Below, piece by piece: positions 1 through 64,000 of a stretch of DNA of 64,000 nt (positions are counted from its first letter, which is position 1; the number at the start of each line of letters is the position of its first letter). A program made the translations under genes and the position numbers. The DNA is from a virus (taxonomy: Duplodnaviria > Heunggongvirae > Uroviricota > Caudoviricetes): positions 59,219 to 123,218 of the IMG/VR virus record IMGVR_UViG_3300037851_000461. One strand, written 5' to 3'. The notes beneath the pieces are model-generated. The model did no database searches. It saw only the letters and a program-made list of their open reading frames with translations, and had not been told where the DNA came from.

Positions 1-183
1 GAATTTCAGGATGTGGTCGGATTCCTCTACGGAAACGTCACACAGGATACCTTCGTCAAGATAAAGAAACTCAAGGCTCTCTCTCAATCGAAGAATGAGG
101 CTGAAGCATTCTCCGCATATAGAAAGTGCGTCGAAATGTGCAAACAGCACGGGCTTGAATTCGACAAGATTCCAAGCGCATAA
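1..183 (+). CDS. 3' end of a CDS that starts before the window (hypothetical protein, ends ...DKIPSA*)
   Basis: Open frame 1 from base 1 to TAA at 181-183; partial. Confidence 0.35.
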   Translation, partial: EFQDVVGFLYGNVTQDTFVKIKKLKALSQSKNEAEAFSAYRKCVEMCKQHGLEFDKIPSA

Positions 184-185
184 AA

Positions 186-275
186 TGGCGGAAGGCAGAG
201 GTCTCGATCCCCAGCGGCTATTAACCGCCCACATGTTTTCGAAACATGGTCAGCACCCCGGCTGATTTACCTTCC
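186..275 (-). tRNA. tRNA-Ser(CGA), class II, CCA encoded
   Basis: Acceptor GGAAGGT/GCCTTCC pairs; anticodon loop TTCGAAA; long variable arm; T-arm GGTCTCGATCC on + strand. Confidence 0.65.
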
Positions 276-299
276 GTATGAGGAAACTGGTTCTTTTTG

Positions 300-668
300 T
301 TAGTCTCTGGCGCTCTTTTCCGTGGCAAGTTCCTTCGAACTGCCTATGAGCCTGTACAGCTCGATTGGATGATACCCTCTTTCCCATTCCTTTCCATTCG
401 TCATGTGGAAACGTTCTGCTTTCAAATGACATTTGGGGCATAGCGAAATCCCGTTTTCCTTGACGTATCCGCCATTGGGCATTTCGTTTCTGTCAGTTAT
501 GTGATGAGCATCCAAATTTTCCGTGTTCTTGCAACACCGGCATCTATAACCATCTCGCTTGAACACGGAGCATCTGAATTGCTCGCGTACGAGTTGTTTT
601 GTTTTCATAAATGGCGGAAGATAATAGAGTCGAACTATTGCGTTTTTAGGCGCACCATGACTTTCCAA
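300..668 (-). CDS. HNH homing endonuclease (first ATG at 608; ORF-track start is TTG)
   Basis: CxxC...DAHHITDRNEMPNGGY...CPKCH HNH/zinc motifs. Confidence 0.7.
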   Translation of the reverse strand: MESHGAPKNAIVRLYYLPPFMKTKQLVREQFRCSVFKRDGYRCRCCKNTENLDAHHITDRNEMPNGGYVKENGISLCPKCHLKAERFHMTNGKEWERGYHPIELYRLIGSSKELATEKSARD

Positions 669-756
669 GTCATTTACCGAAACCCCCGGCGGTACCTTCC
701 AAGCGAGACACTTCTTTTTGTGCTACCATTACACCACACCGGCATCCCTTGCCGGG

Positions 757-830
757 TCGGGATTCGAACCCGATCCTTTCATTTATACGATGAGTTAGAG
801 TTATTTGCTGTATGTGCCTCTTACGGGAAT
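757..830 (-). other. tRNA-like fragment: canonical T-arm (TCGGG-TTCGAAT-CCCGA) plus 3' acceptor, but no recognisable anticodon or D arms
   Basis: gtcgggattcgaacccga at 757-773; downstream sequence does not fold as a cloverleaf. Confidence 0.25.
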
Positions 831-832
831 TG

Positions 833-1090
833 TTATTCTTTCGCGTCAATGGAGGTTGTGGAACCATCCTTTGATTTGTAGGTTGCGATCATATCGACGC
901 CGGATTGCCCAGCGACGTAGACGCCTGTCAAAAATAGAATTGCTGAAATCATCGAGCCTACCAGTTCACCCGGCACTTTGAGCCAGATAGAAACGAAGTA
1001 AACGATGTTGAGGTTTGCCAGAGAAATCAGAAGTGCTCGGGCTTTCTTGCTTGATGTGAGTTGTGATGGCATACAAATAAGTATATCCAA
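833..1090 (-). CDS. small hydrophobic protein (85 aa), hypothetical
   Basis: ORF with two hydrophobic segments between tRNA elements. Confidence 0.3.
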   Translation of the reverse strand: MDILICMPSQLTSSKKARALLISLANLNIVYFVSIWLKVPGELVGSMISAILFLTGVYVAGQSGVDMIATYKSKDGSTTSIDAKE

Positions 1091-1180
1091 ACTCGCTTAA
1101 AATGGAGCCACCGTAGGGACTTGCACCCTCCTATCTTGTTTACGAAACAAGTACATCGCTATCTATGCGTCGGCGGCATA

Positions 1181-1256
1181 TGGTGGACCGAACCGGGGTC
1201 GAACCGGCAACCTCCACAATGCCATTGTGGCGATCTTCCAATTGATCTATCAGCCC
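1181..1256 (-). tRNA. tRNA-Ala(GGC) with G3:U70, CCA encoded
   Basis: GGGCTGA/TCGGTCC acceptor with G3:U70; D-arm GATCAATTGGAAGATC; anticodon loop ATGGCAT; T-loop TTCGACC. Confidence 0.65.
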
Positions 1257-1993
1257 ATATCCAACACTACAAGTGCTGGGAAAGTTTTCACGTTCAAATA
1301 CTTCAGTGCATCGATTCGATGCGATCCTTCGAGAATGTATGCCATTCCATCGGGATGACCATCGACAACCACAATGAGAGGATTGATTTCACCGCTCTCC
1401 TTGATTTGGTTTGCCAGATTGACCTCACCGGGTCGAAGGGAAAAAATGTCAATAGGAACTTCACGTACTCCCATTACCTCGTAGTTATCCAACGAGGATC
1501 GGATTGAGGAAGTGTTTGGAATCTCCTTGCGAACGATAAGCCCGCTTACGTCGTCGCCTTCCTTAACTCGTCTCCATGATTCAATCGTGGATTTGAGTTC
1601 GTCAGGTGATTTTGTAGATTCAACCAATTGGTCATGTTCCGACCAAATCACCTTATATTCTTCGCCACCATCGGCTACTACTTTGGAAAAACCCTGTTCA
1701 ATTGCCAAATCTTCAAGTTGCTTTTGCTGCTTTCGGTTTGGCATCATGACCTCGTTGTGAGCGTAGATGGTATCTCCATCACGGGCGATTCTCATCCATC
1801 CCTTTTTCCACATGGTCATAACACTATCGCGTTGTTGCGTAATGTTTCCGTGGAGGGATTGATCAAGTTCGCGTGCTGCCCACGAAGCGTGCGTGTCATG
1901 CCCACTAATAGAATGAAATTTTCCAGAAGGGTCTTGCCACGAGTAGGAATCGTCACGAGACAATTCCATCAAGATTTGTTTTAACTTGATCAT
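1250..1993 (-). CDS. ParB/sulfiredoxin-like nuclease-domain protein (C-terminal domain)
   Basis: C-terminal INPLIVVVDGHPDGMAYILEGSHRIDALKYL resembles the ParB N-terminal domain motif; ATG at 1993. Confidence 0.55.
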   Translation of the reverse strand: MIKLKQILMELSRDDSYSWQDPSGKFHSISGHDTHASWAARELDQSLHGNITQQRDSVMTMWKKGWMRIARDGDTIYAHNEVMMPNRKQQKQLEDLAIEQGFSKVVADGGEEYKVIWSEHDQLVESTKSPDELKSTIESWRRVKEGDDVSGLIVRKEIPNTSSIRSSLDNYEVMGVREVPIDIFSLRPGEVNLANQIKESGEINPLIVVVDGHPDGMAYILEGSHRIDALKYLNVKTFPALVVLDMG

Positions 1994-2091
1994 ACTCTAT
2001 AAATATTCGACTGGATGGGATTTCTACCCATAAACCGCAAGCGGAGTTTCCGGGTCAGCCGAACTCATCGCGCTCGTTTCGACCCCAGCAC

Positions 2092-2169
2092 TGGTCAGCG
2101 TGGCGGGATTCGAACCCGCGATCTTATGCTCCCCGAGCATACGTGTTGGCCAGACTACACTACACACTG
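2092..2169 (-). tRNA. tRNA, anticodon GGG (Pro?), unusual position 33
   Basis: CAGTGTG/CACGCTG acceptor (one G-U); T-arm GCGGG-TTCGAAT-CCCGC; CCA encoded. Confidence 0.5.
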
Positions 2170-2231
2170 AAATAGGCAGGGTTATGAGTTTTCCTTCCAA
2201 CTCAGGCTTAACCTGCGGAGCCTTGGTTAAC

Positions 2232-2315
2232 TGGTCCCCTCGGTGGGATTCGAACCCACCTTTTCAACATCCAAATACGATTAAACGCTTAGAAGGCGCA
2301 CTCGGTTACGAGGGG
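2232..2315 (-). tRNA. tRNA, 84 nt, anticodon possibly TCT (Arg); D-arm not resolved
   Basis: CCCCTCG/CGAGGGG acceptor exact; T-arm GTGGG-TTCGAAT-CCCAC; CCA encoded. Confidence 0.45.
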
Positions 2316-2496
2316 AAACTTTCCGATATGTGTCTTTCATCCTGTGAAGGAAGACCGGGATACGGCATCGGTGGCCAACGACAGACCATATTGACACAAT
2401 CCTACAAAGTAGCGAAGGAATCTACGGCTGCAAACCTTGCGACTCCGACGTTCGTTAATTATTCCTCTTGCAGTGGATATCGGAAATTTCTATAGA

Positions 2497-2817
2497 TTAC
2501 TTGACCTTGACGGGAAGCAATGCTTTGACTGCTACCGGAACTCCCTCCGATTTTGCAGGAGCAAACTTCCACTTCAAGATTACGGATTCAAAACCCGACA
2601 ATGCTGGTGGAATCTTTGCGTCCAATACACTTCCGTCTACTCCAATGAGCAATTCAACATAGTAGACGCCTTCTGATGGGAAGGTGTCAAACGTTGGCTC
2701 TACGATATGAACGGCTACAGGCTTCACATCAACGGTCGTTCCAAACGTTGCTGGAACTGATGCGAATAGAAGGCTTGCGCCGAGGATTACTGACTTGATG
2801 ACTGCTGATACTTTCAT
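2497..2817 (-). CDS. small secreted protein with signal peptide (106 aa)
   Basis: N-terminal MKVSAVIKSVILGASLLFASVPA signal-like segment. Confidence 0.35.
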   Translation of the reverse strand: MKVSAVIKSVILGASLLFASVPATFGTTVDVKPVAVHIVEPTFDTFPSEGVYYVELLIGVDGSVLDAKIPPALSGFESVILKWKFAPAKSEGVPVAVKALLPVKVK

Positions 2818-3070
2818 GTTTGTTTTCTCTGTTTAGGTTAATGTTCCAGTGAAGGAACACCCCTATACATCATGAACCGTGCCAACTATCACGTATATAT
2901 GGATTTTACACGTAAGTCGTTAGTAATCAACGTATTTTTTCTAAAGTGGAGCCATCACAGGGATTTGCGCCCTGCTTTCAACATTACCAATGTCGCGTGT
3001 CGCTACCTACACTTTGACGGCATTCATCCAACACAAACGTCGAGCAGACCATTCGCATCAGATGGGTTTT

Positions 3071-3144
3071 TGGTGGGCGATAGTGGAGTCGAACCACTCT
3101 CTCCTCAATGTCACTGAGATATTCTACCGATAAACTAATCACCC
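3071..3144 (-). tRNA. tRNA-Val(GAC)
   Basis: GGGTGAT/ATCGCCC acceptor (one G-U); anticodon loop GTGACAT; T-loop TTCGACT; CCA encoded. Confidence 0.55.
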
Positions 3145-3317
3145 AAAATCTTCAATCTCGGGAGGAGACTTTTTGTATCGAGTCGTTCTCCCGTTTATTC
3201 TTCCACACACCGGACACTTCTTGTCGTTCGAGACCATTGCACGATCACATGCGCACCAGCCTTTACCTCTCTTCGGTCTCTGCATCTTACGTCTATTGAT
3301 GTGTGGAGTTTTCATAA

Positions 3318-3402
3318 TGGTGGTCATAATAGGAGTCGAACCTACACCCCTTTCGGGATATGCACCTCAAGCATACGCGTCTGCCAATTTCGCCATACGA
3401 CC
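3318..3402 (-). tRNA. tRNA-Leu(GAG), class II
   Basis: GGTCGTA/TATGACC acceptor; D-stem GCG/CGC; anticodon loop TTGAGGT; long variable arm; CCA encoded. Confidence 0.65.
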
Positions 3403-3457
3403 ATTGAACGTCAAGTTCCTGTAAGCCTCATCGACGTTCGTTCCTTTCGGAGTGAAG

Positions 3458-3533
3458 TGGCTGAGACAGAGTGAATCGAACACCCATCATTCGGTTCAGA
3501 GCCGAAGGTAATAGACCGTTATACGATGTCTCA
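3458..3533 (-). tRNA. tRNA-Gln(CTG)
   Basis: TGAGACA/TGTCTCA acceptor; anticodon arm TTCGG-CTCTGAA-CCGAA; T-loop TTCGATT; CCA encoded. Confidence 0.6.
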
Positions 3534-3536
3534 ATA

Positions 3537-4034
3537 TTATCGTCTGGCTTTCTTGCCAGAAAAAGTTTCTGTCTGACTGTGGCAATTGGGGCAAATGAAC
3601 CGGAGGTTTGTAAGTCGGTTGTCATTTGGAATACCGTTGCGGTGGTCTAATTGAAGAGATAATGGTTTATTCAACCAAACTCCTTCATTCCCACATTCAC
3701 ACCGATATGGAATCAAATTCCATCGGCGGATAAGCATTTTTACTCGACAACGCACGGTCGTTGAATTTTCAATGAACACCGTTTTCATCGCGTAATCCAG
3801 TGTCACTCTTCGTCTAACGAAAACCCTTCCTCTATTGGAATCGTTTCCGTTTTTTATGTGAGACGAATCTATACCAAACAGAGCGATACGTCGCTTGACG
3901 GTGTTGATGTTTTTATATTCCTCTCCACACTTTCGGAGAATTTCCATGTATGTCTCCGACGTTCTAACATATTCCCTAAATACATCATCGGGAATGGTGT
4001 ACAATCTACTATAACACTTTCTTGGCATATCCAA
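3537..4034 (-). CDS. HNH homing endonuclease (ATG at 4028)
   Basis: C-terminal LDHRNGIPNDNRLTNLRFICPNCHSQ HNH motif. Confidence 0.75.
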   Translation of the reverse strand: MDMPRKCYSRLYTIPDDVFREYVRTSETYMEILRKCGEEYKNINTVKRRIALFGIDSSHIKNGNDSNRGRVFVRRRVTLDYAMKTVFIENSTTVRCRVKMLIRRWNLIPYRCECGNEGVWLNKPLSLQLDHRNGIPNDNRLTNLRFICPNCHSQTETFSGKKARR

Positions 4035-4237
4035 TAAGTATTACACGGAAGCACAAGTGTCAACGAAAATACATGCTTTCGTTATGAAAATTTCCGTAAT
4101 CAAGCTGCCCCACAGCAATCTACCTTTAGCGTTGGAGGATAGGTTAGACCTCCATCTACGCCGACTATTCTCGGGGAGCAACCCCCTACCTTGCGTCAAC
4201 ACGATCATACCGTGCCGGCCCTTTTGTCATTACGAAA

Positions 4238-4314
4238 TGGCTGTCTCGGTAGGAATCGAACCTACAATCTTTCGGGTCAGAACCGAACGCGATGAACCGT
4301 TACGCTACGAGACA
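4238..4314 (-). tRNA. tRNA-Gln(CTG), second copy with different sequence
   Basis: TGTCTCG/CGAGACA acceptor; anticodon arm TTCGG-TTCTGAC-CCGAA; canonical T-arm; CCA encoded. Confidence 0.55.
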
Positions 4315-4480
4315 ATGAAATTGGTGCTGTTCTCTCCGGCCGTCACCGTTCCGAGGACACGCGCTTCACTGCGACCTCGGTATCGTATTGCGGTTTACGT
4401 TAATTGGAGCCGTCAGCATGTTCAAAGTGCATTTCCTCCTGATAAGAAGGTGTCCTAGAATTAGACGATAACGGCATAAA

Positions 4481-4557
4481 TGGTCGGATCGGTGAGATTC
4501 GAACTCACACTAATCAAGCTTCGCGGGCTCGGTGACTATCCAGTTGCCGACGATCCG
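4481..4557 (-). tRNA. tRNA, anticodon uncertain (loop CCGCGAA)
   Basis: CGGATCG/CGATCCG acceptor exact; T-arm GTGAG-TTCGAAT-CTCAC; CCA encoded. Confidence 0.5.
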
Positions 4558-4561
4558 AAAT

Positions 4562-4636
4562 TGGCTGGCTAGGTAGGGCTCGAACCTACGGCCCGCGAGT
4601 TAACAGCTCGCCGCTCTGCCACTGAGCTACTAGCCA
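4562..4636 (-). tRNA. tRNA-Asn(GTT)
   Basis: TGGCTAG/CTAGCCA acceptor; D-arm GCTCAGTGGCAGAGC; anticodon loop CTGTTAA; T-loop TTCGAGC; CCA encoded. Confidence 0.75.
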
Positions 4637-4786
4637 ATAAATTGATGGAGTCCCTGTGATGCTATCACTAGCCTTGCCCGTTGTGGCTGGCGGACCCCGT
4701 AAATGGTGGTACCTCTCGGATGTGCGCCGAGTTCGTCATTCTTATGAGGAATGTCCATAACTACACATGGTCAGGTACCATAAAGA

Positions 4787-4880
4787 CCATGAACGCTGGA
4801 ATCGAACCAGACCCCTTGACATGTTTCAAGACTTACAATCCTATTCGCTGGAGAGGTTGGTTATGAGCCATCGTCACAGC
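4787..4880 (-). other. degenerate tRNA-like element with Tyr-type anticodon arm (TTGTAAG), acceptor stem mispaired, no CCA
   Basis: T-arm CTGG-TTCGATT-CCAG; Tyr-like anticodon hairpin plus extra hairpin; 5' acceptor has two mismatches. Confidence 0.3.
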
Positions 4881-4931
4881 GACTTCAGAAATTGCTATCG
4901 TCAGTGCGCTACCATTACGCTACATTCAAAT

Positions 4932-5017
4932 TGGGAGCCGAGGTGGGATTCAAACCCACGAAGCCTTGCGGCGAAACCTTATGAGAGTTCCTGTTTTGTT
5001 CACTTACCTACCCGGCC
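4932..5017 (-). tRNA. tRNA with anticodon loop CTCATAA (CAT) and 14-nt variable arm (GCCGCAAGGC hairpin)
   Basis: GGCCGGG/CTCGGCT acceptor (two G-U); T-loop TTTGAAT; CCA encoded. Confidence 0.45.
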
Positions 5018-5201
5018 ATAAAAATCGAAAGAGTGCTATAGCCGCTGTTTTGTCCGGAGCGTTCTCCTGAACCTACATTTCTCTCATCGTGATTAAACGA
5101 TGGTGAGTTGCTAACCTCACTGCCTCACACCCGCTCAACCTAAACGCCGAAACTACACACGACTTGATTGAGCCTATTTGGAGTTATTGCGGATTTGTGG
5201 T

Positions 5202-5290
5202 ATTAACGACCGGGCTTTGAACCCAATCTTCCAATCAACGAGTTTTGCAACAGCGAACTTCCTCTAATCACCGGCTTTACGGCGACCAGC
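5202..5290 (-). other. tRNA-like element (T-arm TTGGG-TTCAAAG-CCCGG); 5' half not resolved
   Basis: T-arm and 3' acceptor recognisable; no matching 5' acceptor found. Confidence 0.25.
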
Positions 5291-5322
5291 GTAGGTTCAC
5301 ACTCTTTCTGAAATTCTTGAAA

Positions 5323-5396
5323 TGGCTGGTCTACAGGGATTCGAACCCCGACTCTCTGGTTCAAAGCCAGATATGCTGCCGTTACATAATAGACCA
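5323..5396 (-). tRNA. tRNA-Gln(TTG)
   Basis: TGGTCTA/TAGACCA acceptor exact; anticodon arm TCTGG-CTTTGAA-CCAGA; canonical T-arm; CCA encoded. Confidence 0.75.
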
Positions 5397-5404
5397 ATGA
5401 AAAA

Positions 5405-5480
5405 TGGTGAAGCCGACAGGAGTCGAACCTGCAACCTGATCGTTAGGACCGACCTGCACTTCCGTTTGTGCTACGACTTC
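5405..5480 (-). tRNA. tRNA-Arg(CCT)
   Basis: GAAGTCG/CGGCTTC acceptor (one G-U); anticodon arm GGTCG-GTCCTAA-CGATC; T-loop TTCGACT; CCA encoded. Confidence 0.6.
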
Positions 5481-5484
5481 AAAT

Positions 5485-5560
5485 TGGTGGGATGCCGGGG
5501 ACTCGAACCCCGAACGTACTGATTAAGAGTCAGCTACTCTACCAATTGAGTTAGCATCCC
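5485..5560 (-). tRNA. tRNA-Lys(CTT)
   Basis: GGGATGC/GCATCCC acceptor exact; anticodon loop CTCTTAA; T-arm CGGGG-TTCGAGT-CCCCG; CCA encoded. Confidence 0.65.
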
Positions 5561-5568
5561 ATTGAAAT

Positions 5569-5643
5569 TGGTGCGGGATGAGGGAATCGAACCCTCCTCT
5601 GCGACTTGGCAAGCCACCATAATAGCCGATATACGAATCCCGC
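5569..5643 (-). tRNA. tRNA-Gly(GCC)
   Basis: GCGGGAT/ATCCCGC acceptor exact; anticodon loop TTGCCAA; T-arm GAGGG-TTCGATT-CCCTC; CCA encoded. Confidence 0.7.
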
Positions 5644-5910
5644 GTTTGTCGGTCTAATCTCCGACACAAAGAATTGAAGCCCTCATGTGGTCTCGATACA
5701 CCACACTACAATGCCACTCTGTTTCCTTGCAAGAAAGTTTCCAGCGAGGTTGGTCGTTACCCCAACACCTTGGCGTTTACGGCTTGAAGCATAATCGTTG
5801 CAACGATTGGTTCACCACCGAATACCCTGTCTCATTACCACGCACTTTGCGCGGATTCTCGCCGGTTTCAGTCCACCCCTTGTGCGCACGGCACGGGATG
5901 AATCTAAAAG

Positions 5911-5987
5911 TGGTGCCCCCTGCGGGACTCGAACCCGCAACCAATTGCTTAAAAGGCAACGGCTCTGACCGATTGAGCTAAAGAGGC
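5911..5987 (-). tRNA. tRNA-Lys(TTT)
   Basis: GCCTCTT/AGGGGGC acceptor (two G-U); D-arm GCTCAATCGGTCAGAGC; anticodon arm GTTGC-CTTTTAA-GCAAT; T-arm GCGGG-TTCGAGT-CCCGC; CCA encoded. Confidence 0.75.
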
Positions 5988-6105
5988 ATTGAAATGGAGG
6001 TTCTGACATATGTTAGCGCCTATGTCTGCGACGAATGGGACCCGATGAACCGTTGGAGCACGAACTCGGGTCAACGAATCGTGCATTTGTTATCTAACAA
6101 AAACT

Positions 6106-6200
6106 TGGATCGGTCGGGACTCGAACCCGATTCACCGCTTTGCGAGCGGTTCGTCAAAGCCGTTTCCGTTTGTACTTCACGGGCGTATCAGGAGACTACC
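6106..6200 (-). other. tRNA-like element (T-arm TCGGG-TTCGAGT-CCCGA plus acceptor 3' strand); 5' half not canonical, no CCA
   Basis: Good T-arm; internal hairpin ACCGC-TCGCAAA-GCGGT; no matching 5' acceptor. Confidence 0.3.
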
Positions 6201-6397
6201 TTGGTAGGAGCATCGAAACCAATATGCTGCTCGACCCAAAATGGTGGAAGCGACGGGAATTTCACCCTAGTCTCAACGTGGATCATCATACTCCGTGACT
6301 TTTAACGCGTGTATTCCTCATGTTTCCGATGTGTTGATCGACGACATATCTCCAGCCTATGTTCGCTGGTGTTCTGGTATTGAACTACGCTTCCAAA

Positions 6398-6473
6398 TGG
6401 CGGGATGTACCGGTGCTGCCCCGGCTGTCTCTACCTTGACAGGGTAGCGAGTCTGCTGTTCTTCTTACACCCC
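6398..6473 (-). tRNA. tRNA-Asp(GTC) with non-canonical T-loop (GGCAGCA) and weak D-arm
   Basis: GGGGTGT/ACATCCC acceptor (one G-U); anticodon arm CTACC-CTGTCAA-GGTAG; CCA encoded. Confidence 0.5.
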
Positions 6474-6476
6474 AAA

Positions 6477-6551
6477 ATGGTCAGCCCGGAGGGAGTTGCA
6501 CCCTCACTAATACGCCCCGAACGTATTGTGCTGCTGTTCAACACTACGGAC
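6477..6551 (-). tRNA. tRNA-Pro(CGG), T-loop TGCAACT
   Basis: CAGTCCG/CGGGCTG acceptor (one G-U); anticodon arm ATACG-TTCGGGG-CGTAT; CCA encoded. Confidence 0.6.
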
Positions 6552-6636
6552 TGATAACACGCCTTCAGGTCGCTAAGGTGTGGAAGACTTCTCCAACACT
6601 CTTCCCTCAACGAGCGTGATTTTTTTCTTAGCACTA

Positions 6637-6711
6637 ATGGTAGCGGGACACGGAGTTGAACGCGTGCTTGACGGCTTATGAGACCGTTGACCTCCCCGAA
6701 GTCGATCCCGC
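6637..6711 (-). tRNA. tRNA(CAT), Met or Ile2 type, class I; T-stem poorly paired
   Basis: AGCGGGA/TCCCGCT acceptor exact; anticodon arm ACGGT-CTCATAA-GCCGT; CCA encoded. Confidence 0.55.
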
Positions 6712-6716
6712 TATAA

Positions 6717-6799
6717 ATGGATGCAGACCCGAGAATCGAACTCGGCATAGCGTATGCAGAGGTTATGAGCCTCTTCAGCGTCCCTTGGCTTGTGCCTGC
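6717..6799 (-). tRNA. tRNA(CAT) with 12-nt variable loop
   Basis: TGCAGGC/GTCTGCA acceptor (one G-U); anticodon arm AGAGG-CTCATAA-CCTCT; T-arm CCGAG-TTCGATT-CTCGG; CCA encoded. Confidence 0.55.
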
Positions 6800-6940
6800 A
6801 ATAAAATTGTATCCATGTCTGAGCCGACTACCTACGGCAAGGATTGTGCCGTGCCAATCTGGTGCACACCAATGCCTTATCGTGGCACGTATGCATTACC
6901 TTGGCGTGACTCCTTTCTCAAGGGAGCGATGTATTCAAAA

Positions 6941-7017
6941 GTGGCGGGGGCCGTGGGATTCGAACCCACACTAAAACTCGTTCGAAGCGAGTGTGACTTT
7001 CCGGTTGCCGAGACCCC
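6941..7017 (-). tRNA. tRNA-Arg(TCG)
   Basis: GGGGGTC/GGCCCCC acceptor (one G-U); anticodon arm ACTCG-CTTCGAA-CGAGT; T-arm GTGGG-TTCGAAT-CCCAC; CCA encoded. Confidence 0.7.
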
Positions 7018-7127
7018 CATAGTCAAGTAAATCATGTGGCACCACAAATTATCATCTTCGTTCGGCCCACACGGGTAGCGTGGAGAATTTCCTCTCACCG
7101 AGGAACTCATTCTTGTGGATTTTCTTT

Positions 7128-7203
7128 CACGTTTGCCATTACTTGAAATGGTCCCGACCCCCGGTTACGCTCCGGGCTCTCATGCTCTTCAGGCACGCGC
7201 AAT
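7128..7203 (-). tRNA. tRNA-Phe(GAA) with non-canonical T-loop (AGCGTAA)
   Basis: CCCGATC/GGTCGGG acceptor (one G-U); anticodon arm CGTGC-CTGAAGA-GCATG; CCA encoded. Confidence 0.5.
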
Positions 7204-7342
7204 CACTAGGTCTGCCTGATCGGGATAAGTGCTTGTCGAATTTCGCTCCGCTGGGTAATTTCATCCCAGAAGGGAACCGAAGTTCTCCGGATGGAAACTG
7301 TCCATCTGCGTTTTCTTCCGCCACAGATTACTCTCCGACAAA

Positions 7343-7420
7343 TTGGTCGTGCTGGAGGGATTCGAACCCACACTTGATACGGTCTGAACGTATTGCCATC
7401 TCCCAATTGGGCTACAGCAC
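7343..7420 (-). tRNA. class-I tRNA with anticodon CAG (a Leu codon reader on a short-variable-loop scaffold), A73
   Basis: CGTGCTG/CAGCACG acceptor exact; D-arm GCCCAATTGGGAGATGGC; anticodon arm ATACG-TTCAGAC-CGTAT; canonical T-loop; CCA encoded. Confidence 0.6.
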
Positions 7421-7425
7421 GATAA

Positions 7426-7503
7426 TTGGTCGCGTCGGTGGGATTCGAACCCACACTTTGCATGTTTTGAGTATGCTGCCATCTCCCAATTGGGCTACGA
7501 CGC
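7426..7503 (-). tRNA. class-I tRNA with anticodon CAA (a Leu codon reader), paralog of 7343-7420
   Basis: CGCGTCG/CGACGCG acceptor exact; identical D-arm; anticodon loop CTCAAAA; T-arm GTGGG-TTCGAAT-CCCAC; CCA encoded. Confidence 0.6.
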
Positions 7504-7655
7504 GATATTGAGTCAAGACAAATGGTTGATTACTCCATCAAACAACTCGTACGGTATTACTACCGATTGAAGAATTTTTGCTACGTGACCGATCTCGGGT
7601 GTCTATCACGGACACTTGCTCGGGCTGAAGTAGAATTTAGTTTATCTCAACTCAA

Positions 7656-7739
7656 CTGGTGGGCGAGGAGGGACTCGAACCCTCAAGCCTTTCGGCATTG
7701 GCTTCTAAGACCAACGTGTATGCCATTCCACCACTCGCC
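7656..7739 (-). tRNA. tRNA-Leu(TAG), class II
   Basis: GGGCGAG/CTCGCCC acceptor exact; anticodon arm TTGGT-CTTAGAA-GCCAA; long variable arm; T-loop TTCGAGT; CCA encoded. Confidence 0.7.
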
Positions 7740-7744
7740 CATAA

Positions 7745-7820
7745 ATGGTCAGTCCCACGGGATTCGAACCCGCACCGAAGGCTTCCAAAGCCGACACGCT
7801 ACCAAGTTACGCCAAGGACT
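7745..7820 (-). tRNA. tRNA, probably Pro(TGG), weak anticodon stem
   Basis: CAGTCCT/GGGACTG acceptor; D-stem GCGT/GCGT; anticodon loop TTTGGAA; T-arm GCGGG-TTCGAAT-CCCGT; CCA encoded. Confidence 0.5.
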
Positions 7821-7828
7821 GATAAAAA

Positions 7829-7904
7829 ATGGTGGGAAACGAGGGATTCGAACCCCCAACCTTCTCGGTGTAAACGAGCTGCGCTAACCGTTGCGCCAGT
7901 CTCC
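7829..7904 (-). tRNA. tRNA-Val(TAC)
   Basis: GGGAGAC/GTTTCCC acceptor (one G-U); D-arm GCGCAACGGTTAGCGC; anticodon arm GCTCG-TTTACAC-CGAGA; canonical T-arm; CCA encoded. Confidence 0.7.
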
Positions 7905-7956
7905 CAAATCCCACACCTGTACAAGTGTGGGGGCCGGCTGAAAAACCGGGGATGTA

Positions 7957-8040
7957 ATGGTCGGCATGGAGGGATTCGAACCCACAGCGGATAGAACGTT
8001 TTAAGTGTCCCGGTTGTGCCATTTCCCTAATCCACACGCC
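7957..8040 (-). tRNA. tRNA, 84 nt, possibly Leu(TAA); D region atypical
   Basis: CGGCGTG/CATGCCG acceptor (one G-U); anticodon arm GGACA-CTTAAAA-CGTTC with one mismatch; T-loop TTCGAAT; CCA encoded. Confidence 0.4.
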
Positions 8041-8047
8041 GAAAATA

Positions 8048-8120
8048 AATCGTTGAGTGGGATTCGAGCCCACATCACCCGCTTGGAGGCGGAAGCATTC
8101 ACCAGTTATGCTGACCAACG
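8048..8120 (-). tRNA. tRNA-Trp(CCA)-like with 6-nt anticodon loop (CTCCAA); no CCA encoded
   Basis: TCGTTGG/TCAACGA acceptor; anticodon arm TCCGC-CTCCAA-GCGGG; T-arm GTGGG-CTCGAAT-CCCAC. Confidence 0.45.
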
Positions 8121-8206
8121 AAATTCTCATTGACAAGATTACCTGCGTTCCTGTTGGTGCTGCGTCTCTCAGCAGGTGAGTCGTCGGCAGCACACACAAT
8201 GAAATT

Positions 8207-8290
8207 TGGAGCCAGAGTCGGAAGTCGAATCCGATGAAGTGATCTACTTCGTCACCGTAGCAGTAATTCCGCCGGGACAGCCCATGAGAA
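8207..8290 (-). other. tRNA-like element (T-arm TCGGA-TTCGACT-TCCGA, CCA encoded); cloverleaf not resolved
   Basis: T-arm and 3' acceptor only. Confidence 0.3.
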
Positions 8291-8296
8291 AAATGA

Positions 8297-8380
8297 TGGA
8301 CCGAACGGGAGTCGAACCCGATTGCATCTCTGGCATAAAGTTGGTGGGTATTCTCCACATTTCCAGATTACCTCTCGGGT
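8297..8380 (-). other. tRNA-like element (T-arm CGGG-TTCGACT-CCCG); acceptor imperfect
   Basis: T-arm and 3' acceptor; no clean 5' partner. Confidence 0.3.
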
Positions 8381-8395
8381 CTGGCGTCTTGTAGT

Positions 8396-8974
8396 TTAGA
8401 CGACATGCGTGGTAGCCGAGGTGGGACTCGAACCCACAACCCTTTCGGGAGAAGTTTTTGAGACTTCCGTGTATGCCGTTCCACCACTCGGCCACTTACT
8501 TTTTGGTCGCTTCCAACTGTCTGTAAGAGCATGGCAATTACAGCATAGAAGATTCAAATTTTTTTCTTCATTGTTTGTCTTGTCACCGTCAATGTGATGT
8601 ACTTCAAGCGGGATCGGCTCTCCCAACCACTCGGTACCATCACATCCTTCACATCGATGACCTCTCTTACGAATTAGATGCGGTTTGAGATGTGAACCCT
8701 TGGTGTAATCGGACCAATCTTTCAATTGCTGACCGGCGTTCCATCCTTGCCCGGTCCAGTGAGAAGTGTCAACTGAAAGACGTTGGAGGATTCTTTTCAT
8801 ATTTCCATAACTTCCCCCAGCAGGCTTCAAGTTCAATTCTTTTAGCAAACCTGCTAGACTCTTAACTCGTTTAGCCGCTTCTATCACATCATTATCGGTG
8901 TAGTTTCTATAAGTTCTCATACCAATAAGTATATGATAGGAAGACGTGTCTGTAAAGTAAAAAACGTCTTCCAA
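8396..8974 (-). CDS. HNH homing endonuclease; the 3' end reads through tRNA-Leu(CAA) on the same strand; first ATG at 8920
   Basis: HRCEGCDG...EVHHIDGDKTNNEEKNLNLLCCNCH HNH motif. Confidence 0.7.
   Translation of the reverse strand: MEDVFYFTDTSSYHILIGMRTYRNYTDNDVIEAAKRVKSLAGLLKELNLKPAGGSYGNMKRILQRLSVDTSHWTGQGWNAGQQLKDWSDYTKGSHLKPHLIRKRGHRCEGCDGTEWLGEPIPLEVHHIDGDKTNNEEKNLNLLCCNCHALTDSWKRPKSKWPSGGTAYTEVSKTSPERVVGSSPTSATTHVV
8410..8493 (-). tRNA. tRNA-Leu(CAA), class II
   Basis: GGCCGAG/CTCGGCT acceptor (one G-U); anticodon arm GAAGT-CTCAAAA-ACTTC; long variable arm; T-loop TTCGAGT; CCA encoded. Confidence 0.7.
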
Positions 8975-9082
8975 ATTCGTTGAGGAGGCACATCCCCCAA
9001 TCGATCATCGCCGACCGATCTTCCCTTGAACCGCTCAGAGGGTTTTGATGGCGATCCCTCCGCTAGAACGTCCTTTTGAAGT

Positions 9083-9157
9083 TGGTAGTCCCGGAGGGAT
9101 TCGCACCCCCACACTACGCTAATCAGGCATAGGTGCTGCTAATTACACTACGAGACC
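9083..9157 (-). tRNA. tRNA-Ile(GAT), T-loop TGCGAAT
   Basis: GGTCTCG/CGGGACT acceptor (two G-U); anticodon arm TATGC-CTGATTA-GCGTA; CCA encoded. Confidence 0.55.
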
Positions 9158-9253
9158 ATAAATGGAGTACCCAGCCCGTGTTAGGGGCAATTTTGACTTT
9201 ACACTCTTAACCTTTCGGGACGTGTTTTGCACTCAGAGTTAGGGCACATAAAT

Positions 9254-9340
9254 TGGTGCTGATGAGAGGATTCGAACCTCCACGGGTTACCCCACAACCT
9301 TCTCAGGATTGCGCGTGCTACCAAAGTTTCGCCACACCAG
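9254..9340 (-). tRNA. tRNA-Leu(GAG), class II, second copy
   Basis: GCTGGTG/CATCAGC acceptor (one G-U); D-stem GCG/CGC; anticodon arm CAATC-CTGAGAA-GGTTG; long variable arm; canonical T-loop; CCA encoded. Confidence 0.65.
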
Positions 9341-9346
9341 CATAAA

Positions 9347-9422
9347 TGGTACTCCGTGTAGGGATTGCACCTACCTGATGGCTGTGTGTAAGACAACCGT
9401 CCACTCTAGCAGACCCACGGAG
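9347..9422 (-). tRNA. tRNA-Val(TAC)-like, second copy, T-loop TGCAATC
   Basis: GCTCCGT/ACGGAGT acceptor (one G-U); anticodon arm GTTGT-CTTACAC-ACAGC; CCA encoded. Confidence 0.5.
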
Positions 9423-9435
9423 CATAAATTTGAAA

Positions 9436-9525
9436 TGGCGGAAGGCATCGGTCCCGACCCGAAGCGGTTATTAGCCGCCCAAGTGTTTAGCAAACACTGC
9501 CCACATCCCAGCGGGTTTACCTTCC
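9436..9525 (-). tRNA. tRNA-Ser(GCT), class II
   Basis: GGAAGGT/GCCTTCC acceptor; anticodon arm AGTGT-TTGCTAA-ACACT; long variable arm; CCA encoded. Confidence 0.7.
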
Positions 9526-9597
9526 ATTTTCTGCCCATCCGTTTCCGAAGACTGACAAGGGAGCGACCCTATGCTTACCGGTGAATCTGACAGAAAT

Positions 9598-9688
9598 GGC
9601 GGAGACGGTGAGATTCGAACTCACGGGGGCTTTTAGACCCCTTCGGTTTTCAAGACCGATGCAATAAACCACTCTACCACGTCTCCAA
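9598..9688 (-). tRNA. tRNA-Ser(TGA), class II
   Basis: GGAGACG/CGTCTCC acceptor exact; anticodon arm TCGGT-CTTGAAA-ACCGA; long variable arm; T-arm GTGAG-TTCGAAT-CTCAC; CCA encoded. Confidence 0.75.
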
Positions 9689-9691
9689 ATG

Positions 9692-9767
9692 GTGGACCCG
9701 ACAGGACTTGAACCTGCGACATCCTGCTTGCAAAGCAGATGCTCTTCCAACTGAGCTACGAGCCCAA
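9692..9767 (-). tRNA. tRNA-Ala(TGC) with G3:U70
   Basis: GGGCTCG/CGGGTCC acceptor; D-arm GCTCAGTTGGAAGAGC; anticodon arm TCTGC-TTTGCAA-GCAGG; T-loop TTCAAGT; CCA encoded. Confidence 0.7.
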
Positions 9768-9784
9768 ACATAACTAACGAAATG

Positions 9785-9860
9785 GGGTGATGCACGGGCT
9801 TTGCTCCCGTCCCCTCAGCTTCACAGGCTAATGTGCTAGACTACCCACACTCGCACCACC
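9785..9860 (-). tRNA. tRNA-His(GTG) with C73 discriminator; non-canonical T-loop AGCAAAG
   Basis: GTGGTGC/GCATCAC acceptor; anticodon arm TTAGC-CTGTGAA-GCTGA; CCA encoded. Confidence 0.6.
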
Positions 9861-9866
9861 ATAATG

Positions 9867-9942
9867 GTCCTCCGACCGGGATTCGAACCCGGAATTTCAG
9901 TTTCGTAGACTGATGTGATATCCAGTTTCACCATCAGAGGAT
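9867..9942 (-). tRNA. tRNA-Arg(ACG)
   Basis: CCTCTGA/TCGGAGG acceptor (one G-U); anticodon arm TCAGT-CTACGAA-ACTGA; T-arm CCGGG-TTCGAAT-CCCGG; CCA encoded. Confidence 0.7.
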
Positions 9943-9955
9943 TAAATTTGCATTG

Positions 9956-10047
9956 GTAGTTCTGCTCGGACTTGAACCGAGACACGGCCCACATCTAGGG
10001 CATACAGTTTATAAGGCTGTCGGTGCTACATTACACTACAGAACCAT
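9956..10047 (-). tRNA. class-II tRNA (92 nt) with anticodon loop CTTATAA (TAT?); identity unclear
   Basis: GGTTCTG/CAGAACT acceptor; D-stem GTG/CAC; long variable hairpin GCCC/GGGC; T-loop TTCAAGT; CCA encoded. Confidence 0.45.
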
Positions 10048-10176
10048 AAGAAAATCATGGATAGTTTTGTTCGGTCCACGATACTGTACACATACCGTTT
10101 TTCCCCTGTCTGTATCTACCCACATGTGAGCTACCCGACACGGTGCGCATCGTTGAGAGGCGTCGCGAGTCAAATG

Positions 10177-10255
10177 GTCTCCGTTGTAGGCGGTTTCACC
10201 CTACTTACACCACCTGCGTTGGTGGGGATTCCTTCGGCTTCATCTTAACGGAAAT
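10177..10255 (-). other. tRNA-like element with 9-nt T-loop and atypical anticodon loop (AACGCAG); possible pseudo-tRNA
   Basis: TTCCGTT/AACGGAG acceptor pairs; CCA encoded. Confidence 0.3.
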
Positions 10256-10257
10256 TG

Positions 10258-10335
10258 GTCGCCGGTGCACGACTCGCACGTGCTTTCTCCATCCTCCTAT
10301 GGATGGCAATTCGTTTACTTCATCCTCCCAGCGAA
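10258..10335 (-). other. tRNA-like element with 8-nt anticodon loop (CATAGGAG); T-loop TGCGAGT
   Basis: Acceptor pairs 6 of 7; stem CCATC/GATGG; CCA encoded. Confidence 0.3.
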
Positions 10336-10338
10336 ATG

Positions 10339-10416
10339 GTCGGAGTAGAGGGATTCGAACCCACGACCTTCTGCTCCCAAAGCAGACGCACTAGCCAGAC
10401 TGTGCTACACTCCGAA
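10339..10416 (-). tRNA. tRNA-Pro(TGG)
   Basis: CGGAGTG/TACTCCG acceptor (one G-U); D-arm GCACAGTCTGGCTAGTGCG; anticodon arm TCTGC-TTTGGGA-GCAGA; T-loop TTCGAAT; CCA encoded. Confidence 0.6.
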
Positions 10417-10496
10417 ACTATTCGATAGCGGATTGAAGCGCCCGCATTTCCACCTGAAATGGTGGCGTCCTTAACTCTTAGACGATATCGAAATTG

Positions 10497-10572
10497 GTGG
10501 TAGGCGTGGGTGCCGACCCCACTATCTCACGCTTATCAAGCGTGTGCTTTTGCTGCTAAGCTACCCTACCAT
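10497..10572 (-). tRNA. tRNA-Ile(GAT)-like, second copy; non-canonical T-loop GTCGGCA
   Basis: Acceptor pairs 6 of 7; D-stem GCT/AGC; anticodon arm CACGC-TTGATAA-GCGTG; CCA encoded. Confidence 0.45.
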
Positions 10573-10792
10573 TATTGGTCATCTCAGCCAGTTTCAATTA
10601 CCAGCAGCGACCAACAAATTGGAGCCGTCTGTGAGACTTGCACTCACTTTGACCTCGTTACAAGGGAGGTGCCTAACTATTCGAGCCAAGACGGCATATC
10701 AATCAAAACGTGATACCATTTCACTAAGCGCCAGTATAACCCCCGGCGTGGACCGCGATGAATCGAACACCGCAACTTTCTGATTGAAATTG

Positions 10793-10879
10793 GAAGCACG
10801 TACTGGAGTTGCACCAGTTATGGTTAGACCATGCTACTGCTTTGCAGGCAGACCCCTTACTGTTCGGGCAACGCGCTAT
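10793..10879 (-). tRNA. class-II tRNA (87 nt) with Cys-type anticodon loop CTGCAAA; T-loop TGCAACT
   Basis: AGCGCGT/ACGTGCT acceptor (one G-U); long variable hairpin CATGG/CCATA; CCA encoded. Confidence 0.45.
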
Positions 10880-10884
10880 GAATG

Positions 10885-10971
10885 GTGCCCCATGTAGGTA
10901 ACGCTCCTACCCGGCCCGAAGGCGATTGATTTACAGTCAATCCCACGTACTTTAGTGGTCTAATGAGGCGA
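10885..10971 (-). tRNA. tRNA-Tyr(GTA), class II; T-loop AGCGTTA
   Basis: GCCTCAT/ATGGGGC acceptor (one G-U); anticodon arm GATTGA-CTGTAAA-TCAATC; long variable arm GCC-TTCG-GGC; CCA encoded. Confidence 0.65.
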
Positions 10972-10998
10972 AAGTTTTAGGGTCACTTCCTACACACG

Positions 10999-11062
10999 GA
11001 TCATGTGGGAATCGAACCCACCTCTCCGGTTCAACAACCGGTATCCTTCCGATAGACGAATG
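10999..11062 (-). other. tRNA-like element (T-arm GTGGG-TTCGATT-CCCAC) with 6-nt anticodon-type loop; no acceptor partner, no CCA
   Basis: T-arm plus hairpin CCGGT-TGTTGA-ACCGG. Confidence 0.25.
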
Positions 11063-11133
11063 GTCCTCGGTCGCTCCCCTTCGGGTCACACTCGACATGT
11101 AGCTATCACATCAAATCACCCGTTGTACAAATG

Positions 11134-11215
11134 GCAGGAACGTGAGGATTCGAACCCCTTAGCCGAAGCGACTGTTTTGGAGACAGTGTGCAATCCCACT
11201 CGCGAGCGTTCCTAT
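11134..11215 (-). tRNA. tRNA-Trp(CCA), 82 nt with 11-nt variable loop
   Basis: AGGAACG/CGTTCCT acceptor exact; anticodon arm ACTGT-CTCCAAA-ACAGT; T-loop TTCGAAT; CCA encoded. Confidence 0.6.
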
Positions 11216-11221
11216 AAAATG

Positions 11222-11301
11222 GTCCCTCCAGCGGGGTTCGCACCCGCGACCTCCGGGGTTTCAATCCGGCGCTCTACGTTGATTCTGAGCTACAGAGGGA
11301 T
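11222..11301 (-). tRNA. tRNA-Phe(GAA)-like, second copy; T-loop TGCGAAC
   Basis: CCCTCTG/TGGAGGG acceptor (two G-U); D-arm GCTCAGAATCAACGTAGAGC; anticodon loop TTGAAAC; CCA encoded. Confidence 0.55.
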
Positions 11302-11851
11302 AATTTCTTCATTATCGGGGTATGGCACACTCTCAAATGAGTGTTGAATGGCCCATGCGGCGCGTTAGGGTCTCGTGACATGGTGACTCCATTATTAGCC
11401 AATTAACCGATCCAGTCGGACTCTGGTTAACGAAGAAATTGGTGCATCATCCCGGTAACGATCCGAGAACTCAAGTTTGGAAAACTCACGTGTATCCATT
11501 AACACCTATGATGCATATCCGTTGTGGGCATCGACTCCCATCTCTTGAAGGCTCAAATGCGATGTGCGGGGTGCCTTCCGTGCTGCCAGATAAATCTACT
11601 TCCCCTACCCTTTATGATATTGTGTTGTATTTCGACCGAAACGCCTGTCCAACCTTTCTGTTGGTTCACGTTTTTTATGGTTGCCCATCGCATTGTTGCG
11701 GTTCGGTTTACTTCTCAACCTTTACATATACTCTCAGTTACCTTGAAGTATCACATATACACTAAACGAAATTGGCTGCTGTAGTCACCTGTTCGGTAAC
11801 GTGTCGTCGATACTCGCGAGATTGGAAACGACGACTGACTCAGCAATGAAA

Positions 11852-11927
11852 TGGTAGCCCCTCCGGGTCACGATCCCGGCTCTTCTGCTTGAAAGGCAGA
11901 CGAACTCAACCATTATTCTAAGAGGCC
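11852..11927 (-). tRNA. tRNA-Glu(TTC); non-canonical T-loop ATCGTGA
   Basis: GGCCTCT/AGGGGCT acceptor (two G-U); anticodon arm TCTGC-CTTTCAA-GCAGA; CCA encoded. Confidence 0.55.
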
Positions 11928-11944
11928 ATAAAACTAACCGAAAG

Positions 11945-12019
11945 TGGTAGCCCGAGAGGGTTTCGATCCCTCTTCTCATGGGTGAAAACCAAGTATCCTA
12001 GCCACTAGACGACCGGGCC
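11945..12019 (-). tRNA. tRNA-Glu(TTC)-like, second copy; T-loop ATCGAAA
   Basis: GGCCCGG/TCGGGCT acceptor (two G-U); anticodon loop TTTTCAC; CCA encoded. Confidence 0.5.
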
Positions 12020-12031
12020 ACATAAAAGTAT

Positions 12032-12160
12032 TGTCAATCTTGGGACTTGAACCCAAAGGTCTGCCGAAGACTTAACGTGGAGTTGAACCACACACCGCCA
12101 TGGATGAGCGTTAGCTCACATTTGGATTTGAACCAAATCCGGTTCCGATTACCGATTGAC
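12032..12160 (-). other. 129-nt composite tRNA-like element: two T-arms (TTCAAAT and TTCAAGT) between perfectly complementary distal 7-mers (GTCAATC/GATTGAC)
   Basis: Outer acceptor-like pairing exact; internal 7-bp hairpin TGTGAGC-TAAC-GCTCATC; no CCA. Confidence 0.3.
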
Positions 12161-12164
12161 AAAG

Positions 12165-12238
12165 TGGCGGGATATGCGAGACTCGGACTCGCTTCTTTGA
12201 CGTGACAGGCCAATGTAATACCCATATACCAATACCCC
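12165..12238 (-). tRNA. tRNA-Asp(GTC); T-loop TCCGAGT
   Basis: GGGGTAT/ATATCCC acceptor (one G-U); D-stem GTA/TAC; anticodon arm TTGGC-CTGTCAC-GTCAA; CCA encoded. Confidence 0.6.
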
Positions 12239-12442
12239 GTGAAATTCATGATGCTAACGTCGAAGCACCAACCGGCGGGACTACCCACTGTTGTTTTTAA
12301 CCCTCGGGAGGTTAGAAATTAATCCGTGTTCCTTCACTACGCCAGACCACAACCGTCGTTATGCGTGGGCGAGGATTGCTACCAAAAGACGGGTGACAAT
12401 TGATTCCGTCAATAATGAACCCTTCTGCTCAGGAACACGAAA

Positions 12443-12528
12443 TGGTGGGAAAGGCAGGAATCGAACCTGCGATCCGTGCGGATTACATAGTTTACAGCTA
12501 TGCGCCTAGCCATTCGAGCGTCTCTCCC
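12443..12528 (-). tRNA. tRNA-Tyr(GTA), class II, second copy
   Basis: GGGAGAG/CTTTCCC acceptor (one G-U); anticodon arm CATAG-CTGTAAA-CTATG; long variable arm; T-arm GCAGG-TTCGATT-CCTGC; CCA encoded. Confidence 0.65.
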
Positions 12529-12542
12529 ATAAATCAAAAAAT

Positions 12543-12615
12543 TGGTGGACCAGATGGGAGTCGCACCCACCACACGAATCTTGCGAGGATTCATCGCCTC
12601 TACGGAACATGCCAG
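12543..12615 (-). other. tRNA-like element (T-arm GTGGG-TGCGACT-CCCAT, CCA encoded, hairpin GAATC-CTCGCAA-GATTC); 5' acceptor not found
   Basis: 3' two-thirds of a cloverleaf recognisable. Confidence 0.3.
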
Positions 12616-12770
12616 CCCATTGTCGGGGGTGCTTTTGCCCCCTCCGGTTAACCTTTGCGCACCGTGAGGTAGTAGTTTGACAGGGAAGCAGTCGCCGAAT
12701 TTTTGTATTCCCCGAGGTTTCGTTCACCTTATTGCCAAGCAAAGCTCGTGAACCTAACTGCCACTAATGA

Positions 12771-12847
12771 TGGTGGACCGTGCGGGTACCGCCCCCGCCT
12801 GATTTCAGTTTGCAAAACTGACGAACACTCTAGCATTCCCACAGCCC
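12771..12847 (-). tRNA. tRNA-Ala(TGC) with G3:U70, second copy; non-canonical T-loop GGCGGTA
   Basis: GGGCTGT/ACGGTCC acceptor; anticodon arm TCAGT-TTTGCAA-ACTGA; CCA encoded. Confidence 0.55.
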
Positions 12848-12919
12848 ATATAAATAACGTCGATACACAGGGGGTGAGACCTGTGCACGACGCTCACCCT
12901 AGCGAGGATGAGCGAAAAT

Positions 12920-12997
12920 TGGTGCCCCCACCGGGAGTCGAACCCGGTTTCCAAGATTGAGAATCTTGAGTCCTAACCCATCGTAGACGACAGGGGC
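12920..12997 (-). tRNA. tRNA-Glu(CTC)
   Basis: GCCCCTG/TGGGGGC acceptor (two G-U); anticodon arm CAAGA-TTCTCAA-TCTTG; T-arm CCGGG-TTCGACT-CCCGG; CCA encoded. Confidence 0.6.
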
Positions 12998-13197
12998 AGC
13001 GAGACACACTTTGTTTTCCTTGAATAGAAGAAGAAGTTTGCTGTTCGTGTCTCTAAATACTCGACCCGCTTTTGGTTCATGTTTGCGAATGAATTATTGT
13101 GATTGCTGTATGGGTCGAAAATGTTTTGGTGGATGGTCATATCGGCTGACTCGCTTGGTCCCAAGAGCCGATAAGCCCTCTTAGGGTCCACTCAAAC

Positions 13198-13276
13198 TGG
13201 CTGTGCAGGGTGGAATTGAACCACCTACGACGTAGTTTAACAGACTACCGGCATTCACCGATTTGCCTTCCGCACA
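13198..13276 (-). tRNA. tRNA-Asn(GTT), second copy
   Basis: TGTGCGG/CTGCACA acceptor (one G-U); D-arm GGCAAATCGGTGAATGCC; anticodon arm GTAGT-CTGTTAA-ACTAC; T-loop TTCAATT; CCA encoded. Confidence 0.65.
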
Positions 13277-13397
13277 ATGAAATTGGTGGACGCTATCGCG
13301 GCCCGGGCGTCGGTGTGTAATTCCGAAGGATGGGAAATTACTCCACCCCAAACACGTTGTTTTGAGCGCATCGAATGCGCTGTTCGACTAACTCAAA

Positions 13398-13485
13398 TGG
13401 TGCCTCGGAAGGGACTCGCACCCCCGTTGGTCTTTCGACATCCGCTTAAAAGGCGGGACTGATCGCTACTACAGGATACCGAGGC
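13398..13485 (-). tRNA. class-II tRNA (88 nt) with anticodon loop CTTTTAA (TTT?); T-loop TGCGAGT
   Basis: GCCTCGG/CCGAGGC acceptor exact; long variable hairpin GTC-GAAA-GAC; CCA encoded. Confidence 0.45.
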
Positions 13486-13559
13486 ATTGAAAGAAAATGT
13501 GAGGCGACGGCCTCCACGGCGGTCTCTTACGTCGGGAGTGTATGCCCGAACCTCGCGAT

Positions 13560-13635
13560 TGGCTGCCCCGGTTGGACTCGAACCAACGTCCTACGGTTTC
13601 AAAGACCGATATAATAGCCGCTATACGACAGGGCA
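13560..13635 (-). tRNA. tRNA-Gln(TTG), second copy
   Basis: TGCCCTG/CGGGGCA acceptor (one G-U); anticodon loop CTTTGAA; T-arm GTTGG-TTCGAGT-CCAAC; CCA encoded. Confidence 0.6.
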
Positions 13636-13701
13636 ATAAAGTATCTCCGTGAGCGACGGGTTTGCGCCGCCTATCCGCACAGACACGGAACCCACGAAAA
13701 A

Positions 13702-13775
13702 TGGCTGCTCGAACTGGACTCGCACCAATACAAGATGGTTAACAGCCATCCGTGCTACTTTAACACTACCGAGCA
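13702..13775 (-). tRNA. tRNA with anticodon loop CTGTTAA (Asn GTT), third copy; T-loop TGCGAGT
   Basis: TGCTCGG/TCGAGCA acceptor (one G-U); D-stem GTG/CAC; anticodon arm GATGG-CTGTTAA-CCATC; CCA encoded. Confidence 0.55.
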
Positions 13776-13782
13776 ATGAAAG

Positions 13783-13857
13783 TGGTGGACCATCCCGGAA
13801 TCGAACCGAGTTCTCAAGGTTAAGAGCCTAGAGCATCACCATTTATGCTTATGATCC
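13783..13857 (-). tRNA. tRNA-Lys(CTT), second copy
   Basis: GGATCAT/ATGGTCC acceptor (one G-U); anticodon loop CTCTTAA; T-arm CTCGG-TTCGATT-CCGGG; CCA encoded. Confidence 0.6.
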
Positions 13858-14120
13858 ATGTTGGCGTTCACATCGTATTTCTACGGAAAGAACGCCAGAT
13901 TTGTCTGATTGTTCTAAATGCCTACCACAGCGGGTGGCATTGACTGAAACCGAAGTTTCCCGTCAGACGACTAACAAAGAACCTGTCAACCCTTATTCAC
14001 TTTTCGGTTTCCCGATGAAGTGGCGGATTAGGGTTTACCTCATATCCGTTCGTTTATTCGTTGATTGACCTCGGCTCAACGATTATTTGAAAGCCTCTTG
14101 AAAGTGAAAGTGAAATTTTT

Positions 14121-14156
14121 TAGAACAAAAAAGCCCGAAGGTTTTTCTACCTCGGG
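14121..14156 (-). terminator. Rho-independent terminator for minus-strand transcripts
   Basis: 9-bp hairpin GCCCGAAGG...CCTCGGGC followed on the minus strand by a T-run (TTTTTTGTTC). Confidence 0.55.
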
Positions 14157-14502
14157 CTCCAAGAATGAGTGAAATTGAATTTCAGGTCTTCTTAGAACCC
14201 GGTTCCTTTTGGTTGATTATCTTCGGCGATAAACCCTGCGAGGAACACGGATGCAGCACAGCGATATGGGGCGACCCATAGTGTTGACTGCTTCGACATG
14301 TTGTGCGTGGAGTTCATTGAAGATAATTGTTGGTTGTTATGGATAAATATGGAGGCGATTTGGAAAATGTCAAGGTTCTTTCGAAGATTTTTTGGAAATT
14401 TCTTTTTGAGTTGCTTGGCGCTTTCTACGTCGGTTGTTGATTAACTGATGAGTTGAGATTGCAGGCTTTTCTGGCGTTTGTCAAGACTTTCGACCAAAAA
14501 AG

Positions 14503-16125
14503 TTAGAGCCCATCCGTATCTGGTTCAGTATTAGCATGATACGGAATGTTATTTTTCGCTGCTATCTGTCTCCATGCCTTCTCCAACTTCGACAAAACGT
14601 CATATTCCTTGTCGGAAAGGTTGTTAACGCTGCCCTTTTTCTTTACCAGTTCAAGCATCTGACGGAGGTATCGACGAATCATCTTCTCCTTATCATTAAG
14701 CACGATTTCGGAATCTCCCGATGGAAGACGCTTCTTTTCTACTCCGGGTGCCTTCAAATCCTTTGCCGGTGTGCCAGCCATTTGACCAGAGCCACCTTGA
14801 AATACAAGTTGCACTCCGTTGTCTGGCTTTCTATATGCCACCATTGTCCATCCACCGTCGCTCTTGTAGACCACACGATTTCTCTTTTGTGCTACCGCTG
14901 GAAGAATCATGAAGTAGTTGACCCACTGAAGAAATCTCTTCGGCTGTTCGATGATCTGTGATGAGAGGTATCTAAACTCCACTGTGCCTCGCTCAAAGAA
15001 TGAACCGATGTTCGTTCCCATGAATTTGCCAGATAGAACGTTGATTAGTTTCTGAAACTGGTCTTCATTCAAATCCATCGACTTTCCGATTATGGGAATG
15101 TTTCTGCCCGGAGGTACGGGAGATTTCTTGATGAGGAATTTGATGATCTGTTCGTAGAATGCATTTCGCAACGCGGCCCACTGCTCGAAATTTCTCTTCG
15201 GTCCTGCATCAACTTTGATCGCAGATTCGTCAACGAGTGTAATCATAGCAAGCAAATCGAAGTAATCGAAGTCGGCGGGTAGACCGATGTGAACGTGTGC
15301 ACTTGTATTTCCCGAGGTTTGATATCCGTTGTAGGCTATCATGTTCATGAATCTCTCCATGAGGTTGAAATCCTTCTTCTCCAAGTGAGGAGTTCGGATT
15401 TCCACATTATCACCATCTTCACCTACACCCCATTCAGTTTTAGAGGCTTGACCGGAGTTGCTTACTCTCTGTTGGTCGTTCTTCAACCATCTTGTGATTT
15501 CAGTTCTTATCGAAATTGAGTTGTTATCGTTGGAATCTCCGTCCGAAATCTCATTATACAAATGCTGCGTGTCATGAACGTATCTGGTGATTTCCTCTCG
15601 ATTCTGAAGTTCGTTGACATACTCTTCTTTGTAGTTGTTCGATCCGTTTCGATCCCAATTACGATACTCCCACTCAATGTCAGACTTTGAATCCGACCAT
15701 TTCGACATTGCGTCTTCATATGCTTCTGCGTCTTCGAAGTCGCTTTCATCGGGCTCGGGGTTGTTTTCCAACCACGTGTCTACGTCAATGGGTCCGTGAG
15801 CATCATTCCACATATTTCCGTATGACCTACGATTGTCATTCTCACGCGTTTCTTTCAACCATTCATCGTAATCCCATTGGAACGACTGCTTATCACCAAA
15901 TCGTTCAATGTATCGCAACAGGGTGTATGCGTCAGCATTGGCGATTGCATCGGTAAGGGTTCCATCATCCGGCCCCATGTTCTCCGGTGTCAGTTCTATC
16001 TCAACACCAAATGTGCCCGGTCCGTATGTTTGTTCCGGTCCGTGTTTTTTCAACATGCCTGCTTCCACATCGGGCGCTTTGGCAAACGGAACAACTTCGT
16101 TGACTTTTTTTATAGGTTGGGGCAC
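14503..16125 (-). CDS. glutamine-synthetase-like amidoligase (Amidoligase_2-type), 540 aa
   Basis: Motifs GVEIELTPE, TSAHVHIGL and GTVEFRYLSSQ typical of GS-fold amidoligases; GTG start. Confidence 0.6.
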   Translation of the reverse strand: MPQPIKKVNEVVPFAKAPDVEAGMLKKHGPEQTYGPGTFGVEIELTPENMGPDDGTLTDAIANADAYTLLRYIERFGDKQSFQWDYDEWLKETRENDNRRSYGNMWNDAHGPIDVDTWLENNPEPDESDFEDAEAYEDAMSKWSDSKSDIEWEYRNWDRNGSNNYKEEYVNELQNREEITRYVHDTQHLYNEISDGDSNDNNSISIRTEITRWLKNDQQRVSNSGQASKTEWGVGEDGDNVEIRTPHLEKKDFNLMERFMNMIAYNGYQTSGNTSAHVHIGLPADFDYFDLLAMITLVDESAIKVDAGPKRNFEQWAALRNAFYEQIIKFLIKKSPVPPGRNIPIIGKSMDLNEDQFQKLINVLSGKFMGTNIGSFFERGTVEFRYLSSQIIEQPKRFLQWVNYFMILPAVAQKRNRVVYKSDGGWTMVAYRKPDNGVQLVFQGGSGQMAGTPAKDLKAPGVEKKRLPSGDSEIVLNDKEKMIRRYLRQMLELVKKKGSVNNLSDKEYDVLSKLEKAWRQIAAKNNIPYHANTEPDTDGL

Positions 16126-16138
16126 AACCTATAAATAT

Positions 16139-16348
16139 TCACTTGTAAACGATTTCCACCGAACCACGCTTCACATATTGAAGCCAATCGGATCGATCAC
16201 CGGCAGTAATCGCAAGAAACAAGTTTGCCATGGCTATTTCTTTAGTCTTTCCATCGCCACAAGGAGGCGATCCCGGCAAATCCAAACAATCGGCACGATA
16301 CATCACACCGGTTTCCCGGGTACGGTATTTTTCAATTTGGATTTTCAC
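16139..16348 (-). CDS. HicB-like (UPF0150) small protein, 69 aa
   Basis: YRADCLDLPGSPPCGDGKTKEIAMANLFLAI matches the HicB/UPF0150 core pattern. Confidence 0.5.
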   Translation of the reverse strand: MKIQIEKYRTRETGVMYRADCLDLPGSPPCGDGKTKEIAMANLFLAITAGDRSDWLQYVKRGSVEIVYK

Positions 16349-16754
16349 TCTTCTGTCTTTCCCGTGCGGCGTGATACCACTTGTAGTTAGTCAGAAGCAT
16401 CTTGATGTTCTCTCTTCCAATAGGATTCATTGAGTGAACATTGAAATCGGGGAGAGCCAATTGCCGGTCATCACAATAATGAACTAACCACTTGGCTGCA
16501 TCCATACCCGTTTTCTCTTTGTACGATTCGTAGGGGATTGTGCGGGGGTTGGTGGTGCCTCCCTTGGGTTCGTTAAAGGGATAGTGCTCGTCGGCTAGAT
16601 CGTGGTCAAACGACACGATTTCGGGAAGACCGTTCTCTGTGATGATCTGAACAAATTGTGCATAGTTTCGGGCAATCTTCCACTGTGCGTCAAATGTGAG
16701 AGGAAACACAACTGACGGTCTGCGCACATCATCTAAAAATAGCATGTAGCTCAT
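16332..16754 (-). CDS. hypothetical protein (140 aa from ATG at 16754); ATGA overlap with the upstream gene stop
   Basis: N-terminal MLFLDDVRRPS; ORF-track start extended to 16805. Confidence 0.45.
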   Translation of the reverse strand: MSYMLFLDDVRRPSVVFPLTFDAQWKIARNYAQFVQIITENGLPEIVSFDHDLADEHYPFNEPKGGTTNPRTIPYESYKEKTGMDAAKWLVHYCDDRQLALPDFNVHSMNPIGRENIKMLLTNYKWYHAARERQKSENPN

Positions 16755-17266
16755 ACAGGATAGTCGGGATGAACTTCCTTGAGAGCACGGTCGATTTCCG
16801 CCCAATCAGTCTTCCAATTGAATCCTGCCTTGTCGTCAAGGAGGATGTTGAAGTAAAACTTTCTCTCGAAGTCGCAGAGTTCCGTGTTCGGGCACTCCGG
16901 ATTCTCGTTCACGTAGTCGAACTTGATGCCTTCGCTTTCAAGCCACTTCAGGATATCCGCCACCGGCTCTTCATGGCTGCTCGTCCAGAGAATCAGCCCG
17001 GAATCTTCGCGTCGAAGACCATCAGCCTCGCCGGTCAGAAAGCGTAGAACGCGACCGGCATAGGGTGCCAACTTGCGACCTTCATTGAACTTGCTGTAAG
17101 TGCCCTCGATGATAACATCGTGTAAGTCGATGCACCAGAACAAGGTCTTCCAGCCGCGAACGTTCTTCTGCTCGTAAGTTCTCTTGATTAGATCGTAGTA
17201 TGTGCTCATGTGGGTAGATTGCCGTCGTTTTTCTATTCTGTCAAGCGATTTCTTCAATCGCTCCAC
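16751..17266 (-). CDS. putative HAD-like hydrolase (divergent); ATG at 17209, GTG at 17266
   Basis: CIDLHDVII, LILWTSSH and NILLDDK segments resemble HAD motifs I, II and IV. Confidence 0.4.
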   Translation of the reverse strand: MERLKKSLDRIEKRRQSTHMSTYYDLIKRTYEQKNVRGWKTLFWCIDLHDVIIEGTYSKFNEGRKLAPYAGRVLRFLTGEADGLRREDSGLILWTSSHEEPVADILKWLESEGIKFDYVNENPECPNTELCDFERKFYFNILLDDKAGFNWKTDWAEIDRALKEVHPDYPV

Positions 17267-17453
17267 TATCCAGCCAAAAGTGAAGGGCGGAAATCATCTC
17301 AATGGATTCTTTGCGACTGCCGTCTTTTCCAATGAGCCAAATCGTGTGCTCATTCGCTTCAATGATTGTTCCTTCGCCATACATGAAGGATTGTGAATCC
17401 TGCGGAGTCAAAAAAGTGAGGAGAATCTTGCCGATTACTTTGTATCTTTTCAT
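17241..17453 (-). CDS. small hypothetical protein, 70 aa
   Basis: ORF positioned between the NADAR and HAD-like genes. Confidence 0.3.
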   Translation of the reverse strand: MKRYKVIGKILLTFLTPQDSQSFMYGEGTIIEANEHTIWLIGKDGSRKESIEMISALHFWLDSGAIEEIA

Positions 17454-18004
17454 AGTGGTGTCAGCCCGTTTTCCGGAACATGCTTTACCGAATCTCTGAT
17501 ATACATCAGGATGCTTCCGAGTTTGTTCTGCCCGCCCTTGCGAACGTCAACGCCCCAATAGGTATCGCCCCAATGGTTTGTTTCTTCGAGGTGCTTCTTT
17601 CCGGTTTCAAGGAGTTTCTTGCGAAGGTCATTATTTCGCATGAACTTGTCAAAGACGACATAAAACATTACCGAGTATTTGACCTTATCCCACTCATCGG
17701 CGGTGTATCGCTTAGTGAATCGCTCTTCCTGCCAGAGATTCTTGCTCTCGTATGGAGTACAAAGTTGGAAAGGCTCACGCTGGTCTTCGACGACCTTCGC
17801 TGCTTGATAAGCATTCTCAGAGGAGACGAATCCCAAAAAGTCATAGTGAACTTCGCATACGTGGAAATTGGAGAGCCAGCGGTAATCTCCAAAGAATCCC
17901 TTGATCTGCTTGTCGTCGTGAACGGCATAGGATCGCCAGTCACCTTTCTTGTATGTGCCCTTCGTTCCGTCAACTCCGATTTCGTCGAATAGCCAATCGC
18001 TCAT
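17450..18004 (-). CDS. NADAR (YbiA-like, DUF1768) domain protein
   Basis: FFGDYRWLSNFHVCEVHYDFLGFVSSENAYQAAK...HWGDTYWGVD...NKLGSILMYIR. Confidence 0.75.
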   Translation of the reverse strand: MSDWLFDEIGVDGTKGTYKKGDWRSYAVHDDKQIKGFFGDYRWLSNFHVCEVHYDFLGFVSSENAYQAAKVVEDQREPFQLCTPYESKNLWQEERFTKRYTADEWDKVKYSVMFYVVFDKFMRNNDLRKKLLETGKKHLEETNHWGDTYWGVDVRKGGQNKLGSILMYIRDSVKHVPENGLTPL

Positions 18005-18492
18005 GGTTTGAAAATCTCCTCAAGTTTACGCCAGTGAGAAACCTGAATGCCTTCGTCAAAACGGGTGTGAACGAACACATCCATCTGATTTTCCAGCATG
18101 TCAGAATCGTCATCAATGATGGCGTATTTCTTTACTTCCGGGTGTCTCGACAACCATTCAGCAATCTCGTCGCCACGAACCTTTCCGTCGCAATGGCGAT
18201 AGATATCCTTCGTTCTCCAATCCGGATGGATGTAATTCATCAAGTCATACTGCTCCAGATTCCGGCGAAGGTCGGAGTTGTAATGACACCTCTCCTCTTC
18301 GGTCTTTGCACAATTCAAGTCGGAGAAAAATCTCCACGTTGAAGAAATGACGATCTTAACGTCAAACTCTTCACAAATGCGAGCGATAATTTTCGCACCG
18401 ATGGGATCGAATCCATGCCGGTCTTCCAGACGAGCGAGAAACGTTCTCGTCGTAACCATCACGCCGTCGATATCTAGGAAAATGACATTCAT
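18001..18492 (-). CDS. HAD-family phosphatase
   Basis: Motif I FLDIDGVM and motif IV IIDDDSDM. Confidence 0.7.
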   Translation of the reverse strand: MNVIFLDIDGVMVTTRTFLARLEDRHGFDPIGAKIIARICEEFDVKIVISSTWRFFSDLNCAKTEEERCHYNSDLRRNLEQYDLMNYIHPDWRTKDIYRHCDGKVRGDEIAEWLSRHPEVKKYAIIDDDSDMLENQMDVFVHTRFDEGIQVSHWRKLEEIFKP

Positions 18493-18493
18493 A

Positions 18494-19243
18494 TCAGCAC
18501 CAGTAGGTATAGATCATTGGAACGAGGTTGTTGACTTCCAGAGGGTCTTTGAAAACGTTGAATGTTTTGCAGAACTGACGGATTGAATATGGAACCATGG
18601 GAACCATATCTGTGTAAAGTTGCTCCATCGTAGTAATTCCAGATGCATTCAGGTCTGCAATTGCTTTGTCGTTGAAGATTTCCTCAAGCGTCTTGGTTAA
18701 TCCCTCACGCTTGTACATATCTCTGATGCGGCATATCTCAGTTGAATGATAAATCAACTTTCCATTCTTTCTGTTGACGTATAGAGCATGTGGATAGATG
18801 GGGCAAGGATACCCACTTCCATCCGTGATAATTTCCACATTATCCTTCGGGCATCTTCCCGCCTTGTAGTAATCGATAATATCGTCATGACGATACCAAT
18901 CATCACACTCAATCGGAACGAAAACCAGCGGTGCAAGTCGGCGACCTTCAAAAGCGTATCCAGACATATGAATGACATCGTACACCGTGAGATGTGTCAT
19001 CGGCTTTTTCTGCTCGTACCAACCCGTTCCATTGATTCTCTGAAGAATCATGCTGGCATCCGTTTGTGTAAACGAATCATCATCCTTAGTGGATGCCACC
19101 TTTTCAATGTCGGATTTTAATTCTGGCAAGATATCTCCACGATCCTCGTGCCACAATTTCAGAAATTCGTCAGTGAAACGAGGGTCTTTTTGCTTGACCT
19201 TCTCAAACCCCCAACCCATTGCAATGTTGATTCGTATTCCCAT
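18494..19243 (-). CDS. hypothetical protein, 249 aa
   Basis: Long ORF in the operon; no recognised motif. Confidence 0.45.
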   Translation of the reverse strand: MGIRINIAMGWGFEKVKQKDPRFTDEFLKLWHEDRGDILPELKSDIEKVASTKDDDSFTQTDASMILQRINGTGWYEQKKPMTHLTVYDVIHMSGYAFEGRRLAPLVFVPIECDDWYRHDDIIDYYKAGRCPKDNVEIITDGSGYPCPIYPHALYVNRKNGKLIYHSTEICRIRDMYKREGLTKTLEEIFNDKAIADLNASGITTMEQLYTDMVPMVPYSIRQFCKTFNVFKDPLEVNNLVPMIYTYWC

Positions 19244-19244
19244 G

Positions 19245-19574
19245 TTATTCGGCTGTAATAAATTCAGCGGTTATGGTTGTCTTCCAGTGGTTGTCAACTT
19301 TCACGGTCTCTTCTTTGTACGTTCCCTCGACCCATCGCAATCCGACTTCGTGGAATAGATTGAGGGCAAATTTCTTCGACGATTCGGCAGTTTCTCCAAT
19401 CCCGACAAGATGAATTACCATCGTTCGGCTGGGTACGGTGTGAGTTATGGTCGGAACGGGTTCGTCGGCTCTATGGCGGATTACTCCAACCGTAATAACG
19501 ACGGAAACAACCATCGCTATGGCAAAAAAGACGACTTGTGAAATAAAGGTTCGTGCTTGCATTTTAATCCTCAT
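19245..19574 (-). CDS. small membrane protein (ATG at 19574)
   Basis: Predicted transmembrane segment FISQVVFFAIAMVVSVVITVGVI. Confidence 0.35.
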   Translation of the reverse strand: MRIKMQARTFISQVVFFAIAMVVSVVITVGVIRHRADEPVPTITHTVPSRTMVIHLVGIGETAESSKKFALNLFHEVGLRWVEGTYKEETVKVDNHWKTTITAEFITAE

Positions 19575-20202
19575 GGGAGCACAGGCAATTGTGCTCCGGT
19601 GTTCCACAGATATGGCAGAAGCCAATTGTTTGGCAATGGGTATCTACCTTCCTGACATACCATGTCGGAATGTTGTCTTCAGTTGTTGTTTGAATCTCAG
19701 GCTCGTAGAAGAAATCGCGAACTGCCCGTTCTACTTCAACGAGATTCTTACGAACAAATGAATTCTTGAAATCGTGCCCGGCGATGATGCCACCGACTTC
19801 AATCAATGGCCACCAGTTGAATAGGTCGTTTGCCACCGACCGATAATCGTGTCGGGCATCCAAATAAACAAAACTCAGCGGGGCTCGTGATTGAATGAAG
19901 TGCGTAGCCGTGCACATCGGCGAAAATGTGCGAAGGATGACACTCCGCTTTCCAAATCGGCGAAGTTTCTCTTGTGTGATGGAGTAGCAGCGATTGTGTT
20001 CGGCTTGCTCGACATTGCTCTTATCCATCTTCACTTCAGGCTGATAGGTCCACGGGTCAATGGAAATGAGTTCCCGACCATTCCAGTTGTCAAGGATGTG
20101 CTCCGAGAACGAACCCTCGTGGACGCCGACTTCCACCCCAACACCCGTTAATTCAAGGGAGTTAAGTAGTTGTGGAAAGTCGTTGCGGGTCTTGAGGGTC
20201 AT
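19564..20202 (-). CDS. class I SAM-dependent methyltransferase (TylF/MycF-like) with C-terminal Cys cluster
   Basis: VGVEVGVHEGSFS, FVYLDARHDY, GGIIAGHDF; C-terminal CHICGTPEHNCLC. Confidence 0.6.
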   Translation of the reverse strand: MTLKTRNDFPQLLNSLELTGVGVEVGVHEGSFSEHILDNWNGRELISIDPWTYQPEVKMDKSNVEQAEHNRCYSITQEKLRRFGKRSVILRTFSPMCTATHFIQSRAPLSFVYLDARHDYRSVANDLFNWWPLIEVGGIIAGHDFKNSFVRKNLVEVERAVRDFFYEPEIQTTTEDNIPTWYVRKVDTHCQTIGFCHICGTPEHNCLCSHED

Positions 20203-20489
20203 AGGAGAACTTCTCTGGCTAAATTGATGATATGGTTATAGTCGCCTTCTACGGATTTGTCAACATGACAAATGTAGTAAAACTTTCTCTCTCGGCGTTT
20301 ATCACCAGCCCATACCCCGATGGTTTTGCTTTTGGTCAACCATTTGACCAGCCACGCGCCGTTTACAACTTCATCACCACGAATGAGAAGCGAAATATCC
20401 TTCTTATCCCGAGAACCGAACAATCGCCTTCCAGAAGGATTCTTCCGATCTACTGGAAATCGTGCGTCGGTCTTCATATCAGAGCACAC
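20199..20489 (-). CDS. hypothetical protein, 96 aa
   Basis: ORF in operon. Confidence 0.35.
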   Translation of the reverse strand: MCSDMKTDARFPVDRKNPSGRRLFGSRDKKDISLLIRGDEVVNGAWLVKWLTKSKTIGVWAGDKRRERKFYYICHVDKSVEGDYNHIINLAREVLL

Positions 20490-20836
20490 TCAATGGTGTT
20501 GGCGTCGGTAAGTTTGACCCAAAAGCGACCTTTCCACGTCTTTCCGGTGGCGTCTTCAAAGCGACAATAGAACGTCATGCTGTCGTAATCTTTGCAGCCT
20601 TTCTTGATGTAGATGCGGTCAACCTTGAGAATCGTGCCGAGAGGTAGTGTGCACTTTCCAGCCGGACCGGTCATGAAGTATCCATGCTGTGAAACCATGT
20701 TCTTGGGAACGGTGAACAGTTTGGCATCAACGAGTGCTTCGACAAACTTGTTGTTTCTGTGCTCCAAGTGAACGGTGAATGTCCACGGTGCGGCGAGTTG
20801 GAGTTGTGTTCCGATTGATGGTACGAATAGGTTCAT
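20474..20836 (-). CDS. hypothetical protein, 120 aa
   Basis: ORF in operon. Confidence 0.4.
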   Translation of the reverse strand: MNLFVPSIGTQLQLAAPWTFTVHLEHRNNKFVEALVDAKLFTVPKNMVSQHGYFMTGPAGKCTLPLGTILKVDRIYIKKGCKDYDSMTFYCRFEDATGKTWKGRFWVKLTDANTIECALI

Positions 20837-20844
20837 GGTATTGG

Positions 20845-21420
20845 TTATTTGACTTTGACGAATTGACTCCAGAAATAGATGCTTTCGGCAAATTGTTCTG
20901 CTGTGTAGGCTACTGGAGTTCCGCCTTGCTTGGCAAGAAAATTCCGAGCCATGGTAAGCGGAGACATTGGTTCATTATCCCATGGACCAGCCATGATTGC
21001 GACAATTTCCCAATCACAATCTGTAGAGCGTTCTCCACCATTTTCTAATAGCGTGTCGGCAGAATAAAGCACAACCTTTGCGTGCTTGACCTTGAGGCGC
21101 TTTCCCTGACCGTGAACTTCAATGTATGGGTCTTCGCCTTCCTGCCGGGTGACTACTTTGGCGCGAAGGTGATGTGCATCCGCAACGTTTGACCACGGCG
21201 TTGAGAACTTTCGCAAATCGCTTCTTCCAACCGGAACAACGACAACCTGTGTGCAATCGTTTCTTCCAACACCCGGTTGACGGCAATCCCAATTTTTCTT
21301 GACGATCCGAATCAGTTCTTCGGGCGTTCCTCTGAACTTGCTATGGTTGCCCTTCTTGTTTCTCTTGAGGGCAAATGCTGACCAACCTATCGAGAGATTT
21401 TCTTTTTTGCGTTTTTCCAT
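20845..21420 (-). CDS. hypothetical protein, 191 aa
   Basis: ORF in operon. Confidence 0.45.
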   Translation of the reverse strand: MEKRKKENLSIGWSAFALKRNKKGNHSKFRGTPEELIRIVKKNWDCRQPGVGRNDCTQVVVVPVGRSDLRKFSTPWSNVADAHHLRAKVVTRQEGEDPYIEVHGQGKRLKVKHAKVVLYSADTLLENGGERSTDCDWEIVAIMAGPWDNEPMSPLTMARNFLAKQGGTPVAYTAEQFAESIYFWSQFVKVK

Positions 21421-21502
21421 GTTTCAATGGCACATTGTTGTGCTTCTTTTTTAGTGTGTGTTGTGCCACAGGACGGACATATCACTTTACGAGTTTCAAT
21501 CT

Positions 21503-21889
21503 TCATCGACGCCGAAGGTCTGAGGCATAATCACTGTTGGGGGATGGTTCAACGTACCCGTAGCCCAAATCACCACGAGGAACCCCCTGTGGCATGTCAA
21601 TAGGCGTCAGAACCATCGGTTCATCTTTCTTATCGGGCGGTTGACTTACCCGACTACCATCACGAAACGCCTGTGCGGTCAAATCCTTCATTTGGATAAG
21701 ATCGTCAAGTGATAGGTTGTGATGATTCTCGACGTACGCTTCAATGGCTCCGATCAAATCACAGAGTTCGCAGAGAATAAGCATCTTGGCTCCCTGACTG
21801 CTTGCGTCAGAAAGTTCCATATACTCTTCGTCAATCTTGGAAAGTTCTCCCAAGACGCCTTTTGGAATGTCTCGTGTGTGGTATCCCAT
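21503..21889 (-). CDS. MazG-like nucleotide pyrophosphohydrolase
   Basis: LSKIDEEYMEL...KMLILCELCDLIGAIEAY pattern of the all-alpha NTP-PPase fold. Confidence 0.5.
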   Translation of the reverse strand: MGYHTRDIPKGVLGELSKIDEEYMELSDASSQGAKMLILCELCDLIGAIEAYVENHHNLSLDDLIQMKDLTAQAFRDGSRVSQPPDKKDEPMVLTPIDMPQGVPRGDLGYGYVEPSPNSDYASDLRRR

Positions 21890-21890
21890 G

Positions 21891-22472
21891 TTATTTTTCC
21901 TCTATGCCGAATTTCTGTTTCACCATTGTCAAACGGGGTTCGGCAACGCCCGTGCCATAAATCCAGCGAAGGTGGTCGCACTCACGAATGCCGTAACTTC
22001 CGAGTTCGATTCCCTTGTAAACAATGTCGTATGAATGCTTTTCGACCGGAGTTCGGTCAACCAACAAGTCGGGCGTGTCTTTCGACAATCCCAATGAATC
22101 CAAAAAGAACATGTACGCATGGTGAATCATGTTATGAAGGGATTCTTCGTTGACGACTTGGGTATCGATCAACTCCGTCTTGATGAAATACTTTGTGTGA
22201 AGTGAGTCGAAGTTTTCATGACGGAAGCACGGTGTCGTTGCCTGAAACTTTCCTTTCGGCAGAAACCCCTTCAGGTAGAGATACAGAAATGATTGTTCTG
22301 CCGAAGCAACAAGAACCTTACCATTGTCATGAACAAGTTGAAACTCTCGTGCACCCTTGGGCTTTGTGATATCGGAAACTTCCTTGGTCACCGTCCACGG
22401 GGCTTCGATCCGCTTGAACCCGCACTGCTCGTAATGTCGAATTGCGTCTGATATGGTTTCGTAGTTGATCAT
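21891..22472 (-). CDS. class II aminoacyl-tRNA-synthetase-like / AsnA-like catalytic core (193 aa)
   Basis: Motif-2-like TPCFRHENFDSLHTKYFIKTE and motif-3-like GIELGSYGIRECD. Confidence 0.45.
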   Translation of the reverse strand: MINYETISDAIRHYEQCGFKRIEAPWTVTKEVSDITKPKGAREFQLVHDNGKVLVASAEQSFLYLYLKGFLPKGKFQATTPCFRHENFDSLHTKYFIKTELIDTQVVNEESLHNMIHHAYMFFLDSLGLSKDTPDLLVDRTPVEKHSYDIVYKGIELGSYGIRECDHLRWIYGTGVAEPRLTMVKQKFGIEEK

Positions 22473-23200
22473 ACCGCAGTTTCCTCCAGTTCAACTTTGA
22501 CGTTGTTCTTAATCAGCCGGAATCCTGTGATCTTGCTTATGTTCTTGCGACGACGATCATATTCATACGGAAAGTCGGCATACTTCAATGCACGCTCCTT
22601 CATGAGTGCGATTTGCTCTTCGGTTGGCTTCTTTCCAAAGAAGATAGCGACAGACAAGTATGCAGGATACTTTTCAAATGTCTCTGCCGCTTCCGCTTCA
22701 CGAGCAGCCTTCTCGTGCTTTGCAGCGGCTTCCTGAAGTTTTTCCAGAGTCCAGCCCGCATGTTCATACGCCTTGCGCACAGACTCGTCTTCAAGCCATG
22801 CCTTCAAATAAGTGCACTCGTACGAGTTTCTCTCATTTGCGGCAGCGACTTCACGAAAACTCTTCAGAGCCTTTTCATCTTCCCCGTCTCTGAAATGCTC
22901 TCCATACCCGTGATTGAACCAGCCGGGTGTGGGATAGATGACTGTGGGTCGAAGGCATCCGTTGTCTTCATCCGGCTCTTCGACGACATTCTTCAACGGC
23001 TCGCCCACTTCTTTCTCGAAGTGCTCTGCCATTTCATCACCAACGCCACACTCACCGATATGACCGGTGATATAGGCGCAAAGTTCACGCTCAAAGTTTC
23101 CGGAGTAATCCTCCGTGTCAATGACAAATATCCAAGGTGCTGAGTAGGTCATGTTAGTTTTTGATTGGAAATTGAATTTCGTCGCCACGGATTGAATCAA
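22469..23200 (-). CDS. hypothetical acidic protein, 243 aa
   Basis: ORF in operon. Confidence 0.45.
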   Translation of the reverse strand: MIQSVATKFNFQSKTNMTYSAPWIFVIDTEDYSGNFERELCAYITGHIGECGVGDEMAEHFEKEVGEPLKNVVEEPDEDNGCLRPTVIYPTPGWFNHGYGEHFRDGEDEKALKSFREVAAANERNSYECTYLKAWLEDESVRKAYEHAGWTLEKLQEAAAKHEKAAREAEAAETFEKYPAYLSVAIFFGKKPTEEQIALMKERALKYADFPYEYDRRRKNISKITGFRLIKNNVKVELEETAV

Positions 23201-23450
23201 ATGCGTGGTTGCGAATGTGTTTGCAGGTTCGGTAGTAAACTTGACCGATGAGTAAATTGGTGAATTTTTCGAGCGTGATTTTCTCCGATGCTGTCATGGC
23301 AATGACGATATCACCACGCTTCCAATAAACCAAATCAAATTCATGACCCCAACGAACGTCGGGATTGCTCGAATCCTTGACAATAGCAAAGCCAGCGGAT
23401 TTGAAAAATTTCTCCTGTTGAGCGTTAACCTTGTAGGTTTTCTTCTTCAT
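23154..23450 (-). CDS. hypothetical protein, 98 aa
   Basis: ORF in operon. Confidence 0.35.
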   Translation of the reverse strand: MKKKTYKVNAQQEKFFKSAGFAIVKDSSNPDVRWGHEFDLVYWKRGDIVIAMTASEKITLEKFTNLLIGQVYYRTCKHIRNHAFDSIRGDEIQFPIKN

Positions 23451-23454
23451 GGCA

Positions 23455-24129
23455 TCATTCTCCGTATTTCTTGGCTTCTTCTTCGCCGAAACGGCTCTTG
23501 AGTGAATCTAAATACTTCTGTGTCTTGATCTTACACATCCAAACTCCACCGGCAAAGGCTCCGGATCGCTCCGTTCCCTTGCACAGAACGCCTTCTTTAA
23601 CGTCGTAAACTCCTGCACGAACGTCACTTATGAGTTTGTCGGAGAGGTTTCCAGTGTAAATTACCCTTGGCGTTTTGACAATAGTGGCACATTGCTTGAG
23701 AAACTCTTGTGGCGTCAAAAACTTACTGACCTTGTGCCCTATCATCAAATCGAAAAGAACAAATTCCATAGGGTCTCCAGCGGCGTGTATTCCGGCATAG
23801 GAGTTGGGTCCCAGATACTCCCCGAAGGCTATTGCCTCCCGTTCGTTTCTATAGTCATCCCGAAGGAGTTTTTCCAACGGCTCGCTGAACTGGTTCATGA
23901 AAATATCCACCACCCCACCCAAATGCGGATGGGTCTTGTCAATCAATTGGGTTCGACTGCCAAAGAGGTTCCAGCCCTTCTTGGCGGTGTATTTTACCCG
24001 AATGTTTGACCCGTCGAGTTTATCAAAGGCTATGCACGACTTGCGCGGAGCCTTCGACGAGTTGATAATTGATGGATACTCTTTCACTATGCCAGTTTTA
24101 TTGGAACATGTGTCGAACGTCAAGCCCAA
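23455..24129 (-). CDS. ligase-family nucleotidyltransferase (RNA/DNA ligase adenylyltransferase domain), 224 aa
   Basis: Motif I AFDKLDGSN, motif IV EGVLCK, motif V MCKIKT. Confidence 0.55.
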   Translation of the reverse strand: MGLTFDTCSNKTGIVKEYPSIINSSKAPRKSCIAFDKLDGSNIRVKYTAKKGWNLFGSRTQLIDKTHPHLGGVVDIFMNQFSEPLEKLLRDDYRNEREAIAFGEYLGPNSYAGIHAAGDPMEFVLFDLMIGHKVSKFLTPQEFLKQCATIVKTPRVIYTGNLSDKLISDVRAGVYDVKEGVLCKGTERSGAFAGGVWMCKIKTQKYLDSLKSRFGEEEAKKYGE

Positions 24130-24163
24130 AAACCGGAGGATTCTTTAATGTTCCCGGAAATGG

Positions 24164-24511
24164 TTATGGTGCAACTCCCGCTTCGTAGGAATATTTCCCA
24201 TCCTGCTTCATTTCTTCAACCCACGCAAGATAGGCGGCAGAAGGTTCACCAACAGAGATTCGATCTTCCGGCTTGTGGTTATCCCAACGAGCCTGAACGA
24301 CGACGATTGGCGAACCCTTCAGGATGCGGGCAACTTGATCAAGTGCCCATGCCTTGTGCCACGCTCCATCAAACTGACCATAACGTTCGACGAACACCAT
24401 TGCCCAATCAGCCGGTGTGTATTTTGAATAGACAGGATGGGTTGAAATATCAACGGGAAATACCCCGAGATAGTGCTTTTCCGACTCTGCAATCATTTCC
24501 ATGATGTTCAT
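24164..24511 (-). CDS. hypothetical protein, 115 aa
   Basis: ORF in operon. Confidence 0.4.
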   Translation of the reverse strand: MNIMEMIAESEKHYLGVFPVDISTHPVYSKYTPADWAMVFVERYGQFDGAWHKAWALDQVARILKGSPIVVVQARWDNHKPEDRISVGEPSAAYLAWVEEMKQDGKYSYEAGVAP

Positions 24512-24567
24512 TTTGAAATTGGTAGCGGGAGGGATCGGACCTCCCGCAATTGTTTGTAGTTTACCTT

Positions 24568-26136
24568 TTAGACGGCAGCGTTCTTGCGAACTTCGTCGAA
24601 GGTGTATGTCTTGGTGACTTCGCCGTTCTCGAACACGGTTTCAAGAACGTCGGGGCGAGGATCGCTCTCCGGAACGGTATCCCAGCCAAGACCGTGTGCA
24701 CCAGCCACACGAACCAACTTGAGACGACCCTTCTTCGAAGCCTTGCTCAAATCCTTCGGGTTCTTGAAAATATCGAACCAACGGTCGTTGCGCTTCTGTG
24801 CACAACTCTTGAAGGCGAACCTCTGCGTGTCGCGATTGACCTTCTGGAGAAGACCACCACCCATGCCGAAGCACGCGAGGTTGTCTGTGCTCAACTTGGC
24901 ATCCTTGAGAGCCTGAAGAATCTTGGTGATTCCATCAAGATCGATGCCGTCGCCCCAAAGAACACGAACCTTCGGGTTAATTGTGAGGTATCCCTTGTCG
25001 TTGACCGTGTAGCCGAGTTTGTCGGCGAGTTTCTGCACGATCCACACCATCTCGGCTTCCGGCGTCATGTGAGTCGGAGTGATCGAATCGGGGCGAACCA
25101 CGAAGATACCATCACGATTGAGAATCGCATTCTTGAACTTTCCACCAACAAGATTCTCAACGAAGTTGTAGATATCATAACTATCAGCAACGACCGAGAG
25201 AATACCAGTCGGATATTCACGAAGAAGGTTGTCGAGAACTTCCTCCTCACCATTGACACCGAGAGCGGTCATGACCGAGTGCTCAGTAGCAGCGACCGAG
25301 TAGGCAAGCCCCTCGGGATTGGCGCTGTAGTAGAACATCGCGAATTCCATGGCAGGAACCGTGTCGGTGCCCATGAAGTTGACCAAGTGAGCGGCACCAC
25401 CGACACATGCACCTTCGTCGGTGTTGACTCCACGGTAGCCGAAGTCGTGCAACTTGAAGTTGAGAAGGAAATCGACCGTGCCGGTTTCCTCAAGGAACTT
25501 CTTGATAACAACCTTCGTCTGACGGCTCAGAGCGGCGACCGTCGAAGGATACCATACGTGAGTCAAAAGCGACTCAAGTGCGTTGGTGAGCCAGAAGCAC
25601 TTCTCGTCGGTATTTTCAACCGTCATGAGAACGTTTCCGGTCGGCACCGGGGTACCCTCCGGAACTGCCTTGATGCGAACCGGGAGTTTTCCACCGTGAG
25701 CCTTGAGGATATGATTCCAACCGTTGAAGTTGAACATTTCCTTCTGACCCGTCTCGGCGAAGTAACGCTTCCAGTCGATACGGATTTCAGGATTGATAAC
25801 CTGACGGGCACCAATCTGCTGACCATCCGGCGTGAAGGTCGGAGCAACTGTCATAAGCGACAGGTGCTTGTTGAAGATGTACGGCGTGATCTTCTCAATG
25901 GTCGTCTGACCGAAGTGCAGAGCGACGAGAAGACGAGCCTGATTCAGTTTATCCTCCGTGACTCGCACACCTTCAAGGTAAGCCTTGAGGATGTACTGAA
26001 GACCGAAAAACGGGGTCTGGTCGAACTTCGCACCTTTGCGGCTCTCGAAGTAACTATAGACCGCCTGAGTTCCAGCGGGATACTGATTCCAGTGATTCAG
26101 TTTATAACTGTCAGTCTGTGTGATGATGTTAGTCAT
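24568..26136 (-). CDS. nadV: nicotinamide phosphoribosyltransferase (NAMPT/NadV)
   Basis: N-terminal TDSYKLNHW, overall PRTase pattern, 522 aa. Confidence 0.85.
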   Translation of the reverse strand: MTNIITQTDSYKLNHWNQYPAGTQAVYSYFESRKGAKFDQTPFFGLQYILKAYLEGVRVTEDKLNQARLLVALHFGQTTIEKITPYIFNKHLSLMTVAPTFTPDGQQIGARQVINPEIRIDWKRYFAETGQKEMFNFNGWNHILKAHGGKLPVRIKAVPEGTPVPTGNVLMTVENTDEKCFWLTNALESLLTHVWYPSTVAALSRQTKVVIKKFLEETGTVDFLLNFKLHDFGYRGVNTDEGACVGGAAHLVNFMGTDTVPAMEFAMFYYSANPEGLAYSVAATEHSVMTALGVNGEEEVLDNLLREYPTGILSVVADSYDIYNFVENLVGGKFKNAILNRDGIFVVRPDSITPTHMTPEAEMVWIVQKLADKLGYTVNDKGYLTINPKVRVLWGDGIDLDGITKILQALKDAKLSTDNLACFGMGGGLLQKVNRDTQRFAFKSCAQKRNDRWFDIFKNPKDLSKASKKGRLKLVRVAGAHGLGWDTVPESDPRPDVLETVFENGEVTKTYTFDEVRKNAAV

Positions 26137-26195
26137 TGTAGTGATTTCCTTATCTCTATCAGGTTTCTATATTGGCTGAACCCTTATTTGGTATC

Positions 26196-27233
26196 TTAGG
26201 TCTTCGCCGAAGTGTTTGTTTTACGTGCCCATTCGACGAGCATTTCCATCAGAGGAATGTGCTCCGGTACGATCGACCACGGAAGAGGAGTAATCGTCTG
26301 AGTACCGGTGTCGGTCTTGATCGTCTCCTGTTTCTGGAGGAAGTTTGCCAGAGGAAACCAGCGCACTTCCGCAATATCGTCATCTGCCCGAGCCATGCCG
26401 AACAAGCGGTGGGCAAGGTAGAAGTGAGTGATGATCTTGTCAGTCTCGCCGCGATAGCGCCAGTCGTCGATCTTCTTACTACCGATGTAGGTCAAGTCTC
26501 CGACCGAAAGCCCGCCTGCGGTCTCTTCATAGAGTTCACGCTTGGCAGCGGCTTCGTAACTGTCATCATTCGGCGAAACGAATCCACCAATGAAGCGGTA
26601 CAACTGCTCATTGGGTTTGCGAGCCAGAAGGATCGAACCTTCCTTGTCGTCATACACCACGATATCCACGGTCGGGATAGCAGCGGGATAACGCTGGTGT
26701 GTGGCCCAGATTGCACCGGCTCGGAACAAAGGCGAGGATTGTGGAGCCGCAGCGAGTTTGGCTCGTGTCTCCGTTCCCGAAACAAATCGGGTGGCGACCA
26801 ACTCACGGGTCTCGAAATGACCCTTGTAAGCGGTCAGGAAAGAATCACGGCTACCGTAGAGAACGGCGGTGTCATTGGGGGCAAGGTTCTCATGGATAAG
26901 ACCATCGAGTTTCTTGCTCCAATCCTCGTCCGACGCCATATCCTTGATATAGTGGATCGAGAGATTGGGGAAATCCTTGGGAGGATAGACCTCCATAAGC
27001 ATCTGCTTACGAGGATTGAAATCCAGCGGGTTGCTGGTAGTGCCCCGGAGGGGCGAAAGCCCAAGAACGATCATGACCTTGGGATGTGCAGCGATAACGC
27101 TGTCGATTAACTCTTTATGAGCCTCGTGGAGTTCGTGGACCTGAAAACGTCCGACGACTACACCTACGTTGTGTGCTTTTTGTTTCACGTTCATATCTTT
27201 ATCTGAATGTTGATTGTTTGGTGTCTCAGGCAT
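26196..27233 (-). CDS. natV: bifunctional NMN adenylyltransferase / Nudix hydrolase (NadM/NatV-like)
   Basis: GVVVGRFQVHELHEAHKELI NMNAT motif and Nudix box GGFVSPNDDSYEAAAKRELYEETAG. Confidence 0.85.
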   Translation of the reverse strand: MPETPNNQHSDKDMNVKQKAHNVGVVVGRFQVHELHEAHKELIDSVIAAHPKVMIVLGLSPLRGTTSNPLDFNPRKQMLMEVYPPKDFPNLSIHYIKDMASDEDWSKKLDGLIHENLAPNDTAVLYGSRDSFLTAYKGHFETRELVATRFVSGTETRAKLAAAPQSSPLFRAGAIWATHQRYPAAIPTVDIVVYDDKEGSILLARKPNEQLYRFIGGFVSPNDDSYEAAAKRELYEETAGGLSVGDLTYIGSKKIDDWRYRGETDKIITHFYLAHRLFGMARADDDIAEVRWFPLANFLQKQETIKTDTGTQTITPLPWSIVPEHIPLMEMLVEWARKTNTSAKT

Positions 27234-27738
27234 CTAAATCGCCTTTGACATCACCAATAAATAGGGAACAGGCTCGCTTGTCAAGCCGTTTTCCCCACTT
27301 TTTGTATTTTTTACACTAAGGAGGGGGTGGAAAGTCGTCTGATTTGACGTTTTCCATGGGGAGGTTTCCCCGAAGTTTTTTTACAACTTCCCCCGGTCTG
27401 TGTGGAGCCGTGACCGTAACGGAAGCCATTACAATGGCTTCTCCCGTTCTTTTACGATCCCTCCGCGCCTTGGATTCTGCCCAAAGCGCGGAGTTATCTT
27501 CTTTCATGTAGTCTTTTGTCATCCTACCAGCCCACAAACTTTGCGACCGAGTGGGGTAAGGCGTGATATTGGAACTTTTCCCAAAGCGACGGCATCACGT
27601 AGCCGAGCCTCTTCCTTAACTTGTGCTGCCTTGTCGCGACAGTCAACACAATCCATATCAAACTCAACTTCCCAAAATCCGCGAACGTGGCGTTGGCATG
27701 TTGGGCATAATGCTGGAAGTCGGGTGTTTCGCATGAGA

Positions 27739-28512
27739 TTAAAACAATACTCGAAATCCTCCACGAAACTCGTTCCATTCCGAATGAATATCGTCGTTGA
27801 GAAATTGCTCAAACCCGCGAGCAAAGCCAACAAACAGAGCAATCGGTCCGACCGTCACATCAGCATCCGCGCCGACGTAGTAAGTGTCATTCTGCGTTCC
27901 TTCAACGAAGTTGTAGCGGAAGTATGGATTGATCTGAAAGTAATCATTCCCGATAACCACGCCAATTTGCTCGAATCCCACCCACGAAGAATACGAATCC
28001 GATGCACGGAATGGATCGGTGTCGTCATACCACAAGTCGCGAACCGTCACAGTATCCTTACCGAAGGCATGACCAATGCCTACCGTGATATAAGGCGTGA
28101 AGAGATTGCGCTCGGTGTAAGCCGGTGATCCAACAACGGGCGAATACGTTCTTGGAAAGTAGAACGATCCGAACACGGAAATCGTCTGAACCTTGCTTGT
28201 GTAATCAATATCAACCACACTCGGAAAGAGGGGAAGATCAAACGCGCCATCGCTGTAGGAATAGATTCCACCCACATCCGCCCACTCAGCAACCGGAACG
28301 TTTGCGGCGACGGCGAAAGTGTCGATGGAACGGTCGTAGTCAAAACTTCCATCGGGAATATTCAGTTCAAACGAGCCAGCGTTTGAATACATGGCGGAAA
28401 CGGAACGTTCCCCCACGATAGTCTGAGCACTTGCCTTAGAGGCAAAAATGCTGAATGCCGCCATCATGAAGAAGGCGAGAAGTAGATATAGCCATGTCGA
28501 TCTGCTTTTCAT
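27739..28512 (-). CDS. outer-membrane beta-barrel protein with signal peptide
   Basis: Signal peptide MKSRSTWLYLLLAFFMMAAFSIFASKASAQT, alternating aromatic strands, C-terminal ...GGFRVLF. Confidence 0.55.
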   Translation of the reverse strand: MKSRSTWLYLLLAFFMMAAFSIFASKASAQTIVGERSVSAMYSNAGSFELNIPDGSFDYDRSIDTFAVAANVPVAEWADVGGIYSYSDGAFDLPLFPSVVDIDYTSKVQTISVFGSFYFPRTYSPVVGSPAYTERNLFTPYITVGIGHAFGKDTVTVRDLWYDDTDPFRASDSYSSWVGFEQIGVVIGNDYFQINPYFRYNFVEGTQNDTYYVGADADVTVGPIALFVGFARGFEQFLNDDIHSEWNEFRGGFRVLF

Positions 28513-29174
28513 AGTTTGTCTTTCTTTGGATAAGGTTCTGTCAAACGGTAGTGCTTACCATCGTATTTGTGTAATTGGAACATTTGGCAGTTGTCGGGGT
28601 TCTTCATCGTTTCAAATTCCTCGACCGTCAAGTGAAGCCAGCGCATCAGAAGAACGCGAAGGGAGAAGCCGTGAAGAACAATCAACACGTTGCGCGGAAA
28701 CTCGGGATTCTCGAAATCGCGATAAAGCGTGTCAAGGAATCCTGTGCAGCGGTCATACACATCCGCGCCAGATTCTCCAAGCGGAATTCTGAAGAAGAAC
28801 GTGCCGTAGTTGTTTCTATCGAATTCGACCTTTTCACTTCCACCGGAAGTTCCGAGGTTTCCCCATTCCTGCTCTCTCAGGCGAGGGTCTTCACGCTCTC
28901 GTTCAATGTTGTATGAAGGAACATCCATACCGAGTTTCATGTTTTGCCATGTCTCGCGAGTGCGCAGATAAGGAGAAACATAAACGGCAAGACGATCCCG
29001 AAGAAATCCACCAAATTGTAGTTTTCCCCGCAAGAGTTTTCCGGCTTCAACCGATTGCTGTTTTCCAACCTCGGTGAGCGGAATCTTGTAGTCGGGCACC
29101 GTGTAGTTCACAGAGTTGTCAACGTTCGACGCAGATTGCCCGTGTCGAATTAGAAAAATGTTGTCGGGTCTCAT
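28509..29174 (-). CDS. histidine phosphatase (phosphoglycerate-mutase superfamily)
   Basis: FLIRHGQSASN RHG catalytic motif; HGFSLRV. Confidence 0.7.
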   Translation of the reverse strand: MRPDNIFLIRHGQSASNVDNSVNYTVPDYKIPLTEVGKQQSVEAGKLLRGKLQFGGFLRDRLAVYVSPYLRTRETWQNMKLGMDVPSYNIEREREDPRLREQEWGNLGTSGGSEKVEFDRNNYGTFFFRIPLGESGADVYDRCTGFLDTLYRDFENPEFPRNVLIVLHGFSLRVLLMRWLHLTVEEFETMKNPDNCQMFQLHKYDGKHYRLTEPYPKKDKL

Positions 29175-29876
29175 AGTTTGGATTGGTTGGCAAGACGAAA
29201 CATGTCGTCTTCAACGGGTGACGCTTTCACTTCAGATTCAACGACCTTCTGTGGCTCCACCTCTGGTAGAACGTTATTCTTGGAATACTGAATCTGATTC
29301 ATTATGGTGATAAGGTCAGCCTTTTCTTTTAATTTGGTCTCGTGTGTGTCGCCACCCCACGAAATCACATCAAAGATATAGCGATGGTTGGAGTAGACCC
29401 AAGCGAAATCTTTCTTCTCACTCCATTCGAGTGGGTAAATGATGTTCACCGACTTGTCGTCAATGGCACAGAGCGATTTCACCGCTGCCTCGAAGTGAGG
29501 TCGGAAGTGCCAGAAATCGTCTCCACGAATGTATCCCATCTGAAGGTCGAAGTTGACGCCTCGATCTGTTACGAATGGAGGAAGCCCCCGCCCACGCCAT
29601 TGCCTGCGTGCCACCACAAGAATAAATATCCAAAACCGAATTGTAGAATTTGTAGCGCGAGTCGAATCGCGGCTCTCTTACCTTCAGAAGCTCGATGATT
29701 TTATCACGAGCCTCCAAATCCATGCGCATATTCTCAGCATTGGCATTCTTCAATTCAACCGTGATAACACGAATATCGGTGTAGGAAGAAGAGAGTGATT
29801 GTAGTAGAACAGCGGTTGAATCATAACCGCCCGACCACATGATCACAAGAATGTCACTTTGCTTGCGGTCGTTCAT
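29171..29876 (-). pseudogene. PP-loop ATP pyrophosphatase (QueC/ExsB-like) split by a frameshift near 29560-29617
   Basis: N-terminal ILVIMWSGGYDSTAVLL PP-loop in ORF 29460..29876; downstream ORF 29171..29617 in another frame continues the protein; combined length about 235 aa. Confidence 0.5.
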
Positions 29877-30207
29877 ATGATTTTCTCCATAATCTCCGGA
29901 GCCAACGGATCATCTTTACGATTCCGTAAATGAGCAAGCCCAGCACCACCAACAGAAAGACGATGCCGAGTTCTAATGCGACGGCATCATCCATTGACAT
30001 TTCCCACTTAGCAGAAATCTTTCGACCGAAGTAGTAGAACGGATAGCCACACACAAACATGAATCCTCCAACGACCGTCAACGCCACTAAAAGCATTCCC
30101 AACCCCTTGAGAAAGTCTAGGAATCTGTAGAATAGGTCTCCGAAGAGAATTGTGAGGAATCTACCGAAGCGTTTCATCAGAAATCCACCATGATTGTTTG
30201 TTCCCAC
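29854..30207 (-). CDS. small membrane protein (2-3 transmembrane segments)
   Basis: Hydrophobic segments LLVALTVVGGFMFVCGY and IVFLLVVLGLLIYGIV. Confidence 0.4.
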   Translation of the reverse strand: MGTNNHGGFLMKRFGRFLTILFGDLFYRFLDFLKGLGMLLVALTVVGGFMFVCGYPFYYFGRKISAKWEMSMDDAVALELGIVFLLVVLGLLIYGIVKMIRWLRRLWRKSYERPQAK

Positions 30208-30400
30208 TCAACATCGTGAAGATGCTCAATGGCTTCGTCTCTAACATCGAATTGGAATGGGCACACCTCATCATGAACGACGAGATTCCACTTATTGTTG
30301 TTGGCGAGCACAACCTTGACATATTCCACCGATAGATTTCGGCTCTTTGGCTTGCTCGCATCCAACTTTACCAGTTGGTTGATGATGGATTTCTTGATTC

Positions 30401-30970
30401 TCATGGATTGGCAACAAATTGCTGGAGGGCGTTTTCCTTTTGTGGAATCGGCATCGGCTTGAACTTGACGATGATAACATCGCCGGGATAGGTGTCAAAG
30501 GCAACCTCGATGAGCCTGCTGACGATGTTCCAGTCGCCACCGGCTCGGTCGCATCCCATTTTCCATGGAAATCCAACGGTGGGATATCGCCCGGTAGTCG
30601 AGTGTCGATATGAATCCTTGTTGAAGTATTCGTAGATGTACCGGTGCATCTTTTCGAGTGCGGTGTAGAGAGCGTCGTAGTTCGTCTGGCGAGCCTCACG
30701 CCCGAAGAGGTTCTGACCATAGAGATTGAAAATCATCATAAGGTCGTTCGGAACCGGCTTCGATGTAATGTTGCAATAACTCAGATGACCGAGTTTGTTG
30801 TGCCCCATCTTGGCAGCATTTGAATCCGCCTGATATGCCTCGGGATACCACTCTCGTACCGTCTTGGCGATGCCGGAACCCATTGTGTTCTGGCAATTGG
30901 CTTGGTGCCCGACAATGTGAATGTCGGGAAGAAGGAAAATGTCGCCATCAACGTAGGTCAATTCTTTCAT
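30401..30970 (-). CDS. macro domain protein (ADP-ribose binding / hydrolase)
   Basis: YVDGDIFLLPDIHIVGHQANCQNTMGSGIAKTV. Confidence 0.75.
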   Translation of the reverse strand: MKELTYVDGDIFLLPDIHIVGHQANCQNTMGSGIAKTVREWYPEAYQADSNAAKMGHNKLGHLSYCNITSKPVPNDLMMIFNLYGQNLFGREARQTNYDALYTALEKMHRYIYEYFNKDSYRHSTTGRYPTVGFPWKMGCDRAGGDWNIVSRLIEVAFDTYPGDVIIVKFKPMPIPQKENALQQFVANP

Positions 30971-31413
30971 TACGGTAGTGTTTTTTGTGATTTGAGTGCT
31001 GTCTCGATGTTCTCTATGTAAACGTTCATCAGGTCTTTTGTCAAGTGCCGTTCGGTGATTCCCGAAACTTCCATGTGAATGAACGGAGACATGTACTTAT
31101 CCGTTGGGTGATAGCGAGTTGCACCACGAATTTGGAAGGTAGGAAACCACTTAAACTGCCGTTCCCACTTCAAAGTAAGACGAAGCCATAGAGGATCGTC
31201 AGCCCGTGCAAACACGAGTTCGAATCCTTCGCCATATACATGCCAGTGGTCCCAAAAGCACCAACCAAGACTCTCCAATTTTTTACGAAGTTTGTTGTTA
31301 TGTGCTACAATTTTTTGAGCACGTGCCTTATCCACAATGTCGCACATCGGTTGCTGAACCATGTAGTTCTTGACCGTGTTAGACGTTCTCCAAGTTGGCT
31401 TCTTCAAACTCAT
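30970..31413 (-). CDS. hypothetical protein, 147 aa
   Basis: ORF in operon. Confidence 0.45.
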   Translation of the reverse strand: MSLKKPTWRTSNTVKNYMVQQPMCDIVDKARAQKIVAHNNKLRKKLESLGWCFWDHWHVYGEGFELVFARADDPLWLRLTLKWERQFKWFPTFQIRGATRYHPTDKYMSPFIHMEVSGITERHLTKDLMNVYIENIETALKSQKTLP

Positions 31414-31620
31414 GCTCCCATCTCCATTTCATCGTCCCCTTGGTCGGGGTCGTCGTTGTTGAGTGCTTTCCGAGAATGCTTTTTCAATTGTGCAAGCATT
31501 GTCGCTACACGACCGTAAATAGCGCCTCCGACCTTTCCACATTCAAGGTCGTTATCCAGCATGTAGTCGGAAATGTCTTCCAACAACTCTACAATTTCGT
31601 CTTTAGTCGGCATGGTTGTT

Positions 31621-32214
31621 TTATTTCTTCTCGAAGCGTTTCTTCAGAGCGAGGTATTGCTCGTAGTCGCGTTGATGTTGTGACTTTCTCGGCTTCGCTT
31701 TTTTCTCCGCTTTGATTTGTTCGGCTGCGATGAATTCAGCCTTGCGTTGGGTTAGAACTTCAACGATGTAATCTCGGGAGAGAGGAGCGAAAAGTTGAAC
31801 ATAGTTTCCATCGTCTCGGTCGGTGAAGTATTGAACAACCCAACCATCTTCTTGGAGTCTCACGATCTCACCGATCTTCTCAACGAGGTCTTCGAACGTC
31901 GGGCAAGTGGAAAGATATTCCGTCTTTGCCACATCCGGTTTATGCCCCATCGCCAACATCCAACCAAGAAGTTCCCGGAGATTCCACTTCACATCGTCGC
32001 TGACGGTGTTTACGTCAATGTAATTTCCAAGTTCCCATCCACGATGCATGATGGCATAATTGTTTCCAAGAGCCTCCTGAACGATGAAGTGCTTTTTGAT
32101 TTTGCACACTTCACGTTCGGTCAGATCGTGAACAGGGACTATCAGAACATTGTCAACCGTCTTGAGATGGTTGTTGATTTTGGCAATTGACCATTTTGTA
32201 TTCACGACTCTCAC
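31621..32214 (-). CDS. hypothetical protein, 197 aa
   Basis: ORF in operon. Confidence 0.45.
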   Translation of the reverse strand: MRVVNTKWSIAKINNHLKTVDNVLIVPVHDLTEREVCKIKKHFIVQEALGNNYAIMHRGWELGNYIDVNTVSDDVKWNLRELLGWMLAMGHKPDVAKTEYLSTCPTFEDLVEKIGEIVRLQEDGWVVQYFTDRDDGNYVQLFAPLSRDYIVEVLTQRKAEFIAAEQIKAEKKAKPRKSQHQRDYEQYLALKKRFEKK

Positions 32215-32473
32215 GTTAATTCATCACGTTTGGCAACCCGATTTCGCTTCGACGAACGCGTTGCTTACGTCCTTTGAGGTGATATGATGCGGTGCCGCAG
32301 AAGGGCGAATCGTATCGCTTGGAAATTGTGACTTCGCGACCGATTAATTTGCAGACACATCCCACATTGTCACCATGGTCACGGGCTTCACACTGAACTA
32401 CCTTGAATCGCTTTCCGATGATATCCTTATCAGCATCAAGCGGGTTAACTCTTGCGATGTTGTCTTCCATAAA

Positions 32474-32851
32474 TCAATCCTCCTGAAGTTTATAGTCTTG
32501 GTCTTCCGGGGCGAGTTCTTCTACCCTGATGAGTTTGAGGGTTGACTGAACGTATTCAGCAATCGCAAGTTTCTTCTTCAGATACATGTGATGCAACTTT
32601 TGCTCCGCACTCATATCTTCAAAATCACATTTACACCGGGCAAAGTGTTTGGATATTGCACTGAAGCAACTGGTGACCGAATCCTGAAGAACGGTTCCGA
32701 TTATGTCGCTGGCGTGTGTGTCAACGGGAAAGTCGGGATTGTAGGCTCCATCTCCGTAGATGATACCGGATGATTCTTTTGTGTGTGGCACGGCTTTGAC
32801 CGCAATCTCATACACAAACTTCGCGTTTTGAAGTATTTTTGACTTCTTCAT
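32474..32851 (-). CDS. hypothetical protein, 125 aa
   Basis: ORF in operon. Confidence 0.4.
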   Translation of the reverse strand: MKKSKILQNAKFVYEIAVKAVPHTKESSGIIYGDGAYNPDFPVDTHASDIIGTVLQDSVTSCFSAISKHFARCKCDFEDMSAEQKLHHMYLKKKLAIAEYVQSTLKLIRVEELAPEDQDYKLQED

Positions 32852-33041
32852 ATAACGACATCCTCACTGTCGAGCGAATCATCACGAACGATTAAAATCA
32901 AATTGAACGTGCGAGAAATCCACGCTGCGAACCGGAAGGTTGTGGCGTGAAACTCCCACCAGTTATAGGGAAGGTAGTTGAAGGTCTTGTAGTACCAACG
33001 AAAATCCATTACTCGTGCACCTGACCGGATGCCTCTACGTT

Positions 33042-33437
33042 TCATCGGCTCAACTTTCTGTAGAGTTCGGCGAGACGGGAGGAATGCTTCGACATGGCAC
33101 AAACCCATTCAGGAACATCGGAAATTCCCACACCCCTCTCGTGTGCAGTACGTGCCATTTTCACTTCGAGGTCGGTCATGTCGGTGATGATGGCATTCAG
33201 TTCGTCTGCCAAGTCGAGTCGCAGTTTTTCTTTCTTCGTCTCGTCTTTAGGGTCTACAACCTGAACGAGAAATACGTCTCTTCCACGACGTTGGTCGGCG
33301 GTTTCCTTGACCATCTCAAGTTGAGTTTGGGCATCGGAAAAATACGTCAGTGGGCGCGTGTGGGGAGTCAAACGCGGACGGCGTGACGTTGCCCGACAAT
33401 CTTGAACGACGATATACTTTCCTACATGCTGTTCCAT
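33042..33437 (-). CDS. hypothetical protein, 131 aa
   Basis: ORF in operon. Confidence 0.4.
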   Translation of the reverse strand: MEQHVGKYIVVQDCRATSRRPRLTPHTRPLTYFSDAQTQLEMVKETADQRRGRDVFLVQVVDPKDETKKEKLRLDLADELNAIITDMTDLEVKMARTAHERGVGISDVPEWVCAMSKHSSRLAELYRKLSR

Positions 33438-33438
33438 G

Positions 33439-34599
33439 TTAGCGGTCTCCCTTAAAGCAGTTATCCGGATCGATCCGGGCGTAGTTCGGAATGCCGTAAG
33501 CGGTCAATCCCGTGTATTTGTAAGTGACTTCTTTCTTGAGCCACTTGTGTTTTTCCTGCCAACGCTTTTTGGCATCGGGCAGGCTTCCCATGAAGGTGGC
33601 ATCAAAGGTCTTGCCGGTCTTCACATCGCGAAGGGTGGCGGTCTTCATAGCACCAGCCCAATCCCCGGTTCCCTCATGTACCGCTTCGATAATGCCCTCA
33701 GAATCGTGTTCTGGCTTATACTTTAGCAGGAACTTGGAACGCTTACCAACCTGATATGGAGAATTTGGAATGCGGATGATTGCTCCCTCTTGCTTATCTT
33801 CGAGGTAGCGACCATAAATCACATCAACTTCCGCCATGGAGTAAACCAAATCGGTTTTTACGTGGCGATAGTATTTGCTGAACTTCGGTAGAGTGTCGTC
33901 GATCCATGCCTTGCGCTCGATGTAGTCATCTTCCTCACTCCAGCCGTCAAAGCCGAAGCCGTCATAGACGTAGAACTTCACAATCTCCTCACTTCGCTTG
34001 AGAAGGGCGGGAGAGATACTCTTCGCCTTTGTTTTACGAACGATGCTGGTGAGTTCGTTCAGTTTTTCGCGAAGGTCATTGTTGAACAACTCGCCGTCAA
34101 GAACGGCATCGGGATACTTCTGAAAGAAACTGACCAAATCCCGGTTGATGTGGGGAACGGCGATCCAAAGTTCACCCTTACGAGACTTCAGAACGACTTC
34201 CGATCCGTCGAAGGTAGCCGTGCAACGCACGCCATTGTACTTGTTCTGAACAAGCACGCCCTTGCTGAAATCAATCTTCTTGATATACTCGTCAAGTTCC
34301 TTGGCAAGCATGGGCTCAATATATGCCGCACACGAGTCGATTTTGCTTACATCCGTGGTGTAGCCGGTCTTGGCTTTCTTATCCCACTTGGCTTGCGCCT
34401 CAAGTTCGGCTTGCTGCTCGGGTGTCGTCGCGTTTGCGCGACCGACATTCTTTGACTCACAGATTGTCCACTCCGTCTCAACCTTGGCACCGTCAACCTG
34501 ACCGGAAATGGTGCGGAACTTGTTGCCAGACGTTTCAATGGTCCATTGCTGGACGGCTCCGGTGGAGGTGCGTGAATAGAGTGTTGGTAGTGTTTTCAT
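33439..34599 (-). CDS. ATP-dependent DNA ligase
   Basis: Motif I LVQNKYNGVRC; ligase-size ORF of 386 aa. Confidence 0.75.
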   Translation of the reverse strand: MKTLPTLYSRTSTGAVQQWTIETSGNKFRTISGQVDGAKVETEWTICESKNVGRANATTPEQQAELEAQAKWDKKAKTGYTTDVSKIDSCAAYIEPMLAKELDEYIKKIDFSKGVLVQNKYNGVRCTATFDGSEVVLKSRKGELWIAVPHINRDLVSFFQKYPDAVLDGELFNNDLREKLNELTSIVRKTKAKSISPALLKRSEEIVKFYVYDGFGFDGWSEEDDYIERKAWIDDTLPKFSKYYRHVKTDLVYSMAEVDVIYGRYLEDKQEGAIIRIPNSPYQVGKRSKFLLKYKPEHDSEGIIEAVHEGTGDWAGAMKTATLRDVKTGKTFDATFMGSLPDAKKRWQEKHKWLKKEVTYKYTGLTAYGIPNYARIDPDNCFKGDR

Positions 34600-34940
34600 C
34601 AGTTGGAGAATCCCATCAGAGAACGAAACTGACTGGTTGAGATTGAGGTGTCAACCTTTTGTTTACGAACCGGAGCGGGAATGGGATCACGCTCCAGCAC
34701 ATCAACACAACAGCCACACGACCATGCCTTGTGATGAAACGAACCAAGGGTTCGCCCTTCACGCTTTGCGCGGGCATGAGCAACGTCGAGGTTTCGATTT
34801 GCCTCGATCAAATGCTGCCGACTCAGGAAGTAACGGTCGTTCTTCCGAGATGCCTTGGCTGGGAATGATGTTCTCATGCACCCCAACTCTATAAGAAGTC
34901 GGGTGTTTGTCAAGCCCTCAGAAAAGATTTTTGTAAGTTA

Positions 34941-35480
34941 TTACAAACCAGAAACTTGCAAACCTTTATTCTTCAGGTGATTTGCAACTTCCGTCGCCAC
35001 GCTTCTATCTTCAACATACCAAAACTCGCCCTTTTCATTGAAGTAAAAACGCTTCGAAGGGTCGATATTGTTTGGAATGGTACGCTTTGAATTGCTTGCC
35101 TCGAATACATCATCAAACTTTTTGGCATCGCCTGTGAATGCAAACACCAACGGTGCTCCTGATGCTGCCCATGCAGGGGTTTGTTTGATTTCAATCGTCG
35201 ATACTGGAATACCCGTGGGGGTAAGTTCCTCGAAGAGTTTGTGGAGGTAATTACGATTGGTTGTGAGAACGCGACGAATTTCTGCAAGTTCCTTCAAATC
35301 GACGCGACCGGTTTCTTCAAGAAAGTCATTGACCAGCATCTCAGCGGTCGCACGATCCATGTGCCATTTTCTCATCAACTTGTCTATGGTTGTGGAGAAC
35401 TGATCGCCTGATGATGTGGATTGTTGAATGTCAGCAAAGACATCCTTCATAAAAGCCTCTGTCAAAATTTGTTTGTTCAT
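34941..35480 (-). CDS. hypothetical protein (ATG at 35480)
   Basis: ORF; ends at stop shared with the next gene. Confidence 0.4.
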   Translation of the reverse strand: MNKQILTEAFMKDVFADIQQSTSSGDQFSTTIDKLMRKWHMDRATAEMLVNDFLEETGRVDLKELAEIRRVLTTNRNYLHKLFEELTPTGIPVSTIEIKQTPAWAASGAPLVFAFTGDAKKFDDVFEASNSKRTIPNNIDPSKRFYFNEKGEFWYVEDRSVATEVANHLKNKGLQVSGL

Positions 35481-35482
35481 GG

Positions 35483-36235
35483 TTATGAGTACTGCCCGCC
35501 TTCTGATGTACTTCCAGCAGCGTTGCCGGGGAAGTATGTTGCGCTTGCGCCTGTTCCAGTTATCAACGAGTTTGCTGCCGAATTGTATCGTATTCCGGTC
35601 GCTGTTCCTGTGAATGTAAATCCCGTTGCTCGAATCATGGAATTCAAAGATGCTCCGATAAAGTAAGCAGAGAATGCCCTTGATCCGATCAACGCACAAT
35701 TCAAACTGCTCATTCGAACGACACCTTGAAATTGAACGAGCATATGTCGCGGAGCATTACCAACGATTCTGTAATCGTTTTGAAATGCGACTCTTCCACC
35801 GTATAGAACCCAAATATGAGTTGTGGTCGCTTGATTGAACTGAACATTGTTCAGCAGCAACGTTCCCTTGTTTAGAGCAGCAACGCAGTACGCCCCTGCC
35901 GGATTGTTCAATTCTAGGTCTTTGAGAACCCATCTACGGGAATTATCCGAATACACTGACTTGACCACGACCTCTCCGGGTGTTGCGCTTCCTGAAATCG
36001 TAACGTTATTCCACCCGATGTGGGATGGCAAACTGACAGTTTCATCATAACTTCCTGATGCCAGTTGAATAGTCACGATGTAGTTTGTTTGATCGACGTT
36101 GTATGAAACGTAGTTTACGGCTCGCTGCACCGTTGCAAACGCTCCCGCCGATGTATTTGACAATCCACTGTTGGTGTCGTTTCCATCAGGTCGAACGTAG
36201 AACACCGTATTTTGCTTTAGATAATTGCGTGCCAT
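35483..36235 (-). CDS. right-handed beta-helix (pectate-lyase-like) fibre/depolymerase protein, paralog 1
   Basis: YYVRPDGNDTNSGLSNTSAGAFATVQRAV N-terminal signature. Confidence 0.6.
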   Translation of the reverse strand: MARNYLKQNTVFYVRPDGNDTNSGLSNTSAGAFATVQRAVNYVSYNVDQTNYIVTIQLASGSYDETVSLPSHIGWNNVTISGSATPGEVVVKSVYSDNSRRWVLKDLELNNPAGAYCVAALNKGTLLLNNVQFNQATTTHIWVLYGGRVAFQNDYRIVGNAPRHMLVQFQGVVRMSSLNCALIGSRAFSAYFIGASLNSMIRATGFTFTGTATGIRYNSAANSLITGTGASATYFPGNAAGSTSEGGQYS

Positions 36236-36236
36236 G

Positions 36237-37022
36237 TTAAGTGTATAGACCTCCGGATACTGCCGAACCGGTCAAGTTTCCGGGGAACCATGTTGTTGAA
36301 ACTGAATTGATGTATATGGTTCCATTGGTTGCCGCTGACCATCGGGTTCCTGTCGCCGAACCTGAGTATGAGAATGTATCCGCTCTTATACAACCCCCTT
36401 GAGATGCTGCCACAAATCGACTTCCCCATGTTCTAGCACCGACCAATGAGCATGTGAGGTTGGTGAGATGTACGTATGAACCATACGAACAAAGTATGTG
36501 GTGTGAACCGGCACCTGTGTTTCCGGTTATGCGGTAATTTCCGGAGAAGATAACATTTGCTCCATAATACGCTACTACGTGGTGACCAAATGATGAACTG
36601 AATTGTACATTGGTGAGTGTCGCGCCGCCTTCGGCTTGTGTATAAATGCAACTCGCACCTGACGACGTTACAACCGCTCTAACCTCAAAGTCTTTCAATG
36701 TCCACTTATCCGACACAGTGCTTGTGATGGTAACTGGATTGGTGTTGTTTTCGATTACCGTGGCACCAAATGTGGGGCTTCCAGATATAATCATGTTGTT
36801 GGAACCCATGTGCCTTGGAAGTGTGACATCCTCCTTAAACTTTCCTGTTCCTAGATGAACCACAACCACGTATTCCGAAGGATCGATGACTCTTACCGTG
36901 TCGAGTGCCTTGGATATGGTCGCAAATGCACCGCTTGTGCTATTCGACAATCCGTCGTTAACATCAGAACCGTCAGTTCGAACGTAGTATGCTCTATCAC
37001 TTGTTAGTACTTCTCTTGACAT
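36237..37022 (-). CDS. right-handed beta-helix protein, paralog 2
   Basis: YYVRTDGSDVNDGLSNSTSGAFATISKAL. Confidence 0.6.
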   Translation of the reverse strand: MSREVLTSDRAYYVRTDGSDVNDGLSNSTSGAFATISKALDTVRVIDPSEYVVVVHLGTGKFKEDVTLPRHMGSNNMIISGSPTFGATVIENNTNPVTITSTVSDKWTLKDFEVRAVVTSSGASCIYTQAEGGATLTNVQFSSSFGHHVVAYYGANVIFSGNYRITGNTGAGSHHILCSYGSYVHLTNLTCSLVGARTWGSRFVAASQGGCIRADTFSYSGSATGTRWSAATNGTIYINSVSTTWFPGNLTGSAVSGGLYT

Positions 37023-37024
37023 GA

Positions 37025-37867
37025 TTAAATATAGAGTCCTCCGGTTGCTACCGATCCCGCAATTGTTCCGGGGAAGTATGTGGCAGATGCATTTCCTGCG
37101 GTTAATGTTGAAAGTTCACCAACTCTATATCTCGTCGTAGTAGGCGTTGTGCCTGACCAAGTAAATCCAGTTGCTCTGATGGTGGATTCCAATCCAGCAT
37201 AAACAAAGAATGACGAGAATGTTCTACTTCCAACGAATACAATATTCGTATTCGAAAAATCGACGAACGAACCATACGATGCTTGGATCGCAGTTATAGC
37301 ATTTCCAGATATTCTGATATCAGAATTGCCTGCGAAAATGGATGCGCCGTAGTATGCAATAATGTGAGCGGCATTGCTGACAGTCGATCCAAATTGAACT
37401 CCATCTCCGATGGATAGAAATCCAGAGAATTGAGCATACACGTTGGAATATCCTGCCGATACATTTTTCACCTCCACATGACGAATTGTCCACCATCCTT
37501 CGCAGAATATTGTGTGATTCGTCGAACCTTGAATTACTACTGCACCTATTGTGGTCTCGTTTCCTTGGAGAATAATCGAACGGCTTCCTATGTGCCAAGG
37601 TAGGTAAACAAATCCTTCGTCATATGTGCCATCACCAATTTGAATAGTGATGGAATAGTTCATTGGATCAAGATTTACAGCACGATCAACGGCGTATTGG
37701 ATCGTAGCAAATGCACCGGCACTGGTGTTTGAAAGACCGTTGTTCGCATCATTACCATCTGTTCGAACGTAGTAGATACGGTTTGCCGTTAGAGATTCGC
37801 GCTCGGATGGTATATAGCCAACACGAGCGCGATTAACTCGATGGAATGTGCGAAGAATGACTGCCAT
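37025..37867 (-). CDS. right-handed beta-helix protein, paralog 3
   Basis: YYVRTDGNDANNGLSNTSAGAFATIQYAV. Confidence 0.6.
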   Translation of the reverse strand: MAVILRTFHRVNRARVGYIPSERESLTANRIYYVRTDGNDANNGLSNTSAGAFATIQYAVDRAVNLDPMNYSITIQIGDGTYDEGFVYLPWHIGSRSIILQGNETTIGAVVIQGSTNHTIFCEGWWTIRHVEVKNVSAGYSNVYAQFSGFLSIGDGVQFGSTVSNAAHIIAYYGASIFAGNSDIRISGNAITAIQASYGSFVDFSNTNIVFVGSRTFSSFFVYAGLESTIRATGFTWSGTTPTTTRYRVGELSTLTAGNASATYFPGTIAGSVATGGLYI

Positions 37868-38151
37868 TATGATGCAGAAACGTGGCGTCCGATTCTTTGA
37901 TTGAATACTGGATCGTTTGTGAGACCTACAGTGTCACCCTTGTCAGAAATGTATCGTGCTGCACCAGCAAGGGCTGCTTCGATTTCCTGAAGAGTTGTCA
38001 AGTAATTCGAACCTGCTGCATCGGCAACGGGTGTGAATCCGGTTGGGTCTACGACAGGTGAAGATGCCAAGGCATTAACCAAGTCGTGAAGTTGGAGAGA
38101 GCCGCTGGCTGAAGCGGTGAGAACTGCGTCGATTTGTCCGATTGTAATCAT
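37867..38151 (-). CDS. small protein upstream of the beta-helix paralogs (possible fibre adaptor)
   Basis: Stop overlaps the paralog-3 start. Confidence 0.35.
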   Translation of the reverse strand: MITIGQIDAVLTASASGSLQLHDLVNALASSPVVDPTGFTPVADAAGSNYLTTLQEIEAALAGAARYISDKGDTVGLTNDPVFNQRIGRHVSAS

Positions 38152-38257
38152 TTTTCGTGGTTTCCTTTGAAGTTAAAGCGGAACCGCCGAAAAACGACGA
38201 ATCCGCCATAAAATAAGTATGGCGGATTCGGATAAAAAAACCTTGCGATTTGAACTT

Positions 38258-38884
38258 TTAGTGGTGATCCACTTTTCTCGGAACCTTCTTTTTCATAAGG
38301 GCTTCGATTTCCGACCATTCGATCGGACCGTTCTTACGATCCCACGAGGCGTCGAGCCTCATGAGACCCGGATCGTCTTCCAAATTCATATGGCAGTGAC
38401 CGTGAATCATCCACCCACCCTTCGACAAGTGATTCCACGAGGCGATTGGATAATGGCAGACAACAACGTGTCTTCCGTTGATTTGGAACTCCGCATAGTC
38501 TCCGAGGAAGACGAATCTTCCATTCGAGTGAGTAAGCGGATAGGTTTCCGTGTCGGGGTTCTGGTTAATCTCTTCATATATCTGATGCATACCAGCGTTG
38601 TGGTTGCCCCAAACATAATAATGAGCCTTGCACGGAAGGTTGCAGATCATCTGCGCGAACTCCCGGCTGTTTAGTTCTGCACCAACAACGGCATCGCCGA
38701 TGTTGATAACAGTGTCGTTTTCCGTGATCGTGGCAAGCCACTTGTCGCGGAAATCGCGTTTTGCCGTCTCAACGTCTGGATATCCTCTTGGATTCAGAAT
38801 GAACGGCTTGTTGTGCCCGTAATGGATATCGGACACGATGAACACCCTTCCTTCGTGGGTGTTTAGTCTTATTTGCTTTTTCAT
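38258..38884 (-). CDS. calcineurin-like metallophosphoesterase
   Basis: VSDIHYG, GDAV, GNHN, GHCH motifs. Confidence 0.75.
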   Translation of the reverse strand: MKKQIRLNTHEGRVFIVSDIHYGHNKPFILNPRGYPDVETAKRDFRDKWLATITENDTVINIGDAVVGAELNSREFAQMICNLPCKAHYYVWGNHNAGMHQIYEEINQNPDTETYPLTHSNGRFVFLGDYAEFQINGRHVVVCHYPIASWNHLSKGGWMIHGHCHMNLEDDPGLMRLDASWDRKNGPIEWSEIEALMKKKVPRKVDHH

Positions 38885-38924
38885 ATTTCCCCACCATATT
38901 GAAGAAAGTATCGTCGTTTGTCAA

Positions 38925-38962
38925 CAAAAAACCCGCCCCTTTTGAGGGCGGGTTTATTTTAA
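38925..38962. terminator. bidirectional Rho-independent terminator
   Basis: CCCGCCC...GGGCGGG hairpin flanked by an A-run and a T-run. Confidence 0.6.
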
Positions 38963-38974
38963 TTGGTTGGTCGA

Positions 38975-39916
38975 TTACTTCTCAACCGAAACGGCGCTAT
39001 AGGAAGAATCTTCCGGTGGCGTCGGCTTTGACTCGACGGCTGGCATACGAGACAAGTCGATGAACGGCATGGCTGCGCCACCACCAATGAAGGTCGGAAG
39101 AACACCATTCCAACGGGCAACGGCATTCAACTGAATGACTTCAGGATTGGCACGAAGGGCAGCACCACGGATTGTGATAGCCTTCGCCTCGGCTTCAGCA
39201 ATTGAGAGTTTGGCACGGGCTTCACCATCGGCGCGAGCAACTTCCTTATCGGCTTCTGCCTTTGCCTGTGCAACTTCGTTCTCACGCTGTTGAGCCTTCT
39301 GCGTAGCCTCGATCTTGAGGTTCAAAGCGGTAACGACTGACGGAGGAAGGCGGAACGTTCCGATAAGATAAATCTTCTCGATCTTGATCATATCGCCGAC
39401 CGATGCCTGAACATCCTCTTGAACGGATAGAATCAACTTTTGCTTTCCCTCTCCATAAACCGATTCCACAGGAAGAGTCGATGCGCGATTGTTGATTGCA
39501 TCACGAACCATGTTTCGAAGATACGTGTCGGTGATTTCCTCAATGCCACGGCGATACTTCTGGAAGAGAGCGGGTACCTTGTCTTCATTGACGGTGTAAG
39601 TGATGCCGAAGTCGGCACTTACTTCAAGACCTTCCTTCGTCTGGAAGGAAATCGATTCGTCGTTCGGGGAACCCTCAGTCGCATCCTTCGTCCACACATA
39701 ATTCTGCGAGAATGTCGGGAAGATGTACAACTCTTCATTGAATCCCACGTAGTAACGACCGGGTCCGAGAATCTCTGTGTTGGAGACGCCCTTATCCGAT
39801 CCGAGAAGGTAAACCTTCACACCCACATTTCCTGCGGGAACTTTGGTGCATCCGACAAACATGCCGGAAATACCGAGAAGGATAGCCAAGAAGGCGAAGT
39901 GTAGATACTTTTTCAT
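38975..39916 (-). CDS. SPFH/band-7 (stomatin-prohibitin) domain lipoprotein
   Basis: Lipobox MKKYLHFAFLAILLGISGMFVGC; SPFH-like core; Ala/Glu-rich coiled coil. Confidence 0.7.
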   Translation of the reverse strand: MKKYLHFAFLAILLGISGMFVGCTKVPAGNVGVKVYLLGSDKGVSNTEILGPGRYYVGFNEELYIFPTFSQNYVWTKDATEGSPNDESISFQTKEGLEVSADFGITYTVNEDKVPALFQKYRRGIEEITDTYLRNMVRDAINNRASTLPVESVYGEGKQKLILSVQEDVQASVGDMIKIEKIYLIGTFRLPPSVVTALNLKIEATQKAQQRENEVAQAKAEADKEVARADGEARAKLSIAEAEAKAITIRGAALRANPEVIQLNAVARWNGVLPTFIGGGAAMPFIDLSRMPAVESKPTPPEDSSYSAVSVEK

Positions 39917-39954
39917 TTTTGCTTTTGTGTATGTTGTTTTACTGACAGTGGTGA

Positions 39955-40206
39955 TTAACTTTCGCCGCCCGTGCTCTTGTTCTTACGAGCACGAATCTTG
40001 GATTCGGCGTAGTAGAGAACGGCAGCGATATACGCGAGACCGACCAAGCCCCCACCAATCACCGAGAGGGTTGACTTGGCGGAAACGAGTTGAGGAATGA
40101 CCAAGCCCCAAATCGCAAGGGATGCGACGAGGATGCCGAGGTATTTGAGTATCTTTGTAGTAATCATGTGTGTAGTTTTGACGGTTTCTTTAGTGTCTGT
40201 CAACAA
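39955..40206 (-). CDS. small two-transmembrane protein (NfeD-like partner of SPFH?)
   Basis: Two hydrophobic helices; immediately upstream of the SPFH gene. Confidence 0.4.
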   Translation of the reverse strand: MLTDTKETVKTTHMITTKILKYLGILVASLAIWGLVIPQLVSAKSTLSVIGGGLVGLAYIAAVLYYAESKIRARKNKSTGGES

Positions 40207-40217
40207 GAATGAATTTT

Positions 40218-41060
40218 TTAGAGCGTAAGTGCATCTTTACCAAACTTCTGGATGATATCTTCCATCGTAAGGTCGCACAGTTCATCCTTCCAATCGCCAA
40301 TAAAATAGAGGCGACGGGAACGACGGCTGACGCCGAACAGGATCGGGTCTTTCGCACGAGCCTTTTCGGCTTCGGTCATTTCAGTTGAACGACCATTCGG
40401 ATCGTAATGAAGCACAACATAATTGTCGAAAACTTCAAGAAGGTCGGCTTCCTCCTTCTTCTCAAGCACATCACGAGGAATAAGCCGGGTGAAATTCTCA
40501 ATCCAATCCAGCCGAATACCACGCTTGGATTCCTGAACGAATTGAACCAATTTCTCTTCAGTGATGAATGTTCTGAAAGTGGAATGAACCAGTGCCATTT
40601 CCACTTCCATAACATCGCGGTTCTTCTTCAGTTGTTCCGCCAATGCTGTCTGACCATGCTTCTTCGCACGATTGATATACTCGTCAACATCGTTCATCTT
40701 GTTGGTGAATGATACTTGCTGTGCAGCATTCGCAACCTTTCGAAACGTTTCTTCAATCGACGTACGACGGAATTCCTTCCATAGACGGGAAACCTTCTCG
40801 GCGAACGTCTCACGGCTATTCGGGAGAATGTTTTCACCCGAGTTTCTCATTACGAGATTGTTTGTCCACACCGAAGTCGAGTTGGTCGATGTGGTCACGA
40901 ACATGGAATCGGAAATCGTTACGACTCCACCAATCCCCGTCACACCGGGAGTCACAGTCTTCGGTTTGTTCTTCGGAAGGTTGTGGTCAACCTTGAAGTT
41001 TTCGAATATCGCAAGGCGCGTGGTAAACCCGCCGTTAGAGTTAGGAACCTTGGTAAGCAT
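40218..41060 (-). CDS. hypothetical protein, 280 aa
   Basis: ORF in operon. Confidence 0.45.
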   Translation of the reverse strand: MLTKVPNSNGGFTTRLAIFENFKVDHNLPKNKPKTVTPGVTGIGGVVTISDSMFVTTSTNSTSVWTNNLVMRNSGENILPNSRETFAEKVSRLWKEFRRTSIEETFRKVANAAQQVSFTNKMNDVDEYINRAKKHGQTALAEQLKKNRDVMEVEMALVHSTFRTFITEEKLVQFVQESKRGIRLDWIENFTRLIPRDVLEKKEEADLLEVFDNYVVLHYDPNGRSTEMTEAEKARAKDPILFGVSRRSRRLYFIGDWKDELCDLTMEDIIQKFGKDALTL

Positions 41061-41063
41061 GTG

Positions 41064-42125
41064 TTATTCTCCTGTCTTGAGCAGATATTGATTGCTGATG
41101 ACCTTGAAACTGAGACGGTCTCCGTGAAGAATCTTGGATTTTGGTTCTCCCCATGCACGCCAGACGACTCCCTCAGCCGGATGACCGTTGGCGTACTTCT
41201 GAGCATCCGAAAATGCCAGCAATTCTTCAATGGTGTTGAATTCGAATTTTCCGTCAAACACAACAGGCACACTTTCGATTCCGTAAATATTGGAAAACGA
41301 CTGCACGGTGCCGAACGAGAAGTGTCTCCGTTCGGTAATCGACCAAACGTTGAAAAGGAAGAGTTGATTCTTTAGAAGACCGAGACGGTTTGCTTGAATT
41401 CCGGGCCCGCAGAGTTCTCCCTGCACGGCAAAATTTCGAAAGCCGTGATCGCTCTGCCATGTTGCCCAATCTCTCATGCACGCTTCGAGATTGAGCGCAC
41501 GTGCCATGTCCCAGTATTTATTGCCATCGGTATCCTTGAGTTCAAGGTTTCGAGAGCAAATGCCAAACACACCTTCGTTTAGGTATGCTGTGAAACTACT
41601 TCCATCTAGTTTAAGTGTTCCATATGCTCCACCATTCAAACGAGATTGCTCCTTCATTTCCTCAAGAAGACCGGGCTCGGACTGAAGACGAGTCTCGTCG
41701 GTTTTCTTAATGAATGCAGGGAAATTTCCCTTGGCTTCCTGAGAAGCAGGAGCGGGTGGTTCATATTTGGCAACGCCAATCTGCGTGGTGAGGTCATCAC
41801 CGGCAATGATCAAACTTTGCATCAGTTCTGGATAATGCGGAAACACCATTTCAATAGGCAGTGCCACACCCTGAGAAATTTGACCCCTGAGACGAATGGT
41901 ACGAACACGTAGCGGTTTGTCGCTTCCCTTTCTCAGATGGTCATTCCATGGTGCCACTGGAAGGATTGAATCGATTTCAAAAAATACACAACGATCACCG
42001 ACCTTGAATTCATCTGCTTTGACAACAACCTGCCAACCCAATACACGAGCCAGCTTGATCTTGTCCGCACCTTCAATTGGTTGAAGGTCTGTCACGATTT
42101 GCATTGATGCTAGTTTGCGTTCCAT
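41064..42125 (-). CDS. ATP-dependent RNA ligase (N-terminal OB-like domain plus nucleotidyltransferase)
   Basis: Motif I TLKLDGSSF; 353 aa. Confidence 0.6.
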   Translation of the reverse strand: MERKLASMQIVTDLQPIEGADKIKLARVLGWQVVVKADEFKVGDRCVFFEIDSILPVAPWNDHLRKGSDKPLRVRTIRLRGQISQGVALPIEMVFPHYPELMQSLIIAGDDLTTQIGVAKYEPPAPASQEAKGNFPAFIKKTDETRLQSEPGLLEEMKEQSRLNGGAYGTLKLDGSSFTAYLNEGVFGICSRNLELKDTDGNKYWDMARALNLEACMRDWATWQSDHGFRNFAVQGELCGPGIQANRLGLLKNQLFLFNVWSITERRHFSFGTVQSFSNIYGIESVPVVFDGKFEFNTIEELLAFSDAQKYANGHPAEGVVWRAWGEPKSKILHGDRLSFKVISNQYLLKTGE

Positions 42126-42178
42126 AATCCTGTCATTACAGGATGCCTGTTGAGGAAAGTCAATGCTTATTTTTCACT

Positions 42179-42268
42179 CTGTACAATGTACATTACTATT
42201 TCTATAGTACTCAGTACTTTAAGTAATGTACTGTAATTAGTACTTGAAAATGATAATGTTTGTACTGT
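42179..42268. promoter_or_regulatory. divergent intergenic region with seven GTAC-core repeats (AATGTAC, AGTACT, TGTACTG)
   Basis: AT-rich 200-nt spacer between divergent operons; repeated motifs read directly. Confidence 0.4.
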
Positions 42269-42323
42269 GGGGAATTATAGAAACAAGTCAAGTTGAAACA
42301 ACTCTCAGTCGCTATTTATATTC

Positions 42324-42680
42324 ATGTTCACCTATTCAGTTAAAGTAATTCGAGTCGTTGACGGCGACACAATTGAAGTAATGGCAGACCTTGGATTCAG
42401 TGTTTGGATCAAGATCACCGTGCGTTTGTATGGAATCAATACTCCAGAAAGCCGTACCGCGAACCTTGAAGAAAAGAAGCGTGGTATTGCCGCTAAAGAA
42501 AGGCTTCACGAACTGATTGATGGGAAAACCATCATTCTTGTCAGCAAAGAGGTTGATAAGTACGGCAGAGCCTTGGGAGAACTGTTCCTGACCCCACAGG
42601 ATTCAATTTCTATCAATAAGCAACTCATCGAAGAGGGTCACGCTAAAGAATATTTTGGCGTGGGCCCAAAGCCCATCTAA
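42324..42680 (+). CDS. staphylococcal-nuclease-like (thermonuclease) protein
   Basis: VIRVVDGDTIEV...VRLYGINTPES. Confidence 0.7.
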   Translation: MFTYSVKVIRVVDGDTIEVMADLGFSVWIKITVRLYGINTPESRTANLEEKKRGIAAKERLHELIDGKTIILVSKEVDKYGRALGELFLTPQDSISINKQLIEEGHAKEYFGVGPKPI

Positions 42681-42686
42681 CATGTC

Positions 42687-43826
42687 ATGCCTACGAACAG
42701 ACTTTCCAAGTTCATCATTAAAAATACTCTGCGCCTCGGTCGGCAGATACTCAACACCGTTTGGAACTTCCAATCGGATTTTTCAACTACCAGCAATCCG
42801 AATGGATTATGGTCGTATGGTCAGAGTTTCACCACAGGAAGTACGCTAGTCTACTTCGACAAAGTGACTGGAAGTTTATGGCTTCCGAGAGACAGAAATG
42901 TGTCGGGATTTTACCCATGTGTAGGTACCGATGGAAGTTGGTTCGGAATAGTTCCCGCCGACTTTTCTGGTCAAATCGTAGCATCTCCTCAGACCTTAAT
43001 TCGATATACGGTACCGTCAACCGGTCCATATGTCGTGAGTGCATCAATGTATCGCAAATTTAATCAGGGCGATAACAAGTTTTCGGCGTGGTATCGCGTT
43101 GGAAACACTGTGAAATCGTCGCACCAAAATATTGCATTCGGTACGACGGCATCATTCACAACTTCCAGTATTCTCACCAAGGGAACAACAATCGATGCCA
43201 TTGTCAACTCAGCGGGCGCTATGTCGTACGATAGCATCGCTGCCAATTTCACGGTTGTAGGAACGGATTTGCCAGCGACTACCCCACCTGTGGTGTATTC
43301 ATCAAGTGTATGGAACTATGCCACTCAATATTCAACCGTGGCAAATCCATTCGGAGGTGGTGCGTGGGAGGTTGGTCAATCAACCAATTGGGGCGTCACA
43401 TTCAATCGATATACCGTTTACTTTGGAAGCGCATGGTGCTCGTCGTCATTTTACTTCGACGGCGGCACATATAGATTGCCACAAGCAGCCCAAACATATG
43501 TGCACCCCGGAGTAGTAACATCAACCGACGTTCAAACTTGCGTCAGATTCCACGTTAAAACCACCGGTGAATATCGAATCACTGCATCATGTCAAAGAAA
43601 CGGCTCGGCGGGTACAAACCCATATGTAGAGCCAAGAATCACGATTAACAATGTGCCGGTCACCTCTTCCGCTGCCATCTATTTTGGAACAACATTCTCC
43701 TACAGAAACAAACTCTGGCTCCAGTCAGGTTCATTTGTTACGCTATTGGTAGGAAGTGGAAATCTCGACCAAAGCAATGACACCACGGGTCATTCGTTCA
43801 TAGTATCCGCAAGTTTCTACCAGTAA
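42687..43826 (+). CDS. tail-fibre / receptor-binding-like protein (S/T/G-rich), 379 aa
   Basis: Composition and position; terminator immediately downstream. Confidence 0.45.
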   Translation: MPTNRLSKFIIKNTLRLGRQILNTVWNFQSDFSTTSNPNGLWSYGQSFTTGSTLVYFDKVTGSLWLPRDRNVSGFYPCVGTDGSWFGIVPADFSGQIVASPQTLIRYTVPSTGPYVVSASMYRKFNQGDNKFSAWYRVGNTVKSSHQNIAFGTTASFTTSSILTKGTTIDAIVNSAGAMSYDSIAANFTVVGTDLPATTPPVVYSSSVWNYATQYSTVANPFGGGAWEVGQSTNWGVTFNRYTVYFGSAWCSSSFYFDGGTYRLPQAAQTYVHPGVVTSTDVQTCVRFHVKTTGEYRITASCQRNGSAGTNPYVEPRITINNVPVTSSAAIYFGTTFSYRNKLWLQSGSFVTLLVGSGNLDQSNDTTGHSFIVSASFYQ

Positions 43827-43827
43827 A

Positions 43828-43864
43828 CAAAAAACCCCGGAATTTCTTCCGGGGTTTGTTTCAA
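43828..43864. terminator. bidirectional Rho-independent terminator between convergent genes
   Basis: AAAAAACCCCGG-AATTTCTT-CCGGGGTTTGTTT. Confidence 0.65.
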
Positions 43865-44857
43865 TTATCCCTGCCAGCCGGTAGGTGGCTTACAGAATCC
43901 CCCACCAAACGCCTTGGGCATTCCCTCGGCGATCTTCGGCTTGTTGTCAAATTCGATGCCGATTTCTTCAAGGCTTTTTCTACTTGCGTAGTAAATGCCA
44001 AACTCAGCAACGACATTGCCAACCTCAAAGTTGACGAATGAAACGGTGTCGTTCACCTTTTCACCCCAACCCGTGCCAGTGTCGAAGTTTGGAGCAGCAC
44101 CGATACGATCCGATGCCTTTCCTTTTGCCGACACATCGAGACCCTTCGACATGCTGCGCATGGAAGTTCCACCGCCGCGTGGGCTCTCAACAGAAGATTG
44201 AACAACGTCGCCGGTCGAAACCGTAAACGATCTGAGTACGTCGGCGTTTGCGGGTGCCGAATCATTCAGTGAGCAATTGTAAGAAGTGACTTGATCGCCG
44301 ATATTGCCGAGGGTTTGACCGACAGCACCGCTACCGAGACTGCGAATGAGACCATCATCAGTCCACTTCGCCGAACCCCAAGTGATTACCGGGTCCCATG
44401 GATTTTTGTATGGATATTGCGGCCAGTGATGATGTTCGTGAACCACGATTGGCGACGGTTGAGGAATCACCTTTTCTTCAAAGACGCGAATACCGATAAC
44501 ACCACAATTCTGTGTCGTGCCGGTGACTGCCTTGGCATACGTTCCACCATCCTTCTTGCGGAAGAACTTGAACGCTGCCACGTTGTCTTTGTCAACACGA
44601 TATCCCTTGATTGTTTCAGAGGAGTATCCGTTGATAATATAACCACGCTTGCATTCCTCGGCAGGCTTGCCTTCAAGAACGTCGATTCCGTCAACTGACA
44701 GAACGACCATGATTCTCTTCCAGCCGTTATTCTTGACTCGAAGGGTGTACTGCGTACCGCCCTTTGCTTCTACATAAACGCGACCATCGCTATGCGAGTA
44801 CTCGCGGACAGGCTTGCCGTTAACGGCAACGTCTAATTCAAACATACCTTGTTTCAT
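43865..44857 (-). CDS. hypothetical protein (ATG at 44857), 330 aa
   Basis: Long ORF. Confidence 0.45.
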   Translation of the reverse strand: MKQGMFELDVAVNGKPVREYSHSDGRVYVEAKGGTQYTLRVKNNGWKRIMVVLSVDGIDVLEGKPAEECKRGYIINGYSSETIKGYRVDKDNVAAFKFFRKKDGGTYAKAVTGTTQNCGVIGIRVFEEKVIPQPSPIVVHEHHHWPQYPYKNPWDPVITWGSAKWTDDGLIRSLGSGAVGQTLGNIGDQVTSYNCSLNDSAPANADVLRSFTVSTGDVVQSSVESPRGGGTSMRSMSKGLDVSAKGKASDRIGAAPNFDTGTGWGEKVNDTVSFVNFEVGNVVAEFGIYYASRKSLEEIGIEFDNKPKIAEGMPKAFGGGFCKPPTGWQG

Positions 44858-44924
44858 ATTTTTCCTTATTGGTTGTTGTCTAGCTCCCCTACAGGAGACT
44901 TCACCAATACATATGAACGACGAA

Positions 44925-45347
44925 TTACATTTCGTCAAGAATTTTTTGTATCAAATCCCAATCCGTTTTTATAGTCCACGCGAAACCTTCGAGCCAACGT
45001 TTGTCGTTGAGTCGAATGTCTTCAAATTTGATCCACTCGAAAGCATCGTGTTCGTTGGAAAGGTTCGGTGAAAACTCATTCCGAATTACGAAAAGATGGT
45101 TGTGGTAGAACACATCACCATTGTCATTTGCTGTCAATTGGTGAATAGCATCGATGTTTGATTTGAAACCGGTCTCTTCTCGGAATTCACGGATTGCAAC
45201 TTCCTCTGGAGACTCACCCGGATTCATGAGCCCGCCCCACTGAGCCCAAAGGCTTGGGAAGAATCGCATATTCTTCGTACGCTGACCCACCAGAGTACGC
45301 CTCGAACCACGAGATACGATAAGAGCACCTGATGCTACTTTTTTCAT
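44925..45347 (-). CDS. Nudix hydrolase
   Basis: Nudix box GGLMNPGESPEEVAIREFREETG. Confidence 0.7.
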   Translation of the reverse strand: MKKVASGALIVSRGSRRTLVGQRTKNMRFFPSLWAQWGGLMNPGESPEEVAIREFREETGFKSNIDAIHQLTANDNGDVFYHNHLFVIRNEFSPNLSNEHDAFEWIKFEDIRLNDKRWLEGFAWTIKTDWDLIQKILDEM

Positions 45348-45877
45348 CTGTCGATAGCGTTTCGAATGTTTCGGAGACGAGCAGCCATTTCCGAATTGCT
45401 CTGTGAAAGAGTGATAACTTCCGCGCCCAACTTTTGACGGTCTTCAATCACACCGTTGAGAACTTCCTGTGTTTTCTTGGATTCTTCCTTCAGTCTCTCG
45501 TTTTCAGCCTTGAGTTTCTCGACATATTCCGTAAGGGTCTTGTTCTTGTAAAACAAAGCATCTGCTTTATCGGTAAGTGCTTCGTTTGAATGTTCGAGGG
45601 AACCGATTCTTGCATCGACTTCACACAACAACATAGTCAGAGCGCCGTTATCGATAATCAAGGGCTTGTGCACACCTCGAAGTGCATACTCGTTGCACAT
45701 ACTAACAACTTGCGTATTACGACCGGTTCGGTCCTTGAGAAATTTCACTTGTGCTTCGTTTCCTGCGAGAACGAGACAATTGGGATTTTTGCGAGTTGCC
45801 TCCATCAATGCCGTAGTGTGACCAACACCGCGAGTCGCGAGAAGATATTGAAGAACGTTTTGATATGATAGTCTCAT
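45344..45877 (-). CDS. hypothetical protein with C-terminal coiled coil
   Basis: ORF. Confidence 0.45.
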   Translation of the reverse strand: MRLSYQNVLQYLLATRGVGHTTALMEATRKNPNCLVLAGNEAQVKFLKDRTGRNTQVVSMCNEYALRGVHKPLIIDNGALTMLLCEVDARIGSLEHSNEALTDKADALFYKNKTLTEYVEKLKAENERLKEESKKTQEVLNGVIEDRQKLGAEVITLSQSNSEMAARLRNIRNAIDR

Positions 45878-46896
45878 GATTTGATGACGTTTAGGAGTTG
45901 AATGATGGTTGACATGAAGTTGATTTCTTTATCCGCAACAATCGTGCCCTTATATTCCATTTCGGCGAGAACAAGAATACATGGAGCGACGTTGCCCGGT
46001 GCCCACTCTTCGATGTTGTCGTAGAGATAGCGGTAGTAGTCTTCAAACTTGGTAACCGAGTTATCAGCAATCAACTGGCGGATTGAATTGAATGCCGTCT
46101 TTTTATCCTTTGACGATTTCATCAACTCAACCATCTTGATCTTTCCATCACTTTCGATGACGCTGTGTTTGTCAATAGTCAGTTCAGAGCCTACACAACT
46201 CTGTTGAGCCGTGTTGATGATCTTTCGGATATCCGGATAGTAAGCATTGACAAGAAACGCCAAGTCTTCCATCTTGAAAGTTTTCTTCTCAGCCTTCAGG
46301 ATGTTCATCACATGAATGGCAACCATTTCCTTTGAAGGAGGAACGATGCTATCCGCCTGAGAACGCGAGAGAATGGCAGGAATGACTCGCTCATGGTAAT
46401 TGCAAGTCAAGATGAAGCGGGTGTGACGGCTGTATGTCTCCATGACATTGCGCAACGCCGCTTGAGCGTTTGCCGTCATGAAGTCAAATTCGTCAAGAAT
46501 GCAAATCTTCAACGAATAGAATCCCATACCAGCAGCAAAGTTTTTCACCTTTTCACGAATCGCATCAACGCCGTTTTCGTCAGAGGCATTGACGTAAAGA
46601 AGGTCGCATTGAATCAACCCCGCGATGAGTTTGGCTAGAGTTGTCTTACCCGTTCCCGGTTGCCCGTAGAGGAGCATGTGCGGAATATCGCCACTTTCAA
46701 GATACCCCTTGACACGCTTCTTGAGCGCGTCGTTTCCAACGTAATCGTCAAGTCTCGTCGGTCGATATTTCTCGACCCAAAGAGTTACCTCGCGACCACC
46801 CGTAAACTCAACCGGAGCATCACGCTTCGTTTGTTTACGTGCTTTGGGCGCAATATCCCCTGCAATCTCCGTTGCTGCTTCTTCAAAAAAACTCAT
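45874..46896 (-). CDS. clamp loader subunit (AAA+, RFC/gp44-like)
   Basis: YRPTRLDDYVGN...LLYGQPGTGKTTLAKLIA. Confidence 0.8.
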   Translation of the reverse strand: MSFFEEAATEIAGDIAPKARKQTKRDAPVEFTGGREVTLWVEKYRPTRLDDYVGNDALKKRVKGYLESGDIPHMLLYGQPGTGKTTLAKLIAGLIQCDLLYVNASDENGVDAIREKVKNFAAGMGFYSLKICILDEFDFMTANAQAALRNVMETYSRHTRFILTCNYHERVIPAILSRSQADSIVPPSKEMVAIHVMNILKAEKKTFKMEDLAFLVNAYYPDIRKIINTAQQSCVGSELTIDKHSVIESDGKIKMVELMKSSKDKKTAFNSIRQLIADNSVTKFEDYYRYLYDNIEEWAPGNVAPCILVLAEMEYKGTIVADKEINFMSTIIQLLNVIKS

Positions 46897-46902
46897 GGTG
46901 GA

Positions 46903-47643
46903 TTAAGCCTGAACTTCGGGCATGTAATACTCAGCCTTGAAATCACCCTTTTCGAACTTGGCATATGCCAATCCCTTTTCTGCGATGAACAGTGTTGTTG
47001 CATCGACTTCGGAATTCGCTGCAAGGATTTCCTTGAAATACTTCGCGGAGAAATTGATCGGGCGAGTCACCGTATCCTTACCCGCTGCACACTTGACAGC
47101 GAGTTTGATCTTGTTGGAATTCGTGCCTTGGCTGTGACCGATGACCAATTCAACCTTGTTGTCTTTTCCGGGCAACACGGTGAACGAGTTAACGTCGGAA
47201 AGAGCATTCTTCGCCTTGATGAACTTGGTCACGAAATCCTTGTCGAGAGTGATTTCAACCGAGAATGGGGGAAGAGTCTTCAGATTTGGAACACTCGGAA
47301 TCACATCCAAGTCGGCGGAAGCGAAATACACTTCCGTAGCGTCATCGACGATTGAGAGACCGACAACACGATCATCACTCTTCACGGGGGTAATCTCAAT
47401 GTCTTCGCTGAGAACGGCGAGAACGCTCTTGAGTTTGGAGGTGTTGTGTATGCCAACTTCCAAATCTTCGGTTGCATCAAAATTGAGCATCTGAATTTTT
47501 CCGAGGAAACTCTTTTCGTCTGAGATACATCCCACGTTTAGAGACTTGTCACCCGTCTTGGTGACGATCTTGACGGCTTCAACATTGTTGCCGAGAGAAT
47601 ACTTGCTGATGAACGTGAGTAGTTGGGTCTTCTTAATTTTCAT
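46903..47643 (-). CDS. sliding clamp (gp45/PCNA-like), by position and size
   Basis: 246 aa immediately downstream of the clamp loader. Confidence 0.5.
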   Translation of the reverse strand: MKIKKTQLLTFISKYSLGNNVEAVKIVTKTGDKSLNVGCISDEKSFLGKIQMLNFDATEDLEVGIHNTSKLKSVLAVLSEDIEITPVKSDDRVVGLSIVDDATEVYFASADLDVIPSVPNLKTLPPFSVEITLDKDFVTKFIKAKNALSDVNSFTVLPGKDNKVELVIGHSQGTNSNKIKLAVKCAAGKDTVTRPINFSAKYFKEILAANSEVDATTLFIAEKGLAYAKFEKGDFKAEYYMPEVQA

Positions 47644-47646
47644 GTG

Positions 47647-48339
47647 TTATTCGCTTGTAGGGTTGATGTTGGTTGATGTGTTTGGAGAAGTCAAATCAAT
47701 TTCCTTGAAAAAAGGTTCGTGAACATCTCTGAAATGCTCGGTGCCCACCGACCATAGTTTATTTAGGTTCAGGTCGTAGTGATATCCAAAGGGATATGTT
47801 TTCATCTTAAAGAAAGCATCCCACGTGTTTTTTGTACCACCATCTTTCAGTACGTGCCCATTACCAAATGTGAACGCGAGCAGAACATCAGATTCGCGTG
47901 CTACGAGATTGTTTCGTGTGAAGAATCCATTAGAAACATCATAATGCGCACCATGGGCGATGGCTTCCTGAATGTCAGCCATCGTTGAAAAGCCGTTCGT
48001 CTTCGTTGTGAATAGATGATGATAGTAGTTGGAGGTCTTACCCGCATCGGTATTTTCACGATAACATCCAGCCTCAGAATCCCACTCAGCGGGAAGATGG
48101 AGAGATAGTTTCTCACATACCCTGCGATGAAATAAGTCAACTGCTACGTGGTCTGCCCACGCCGCACCTCCCGACACAAGTTTTGTGAATCTATGTCGGG
48201 CAACAACTATTTTCGCAACCTCAAGCATTCTCGTATAAACACCGGTATTCAAACGGATCATATCGGCACCGCGGCCGGCAGTGCCTATGATTCCAAGGCT
48301 CTTGTAGGTTGTATTATCCTCGAAGAATTGCGAGAACAT
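47647..48339 (-). CDS. DprA-like / DUF2493 Rossmann-fold protein (ATG at 48339)
   Basis: GIIGTAGRG and LVSGGAAWADHVAVDLFHR resemble DprA motifs. Confidence 0.45.
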   Translation of the reverse strand: MFSQFFEDNTTYKSLGIIGTAGRGADMIRLNTGVYTRMLEVAKIVVARHRFTKLVSGGAAWADHVAVDLFHRRVCEKLSLHLPAEWDSEAGCYRENTDAGKTSNYYHHLFTTKTNGFSTMADIQEAIAHGAHYDVSNGFFTRNNLVARESDVLLAFTFGNGHVLKDGGTKNTWDAFFKMKTYPFGYHYDLNLNKLWSVGTEHFRDVHEPFFKEIDLTSPNTSTNINPTSE

Positions 48340-48341
48340 GG

Positions 48342-50951
48342 TCAGAACGAGAAAAACTCCTCGGCTTTGGCTGCGTTTTCGTTGAAGATTTCCCACTTGA
48401 GAGCACCGTAGAAATCCACCAACTTGTTTTGAAGTTCGGCTTTGAAGATTTCCTCCGGGTCGATATACGTTTTGATGAAGTCGAGAATTTCCTTGGGATC
48501 GGTGCCGTCATCCTTGAGGGCGAGAACATCCAAACCGAGAGGATTATCCTTCAGGTAAACAAACTTGATCTTGGCACCATCGAAAATCGGTTCGACAATC
48601 TTCTCCTTACCGATCTTCTTGAGAAAGTCGTTGTATGCCAGCGCACCCTTGGTCTGCGCATTGCTTCCTTTGATGAATCGGAACGGCTCACGATCCTTCG
48701 GATCGAAGTTGACCCGCTCCTCACCACTCTTTCCGGTGAAGTGAACACTGGTGTTCTTGGCGATTTCATTTGGCTTCAACTCGTTGATGTGCGACTTGAA
48801 ATCGAGCACATACTTATCCATCTCAGCCTTCGGTGTCTTCTTCAGAATCATCTTGAGGAAGAGCGTCAGGAATTCACCAAACTTCTTCGGGAAACTGGAA
48901 CGTACCGTGTCAATACCCAAGACCTTGAGTTTGTTGTCAACGTCTTTTCCGTCTTCCATGTCAAACACGGTGTTCATGGCATAACGCTTTTTCGCCACCC
49001 AAATTGCGGTCGAGGCGATAACGTCTTCCGCAATCTTGATTTGATTATCCTTGGCGAAGAACATATTCGGCATCATGACGCCATAGAACTTGTTGATGTT
49101 TGTTGCGAACATGGTCGCCGTTTGAACGGTGAATTTCTTCAACGCTTCAAAGTCGTTCTCATCAATACCCATCTTCTTAGCCAGAGGAAGCGCCGTGCTG
49201 TAGTTTGAATCGGTGTCAACGTAAATGACGTAATCAACGCCTTCAGTTTCCATCAACCCGTTGTAAATCTGATTCACGAATCGCTCTGTCGTCTTGATGA
49301 TACTCTGACCCGTCAGTGTAACCGACTCGGCGTTATCCAAGTCATAGAAACGGAAGATTGGAAGACCAAGAACACCATAAAGTGAGTTGAGAAGAATCTT
49401 CTGCACTTGTTGACGGAGACGGTAGAACGCTTCGGTTTTCTTATCACCGGCTTTCTTTGCCTCAACCATCTTGTTCTTAAACTCAACACGTTCGGCGTAC
49501 CACTTGGTAAGAACCGACTTCAAAATTCCATCGTGCGTCTGATCGTAGATGACACCGGCAGAGGAGATGCAATAGTTCCGTTCTTTCAGGAACTTCTTGA
49601 AGTCTTCCAAAGAGATATTTCCCAATTCCCAAGCCAACGTGCTGTCGTCGGTGAATTCGAGTTTTTCTATGCTATCTGACGCAAAAGCATCGGCGTCGAA
49701 GTTCTTGACCTTCAAACCAACCTTCGTTTCCGGGCTGATGTTCAAGGTTCGAATGATCGACGGATAAAGTGAGTTTACGTCGCATGAGAATACCCACTCG
49801 TAAAGACCGGGAACTGGAGGTTTGACGTATGCTCCCTCAAATCCCTCTTCGTCTTCCTCATTCTTTCTTTCCATTTCTTCGCGACCACCAACGGGCTTGT
49901 TCGGTGCCACAAGTTCGTGACGACGTAGATACGTCAGCAGAGCACCTTCTAGGAACCGAGAACTGATGGCGTAATCTTCATAAGCAACGTGCCCAACGTG
50001 GCAAATGGCTCGGGCAAGATCGATGAACTCAAACTTCTTTTCGAGTGCCACGACGATCCTTACGTCATTCAAGTTGTATTCGATGTATTTCAGAAGGTCG
50101 GCTTTCAACAAATCATTGAGAGAACCGTCGTAAGTCAACTTGGCGATGTTGACTTCGAGTTTACCAACCGTATCGAGTCGATAGTTTGGAAGTTTCTTCT
50201 GTGAGAAACGCTTGTAAAGTTCCATATAGTCGAGGCAACTACGACCGGCAATCAACATGCGCTCTTTGTTCTTTTGCCAGTATGCGATTCCAATCGGGCT
50301 CAACTTCTTCGCCGTGCGGTCGCCCTTAACCTTCTTGAGTCGGTTGTAGAGATATGGCATGTCGAATCCATCAATGTGCCATCCCGTGATGATTGTGAAA
50401 TCCAGAGCACTCCACGCAATCAAGAACGCATCCAGCAAATCTTCCTCGGTCTTGAAAATGAAGACCTGAACATTGTCTTTTTGGTAAGGCTGAACCGTTC
50501 CGGTCTCGTCAAGAATGAACGAGTAATACCGGTCATTGTTGAAATCGTAAAGCGCGATAGCGGTGATCTGCTGTTGAGCCTCTTCGACGACTGGAAATCC
50601 ACCGTCAGTCTTACACTCAATGTCGATACATCCGAAACGATGCCCGGTCGAAAGGTCATCGCTATCACCATACGCGTCAATCAAAACACGGGTAACCGCT
50701 GGAACGTCTGCTTCATAGAGACCTTCCTGACCATATCCGAACTTGGTAATCTTCTCCAACTCGTCTCCATACATCGACTTAAACGATCCACCCTTCTTCT
50801 TTCGGTATGCGTAAGGGCGATAAGGCGCACGAATCAAGCCCTTTTTATCATCCCAAAGAAAGATTTCCGACTCGTTTGTTTCCCGGTCGGTTACTACGTG
50901 AATGTTTTGATACATAGGGATATTTCTACCCACCCATGCCCAATCCGTCAA
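48342..50951 (-). CDS. family B DNA polymerase (T4 gp43-like)
   Basis: Exo and polymerase motifs DVNSLYPSII and YVDTDS; 869 aa; TTG at 50951. Confidence 0.9.
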   Translation of the reverse strand: MTDWAWVGRNIPMYQNIHVVTDRETNESEIFLWDDKKGLIRAPYRPYAYRKKKGGSFKSMYGDELEKITKFGYGQEGLYEADVPAVTRVLIDAYGDSDDLSTGHRFGCIDIECKTDGGFPVVEEAQQQITAIALYDFNNDRYYSFILDETGTVQPYQKDNVQVFIFKTEEDLLDAFLIAWSALDFTIITGWHIDGFDMPYLYNRLKKVKGDRTAKKLSPIGIAYWQKNKERMLIAGRSCLDYMELYKRFSQKKLPNYRLDTVGKLEVNIAKLTYDGSLNDLLKADLLKYIEYNLNDVRIVVALEKKFEFIDLARAICHVGHVAYEDYAISSRFLEGALLTYLRRHELVAPNKPVGGREEMERKNEEDEEGFEGAYVKPPVPGLYEWVFSCDVNSLYPSIIRTLNISPETKVGLKVKNFDADAFASDSIEKLEFTDDSTLAWELGNISLEDFKKFLKERNYCISSAGVIYDQTHDGILKSVLTKWYAERVEFKNKMVEAKKAGDKKTEAFYRLRQQVQKILLNSLYGVLGLPIFRFYDLDNAESVTLTGQSIIKTTERFVNQIYNGLMETEGVDYVIYVDTDSNYSTALPLAKKMGIDENDFEALKKFTVQTATMFATNINKFYGVMMPNMFFAKDNQIKIAEDVIASTAIWVAKKRYAMNTVFDMEDGKDVDNKLKVLGIDTVRSSFPKKFGEFLTLFLKMILKKTPKAEMDKYVLDFKSHINELKPNEIAKNTSVHFTGKSGEERVNFDPKDREPFRFIKGSNAQTKGALAYNDFLKKIGKEKIVEPIFDGAKIKFVYLKDNPLGLDVLALKDDGTDPKEILDFIKTYIDPEEIFKAELQNKLVDFYGALKWEIFNENAAKAEEFFSF

Positions 50952-50964
50952 GTTGAAATAAGTG

Positions 50965-51720
50965 TCACAACTCTTCTACGTCGGCTAACCCGAACGTTTT
51001 CGGCTTCACAAAGGTATCTGCCCCAAACTGCTTATTATAGGCGGCACTCTGCTCCTTTGTCTTGAATGAAATATGCAACCCACGCTCACTATCGGCGTGT
51101 CTAAGATATTGAACCATACGGGCAGGAATGATATCCATTTTCAACCGTGCGGCATGAACTCGCTCCAGAAGATTGCTAACATCCATTCCCCAAGACTCTA
51201 TCCGTTCGTCATACCCACCCAAGTTCAAAAAATCCGTCTTGAACATGGCAATCCTTCCAAGCCCGCCGTCATCACACGTGCGGTTTGCCATAAGAATGTT
51301 CTTGCCCTCCACGAGACTTTTCTTAACGAACTCTGAGTGCCCTTTAACAATCCAATTGTCTGCGTCTAGGTTGCACACAATCGGATTACTTGCCTGCATA
51401 TGGGCAACATTCTTTGCGTGAGAAACCCTCCATCGATTTGGAGGATTCATCACTCTAAAAAATCTCACTTGAATGAACTCGGATTTGTGTGTCAAATACC
51501 AATCAATCAAACCATCAGTCGATCCATAATCGACTATGATGACTTCATCTTCCTCGTCTATGCTATCGACTGACTTTCTCAGCGATTCTTGTAGATGGTG
51601 AAGCCTGTTTCTACAAGTTATGCAATACGATATCATGTTTCCTGTTGATCTTCTACTCGTCTCGACAGATAGAAAATTGCAGAACTGGATGCGGGATTCT
51701 GAAACTGCATTCCATAACAC
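50965..51720 (-). CDS. family 2 glycosyltransferase
   Basis: IIVDYGSTDG and NLDADN motifs. Confidence 0.6.
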   Translation of the reverse strand: MLWNAVSESRIQFCNFLSVETSRRSTGNMISYCITCRNRLHHLQESLRKSVDSIDEEDEVIIVDYGSTDGLIDWYLTHKSEFIQVRFFRVMNPPNRWRVSHAKNVAHMQASNPIVCNLDADNWIVKGHSEFVKKSLVEGKNILMANRTCDDGGLGRIAMFKTDFLNLGGYDERIESWGMDVSNLLERVHAARLKMDIIPARMVQYLRHADSERGLHISFKTKEQSAAYNKQFGADTFVKPKTFGLADVEEL

Positions 51721-52268
51721 TGATTGATCGATGATGTTGACGAGAAGATGAACAACTCCATTTGGGGATGTGTGTCGTTTGGTGGTACCGATGCGGTCGC
51801 ATTAACGTAGAAGTTCCCAAAAACGATGCTTCCGGTCTGCCACACGGCTTTCATTTCGGTTGGAATTTCCATCAGAACCGATCCGCTTCCTCCGAGAACT
51901 GTGAAGAAATACGCGCTGTTTGGGGCAGATGCAGTAATCCACATGGAAACATCGAGAATGTCTCCGTCAGTAAACATAGACGAAGAGAAGTTTGTCATCA
52001 AGGTTCGACTTACGTCCGGATTGTCAACGTCATCGACTTTCCATAGCAAAATATTCGTGATCGGGTTTGGTGCCGTCTTCGCGGGACCATATGCATATCC
52101 CGTCTTATTGACAGTCCATTGCGTGAGATTGACCAAACATGTGGTGTCGAGTCGATATACTGGAGGATTGCTAACCACCGGTTCCGCACTGGCAGAAAGT
52201 TGAACGATGAGAGGGGAACCTGAATCGTTGCTGGTAATCGTAAGTGTTCCGAAGAAGGGTGTGGACAT
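51633..52268 (-). CDS. hypothetical protein, 211 aa
   Basis: ORF. Confidence 0.4.
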   Translation of the reverse strand: MSTPFFGTLTITSNDSGSPLIVQLSASAEPVVSNPPVYRLDTTCLVNLTQWTVNKTGYAYGPAKTAPNPITNILLWKVDDVDNPDVSRTLMTNFSSSMFTDGDILDVSMWITASAPNSAYFFTVLGGSGSVLMEIPTEMKAVWQTGSIVFGNFYVNATASVPPNDTHPQMELFIFSSTSSINQCYGMQFQNPASSSAIFYLSRRVEDQQET

Positions 52269-52273
52269 GATGG

Positions 52274-52840
52274 TTATTTGTTGAATTCTACGAGATTAAG
52301 TTCGTCTCGTGCGATGTTGATATTTCCGCGATGAAATACGTCTGACTGTTTATCAGGAACAATGCCCCAACAATTGATTGTCTGTATGACCTTCGCCTTT
52401 AGATTCTGTCGGCGAACCGATTCAGCCAATGCCCAATCTTGAAATACACAGTTTCCTACATACTTTTCGTCTGCCAAAATCTTAATGGCGGCATCACGAG
52501 TGAAGTATTGGAATCCACCCAACCAAATCCACTTACCATGGTGATATCTAAAATCACCGGCTACATCACATTCCCCCGGAATCTCCGGAAACTTTCTGAT
52601 GATTGTGTCGGGATCGATCTTCACCATGGAAGGCTTTCCCGATTCTATGAAGTGCGTCAACATACGCTTTGTCCAATTGACATTGGATTTGTTCATATTG
52701 TCTACCACAACTACTTCCGCATGTTCGAATATTGGAAGTAGATTGGTAAATACAACCAACTGTTTTGGGAATTGAAAATCGAGTTCACAAACGCGATTGC
52801 GCTCAGACTCTCTTGAGAAGTTTATGTAGATTGGTGTCAT
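52274..52840 (-). CDS. hypothetical protein, 188 aa
   Basis: ORF. Confidence 0.4.
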   Translation of the reverse strand: MTPIYINFSRESERNRVCELDFQFPKQLVVFTNLLPIFEHAEVVVVDNMNKSNVNWTKRMLTHFIESGKPSMVKIDPDTIIRKFPEIPGECDVAGDFRYHHGKWIWLGGFQYFTRDAAIKILADEKYVGNCVFQDWALAESVRRQNLKAKVIQTINCWGIVPDKQSDVFHRGNINIARDELNLVEFNK

Positions 52841-53817
52841 CCGGGAATAAAGTCAAATGATGCGGTTAGGCGAGTTCTGTACGGAGAATCTGGTCCTCCG
52901 TGGTACAAATTGATTGATCCATAATTCACTTCCACAAATTGTCTGTCAGCGACGACGTTCAGTTGAAGAATATCGAACATAACTCCACTCATGGTCAGAG
53001 GGAACGATTCTGGATTTCCATTCAACAAAACGTCTACTATATAGAACGGACCAACAACTGCTGCACCCGTGATAAGCAAATCCTGACCTGTCTCATTTGT
53101 GTACACAAATGCGGTCGGAAAAGGTGTCATGATAGGAACACTGCCATAATCGAATGAGGAACTGTTTGGATAACTGCTATAGTTGATGCTCAATGCCAGA
53201 GACGATCCTGTGAATGGTGCTGGACCAGAAGCAGTGGCTTCAGCACGAATAGTGAATAGCGTAAAACTACCTGTGGCAATAGAGGATGAATTGGGAACAA
53301 CAGTTATTGAATATGAACCCGTTCCTGATGTAATGAGAGAGGATGTAAGTTCAAGAGGAGCACTACCACTGTTGAAAATCTTGAACTGAATGTCGGAGAA
53401 CGATCCTTCATTAATGACTCCAAAATCCACCGATCCAGTAACGGCGGCATCATTCAATGCGTAGAGAAGTTGGAGAATTGGGCTCATCGATCCTGTCGGA
53501 ATCACGCCCCCGCCTGCGGCTTCGTTTCCAAATGGGTCGAGACCGAGAAATCTCCATCCATCCATTCTCAACTCATTGGTTGTTTTGATCCATGTCGCAC
53601 CCACATCAACTTGATCGATAGCCATCGGGTCGAGAATCTCATAAATGGTCTTTACCCACGGTTGACCGGGTAGTTTGATCCATAGACCCCATTCATGTCT
53701 TCCGAAAAGAGTTCCGACAGGGGCTTTGACGTACCAATTTGGGTCGCCATCACCGGGAAAGCCGTGCGTTTGACCTCTTAAAAATGAATCGAATGTGAAT
53801 AGGGATGGTGTTGCCAT
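52837..53817 (-). CDS. structural (fibre/baseplate-like) protein, S/T/G-rich
   Basis: Composition; 326 aa. Confidence 0.45.
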   Translation of the reverse strand: MATPSLFTFDSFLRGQTHGFPGDGDPNWYVKAPVGTLFGRHEWGLWIKLPGQPWVKTIYEILDPMAIDQVDVGATWIKTTNELRMDGWRFLGLDPFGNEAAGGGVIPTGSMSPILQLLYALNDAAVTGSVDFGVINEGSFSDIQFKIFNSGSAPLELTSSLITSGTGSYSITVVPNSSSIATGSFTLFTIRAEATASGPAPFTGSSLALSINYSSYPNSSSFDYGSVPIMTPFPTAFVYTNETGQDLLITGAAVVGPFYIVDVLLNGNPESFPLTMSGVMFDILQLNVVADRQFVEVNYGSINLYHGGPDSPYRTRLTASFDFIPG

Positions 53818-54110
53818 ATTTCTATAAATATGTCAACGAAAGCATTATGCCCAGCATATTTTCGCATAGACATTTCCCTATGTTAAAAATAATCGAAGTG
53901 ACTAATCCTTAACGATATCGATTCTCCCGTCGAACGAAAATCCGGATGCTTTAAGAAAATCCTCAATTCGTTCCAGAACGGTTCCAATTCCTTCACACGA
54001 AAACTCTGTCGTGTTGGTGAAATTATGCTCGGTATTTGTGGTGCCTACCCACTCGTGCTTTAATGTAAATTTATCCATGCCCATTAGCGTGGATTAATTC
54101 TATACATCTG

Positions 54111-54854
54111 TCAAGCACAATATTCCCCACGCACTACCTTTAGTGCCTGACCGATAACAGTTCCCGTGCCGGGAGCATGAACGATAAGAGGCGTGGTATT
54201 GGTCAGGGTATTGTAGATTCCATCCTTTGTGTAAGCCAAATCAAAGTTCGCTCCACGACCACCGGTTTCATCCCACAAGTTCTGAAAGATTTTGCATGTC
54301 ATATCAACGGCGATAGGAAATGTTTCCGTTTGTTTGATATACTGCGTTGACCACCAAAGTTGGTCGCTGAAATCGGTTTGATCAAACTCGATACTTTTTA
54401 TGACAGCGGATGTGTAATCCAAGAACGTCTTCTTGTATCCGAAGACTCCACCAACGTTAAGATAACGATACTTGCGATTGTGATAAGGATAGTGAGTACG
54501 GAGAGCCTTCTCCGGGCGACAGCATGTGTCTCCACAAAAAACGATCCGATGTTCATCCAGAAATCGTTCGGCTCGCCGCATGAATGTTTCTTGGTCTCCA
54601 ACGAATAGAACATCGCGAGAATCCACATACAAGAAAAGTTCACGGTCACTGGCGGAAAGATAATCGTGGAGGATTTGAACCTTCGTCTTCCATCCCTCCC
54701 ACGTCATGCCTCCACCGAGCACATTGATGTTCCAATTGAACCTGCCTGCACTGAATATAAGATTTCTCAGACCGACCGGCACCTTACTTGATGCACTCGG
54801 ATAATCCGTTTCGACCGTGACTACATCCCAACTGGCTTTATCCAAAAAATTCAT
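54111..54854 (-). CDS. hypothetical protein (possible glycosyltransferase-like), 247 aa
   Basis: ORF. Confidence 0.4.
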   Translation of the reverse strand: MNFLDKASWDVVTVETDYPSASSKVPVGLRNLIFSAGRFNWNINVLGGGMTWEGWKTKVQILHDYLSASDRELFLYVDSRDVLFVGDQETFMRRAERFLDEHRIVFCGDTCCRPEKALRTHYPYHNRKYRYLNVGGVFGYKKTFLDYTSAVIKSIEFDQTDFSDQLWWSTQYIKQTETFPIAVDMTCKIFQNLWDETGGRGANFDLAYTKDGIYNTLTNTTPLIVHAPGTGTVIGQALKVVRGEYCA

Positions 54855-55212
54855 TACTGTTTACAACGGGGTTGTTCCAAATATTTGGTTGAATGATGAT
54901 GCCTGTACCTTCCCACTTGTCGTTAAATCTCTGTGCACGCTGTTGCAGAACGGTGTCGGTCGCAAAAGAAATCTCGTAGAGCCTGAACCGAAAGTCGCCC
55001 TTGCTTAATGCTTTCTTTAGTTCCTCGGGATATTCGGAAACCATTGGCGTCATGACAACGAGAATTCCATAACGAGTTGCCAATACTGCGTCAAGCAATC
55101 GCTCAATACCGGAAAATGACCGGCAGTACGTGATGAAGAATTTGGAGTCGGAGTTGTTCCGAATCGTTTTCTCGGGTTCGTCTAACTGTGTGATTGGCAG
55201 GTTATTTGTCAT
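54838..55212 (-). CDS. hypothetical protein, 124 aa
   Basis: ORF. Confidence 0.35.
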   Translation of the reverse strand: MTNNLPITQLDEPEKTIRNNSDSKFFITYCRSFSGIERLLDAVLATRYGILVVMTPMVSEYPEELKKALSKGDFRFRLYEISFATDTVLQQRAQRFNDKWEGTGIIIQPNIWNNPVVNSNEFFG

Positions 55213-55714
55213 TCAGTTTGACGAACTTCGACACATCATCGTTTTGACCTACCTTAACGACTTCACTGAAACCTTCCGATTCGTCTGGCATCTGAAACGC
55301 CTTGTCCTGCCGGTCAATCACATGACCGGGAACTACACGATTTCTTGCGCTGTTCAAAACTTTTGCCAACTCCGTTGGAGTTGTCATAACATAAGCGCGG
55401 GCTTCAGCACCATTTCGCTGCGCCGCTTTGATGAAAGGTTTACGTGAGCGTTTGTCAACGTTTGTTGCATCTGCCACAACGTTCTTTCCTGCGCGCAACG
55501 CGTGCTCAATTCGCCCCATGAAAATGCCAAATACTTCGTGGTTTCTTGTCTGGTCGCTGGCGTTGCCAGTCAATTCCTGACGAATGTCATCCATGTTGGC
55601 AATGGTCGCTCCCATATAGTCGGCGATCTTCTTTCCCATGGTCGATTTTCCGGAGCCAGAAACTCCGATCATAACGGCTAAAATTGGCTTTTGTGCGGTG
55701 TCGTTCATTGTCAA
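55202..55714 (-). CDS. P-loop kinase (polynucleotide or nucleoside kinase-like)
   Basis: Walker A VMIGVSGSGKST. Confidence 0.6.
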   Translation of the reverse strand: MTMNDTAQKPILAVMIGVSGSGKSTMGKKIADYMGATIANMDDIRQELTGNASDQTRNHEVFGIFMGRIEHALRAGKNVVADATNVDKRSRKPFIKAAQRNGAEARAYVMTTPTELAKVLNSARNRVVPGHVIDRQDKAFQMPDESEGFSEVVKVGQNDDVSKFVKLNDK

Positions 55715-55723
55715 CCCGATAGG

Positions 55724-56101
55724 TTAGAGGTTCTTTTTCTTCTTGTCAAGTTCTTCCTGCTTCTTGAGTTTTTCCTTGGCATCTTCCTTCGGAACAACTT
55801 GCTTATTAGGCTTGTACGACATTTTGAATTTCCAACCCGTGCGGTTGTCTCGTTCATAATAGTAAATGACGCTATCCTCTGGCAATTGCGTCAGATAGCC
55901 ATCTACAAGAGCCTTCGATCCACAAATCATCGGCGTATTCAACTCATAATCGAAAAGAGAGTAGTTGGCAGGGTCGAGTTTGTAGTAAAAGAAAATCTTG
56001 TTGTCTTTGTCGAGTTTCTTTGGGTATGGAGGTGGGCGCATGTCTATAAATATGGAGCAATCCCATGTTTGCCAAAAAAACAACCCGGTGGAGTGAACCA
56101 C
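55724..56101 (-). CDS. hypothetical protein, 125 aa
   Basis: ORF. Confidence 0.35.
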   Translation of the reverse strand: MVHSTGLFFWQTWDCSIFIDMRPPPYPKKLDKDNKIFFYYKLDPANYSLFDYELNTPMICGSKALVDGYLTQLPEDSVIYYYERDNRTGWKFKMSYKPNKQVVPKEDAKEKLKKQEELDKKKKNL

Positions 56102-56132
56102 CGGGTCATTCGAATTGTTTTAGGTCTACGGA

Positions 56133-56525
56133 TTAGACCGATGCTGAAACGACAACCTCAGAAACCGGAGCGACAGTCGTTGTCTCAACCACTGGAGTAG
56201 CAGGAGCATCAACCTTCACAGAAGTCGAAGGCGTCATGAACTCGTCGAGATTCTGACCGCCCATGGCAACTGCTGCATCGCGCTTTTCTTGCGTAACCGG
56301 AGCGGTGGCGTAGACAAGAGCCGGGCGACCGATTTGGCGAGGAATCTTGGCGATTGCCACGACCTTACCATCTTCGACTGCCTTGTTGATACGGAACCGA
56401 AGGGTAATTTCAACCGATTCGGGATGCTGCTTCTTGATATCCGAGACGGTGAAAACTTCGGGGAAATTGATCACCAACTTGGAACGTGTGGAGACCTTAT
56501 CTGTCTTCTTGATTAGTTTTTTCAT
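56133..56525 (-). CDS. hypothetical protein, 130 aa
   Basis: ORF. Confidence 0.4.
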   Translation of the reverse strand: MKKLIKKTDKVSTRSKLVINFPEVFTVSDIKKQHPESVEITLRFRINKAVEDGKVVAIAKIPRQIGRPALVYATAPVTQEKRDAAVAMGGQNLDEFMTPSTSVKVDAPATPVVETTTVAPVSEVVVSASV

Positions 56526-56558
56526 TTAGTATTGTTGTAACCTCGTGTTGATTGTTGA

Positions 56559-57614
56559 TTATACGTCGTATCCCTTGATGCGGTAACCGTTGCGGTAGCC
56601 GCGTGCCCACTTCTTGCTCACGCCCGTAGGCACCGAGTAAGGAATTCCATCGTCGGCATCTTCCATACCGTGAGCACGACCGATGAAGTACGCCTCTTCG
56701 GTTTCGGAATAAGCCTGATCTTCGCCGCGAGTGCGATCATCGGAAGACTCGTCGCTAGACTCGTCATCGTTGACGCCCCAATCGTCATCGCCATCCTCGA
56801 ATTCATCATCAGCATAAGAATCCGGGGTAGCGGGCTTTGCATCGGCGGTGTAAACCGCACGTGAGAGGATGCTGCGAACGTCATCGATTTCGCCGATAAC
56901 TTCGTAACGGCACACACGGAGTTTGGTGCAGTTGTGGTCGCCCGGAACCGACACGGCATCTGCGGGGTTGACCTTGACAATCAGGAGACGATTGCCGCCA
57001 GCGTGAATCTTCTCTTCGCCGAGGTGACCGTAGAACTTGACATATTCGATGGCACCGACATGGAGACCATGCGAACAGTGAGCGTTCTTGTCCTCGTCAA
57101 CCTGATTGCGCGGAATAGAAACCACCTGACCGATCGAATTATCGAACGTGCCAGAATAGATATCCTTGTAGTCGTTCCGTACCGCCTTGTAGGCGAGGAA
57201 GCAACCATCCTGCGTGATGGGGAGAGCGTGGTGCTGGAGGAAGTCGTAAAGTTCGTTGACCGCACGGAACGACGGATTCTGGTGGAGGTTTCCGATGAAG
57301 TTCAACAGGTTGTCGAACTCGAAACCTTCGCGCATCAACTGCTGGATGCGGGTCGTGATGGTGTTGTGAAGCGGCTTGCCCTGATAGTAAATCATGCCGT
57401 TCTCAACCTTGACGTCCGGGTGGGTGGCGAGATAACTCTTGAGCGGCTTCGCCAAATCCATGAGCGTGTCGAGAAGGTGCCACGCCTTATTGCGAAGAGC
57501 CTCCTTGATGCGATTGAAGTTCGGGTGAGTCGAACGAACGGGTGGGTAAAGCACGCCGTTGAAGTAAACGGAGATACTATCTTCCGTGATGGCAAACGTG
57601 GGTGTCGTATTCAT
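56559..57614 (-). CDS. rIIB: rIIB-like protein
   Basis: Immediately downstream of rIIA; 351 aa with acidic C-terminus. Confidence 0.5.
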   Translation of the reverse strand: MNTTPTFAITEDSISVYFNGVLYPPVRSTHPNFNRIKEALRNKAWHLLDTLMDLAKPLKSYLATHPDVKVENGMIYYQGKPLHNTITTRIQQLMREGFEFDNLLNFIGNLHQNPSFRAVNELYDFLQHHALPITQDGCFLAYKAVRNDYKDIYSGTFDNSIGQVVSIPRNQVDEDKNAHCSHGLHVGAIEYVKFYGHLGEEKIHAGGNRLLIVKVNPADAVSVPGDHNCTKLRVCRYEVIGEIDDVRSILSRAVYTADAKPATPDSYADDEFEDGDDDWGVNDDESSDESSDDRTRGEDQAYSETEEAYFIGRAHGMEDADDGIPYSVPTGVSKKWARGYRNGYRIKGYDV

Positions 57615-57672
57615 TGGTGATATATTGGATGGTTATTTTGGATTTGTCAATCGTTATTTTGAGGCACTTACT

Positions 57673-59841
57673 TTATTTATTGGCAAGTGCGAACTTCGCG
57701 TTGATGTAAGCGGCAAGTTCCGCTGCAACAACCTTGGGAGCAAGGTTTTCCATCGAGGTCTGCAAGACGGCGATCAAGGGATAAGTCGCCATGATGCGCT
57801 TGTATTCCACGAGGATCGCGTTGTCGGGAGACACCGGAGCGAGCGTCGGAACCTTGATATCAAGCAAACGGCACAGGTCGCTATCGATACCAGTGTAGTG
57901 CTTGTTAACATAATCGTAGTCGGTCTTGAGAGCGTCAAGCGCCTTGATGTAATTCTCAATCGACTTGTCGTTGATCTTGGAAAGCACATCAGCGAGAGCG
58001 TTTGAGCGGGTGTCGAGACGATTCGCCGAGTTGTAGAGGCGAGAATTTTCAATCCGCGCCTTATCCCACTTGGCGTAGTGAGCCGCGATCTTTTCCTTGG
58101 CGAACTCGTAGATACTGATCCAGTTCTTGCGCTTCTCGGGCAACTTCGACGTATAGAGCACACGATGAACCGCAGGCATCTTGACATTGATGGCTTCAAG
58201 AGCCGTCTTGATCTGCATCAGAATGTCGAAGTTGTAACTGCTACCGTTCGTGGTATCCTTCGGACCACACGGACTGAAGCCTTCACAGAGAACATAATAA
58301 TGCTTGCCCGCCTTCGGATCGACTTCCTCATCGTTCCAATTGTAGGTGACACGGTAGGAGCGGTGGCGACCATTCCAAACCTTCGACTTGAGCATACCGT
58401 TGCCCTTCGCACGCTGAACCGTGCGCTTCGGGGGCTTGGGCAGGCTGGAAGCCAACTGAATCTGCGTCGGAAGAATGCCGGTCCACTTGATGAACTTCTC
58501 TTCGAGAGAGTCGAACGTCTCGGTGACGGTAGCCTTATCGTTGTGCAACTTCACGCGGTCCGGGTTGTGCGGTCCGACAAGAACGATAATGTCGTTTCGG
58601 TTGGTGAGGAGGTGCTGACGGAAACGGGCCCGGGCACCACGGTCGAGGTCGTTACGGAAGAACTTGACCTTCTTCGACGAGCACTCAATGGAATTGTGCT
58701 CACGGATGCGAATGGTATTCTCACCACGGGCGGTGTAGACCGTCCAGTTCACACCGAGATTCATCAGTTCGCGATTGTAGATGGAATCCTGAGAAACGTC
58801 TTCGCCATTGAAGGTGAGATTCGTGCCGGAAATGAGGCTACGGATGCGGTAGCCGTTGAGCGTGCCACCACCGAGGTTCTCGTGATAGAAGCAACGAGCC
58901 TCCCACAAGGTCTTGCAATCCTTGAACTTCTCCTGAACCTGCTGGCGGATTTCGTCGGCAGCGGTCTTCAACTTCGCCTTGATGGCTGCAACGGTATCGT
59001 TATCGTACTGAAGTTCCTCGCGAGACACGGAAGGTGAAACTTCGCCAATCTCGAAATAAAGGTCGAGACCGGTGCCGAGCAATTCCCTCTCGCGATGATC
59101 GAGACCGTGCATCTTGTAGGCATTCATCGGGTATTCGATGTTGCCCATGACAGCGAAACACTGACGGTCGTCTTCACGGATCGCCCAATTGGTGCCCTTC
59201 ATGAAGTACTCGGTCTTCTCCCACTTGAATTCAGCCGTGCCGACAATCTTCGGCTTGACGGTGAAGCGAGAATAGACACGCTGCGCGGTGTGGATGAACT
59301 TGCTGAAATCTTCCGGCTTGACGGCGAAGGAAACTTCGAGACCGTTCGGAGCGTCGGTGTCTTCCTCGGCGAACTTGGCAATGCACGGCTCACCGTTTTC
59401 GAGGTAAGCGGTGTAGATGTACTTCTTGCCGTTTTGGTAAGAAATCACCGTGAAGGAGTCGGAATAGCAGAAAGGCGTCTTGGAGCCGAGACCGTAGCCA
59501 CCGATCTTGTCAGCCTTCTCGGCGGAAGGGCTCTCGAAGTAAACGGTGTAAACGTCTTCGACCATCTTCTCAGAAAGACCGGTGCCGAAGTCGCGGATGC
59601 TGACATACGGTTCGAGGTTGTTCGGAAGGTGAACGATGAACGGCTGGTCAATCGTGCCTGCCTCCATCTGCGCGTCGATGGCATTGGTGCCCAACTCACG
59701 GAGAGGAGCGGCAACCGGATCGGGATAAAGCGTGCTGGAAAGGATGCGGAACGCCTTGGCAGAAGCCTTGATGCGGAACTTGATTTCCTTACCAATGGCA
59801 GACTTTTCGACGGGCTTGGAGGTAACTTCGCGGATGAGCAT
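57673..59841 (-). CDS. rIIA: rIIA-like protein with GHKL ATPase domain
   Basis: N-box PLRELGTNAIDA, G1 box DFGTGLS, G2 box GGYGLGSK; 722 aa. Confidence 0.7.
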   Translation of the reverse strand: MLIREVTSKPVEKSAIGKEIKFRIKASAKAFRILSSTLYPDPVAAPLRELGTNAIDAQMEAGTIDQPFIVHLPNNLEPYVSIRDFGTGLSEKMVEDVYTVYFESPSAEKADKIGGYGLGSKTPFCYSDSFTVISYQNGKKYIYTAYLENGEPCIAKFAEEDTDAPNGLEVSFAVKPEDFSKFIHTAQRVYSRFTVKPKIVGTAEFKWEKTEYFMKGTNWAIREDDRQCFAVMGNIEYPMNAYKMHGLDHRERELLGTGLDLYFEIGEVSPSVSREELQYDNDTVAAIKAKLKTAADEIRQQVQEKFKDCKTLWEARCFYHENLGGGTLNGYRIRSLISGTNLTFNGEDVSQDSIYNRELMNLGVNWTVYTARGENTIRIREHNSIECSSKKVKFFRNDLDRGARARFRQHLLTNRNDIIVLVGPHNPDRVKLHNDKATVTETFDSLEEKFIKWTGILPTQIQLASSLPKPPKRTVQRAKGNGMLKSKVWNGRHRSYRVTYNWNDEEVDPKAGKHYYVLCEGFSPCGPKDTTNGSSYNFDILMQIKTALEAINVKMPAVHRVLYTSKLPEKRKNWISIYEFAKEKIAAHYAKWDKARIENSRLYNSANRLDTRSNALADVLSKINDKSIENYIKALDALKTDYDYVNKHYTGIDSDLCRLLDIKVPTLAPVSPDNAILVEYKRIMATYPLIAVLQTSMENLAPKVVAAELAAYINAKFALANK

Positions 59842-59939
59842 GTTTCGTGTGTTTGTGAGTGGTTGTTGATTAACTTAACGACACTGACTATAATAACCGT
59901 TTGAAGAAAGTCAAGCCTTTCGAGCAACTTTCTTTAGTT

Positions 59940-62093
59940 TTATGTCTTTTTCAGGAACCGCTGGTTCATCTCCTTCGCAACCTCTACCATGTCAGTAGGA
60001 TTGATCATAATCCCAGCCTTGCCATACATGATTGTAAAAAGGTTCTTCACTTCCTCGATTTTTACAACTGCGCCCGGCGTGTTGATAAAATAACTCATGA
60101 TTTCCACGCCCATATGCGCCATTTTGCGAACTTGTTTGGCGGTGTGCTTTGCAGCAGATTCGCCCATGTAAAGTTCGTTCTTCAAAATATTAGCGAACTC
60201 GGGGATTCCATCGGAGAAGTTAAGAAAGAATACCCTGCGGTCAGGGGTGACCGGAGGAAGCATCTTTGCAATGGCATGGAAGGTGAGACCTTCCGGAGTG
60301 CTACCGTTAGGCAAAACTCGGGAGAAAACGCTCTGAATCTTGGTGAACTTATCCCGGCGAGAGTCGTAGGCAATCGCGACGTAGGGAAGGTTGGTACCAG
60401 TTCTTAAAGAAACTACAACTTCGATGTTCGGAATCATGGCAGCGGCTTTGCAAATGGCGATGACAGAAGTGATCGTTTCCGCCCACTTCGGACCATACTG
60501 CATCGAACCACTGCTATCAATGGAAATGTGAAGGTGGATATTGTCATACTTGTCTTCATCCACGTGGAAGAAGACCTTCTCGTTCCCATGACCCAATTCG
60601 TTGATAAGTCGCCCGTCGATCTTTCCCTTATCCCGGCGTGAAGTTTTCAAGACCTTGGTTTCACCACGCATCTTGAGTTTGCGGGAAAGAGCCTGACCGA
60701 GACGAATTCCACGAGCGATGGCATCGTTCCGAGTATCGCTTGGAATCAACGTGTCGAAGTGACCCTTGAAAGGTGTGGTGTTAGAATCAAGAAGTTCCGG
60801 TGTTAGATTGTGGATAACGACACACTCACAACTGGAAATCGTAACGTCATCGATTGTCTCGGGAATGCTAAGTTCAATCTCGGTCTCCGAATCTTCAATG
60901 TGTTGGAGGATTGATGAATCTTCCTTGGAAAGTTTTCCCTTCTGGAACTTACCTTCAAGAAAGTTCTTCTGCTTTTCGAGAGTTGATTTAATATCCTCGT
61001 GAGCGTCTTCTTCACCTTTCTTATCGGATTTGCAAAGTTCGTCTTCCTTATCTTCCTGAGAAGAAGCAAAATCGCCCGGATCGGAAGCCTTGTCCGCTTC
61101 GGAGTTTTCGCCGCCGAGGAAATCCTCTTCCTGAGTGTCGTCTTTGGTCTTTCCACCCGCTGCCGGATCGTCTCCCTCTTCCTTGGAATTGTCGTCGGGC
61201 TTGCTGTTGGATTTGGAGTCATTACCTTCGGTCTCGTCACCTTCACCGGATTCCCCCTCATCGGATTCTGTAGAGTTTTCCGAGGTCTTGTTCTTTGCTG
61301 GGCTTACATCGGGCTTACCCTTGCGCTTCTTTTCTTTACTTGCCTCATCGACGGGAAGGAGGTTGTCAGCAACAATGCTCACAACCTGCATAGCCACAGC
61401 CAATCGATCCGAGGGTTTTTCCAGACGGAGAATGCAATCCAAATCCACAACTTCGAGAATATCACGAAGACCGGGAAGAGCATCCAAATCACTATGAGCG
61501 TTGGTCAGATTAATAACGCGAAACTCGTAGCACGGAAGAACCTGCGCACGGTAAGCCATGGAAGCGACGCCGATGGAGACCTTTTCAGAGTGCCAGTATT
61601 TGTTATACATGGCGTCATAGTATCCCTGATAACCGGGTGCCTCGTTGTAGGTCCACGCGTCGATGAAACGATCCTCAACCCAATTGAGCATATCACCAGC
61701 GAACTTGGCAAATCGTGCATGTTCAATGCCAGCAGCCTTCGCTTTGTTGACAGCCGTTCCGGGAACCCTGCCCCAAATGGTTTTCTTTAGATCGAAGTCG
61801 CTCTTGACGCAATGAGATGCCTCGTGAAGAGCAACACCGACCGTTGCATCAAACTCTCCCTTGGAAAGTTCGGTGCCGATGATGATTTGTTCGCCATCCG
61901 TGCACGATTTGTCGGTGCCGTCATAGAAGTGAACCGGGATACTCTTCCGGGTAAGAATGCACACGAAGTTGGATACTGCCTTTCGACATTTCGAGAGGTA
62001 GACCAAGTACTCGTGCTTTGACATTTGACTCACATCCCGAACTTCAGGAGTAAGCCAAAAATCAGAGTGCTTTCTTTTGGAAACGATAGCCAT
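59940..62093 (-). CDS. vWA-domain protein (cobaltochelatase CobT-like) with long acidic linker
   Basis: C-terminal MIDAS motif HISIDSSGSM; 717 aa. Confidence 0.6.
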   Translation of the reverse strand: MAIVSKRKHSDFWLTPEVRDVSQMSKHEYLVYLSKCRKAVSNFVCILTRKSIPVHFYDGTDKSCTDGEQIIIGTELSKGEFDATVGVALHEASHCVKSDFDLKKTIWGRVPGTAVNKAKAAGIEHARFAKFAGDMLNWVEDRFIDAWTYNEAPGYQGYYDAMYNKYWHSEKVSIGVASMAYRAQVLPCYEFRVINLTNAHSDLDALPGLRDILEVVDLDCILRLEKPSDRLAVAMQVVSIVADNLLPVDEASKEKKRKGKPDVSPAKNKTSENSTESDEGESGEGDETEGNDSKSNSKPDDNSKEEGDDPAAGGKTKDDTQEEDFLGGENSEADKASDPGDFASSQEDKEDELCKSDKKGEEDAHEDIKSTLEKQKNFLEGKFQKGKLSKEDSSILQHIEDSETEIELSIPETIDDVTISSCECVVIHNLTPELLDSNTTPFKGHFDTLIPSDTRNDAIARGIRLGQALSRKLKMRGETKVLKTSRRDKGKIDGRLINELGHGNEKVFFHVDEDKYDNIHLHISIDSSGSMQYGPKWAETITSVIAICKAAAMIPNIEVVVSLRTGTNLPYVAIAYDSRRDKFTKIQSVFSRVLPNGSTPEGLTFHAIAKMLPPVTPDRRVFFLNFSDGIPEFANILKNELYMGESAAKHTAKQVRKMAHMGVEIMSYFINTPGAVVKIEEVKNLFTIMYGKAGIMINPTDMVEVAKEMNQRFLKKT

Positions 62094-62095
62094 GA

Positions 62096-63055
62096 TCAGT
62101 ACGGAGGCTGATTCTTGCTTGGAGCGGAGAAGGGTTGCTTCTTTGTGGTACCACCGGTAGTACCGGTGTATTTCTGCACCAATTGCTTGACGTAGGTTCG
62201 CTCGGACTCGTTGCCGCCATCCGGAGAATAGTTCGGGTAAACAATTGCCTCGGCAATTTCGGTAAGGTCAAATCCATCGTAGGCAAGCGACGCCATTTCC
62301 ACGCCAAGGCGAGTCGAGAGCCCGGTAGAGATACGAGCACCATCCATCTTGGCATGAACGCGAGTATCCGATGTAATCTTTGAAATGTGCTCAAGCATCT
62401 TCTTCTCGACGCCCGGAAACTTCAACGAAAGGAGGGCATACTCCTGTTCCTGAGTGAGAATGTCTGACTCGATCTTGACGGGAAAGCGATTCAAGAGAGC
62501 GGCATCCATCGTGCGAGTAGAGGTGTATTCCACACCAACGTTGGCAGTTCCGATGAAGCAGACGCCATCAGCAACGCGAACCGTTTCGGAACCTTCCTTT
62601 TCATCCAGACGAACATAACGCTGGAGAGGGTCGAGAACGGAAAGTAAAATATTCCAGCCGTCCGGGTGGCATCGGCTAACCTCGTCGAGAAGAATGACAG
62701 CACCCGGAGTGCGAATGGCACGGATGAATTCAGATTCACCAAAGAGTGTGCCGGTATCCTTCTTGAAGTGGGTATTACCAATGAGAGAAGACCGAGGGTC
62801 TTGCATAGCACCGAGAGAAAAGGGGAAGAAGACGTTCTCTTTACCAAGAACGCGCATGACAGTCTGAGCAGCCAAGGTCTTTCCAGAGCCAGTATCGCCG
62901 AGGAGGAGGATGTTCAAACCGCGCAGAGCCGAGCGTACCAAATACTTCCACTTCAACTCCGTCATAACGAAGTCAGCGGGCTTCAGTTTGTAGCAATCGT
63001 GAACGAAGGTGACGATTTCATCGTGGTTTGTTGGAAGTTTGGGCTTTGAACTCAT
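62096..63055 (-). CDS. MoxR/CobS-like AAA+ ATPase
   Basis: Walker A LLLGDTGSGKTLAAQTV; 319 aa. Confidence 0.75.
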   Translation of the reverse strand: MSSKPKLPTNHDEIVTFVHDCYKLKPADFVMTELKWKYLVRSALRGLNILLLGDTGSGKTLAAQTVMRVLGKENVFFPFSLGAMQDPRSSLIGNTHFKKDTGTLFGESEFIRAIRTPGAVILLDEVSRCHPDGWNILLSVLDPLQRYVRLDEKEGSETVRVADGVCFIGTANVGVEYTSTRTMDAALLNRFPVKIESDILTQEQEYALLSLKFPGVEKKMLEHISKITSDTRVHAKMDGARISTGLSTRLGVEMASLAYDGFDLTEIAEAIVYPNYSPDGGNESERTYVKQLVQKYTGTTGGTTKKQPFSAPSKNQPPY

Positions 63056-63124
63056 GCATCCAACATAGACCTTCGTTAGAAAAAGTCAATACCCAATACG
63101 AAAATAGTTGCAAACCATTGGTGT

Positions 63125-64000
63125 TTAGTATGTAAGGTATCTAACAATGATGATTCCAGAACCACCATCTCCACCTTTTCCGGTAGTTCCTGTGGATTCT
63201 CCACCACCACCGCCACCACCGCCGCCTGTATTGGGGAGACCGTTTGCACCATTTACGCCATCGCCACCATTTCCACCACCACCAAGCCCGCCGGTACCGG
63301 GTGTGTATGCCGATGAATATCCACCACCTCCACCACCACCAGCGAAGTAGGTTGGAGTGCCTGTAATACTGGTAAGGTATCCATTGGCTCCATTTCCGGC
63401 GACAAGGTTTGAAGCATCACCACCATTGGCACTTATCGATCCACCTCCACCACCGACATATCCGGTTCCGCCCGGATCACGATCTGTGTATCCGTATCCA
63501 CCAATACCCGCACCAAACGTCGATCCACCACGAAGAAGAAGAGCGGTTCCTGCCGAATTCAACTTGCCTCCTGCACCACCACCGGTACCTCCGGTTTGTC
63601 CCGATTGTAGTCCTCCACCTCCACCTCCACCTCCGTGTACGTTGTAAATGCTGTATATCGAATTTCCACCGTTGGCTCCCGTGTTCTGCTGGGAACCGGC
63701 ACCACCGAGACCGACCGTGAATGAGTGTGTGGCAACTGACATTGCAAGGTTTGAATTGTACCAAACGGCACCGGCACCACCTCCACCACCGTATCTTCCA
63801 CCACCACCTCCACCTCCACCAACGATGAGCATTTCAACATTCATTGGAATGTTTACGATGAAATTTCCACTTGTTGTGAATGTGTGGATAGTGTATGCGC
63901 CCGAGCGAGAAACCGTGCCTCCAGATGCTTTGTTTGGAGGGGTGAAGTTCGGGGTTCGAATCGATTTTGCGGAAATGATCTTACTGAGTGTTACCTTCAT
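63125..64000 (-). CDS. glycine-rich fibre-like protein whose 5' end lies beyond the window
   Basis: Poly-Gly runs in the visible C-terminal 291 aa. Confidence 0.55.
   Translation of the reverse strand: MKVTLSKIISAKSIRTPNFTPPNKASGGTVSRSGAYTIHTFTTSGNFIVNIPMNVEMLIVGGGGGGGGRYGGGGGAGAVWYNSNLAMSVATHSFTVGLGGAGSQQNTGANGGNSIYSIYNVHGGGGGGGGLQSGQTGGTGGGAGGKLNSAGTALLLRGGSTFGAGIGGYGYTDRDPGGTGYVGGGGGSISANGGDASNLVAGNGANGYLTSITGTPTYFAGGGGGGGYSSAYTPGTGGLGGGGNGGDGVNGANGLPNTGGGGGGGGGESTGTTGKGGDGGSGIIIVRYLTY

Follow-up and report, generated by a model that had tools for sequence, protein, structure and literature searches.

A tandem array of about 65 tRNA genes in a distant T4-like phage: a putative near-autonomous decoding set

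Codon-usage compensation has been proposed as the role of phage-encoded tRNAs in XacN1 and cyanophages (PMC5852040, PMC9964418), phage tRNAs have been described to evade anticodon nucleases (PMC10264068, PMC11464382, PMC11555353), and array tRNAs elsewhere become charged with amino acids and work in parallel with RtcB repair (PMC8421152). At the level of tRNA structure, Staphylococcus has non-proteogenic tRNA-Gly species without G18-G19 and U55 (PMC13443448). The array analyzed here lies in a stretch of 64,000 nucleotides (the window) of a metagenomic virus record and, with ~65 tRNA genes, comes close to the highest count known for a virus. The tRNA set of T4 is about 8-fold smaller, in line with the initial annotation, which had called the array far larger. 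Its carrier is a distant T4-like phage, with genes for rIIA, rIIB, PolB, a clamp loader, DNA ligase and RNA ligases; the closest cultured match of the PolB is Microcystis phage Mel-JY01 (41%).

Extent, detection and conservation of the array

The array occupies positions 186-13857 (~13.7 kb) and its genes are, together with the flanking phage genes, all encoded on the minus strand. ARAGORN returned 46 genes at default settings (612-13857, all minus strand) and 59 minus-strand genes at a 90% threshold (-ps90; 186-13857), and Rfam recovered 42 at the gathering threshold. A strict scan, which demanded 7/7 acceptor pairs, a T arm, an anticodon arm with U33 and an encoded CCA, yielded 55 matches, each of them on the minus strand and inside 186-13857, with none on the plus strand and none in the other 50 kb of the window, at a chance level of 0.02 matches per shuffle (mean of 50 shuffles). 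A covariance model built solely from tRNAs of other loci (R1) found all 63 candidates again and added two (2232-2315 and 7958-8041). Cloverleaf pairing amounted to 95% versus ~40% in slid controls (69 related tRNAs), a comparison that is partly circular as the set was chosen by a cloverleaf finder. The final tally is 61 regular tRNA genes with N73-CCA, four irregular or tRNA-like genes and about five weak remnants. This matches the "about 55" tRNAs plus "roughly 10" tRNA-like elements noted initially, and the coordinates, strand and scale given then are equally borne out by ARAGORN, Rfam and the strict scan. Seventeen spacers measure at most 10 nt. The first gene is tRNA-Lys(CTT) (13783-13857) and the last lies 185 nt from window position 1, so that the array is possibly truncated at the end of the window. 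All coordinates below are on the minus strand, and genes for which no evidence is specified were returned by both ARAGORN (default) and Rfam.

The four irregular genes and several remnants indicate that some decay is ongoing. The former comprise a tRNA-like element with a perfect acceptor stem, a T arm and ACCA but degenerate D and anticodon arms (2232-2315; R1 35.9 bits, fold), a CAT-anticodon gene with a T loop of 8 nt and no proper N73-CCA (6639-6713; ARAGORN default), a gene with an anticodon loop of 6 nt and no CCA (8049-8121), and a Gln-like gene with an anticodon loop of 8 nt and no CCA (10997-11066). The remnants are tRNA fragments at 720-790 (T arm and 3' acceptor at ~749-790, a 5' acceptor/D-arm-like piece at ~720-744; seen in the sequence, with a partial R1 match at 758-772), a weak Thr-like element (GCCG...GGC-T-CCA; 4405-4475; R1 17.1 bits, fold), a truncated T arm plus TCCA (6106-6163; R1 14.8 bits) and a weak tRNA-like element with A33 (10175-10253; R1 16.5 bits, fold).

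In four metagenomic relatives from independent samples (L001, L002, L007 and L008) the array directly follows the same anchor gene as in the window, an amidoligase-like ORF of 540 aa (14503-16125). The array is passed down within a phage lineage, and conservation is far higher for its tRNAs than for the protein next to them: the L001 orthologues are 77-100% identical, whereas the anchor protein is only 56% identical. Both tandem tRNA-Glu(TTC) genes are retained in L001, one with T loop ATCGTGA (11852-11927; 100% identical) and one with T loop ATCGAAA (11945-12019; 92%). Acceptor stems show compensatory changes between orthologues, and genes have been both gained and lost between relatives.

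An alternative elbow in about a third of the tRNAs

Judging from the gene sequences, about one third of the array tRNAs have two near-universal nucleotides replaced by a matched alternative: 18 genes carry G55 and A18 instead of U55 and G18, 34 have the canonical elbow and about 10 are other variants, with T54:A58 swapped to A54:T58 in further genes. The G55/A18 genes and the A54:T58 swaps are the reason why ARAGORN (default) and Rfam found only 46 and 42 genes.

The G55 class includes three tRNA-Thr genes, CGT (1103-1177, 75 nt; -ps90, Rfam 33.8 bits, R1 44.1 bits), GGT (2947-3021; -ps90, Rfam 40.7 bits, R1 39.8 bits) and TGT (10620-10695). The initial annotation had recorded no Thr tRNA at all, and the three were probably overlooked because of the non-canonical T loop that they share. 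To the same class belong a CAT-anticodon gene with T loop CGCACAT (4704-4779; strict scan, R1 42.9 bits), Asp(GTC) (6398-6473; strict scan, R1 41.8 bits), Pro(CGG) (6478-6553), two Phe(GAA) genes (7149-7224, AGCGTAA; -ps90, strict scan, R1 33.7 bits; and 11220-11299; Rfam 48.7 bits, strict scan, R1 62.2 bits), Ile(GAT) (9083-9157), Val(TAC) (9347-9423; -ps90, strict scan, R1 39.8 bits), His(GTG) with C73, possibly in a G-1:C73 register (9783-9859; -ps90, strict scan, R1 29.1 bits), a CCA-anticodon gene with A73 and 6/7 acceptor pairs that is kept in L001 (10256-10333; loose scan, R1 31.1 bits), Cys(GCA) of 87 nt with U73 (10791-10877; -ps90, Rfam 42.5 bits), Tyr(GTA) (10883-10969, AGCGTTA; ARAGORN default, strict scan), Ala(CGC) (12543-12618; -ps90, strict scan, R1 40.9 bits) and Ala(TGC) (12771-12847; -ps90, strict scan, R1 34.8 bits), both with G3:U70, Lys(TTT) of 88 nt (13398-13485; -ps90, strict scan; orthologues in L001, L002 and L008) and Asn(GTT) (13702-13775).

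That ARAGORN (default) and Rfam overlook 19-23 of the 65 genes, and that four clearly irregular genes and fragments are present, could be taken to mean that the low-scoring genes, the G55 type especially, are largely pseudogenes or decaying duplicates, with a functional set of the 40-odd canonical genes. We regard this as very improbable, as conservation in L001 lies at 86-100% for the G55-type and other variant genes, which also show compensatory stem changes, positions 18:55 and 54:58 change in concert rather than at random, and Thr, His, Cys and Phe are read in the array by G55-type genes only. Moreover, the G55-type and variant genes retain CCA and identity elements, the latter being preserved across both elbow classes: G3:U70 in 4/4 Ala genes, U73 in Cys, C73 in His, U1:A72 and G73 in Gln/Asn, and C1:G72 and A73 in Pro. 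Arrays made solely of the G55 type exist elsewhere (18/18 genes in L027 and 27/27 in L077), and this elbow is likewise seen in further viral contigs, in arrays on Verrucomicrobial chromosomes and in certain native tRNAs of bacteria.

Least credible to us is that the G55-type tRNAs are charged but serve a process outside ribosomal translation, as the Staphylococcus tRNA-Gly does, even though the only experimentally characterised tRNAs without G18G19 and U55 found in the literature are non-proteogenic (PMC13443448). Members of the G55 class serve 14 amino acids in the window, and all 20 when the loci are taken together; without them the set, complete otherwise, would have no reader for Thr, His, Cys or Phe. 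Unlike the Staphylococcus species, they have normal anticodon loops of 7 nt with U33.

Duplicated anticodons and the origin of the array

Seventeen anticodons are duplicated: the 14 listed in the initial annotation (Gln-CTG, Gln-TTG, Leu-GAG, Leu-CAA, Val-TAC, Ile-GAT, Phe-GAA, Pro-TGG, Tyr-GTA, Glu-TTC, Asp-GTC, Ala-TGC, Asn-GTT and Lys-CTT), all of which were verified, plus Lys-TTT, Trp-CCA and Met-CAT. In addition to the genes given above, the copies are Gln(CTG) (3458-3533 and 4238-4314), Gln(TTG) (5323-5396 and the canonical 13560-13635), type-II Leu(GAG) (3318-3402) and its second copy (9254-9341), type-II Leu(CAA) (8410-8493) and a short, type-I gene with the same anticodon, C1:G72 and A73 (7427-7504), canonical Val(TAC) (7830-7905), Ile(GAT) with T loop GTCGGCA (10495-10570; -ps90, Rfam 46.1 bits, R1 62.6 bits), Pro(TGG) (7746-7821 and 10337-10414), canonical Tyr(GTA) (12443-12528), Asp(GTC) with T loop TCCGAGT (12165-12238), canonical Ala(TGC) (9690-9765), canonical Asn(GTT) (4562-4636 and 13198-13276, the latter of 79 nt), Lys(CTT) (5485-5560), canonical Lys(TTT) (5911-5987; ARAGORN default, Rfam 69.9 bits), Trp(CCA) of 82 nt (11132-11213; ARAGORN default, strict scan) and, with a CAT anticodon, a Leu-like type-II gene with T loop TTTGAAT (4932-5017) and a gene of 83 nt (6718-6800; -ps90, strict scan, R1 21.6 bits).

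The copies had been called unrelated in sequence, and indeed their pairwise identity (0.51-0.68) is at the background level (median 0.55), so the duplicates are old rather than recent. This age, the retention of both copies of several pairs in relatives, and the combination of a canonical with a G55 copy in 7 of the 17 cases would suit the earlier proposal of two partly redundant sets, taken here as complete ones that came from two donors or arose when one whole set was duplicated long ago. Old duplicates and two structural classes there are, but no two discrete, partly redundant sets, and we consider the proposal rather unlikely. Members of the two classes are intermingled along the array instead of forming blocks, and neither is a set by itself: the canonical class lacks Asp, Cys, His, Ile, Phe and Thr and the G55 class lacks Arg, Gln, Glu, Gly, Leu and Ser, and therefore the two are complementary. 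Among orthologues, the class can differ from one relative to the next (the 13198 Asn-GTT gene is canonical in the window and L002 and of the G55 type in L007; the 13560 Gln-TTG gene is canonical in the window and of the G55 type in L001), so that class is no marker of origin. Comparison with other G55-rich arrays gave no donor signal (best identity for the same anticodon: median 0.66, maximum 0.75-0.81). Finally, the clear paralogues within the array join different anticodons (Pro TGG/GGG, Ser GCT/CGA, Leu CAA/TAG and Leu CAA/CAG), a sign of piecemeal duplication in which the anticodon changed.

Decoding capacity, genomic setting and proposed role

With its 44 anticodons the array serves all 20 amino acids and, by standard wobble, reads 60 of the 61 sense codons; AGA alone (8 per 1000 codons) lacks a reader in that part of the array which is visible. 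Beyond the genes already mentioned, the set comprises Ser(CGA) of 90 nt with T loop ATCGAGA and a GCCA end (186-275; -ps90, strict scan, R1 13.7 bits), canonical Ser(GGA) of 89 nt (612-700; ARAGORN default, strict scan), Ser(GCT) with T loop GTCGGGA (9436-9525; -ps90, strict scan), Ser(TGA) (9597-9686), canonical Ala(GGC) with G3:U70 (1181-1256), Pro(GGG) (2092-2169) and Val(GAC) (3071-3144), both canonical, Arg(GCG) (4481-4557; ARAGORN default, R1 40.5 bits, no Rfam match), Arg(CCT) (5405-5480), Arg(TCG) (6942-7018; ARAGORN default, R1 42.9 bits), Arg(ACG) (9865-9940), Gly(GCC) (5569-5643), Gly(TCC) with A54:T58 in T loop ATCGTTA (11440-11514; 100% identical in L001), a short, type-I gene with a Leu CAG anticodon (7344-7421) and an 84-nt gene with a Leu TAA anticodon (7958-8041; R1 29.8 bits, alignment), both with C1:G72 and A73, type-II Leu(TAG) (7657-7740), Ile(TAT) of 92 nt with a long variable arm (9954-10045) and Glu(CTC) (12920-12997).

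Copy number correlates with the codon demand of the phage itself (rho 0.39, p 0.013), and multi-copy anticodons meet about twice the demand of single-copy ones (median 30.7 vs 16.2 per 1000, p 0.011). Pure compensation, in which the tRNAs serve codons that are frequent in the phage and poorly decoded by the host and in which defence or host shut-off plays no part, is the classical explanation and a possible, if not the favoured, one here. However, nearly every codon is read, down to rare ones like AGG (1.9 per 1000), AUA (4.8) and CUA (5.5), which goes well past what compensation needs, and the array adjoins two RNA ligases (a PF09414 domain protein at 23455-24129, E 5e-12, and a DRB0094-type ATP-dependent ligase at 41064-42125, TIGR02306, 176 bits, above cut-off) and RNA-repair-type domains (16332-18492: cREC_REC at 16332-16805, NADAR at 17450-18004 and HAD_SAK_2 at 18001-18492).

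Promoter and terminator scans remained at chance level; the best sigma-70-like site upstream of the array, a candidate promoter (TTGACA-16-CATATT, 14346-14373), belongs to a number of sites not above chance. We envisage that the array would be transcribed as long polycistronic precursors, from which host RNase P and 3' exonucleases would release the mature tRNAs, with CCA addition not needed because the genes encode their own CCA. Host synthetases would charge them, given that the bacterial identity elements are intact, and about one third would fold with the alternative elbow (A18 and G55, often A54:U58) while still obeying the cloverleaf. The array may have grown and changed via the two HNH homing endonucleases within it (3537-4034, phrog_10822, E 1.6e-39, and 8494-8974 of the same family, E 7e-34), which together with the gene gains and losses between relatives would explain its dynamics.

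Taken as a whole, the array is probably a functional tandem array of ~61 tRNA genes with their own CCA and a few decayed copies. It would give this distant T4-like phage a nearly self-sufficient decoding set, with copy numbers roughly tuned to its codon demand. The most likely selective reason would be continued translation once host tRNAs become depleted or are cleaved in the course of infection. Such cleavage would include that by tRNA-targeting defence nucleases, in keeping with the RNA-ligase and RNA-repair genes next to the array. The sequence-divergent isodecoders may then widen this insurance against the loss of host tRNAs.

Size and decoding capacity of the array

At default settings ARAGORN confined its 46 tRNA calls to the minus strand at 612-13857, with no call in the rest of the 64-kb window, and the Rfam tRNA model (RF00005) reached its gathering score at 42 places in the whole window, again all on the minus strand and within the array (186-13857), with disagreement between the two on a dozen genes. 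The sensitive Rfam mode recovered 47 tRNAs in 1-16000, and ARAGORN at a 90% threshold gave 59 minus-strand genes that span exactly 186-13857, together with one spurious plus-strand overlap. In a strict scan of our own, a match had to combine an encoded N73-CCA and all seven acceptor pairs with a T arm of 5 bp and a 7-nt loop and with an anticodon stem of 5 bp followed by U33 in its loop; 55 sites qualified, every one of them on the minus strand in 186-13857, and neither the plus strand nor the other 50 kb gave a match. The mean in 50 shuffles of the 14-kb strand was 0.02. The initial annotation had counted about 55 cloverleaf-verifiable tRNAs on the minus strand of this block, and both the number and the location, which the default ARAGORN, Rfam and strict-scan matches all share, are supported. 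The strict scan went beyond ARAGORN at 4704-4779 (CAT), 6398-6473 (Asp-GTC) and 11220-11299 (Phe-GAA; also found by Rfam), and a looser scan added 10256-10333 (CCA anticodon), which is kept in one relative.

A covariance model of the lineage (R1), built from 69 tRNA sequences that all stem from other loci, recovered 63 of 63 candidates and in addition 7958-8041 (29.8 bits), with the anticodon loop CUUAAAA of Leu-UAA, 2232-2315 (35.9 bits), in which the acceptor stem, T arm and CCA are good and the middle is degenerate, and four weak remnants. The final tally is 61 regular tRNA genes with an encoded CCA, four irregular or tRNA-like ones and about five remnants. The irregular genes are, besides the one at 2232, the gene at 6639 (8-nt T loop, no CCA) and two that are well folded, have no encoded CCA and are probably decayed copies, i.e. 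8049-8121 with a 6-nt and 10997-11066 with an 8-nt anticodon loop; the latter loop size would also suit a quadruplet-decoding (frameshift-suppressor) tRNA. Those of the approximately 65 genes that stay below the Rfam gathering threshold do so mainly because of their elbow or long variable arms; R1 gives them mostly about 17-43 bits, and only 10-14 bits in the case of three long-arm Ser genes.

With 63 genes in 13,672 nt the array has a density of 4.61 genes per kb, and 17 spacers measure 10 nt or less. It also holds two HNH homing endonucleases of one family (3537-4034 and 8494-8974) and two minus-strand ORFs of no confident family, 1250-1993 (247 aa, weak ParB-like match) and 2497-2817 (106 aa, weak TonB_C-like match). 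The remnant at 720-790 consists of a tRNA 3' fragment (T arm and acceptor, approximately 749-790) and, 5 nt on, a 5' acceptor/D-arm-like piece; just upstream of these fragments lies a 79-aa ORF with hydrophobic segments (833-1071). An intron-containing tRNA-Sec(TCA) called by ARAGORN -i at 749-975 was rejected, since its 5' half falls within this plausible membrane-protein ORF and only the 3' tRNA fragment is real, and further -ps80 and -i calls that had kb-long introns or a plus-strand location were discounted as noise. The 36 long ORFs of the window (14503-63055) end in TAA (22) or TGA (14) and never in TAG, which may be a simple stop-codon bias; no suppressor tRNA (CTA, TTA or TCA anticodon) was found.

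The regular genes carry 44 different anticodons and cover 20 of 20 amino acids. Readers with G34, U34 and C34 exist for the majority of the four-codon boxes (Ala, Pro, Thr, Leu, Ser-UCN), the exceptions being Val and Gly, which have no C34 gene, and Arg-CGN, which has A34, G34 and U34 (ACG, GCG, UCG); AUA has its own UAU reader. A Thr tRNA, which had been reported as missing, is present three times, as Thr-CGT (1103-1177), Thr-GGT (2947-3021) and Thr-TGT (10620-10695). By standard wobble 59 of the 61 sense codons have a reader (11,315 codons in the 36 window ORFs) and the Leu-UAA gene adds UUA, which leaves AGA (8 per 1000) as the sole sense codon not read by the visible array. Since L002, a metagenomic relative, has an Arg-TCT gene and the last visible gene lies 185 nt from the window edge, the decoding set of the full genome may be complete. 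Copy number follows the codon demand of the phage modestly (Spearman rho 0.39, p 0.013), the median number of codons served per 1000 being 30.7 for multi-copy and 16.2 for single-copy anticodons.

The bacterial identity elements are intact and uniform per family: G3:U70 and A73 in 4 of 4 Ala genes, U1:A72 and G73 in all Gln and Asn genes, C1:G72 and A73 in all Pro genes, G1:C72, C2:G71 and U73 in all Thr genes, G73 and a long variable arm in all Ser genes, U73 in Cys and C73 in His.

Several tRNAs have an unusual architecture. Three with a Leu anticodon, 7344-7421 (CAG), 7427-7504 (CAA) and 7958-8041 (UAA), are without the long variable arm that is, to our knowledge, a feature of all bacterial tRNA-Leu, and have a Pro-like acceptor end (C1:G72, A73); the short CAG tRNA is kept in L002 (10193-10270), and its anticodon arm corresponds to that of the normal type-II Leu(CAG) in another relative, L007. 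Long, stem-forming variable arms are present in the normally type-I tRNAs Lys-TTT (13398-13485, 88 nt), Cys (10791-10877, 87 nt), Ile-TAT (9954-10045, 92 nt) and Trp (11132-11213, 82 nt); the long Lys-TTT and Cys are kept in relatives, and L002 has 92-nt Thr genes with long variable arms. A type-II tRNA of 86 nt with a CAU anticodon (4932-5017) is 76% identical to the array tRNA-Leu(CAA) and 80% conserved in L002 (9410-9495). Its D loop (AAGTGAACAAA) is without GG and its T loop reads TTTGAAT; the 19:56 pair may thus have changed from G:C to A:U, and the molecule could be a Met, an Ile2 or a mis-decoding tRNA.

Phage background and metagenomic relatives

The window encodes rIIA (57673-59841), rIIB (56559-57614) and a T4 gp43-type family B DNA polymerase (PolB, 48342-50951). 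Further products are two RNA ligases, an ATP-dependent DNA ligase, a clamp-loader-like AAA protein, NAMPT and an NMNAT-Nudix protein, and nearly all these genes lie on the minus strand, as does the array. The nearest PolB is that of Microcystis phage Mel-JY01 (41% identity), followed by those of T4-like cyanophages (approximately 30%). When the array and 40-64 kb were compared at nucleotide level with 50,697 phage records, no related genome emerged, only scattered canonical-tRNA matches; a PolB pattern search of IMG/VR gave nothing, exact look-ups of proteins of the window led to no recorded contig, and a tblastn search of cultured phages with the protein encoded directly upstream of the array found no match. 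With PolB at 41% at best and no nucleotide match to deposited phages, the source is, as judged from sequence, a distant T4-like phage represented in metagenomes only.

The array directly follows a 540-aa amidoligase-like ORF (14503-16125, the anchor gene), homologues of which are found at 38-56% identity on metagenome contigs of other samples; an identical anchor protein is on record for a JGI contig of 123 kb. In L001, L002, L007 and L008 the anchor gene is likewise followed immediately by a tRNA array (13, 36, 13 and 8 tRNA-like genes, respectively), which in each case is truncated by the contig end, and the recurrence of this order excludes an artefact of assembly. Synteny of L001 extends over 10200-13857, with whole-gene insertions and deletions between the two, and its orthologous tRNAs are 77-100% identical (100% for Gly-TCC and one Glu-TTC, 97% for Ile-GAT, 95% for Lys-CTT and 93% for Tyr-GTA), compared to only 56% for the anchor protein. 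The acceptor stems of orthologues show repeated compensatory changes, e.g. from GCCTCGG/CCGAGGC to GCACGTG/CACGTGC in the long Lys-TTT, which indicates selection on the folded RNAs.

A tRNA/RNA-repair/NAD module (14503-27233) adjoins the array. Besides the amidoligase-like gene it contains cREC_REC, NADAR and HAD_SAK_2, a HAD domain known as 'Swiss Army Knife RNA repair', together with a methyltransferase, an RNA ligase, DUF3228 and a class II synthetase-like fragment, and NAD salvage is represented by NAMPT and NMNAT-Nudix; the second RNA ligase of the window is of the DRB0094 type. Upstream of its array, L002 has the RNA ligase, DUF3228, NADAR and cREC_REC in the same order. The synthetase-like ORF (21891-22472, minus strand, 193 aa) matches the catalytic core of the class II aminoacyl-tRNA synthetases for Asp/Lys/Asn (PF00152, E 2e-7) and is too short for a full enzyme; it had no match among PDB sequences of solved structures or NCBIfam models. 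Promoter and terminator scans stayed at chance level; the best sigma-70-like site upstream of the array is located at 14373-14346, and such sites are not enriched.

The A18/G55 elbow

In 18 genes of the window the T loop reads N54-G55-C56 (e.g. TGCAAGT, AGCGTAA) instead of T54-T55-C56, and in the same 18 genes D-loop positions 18-19 are AG instead of GG (e.g. AGATAGCG). Both G18 and U55, which are replaced here, rank among the best-conserved nucleotides of tRNAs. These G55-type genes are located at 1103-1177, 2947-3021, 4704-4779, 6398-6473, 6478-6553, 7149-7224, 9083-9157, 9347-9423, 9783-9859, 10256-10333, 10620-10695, 10791-10877, 10883-10969, 11220-11299, 12543-12618, 12771-12847, 13398-13485 and 13702-13775. 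Approximately ten further genes have other T-loop variants, notably A54 with T58 (ATCGTTA), and the complete canonical combination of G18-G19 and T54-U55-C56, absent from both groups, is present in 34 genes. ARAGORN at default finds five of the 18 genes and Rfam at the gathering score seven, and R1 gives them 19-62 bits. MAFFT/RNAalifold, applied to 12 genes missed by ARAGORN, aligned the T arm only, and an ungapped alignment of genes with the same architecture was used instead, together with the covariance model.

Among 335 distinct CCA-encoding tRNAs from 24 loci, GG is present in 171 of 183 T55 genes and AG in 128 of 147 G55 genes (Fisher p ~1e-65 for the 18:55 association, a value inflated by the relatedness of the sequences); C56 is retained in both classes, and 54:58 is mostly T:A, with A:T in 28. 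Most telling are orthologues that switch elbow and differ almost solely at these positions. For instance, the Asn-GTT gene at 13198 combines the D loop AATCGGTGAA with the T loop TTCAATT and its counterpart in L002 the same D loop with TTCGACT, whereas the orthologue in L007 has AATTAGTGAA and AGCGTAA; similarly, the GG/TTC of the Gln-TTG gene in the window corresponds to AG/TGC in L001. We infer from this a covariation of the tertiary contact 18:55 (G:U to A:G), with G19:C56 kept, and of the reverse-Hoogsteen pair 54:58 (T:A to A:T).

Thr, His, Cys and Phe are read in the array by G55-type genes only, which argues that these genes act in translation; being conserved and equipped with identity elements as well, they do not appear to be junk. 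The nearest precedent, the non-proteogenic tRNA-Gly of Staphylococcus (NP1-3), likewise has neither the standard G18-G19 nor U55 and is kept out of translation (PMC13443448). It concerns one amino-acid family and has a shortened anticodon loop, whereas the G55 class keeps G19 and C56, shows the coordinated A18/G55, and serves most amino acids (14 families in the window) with normal, 7-nt anticodon loops with U33, and hence falls outside the Staphylococcus type.

Searching IMG/VR for exact matches to the T-arm pattern of the long Lys-TTT retrieved 20 contigs, many of 100-225 kb. Arrays on several of these contigs are nearly entirely of the G55 type (e.g. 18 of 18 genes in L027, 22 of 23 in L025 and 23 of 25 in L010), and further G55/A18 tRNAs occur on L012, L018 and L021. 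The same pattern matched 64 species-representative bacterial genomes (G55/A18 loci L035-L093). Opitutaceae and other Verrucomicrobiota have, also on complete chromosomes, densely packed arrays in which nearly every one of the 20-31 CCA-encoding tRNAs is of the G55 type (27 of 27 in L077, on an 8.9-Mb chromosome), and single, native-looking G55 genes encode tRNA-Cys in Bdellovibrionota, tRNA-Tyr in Saccharibacteria and tRNA-Met in Gemmata. The elbow thus also occurs outside phages. The cultured phages with L027-like tRNAs (Stenotrophomonas IME-SM1, Ralstonia RSL1 and Gordonia OneUp) have canonical elbows, and a sensitive BLAST search of 9000-14000 against the 50,697 phage records gave no match to a G55 gene among the matches listed (40 of 1,174 records), all of which fell on the canonical Pro-TGG, Ala-TGC and Ser-TGA. 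In the open-access literature we found no description of the A18/G55 combination or of elbow deviations in phage or array tRNAs.

Taken together, the data permit a tentative reading, in which our confidence falls short of even, that the A18-G55 elbow (often with A54:U58 for T54:A58) is a distinct, functional and hitherto undescribed architecture of the tRNA corner. Such an elbow would preclude pseudouridylation of U55 and, in the A54 variants, m5U54; it would have spread mainly on mobile arrays (phages, Verrucomicrobial chromosomes) and have become fixed in a few native tRNAs (the Bdellovibrionota tRNA-Cys and the Saccharibacteria tRNA-Tyr); it would cause standard tools to undercount the tRNA genes of such genomes by a quarter to a third; and it could let elbow-reading enzymes or nucleases tell mobile from host tRNAs. 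The elbow itself may be a neutral alternative fold, an escape from elbow-reading host factors, or a self-versus-host mark.

Origin, counterparts and proposed function

The anticodons initially named as duplicated are so in 14 of 14 cases, and the same holds for Lys-TTT, Trp-CCA and CAT. As had been noted, the copies are not close relatives: same-anticodon identity is 51-68%, compared to a median of 55% for any two array tRNAs, so that the copies, being at background, are not recent duplicates. Several duplicate pairs are kept as pairs in relatives, and the redundancy is thus old and maintained. That much of the initial view, in which the array consists of two partly redundant tRNA sets, stands, but two sets are not recovered: the canonical and G55 classes are interleaved along the array, six amino acids are missing from either class, and orthologues in relatives switch class (Asn-GTT, Gln-TTG). 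Clear in-array paralogues all connect different anticodons (Pro TGG/GGG, identity 0.76; Ser GCT/CGA, 0.77; Leu CAA/TAG, 0.80; the two short Leu-anticodon genes, 0.79), which points to growth by piecemeal duplication followed by anticodon change, and the two HNH endonucleases would offer a possible route for stepwise gene gain and exchange. No in-array repeats of more than 80% identity were found, nor did the Verrucomicrobial arrays or IMG/VR loci contain a close match that would indicate a recent origin of the G55 genes there (median best identity 0.66). The adjacent Ala(TGC)-Ser(TGA) genes at 9597-9765, separated by 3 nt, align as a unit at 78-84% with the tRNA-Pro/tRNA-Ser pair of T4, T2 and related phages, which suggests an ancestral T-even dimer in which the identity of the first member changed.

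The T4 cluster (8 tRNAs and SegB) shares with the array a T4-like background, tandem genes on one strand, an embedded homing endonuclease and very short spacers, the latter implying multimeric precursors. The array has about eight times as many genes, in line with the first impression that it far exceeds the T4 set, and constitutes a near-complete decoding set rather than a supplement, with CCA encoded almost throughout and non-canonical elbows in a third of the genes. Its endonucleases are of the HNH type, whereas SegB is of the GIY-YIG type.

With approximately 63 genes at 4.6 per kb the array falls under the definition of a tRNA array unit, i.e. 20 or more tRNA genes with a density of 2 per kb or higher (Tran et al., PMC4758250), and, as several tandem, same-orientation cloverleaf tRNA genes in a phage genome, it is also a phage-encoded tRNA cluster. 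The L-arrays of bacterial chromosomes and plasmids, which are supernumerary to a housekeeping tRNA set and have up to 43 genes (PMC8421152, Santamaria-Gomez et al., where T4 SegB is discussed as well), are similar in that they are non-periodic, horizontally spread, isodecoder-redundant, neighboured by a homing endonuclease and linked to RNA repair, and gene gain and loss is seen here relative to L001; unlike them, the array is larger and lies between phage genes instead of on a bacterial replicon. The highest viral tRNA numbers are 56 in Xanthomonas phage XacN1 (PMC5852040), up to 67 in huge phages (PMC7162821) and up to 70 in a jumbo-phage database (PMC13037316). These record holders are of the same scale, likewise have tRNAs for 20 of 20 amino acids and, in XacN1, co-encode tRNA-processing/repair genes, but their genomes measure 385-735 kb, and XacN1 has its tRNA genes within terminal repeats of 66 kb, whereas here 61-65 genes form a single 13.7-kb block on a 123-kb contig of a T4-like phage. 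This is probably the largest tRNA set in a T4-like phage and near the viral record of 67-70.

The array is a dense, same-strand, nearly complete and conserved set of CCA-encoding tRNA genes in a T4-like phage. It would be transcribed polycistronically, the precursors would be processed by host RNase P and 3' exonucleases, and the tRNAs would be charged by host synthetases. Expression, processing and aminoacylation during infection would be in keeping with their conservation, compensatory changes and identity elements. Phage tRNAs are known to rescue infection from tRNA-cleaving defences (PMC10264068, PMC11464382, PMC11555353), and array tRNAs act beside RtcB repair under translational stress (PMC8421152). 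On these grounds we favour the view that the array mainly insures the phage against losing host tRNAs; a matching of tRNA supply to codon demand would be compatible with this and secondary to it.

The array in itself is a very large addition to the known phage tRNA arrays and just extends their range; the novel aspect worth pursuing is the coordinated elbow change to A18/G55 and A54:U58, which is widely found and affects one third of the array genes. As published viral tRNA counts were obtained with tRNAscan-SE or ARAGORN at default settings, and such default finders see about 42-46 of the approximately 65 genes here, these counts may be systematically low for such lineages. The RNA ligases and repair domains that adjoin the array make it a good system for testing insurance against tRNA-targeting defences. 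Should the elbow work in translation, a whole class of tRNAs would do without the G18-Psi55 contact and the TruB/TrmA modifications, and the elbow would provide a natural handle for telling phage from host tRNAs.

Follow-up and report, generated by a model that had tools for sequence, protein, structure and literature searches.

The window, by which we mean the whole 64,000-nucleotide stretch analysed, belongs to a T4-like jumbo phage. ARAGORN was used at default settings and with -ps90: the default run returned 46 tRNA genes in the array described here, Rfam gave 42 matches, and 58 genes were parsed at -ps90, to which one gene seen by Rfam only (11223-11299) was added. Some genes of the array are aberrant, lacking CCA and having anticodon loops of 6 or 8 nt. 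Its relevant features are as follows:

186-13857, minus strand: tRNA array with some 59 genes; CCA is encoded in nearly all of them
4932-5017, minus strand: locus 1, CAU tRNA of 86 nt; Met(cat) in ARAGORN at default settings, Rfam 34.6 bits; extra arm GCC-GCAA-GGC; C73
5911-5987, minus strand: canonical class-I Lys(UUU), present alongside locus 5; Rfam 69.9 bits, the array's top score
6639-6713, minus strand: third CAU tRNA of the array; class-I length, 8-nt T-loop, Rfam 29.7 bits
6718-6800, minus strand: locus 2, initiator-like CAU tRNA of 83 nt; Met(cat) in ARAGORN at -ps90 only; U1-A72, U73
7344-7421, minus strand: Leu(CAG), 78 nt; ARAGORN and Rfam; class-I-length variable loop
7427-7504, minus strand: Leu(CAA), 78 nt; ARAGORN and Rfam; class-I-length variable loop
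8410-8493, minus strand: Leu(CAA), 84 nt, class-II; paralog and most likely source of locus 1
9954-10045, minus strand: locus 3, Ile(UAU), 92 nt; Ile(tat) in ARAGORN at default settings, Rfam 43.9 bits; variable region GCCC-TAGATGT-GGGC; A73
10791-10877, minus strand: locus 4, Cys(GCA), 87 nt; Cys(gca) in ARAGORN at -ps90, Rfam 42.5 bits; variable region ATGGT-CTA-ACCAT; U73; T-loop TGCAACT
11132-11213, minus strand: Trp(CCA), 82 nt; ARAGORN at default settings; 12-nt variable region; G73
13398-13485, minus strand: locus 5, Lys(UUU), 88 nt; Lys(ttt) in ARAGORN at -ps90; variable region GTC-GAAA-GAC with a CAAC tail; A73; T-loop TGCGAGT; D-loop AGTAGCGA

Loci 1-5 had been proposed by a sequence-only reading as tRNAs with long variable hairpins and unexpected anticodons, and they are real: all lie on the minus strand with the anticodon loops described, their ends at most 2 nt from those first given. 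Each is a standard 7/5 cloverleaf whose variable region (14, 12, 22, 17 and 16 nt as parsed, in order) forms an additional hairpin, and no other stem register gave any of the five a standard class-I structure. The extra arms have 3-5 bp and long 3′ tails; Ser-type arms in the same array have 5-6 bp. The 7-nt anticodon loops are intact and CCA is encoded in all five. Loci 1, 3 and 4 pass the gathering score of Rfam RF00005, and loci 2 and 5 have no Rfam match even at E≤1. In model-free folding the five-arm cloverleaf is the minimum free energy structure of every locus except locus 5, and thermodynamic support by z-score is weak, between -0.6 and -1.75. The CAU tRNA at 6639-6713, which the same reading took for a normal class-I gene, is present but not quite normal, as its T-loop and Rfam score indicate.

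Compensatory change in the long-arm genes

Orthologs of the five loci were found in phages whose array-flanking protein is just 39-56% identical. Because the orthologs of each locus show compensatory changes, across acceptor, D, anticodon and T stems and also in the extra arm, the five loci go beyond chance, and on this comparative evidence they are genuine tRNA genes under selection. The stems of locus 1 are compensated in its ortholog L003:9410-9495, which carries A73; those of locus 3 in L017:3182-3270, which has a homologous extra arm; and the acceptor, D and T stems of locus 4 in L003:13083-13166. Four related arrays (L014, L016, L018 and L022) carry orthologs of locus 2; compensation is complete in their acceptor, anticodon and T stems, and the D arm is unchanged.

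Locus 5 has other long-arm Lys and Thr tRNAs as its nearest relatives. In this Lys/Thr family 96.8% of cells are paired, versus 70% in shuffles, and both sides have changed in 15 of 19 pairs. Covariation reaches 0.756 versus 0.204 in shuffles (0/500 shuffles attain 0.756; slid registers give at most 0.156) and covers the full cloverleaf, including the acceptor stem. Among 50 unique long-arm Lys genes, 44 have an extra arm that pairs into a hairpin with 3 bp or more, with 13 different loop-closing stems and mostly GNRA loops, and the arm's mean folding energy across these 50 genes is -5.49 kcal/mol, versus -2.05 in shuffles: judged by this pairing, the arm of the long-arm Lys tRNAs is under selection. 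A search for the long-arm Lys(UUU) pattern hit 10 viral contigs (IMG/VR) and 61 from metagenomes, and no genome among those of 185,579 cellular species; for Lys, the single type tested, the long arm looks virus-specific. Among tRNAs that share the T-loop TGCGAGT, the long arm is limited to Lys, Thr(UGU) and one Asn, and many long-arm tRNAs have non-canonical T-loops with G55.

Origins and identities

One explanation offered earlier was anticodon switching on a Leu, Ser or Tyr scaffold, and this fits locus 1 alone. Locus 1 is 79% identical to the class-II Leu(CAA) at 8410-8493 with anticodon and variable arm masked, a pair that ranks 4th of 1,653 within the window and is as close as genuine isoacceptor paralogs are. 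Their 3′ acceptor strands are both CTCGGCT, their T arms are almost the same, and a single change, A36 to U, turns CAA into CAU; by sequence, locus 1 is a Leu(CAA) paralog with a shifted anticodon. Loci 4 and 5, in contrast, are not traceable to Leu, Ser or Tyr scaffolds in these comparisons. Beyond its L003 ortholog, the nearest relatives of locus 4 are class-I Cys tRNAs, which suggests that its arm is an inserted hairpin. The identity of locus 3 is Ile(UAU), and the origin of its scaffold is ambiguous.

A second proposal, unusual initiator, Ile2 or Met triplets, proved only partly right, through locus 2: A11-U24, G2-C71/C3-G70, a weak 1-72 pair and a GGCTCATAACC anticodon arm are initiator hallmarks and mark it, at the level of its sequence, as an initiator-type tRNA. 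Discriminators are cognate in locus 3 (A73 with UAU), locus 4 (U73 with GCA) and locus 5 (A73 with UUU); C73 on locus 1 and U73 on locus 2 are atypical for Met tRNAs.

Anticodons of long-arm tRNAs in related arrays

We surveyed variable arms in such phage arrays, covering 534 confidently called tRNAs whose anticodons belong to class I. Long arms occur in 69 of 203 tRNAs with U36, the readers of ANN codons (34%), versus 6 of 331 others (1.8%; p=5e-26), and with Lys left out in 22 of 138 versus 6 of 331 (p=4e-8), where the Fisher p-values overstate independence, the loci having been gathered with the long-arm Lys motif and being mutually related. In these arrays the long arm is thus almost confined to ANN readers, Lys above all. 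Long-arm Cys, Trp and Pro tRNAs are the exceptions, and none of the 27 Arg, 17 Gly and 15 Val tRNAs is long. An enrichment for targets of the nuclease AriB in a first dataset disappeared once Lys(UUU) was removed (p=0.18). Arms also differ between arrays: L003 has long and the window short forms of Thr(UGU), Thr(CGU) and Pro(CGG), while Ile(UAU), long in the window, measures 76 nt in L003.

Possible role of the extra arm

The reading we favour, at a probability of roughly 0.6, is that these are working phage tRNAs whose extra arm and remodelled elbow may protect them from host nucleases. They would most likely be charged according to anticodon and discriminator, with Lys, Cys, Ile and Met/fMet, and be used in translating phage mRNAs. 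Nucleases such as PARIS AriB would recognise the anticodon arm on its U36-A37-A38 side, as well as the D-loop, and the most likely purpose of the extra arm and the remodelled D/T-loop elbow is to make the tRNAs poor substrates for such enzymes, which may let phages go on translating when host defences cut tRNAs.

AriB cuts tRNA-Lys(UUU), Thr(UGU) and Asn(GUU), which have U36AAU in common, and contacts D-loop U16-U17; PARIS is blocked by phage T5 variants of tRNA-Lys, Thr and Asn (PMC12409363). P2-OLD cleaves Thr(UGU) in the anticodon stem (PMC12445682) and is countered by a phage tRNA-Thr. Like these escape tRNAs (PMC11464382, PMC12409363, PMC12445682, PMC10264068), the long-arm genes include phage isoacceptors of the targeted Lys(UUU), Thr(UGU) and Asn(GUU) and depart from typical tRNAs where the nuclease reads, in the anticodon arm and D-loop. 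They differ in that the known cases are of class-I length (75-78 nt in T5) and owe their escape to point substitutions or to a shortened anticodon stem, whereas the long-arm tRNAs, whose resistance is putative, are marked by the added arm and a G55/non-GG elbow. We also counted toward a link with defence three genes of the window, for an RNA ligase, a Pnk-type kinase and a phosphoesterase:

38258-38884, minus strand: calcineurin-like metallophosphoesterase (PF00149, PF12850), candidate RNA end-healing phosphatase
41064-42125, minus strand: RNA ligase (PF09414, PF21189; PHROG 968), possible tRNA-repair component
55202-55714, minus strand: polynucleotide 5′-kinase-like P-loop protein (AAA_33), matching the Clostridium thermocellum Pnkp kinase domain (4gp7/4jst, E=3e-12)

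As a counterpoint, the T5 tRNAs that escape PARIS are of ordinary length, AUA and AAA are minor codons in this phage, and we know of no nuclease against which a variable arm has proved effective.

Neutral structural drift, in which the tRNAs work and functionless hairpins come and go in the variable region, is unlikely but has the most to be said for it among the alternatives. Variable regions tolerate insertions and deletions, arm presence differs by lineage as in the four tRNAs compared above, and Leu tRNAs of related arrays have often lost the arm (41 short versus 20 long). Drift does not sit well, however, with pairing kept through 13 stem sequences at folding energies far below shuffles, with the recurrence of long-arm Lys(UUU) on so many viral and metagenome contigs, or with the strong anticodon specificity.

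We think it improbable that the long arm makes these tRNAs substrates of SerRS or LeuRS, inserting Ser or Leu at AUG, AUA, UGC and AAA. Bacterial LeuRS and SerRS recognise tRNAs without reading the anticodon, relatives of the Leu-derived locus 1 in L003 and L017 retain A73, the main LeuRS determinant, and nematode nev-tRNAs are reportedly charged with Leu. Against this, locus 1 itself has C73, none of the five carries G73, the SerRS discriminator, loci 4 and 5 have cognate discriminators, and the short, long-tailed arms are unlike the Ser-type arms of the array. Moreover, normal decoding would need the long-arm Lys and Cys tRNAs, since some arrays show no other gene for Lys(UUU) or Cys: among the 37 tRNAs of L003 the long-arm gene is the one Lys(UUU) observed, and locus 4 is the only Cys tRNA of the window's array.

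Such recoding has been proposed for allo-tRNAs, compared here together with selC* tRNA-Cys (Mukai et al. 2017, PMC5389517), and for nematode nev-tRNAs, compared together with eukaryotic nov-tRNAs (Hamashima et al., PMC3333845). The former are likewise metagenomic long-arm tRNAs with non-Ser/Leu anticodons, UAU prominent among them, and include a long-arm Cys(GCA) tRNA with U73; but they are bacterial and toxin-antitoxin-linked, with 8/4 or 9/3 acceptor/T branches, a tRNA-Sec-like D-arm and G73 or U73 (PMC5389517), whereas ours are 7/5, lie in phage arrays and have mostly cognate discriminators. The latter place foreign anticodons, including Ile(UAU), on lineage-conserved class-II scaffolds, the same logic as locus 1, but are eukaryotic; the genes here are viral and mostly not Leu-derived. 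Bacterial class-II tRNA-Leu, Ser and Tyr share the 7/5 cloverleaf and a stem-loop of at least 10 nt between anticodon and T arms, and locus 1 demonstrably descends from a Leu(CAA) gene; unlike the bacterial tRNAs, the phage tRNAs carry CAU, UAU, GCA and UUU, have short arms, often with 3′ tails of 4-5 nt, and discriminators fitting the anticodon's amino acid. A literature search found no paper describing such phage long-arm tRNAs.

Roles outside translation, whether as primers, as regulators or as decoys and sponges that engage host nucleases or sensors, seem very improbable: loci 2 and 5 do fare poorly against general tRNA models, G55 T-loops are frequent and locus 5 duplicates a canonical Lys(UUU), but intact anticodon loops, encoded CCA, conserved discriminators, covariation of the full cloverleaf and sole-isoacceptor status in several arrays speak for translation. 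Degenerate copies arising by duplication and decay inside the array, also raised by the sequence-only reading, have low or absent tRNA-finder scores and the array's aberrant CCA-less genes in their favour, and are contradicted by conservation and by compensatory substitutions in distant phages. A truly decayed copy (L013:7127-7214) differs from all five loci in having lost an anticodon-loop base, leaving 6 nt, and its CCA.

Two further features of the array had been overlooked. Trp(CCA) at 11132-11213 is a sixth long-arm tRNA; its acceptor stem matches short Trp tRNAs of L002 and L003, and it has a weak Rfam match to tRNA-Sec. The Leu tRNAs at 7344-7504 are the converse case, Leu anticodons without a long arm (variable loops of 7 nt in Leu(CAG) and 5 nt in Leu(CAA)), and their orthologs in L005 are 85-90 nt long.

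A dense tRNA array with long-arm genes

The window is part of a T4-like jumbo myovirus. Its products include rIIA and rIIB (56559-59841), the DNA polymerase of family B (48342-50951), NAMPT, an ATP-dependent DNA ligase and an RNA ligase. The closest annotated relative is Microcystis phage Mel-JY01, with a polymerase identity of only 41%, and the 100 kb examined of this phage, the nearest cultured relative by DNA polymerase, contain no tRNAs. A 123-kb JGI contig and one Logan sample contain the same phage sequence. On the minus strand, positions 186-13857 form an array very densely packed with tRNA genes, detected with ARAGORN and Rfam; ARAGORN at default settings counts 46 genes, Rfam 42 above the gathering score and a relaxed-threshold parse 58, and nearly all array genes encode CCA.

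Textbooks restrict long variable arms in bacteria to the Leu, Ser, Tyr and Sec tRNAs. A 2020 review of non-canonical tRNAs draws the same limit, and neither it nor the other literature searched, which leaves most subscription journals uncovered and earlier reports possible, describes long-arm Lys, Met, Ile or Cys phage tRNAs. The sequence-only reading had flagged five array loci as carrying such arms on other anticodons. All five are present, with the anticodon loops it gave and with coordinates that shift by 0-2 nt.

Table. The five flagged long-arm tRNA genes (all minus strand)
tRNA 1: 4932-5017; CAU; variable region 14 nt; discriminator C
tRNA 2: 6718-6800; CAU; variable region 12 nt; discriminator U
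tRNA 3: 9954-10045; Ile(UAU); variable region 22 nt; discriminator A
tRNA 4: 10791-10877; Cys(GCA); variable region 17 nt; discriminator U
tRNA 5: 13398-13485; Lys(UUU); variable region 16 nt; discriminator A

Each has the class-II (long-arm) shape, a variable region of at least 10 nt forming a stem-loop, which in tRNA 2 is only a 2-bp mini-hairpin. Detection tools disagree on them: ARAGORN at default settings calls only tRNAs 1 and 3, Rfam passes 1, 3 and 4, and tRNAs 2 and 5 have no Rfam match even at E<=1. Three of the five genes are missed by standard tRNA finders at default settings, so phage tRNA repertoires are under-counted. Model-free folding returns a five-arm cloverleaf for four of the five, with z-scores too weak for use as evidence. 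With such disagreement and such weak z-scores, it is the comparison with other phages that carries the case for real genes.

Homologs of a 540-aa protein flanking the array led to contigs L002, L003 and L005, in each of which an array lies downstream of that gene; the protein has no relative in IMG/VR. Searching with a T-arm motif and with a Lys-long pattern, which combines the end of the D-loop, the anticodon loop, a long gap and a TGCGAGT T arm, gave 31 IMG/VR loci and 61 metagenome contigs. Orthologs were found for every flagged tRNA: for tRNA 1 in L003 and probably L017, for tRNA 2 in L014, L016, L018 and L022, for tRNA 3 in L017, for tRNA 4 in L003 and L017, and for tRNA 5 in L002, L003, L023-L027, L030 and others.

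The ortholog stems diverge through compensatory changes. Between tRNA 2 and its orthologs, U1-A72 becomes A1-U72 and C7-G66 becomes G7-C66 in the acceptor stem, AGAGG/CCTCT in the anticodon stem is replaced by CTGCG/CGCAG and CCGAG in the T stem by ATGTG; the D arm is identical. Across 13 long-arm Lys/Thr genes, 96.8% of cells pair (70% in shuffles), 15 of 19 pairs have changed on both sides, and the covariation score of 0.756, versus 0.204 in shuffles, is reached by 0 of 500 shuffles and is far from slid registers (<=0.156). As the length-variable arm could not be aligned with MAFFT, its covariation was judged by folding each sequence and comparing it with shuffled versions. A hairpin with 3 bp or more arises in 44 of 50 unique long-arm Lys genes; 13 different stems close the loops, which are mostly GNRA, and mean folding energy is -5.49 kcal/mol versus -2.05 kcal/mol in shuffles. 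The extra arm itself is maintained. A truly decayed copy, L013:7127-7214, looks different: one base of its anticodon loop, one pair of its arm and CCA are gone. The compensated orthologs, the maintained arm and this contrast lead us to reject the earlier suggestion that the window genes are degenerate copies. Sequence comparison instead shows five tRNA genes that are conserved and under structural constraint, with identity marks that look cognate.

Identity and origin of the array tRNAs

Outside the masked anticodon and arm, tRNA 1 and the Leu(CAA) gene at 8410-8493 of the window share 79% identity, a value that ranks fourth among 1,653 pairs within the window (mean 0.583, SD 0.054) and is level with Ser/Ser and Leu/Leu paralogs. 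The two agree fully in the 3' acceptor strand and almost fully in the T arm, and their extra arms are of one type. Since a single A36-to-U change converts CAA to CAU, tRNA 1 is, judged from these similarities, a Leu scaffold with a shifted anticodon, which follows the same logic as the nematode nev-tRNAs. Its discriminator is atypical (C73 in the window, A73 in L003).

tRNA 2 carries initiator marks: A11-U24, G2-C71 and C3-G70, a weak 1-72 pair and the anticodon arm GGCTCATAACC. The 1-72 pair is weak as in bacterial tRNA-fMet (U1-A72 in the window, A1-U72 in L014), with G2-C71 and C3-G70 conserved. Its anticodon stem has two G-C pairs (G30-C40 and G31-C39) and A29-U41 versus three consecutive G-C pairs in tRNA-fMet, and its discriminator is an atypical U73 in the window and the L014 group, versus A73. 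The relative at L007:67-152, which has a 15-nt arm, is plainly tRNA-fMet-like, with all three consecutive G-C pairs closing the anticodon stem and A73.

In the remaining three genes the discriminator fits the anticodon. tRNA 3 combines UAU with A73, as in AUA-reading tRNA-Ile; its relatives split between Leu (73%) and Ile (69%), which leaves its origin ambiguous. tRNA 4, the only Cys tRNA in the window, has the GCA and U73 of tRNA-Cys, both conserved in the L003 and L017 orthologs, and its nearest relatives after the orthologs are class-I (short-variable-loop) Cys tRNAs. tRNA 5 has the UUU and A73 of tRNA-Lys; A73 is present in 37 of 50 long-arm Lys genes, and the sole Lys(UUU) seen in L003 is a long-arm one. 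The nearest matches to the tRNA 5 scaffold are other long-arm Lys and Thr tRNAs, beyond which similarity drops toward background, so a Leu, Ser or Tyr origin of this scaffold is unsupported. The switching of anticodons on Leu/Ser/Tyr scaffolds that had been proposed thus applies to tRNA 1, and the proposed initiator character to tRNA 2, while neither tRNA 4 nor tRNA 5 appears to descend from a Leu, Ser or Tyr gene. As these are conserved, constrained genes with cognate-looking marks, sometimes the only gene for their anticodon, we infer that all five would be charged cognately and decode normally.

Class-II tRNAs are alike in shape, but their Leu, Ser and Tyr anticodons differ from those here (CAU, CAU, UAU, GCA and UUU), and only tRNA 1 shows descent from them. 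Allo-tRNAs have an 8/4 or 9/3 acceptor/T branch and pair G73 or U73 with a long arm (Ser identity), and their loci are bacterial and often beside toxin-antitoxin genes (Mukai et al. 2017). The tRNAs described here differ in branch geometry, D arm, discriminator and genomic setting. All five have a 7-bp acceptor stem and no eighth acceptor pair (ARAGORN places a U8·U65 mismatch there in tRNA 5); ARAGORN gives a 7/5 geometry, drawing the T stem of tRNA 5 as 4 bp, and covariation within the Lys family backs an acceptor stem of 7 bp and a T stem of 5 bp. No gene has an 8/4 or 9/3 branch, and the 8/4 geometry was rejected. The discriminators do not follow the G73/U73 Ser-identity rule, the U73 of tRNA 4 matching Cys identity, and the genes lie within a phage tRNA array.

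Other array genes are also unusual.

7344-7421, minus strand: Leu(CAG), 78 nt, class-I-length variable loop, A73
7427-7504, minus strand: Leu(CAA), 78 nt, class-I-length variable loop, A73
11132-11213, minus strand: Trp(CCA), 82 nt, 12-nt variable region, G73
8049-8121, minus strand: tRNA-like gene, Rfam 40.7 bits, no encoded CCA
10997-11066, minus strand: tRNA-like gene, Rfam 41.9 bits, no encoded CCA
11223-11299, minus strand: Phe(GAA)-like tRNA, Rfam only (48.7 bits), T-loop TGCGAAC, encoded CCA
7807-8358, minus strand: 183-aa ORF overlapping several tRNA genes, probably spurious
8396-8974, minus strand: 192-aa ORF overlapping several tRNA genes, probably spurious

The L005 orthologs of the two short Leu tRNAs are 85-90 nt long; in the metagenome set 41 Leu tRNAs are short-arm and 20 long, and Ser and Tyr tRNAs are always long. 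The Trp(CCA) gene, absent from the sequence-only reading, is 77-79% similar to Ser(UGA) at 9597-9686 and weakly matches the Rfam tRNA-Sec model. A Ser-scaffold origin is possible from this likeness, but the gene's acceptor stem is that of the short Trp tRNAs in L002 and L003. The tRNA-like genes at 8049-8121 and 10997-11066 have anticodon loops of 6 nt (CTCCAA) and 8 nt (TTGTTGAA); both may be copies in decay, or else the 8-nt loop may make its gene a candidate quadruplet reader. The Phe(GAA)-like gene is overlooked by ARAGORN even at -ps90. Pro(CGG) at 6478-6553 and Ile(GAU) at 9083-9157 (minus strand) are 77% identical outside the anticodon, the fifth highest window pair, which suggests that anticodon shifts between unrelated amino acids are common in the evolution of the array.

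Across the array and loci L002-L036, about 30% of tRNAs have G55 (TGCRANT) in place of U55 in the T-loop, almost always without the D-loop GG, for which TAGC, CAGC or AAGT is found. The counts are 217 for U55 with GG, 9 for U55 without GG, 93 for G55 without GG and 5 for G55 with GG. This pattern suggests that an A18/G55 contact substitutes for the near-universal G18/psi55 one; psi55 could not be received by the G55 tRNAs.

Anticodon specificity and a possible role of the arm

The long-arm Lys(UUU) pattern has 10 matches in IMG/VR and 61 in metagenomes, and none in 185,579 genomes of bacteria and archaea, one per species. BLAST of tRNA 5 and whole array segments against 50,697 annotated phages returned canonical tRNAs only, and no cultured phage with long-arm tRNAs; an exact search of IMG/VR for the Cys-long anticodon-to-arm junction found no match. 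Conserved long-arm Lys, Met, Ile and Cys tRNAs are widespread in uncultured large phages, and the one type tested is absent from cellular genomes.

Variable regions of at least 11 nt were counted as long in a pool of 534 confident, unique tRNAs that come from these arrays and have class-I anticodons. Of the tRNAs with U36 anticodons (readers of ANN codons), 69 of 203 are long, compared with 6 of the remaining 331 (odds ratio 27.9, p=5e-26); the U36 count is 38 of 164 once Lys(UUU) is removed (p=3e-14) and 22 of 138 without any Lys (p=4e-8), all p-values to be read in light of the loci having been retrieved through the Lys-long motif and being mutually related. Long genes make up 13 of 18 for Lys(CUU), which is co-resident and not ascertained, 5 of 20 for Asn(GUU) and both genes for Ile(UAU); among tRNAs for Arg, Gly, Val, Asp, Glu, Phe, His and Ile(GAU) long arms are essentially absent. 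Where the T-loop is TGCGAGT, long arms are limited to Lys, Thr(UGU) and one Asn tRNA, and none of the 25 tRNAs of phage T5, used as a control, is a long class-I tRNA. Long arms are confined almost entirely to readers of ANN codons.

Previous studies found that AriB of the PARIS system targets tRNA-Lys(UUU), Thr(UGU) and Asn(GUU), to which U36AAU is common; cleavage falls between positions 40 and 41, and the enzyme also makes contact with U16-U17 in the D-loop (PMC12409363). T5 versions of these three tRNAs neutralise PARIS (PMC12409363; PMC11464382), and P2-OLD cleaves Thr(UGU) within its anticodon stem (PMC12445682). The variable arm exits right after the 3' strand of the anticodon stem, beside the D-arm core, where a hairpin together with an altered D/T-loop elbow could plausibly hinder AriB- or P2-OLD-like enzymes. 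We infer that hindering host tRNA nucleases would be the purpose of the arm. Phage tRNAs that escape nucleases would be the closest functional counterpart of the long-arm tRNAs, which have a different structural solution. Three predicted proteins bear on this.

41064-42125, minus strand: RNA ligase
55202-55714, minus strand: polynucleotide-kinase-like protein, resembling the kinase domain of C. thermocellum Pnkp
38258-38884, minus strand: metallophosphoesterase

Their genes are dispersed, and their predicted activities are the three of a tRNA-repair pathway. These genes and the ANN-reader specificity are consistent with pressure from tRNA nucleases. The case for nuclease escape is circumstantial, drawing on the U36 specificity, the AriB recognition elements and the putative repair genes. 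Against it, T5 escapes with tRNAs of normal length, and long-arm Cys, Trp and Pro tRNAs fall outside the ANN-reader rule. Moreover, enrichment for the three AriB-target anticodons loses significance (p=0.18) once the ascertained Lys(UUU) is removed; the broader U36 association was used in its place. Compensation for codon supply is not obviously supported, AUA making up 8% of Ile codons and AAA 28% of Lys codons.

Under the nuclease-escape reading in its widest form, large phages would have evolved their own structural class of tRNA, in which ANN readers (Lys, Asn, Thr, Met and Ile-UAU) combine a variable-arm hairpin with an alternative elbow, in which G55 pairs with a D-loop lacking GG, and are thereby shielded from Toprim- or PrrC-type anticodon nucleases of the host, while Leu tRNAs of the same arrays shed their long arm, possibly evading defences that recognise long-arm tRNAs. 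We consider this tentative, with a probability of roughly 0.3. If it holds, tRNA architecture, and not anticodon-loop sequence alone, would be a battleground between phage and host. An arm that blocks defence nucleases would be a new escape strategy through tRNA architecture, would partly explain the near-complete tRNA sets of jumbo phages, and would offer naturally nuclease-resistant, possibly orthogonal, tRNA scaffolds for engineering.

Further protein genes lie in the window and beside related arrays.

21891-22472, minus strand: 193-aa ORF matching the class-II Asp/Lys/Asn tRNA synthetase catalytic core (PF00152, 30.7 bits)
24568-27233, minus strand: NAMPT adjoining a cytidylyltransferase-NUDIX fusion
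L003:2417-3112, L003:4240-5217, L005:103-1080 and L004:16172-16981: homing-endonuclease-like genes (NUMOD3, LAGLIDADG, GIY-YIG)

The 193-aa ORF covers positions 28-134 of the 308 in the PF00152 profile, too short for a full synthetase, and has no sequence match among solved structures; a link to the Lys and Asn long-arm tRNAs would be speculation. The NAMPT pair presumably serves NAD+ salvage, as phages use against NAD-depleting defences. The homing-endonuclease-like genes, which also occur in the T5 tRNA region, may drive array shuffling. On metagenome contig L078, which also has a long-arm Lys(UUU) tRNA, a long-arm tRNA at 2535-2619 (variable region CTGCCGAAAGGCGT) carries the anticodon UUA, which would read the UAA stop codon.
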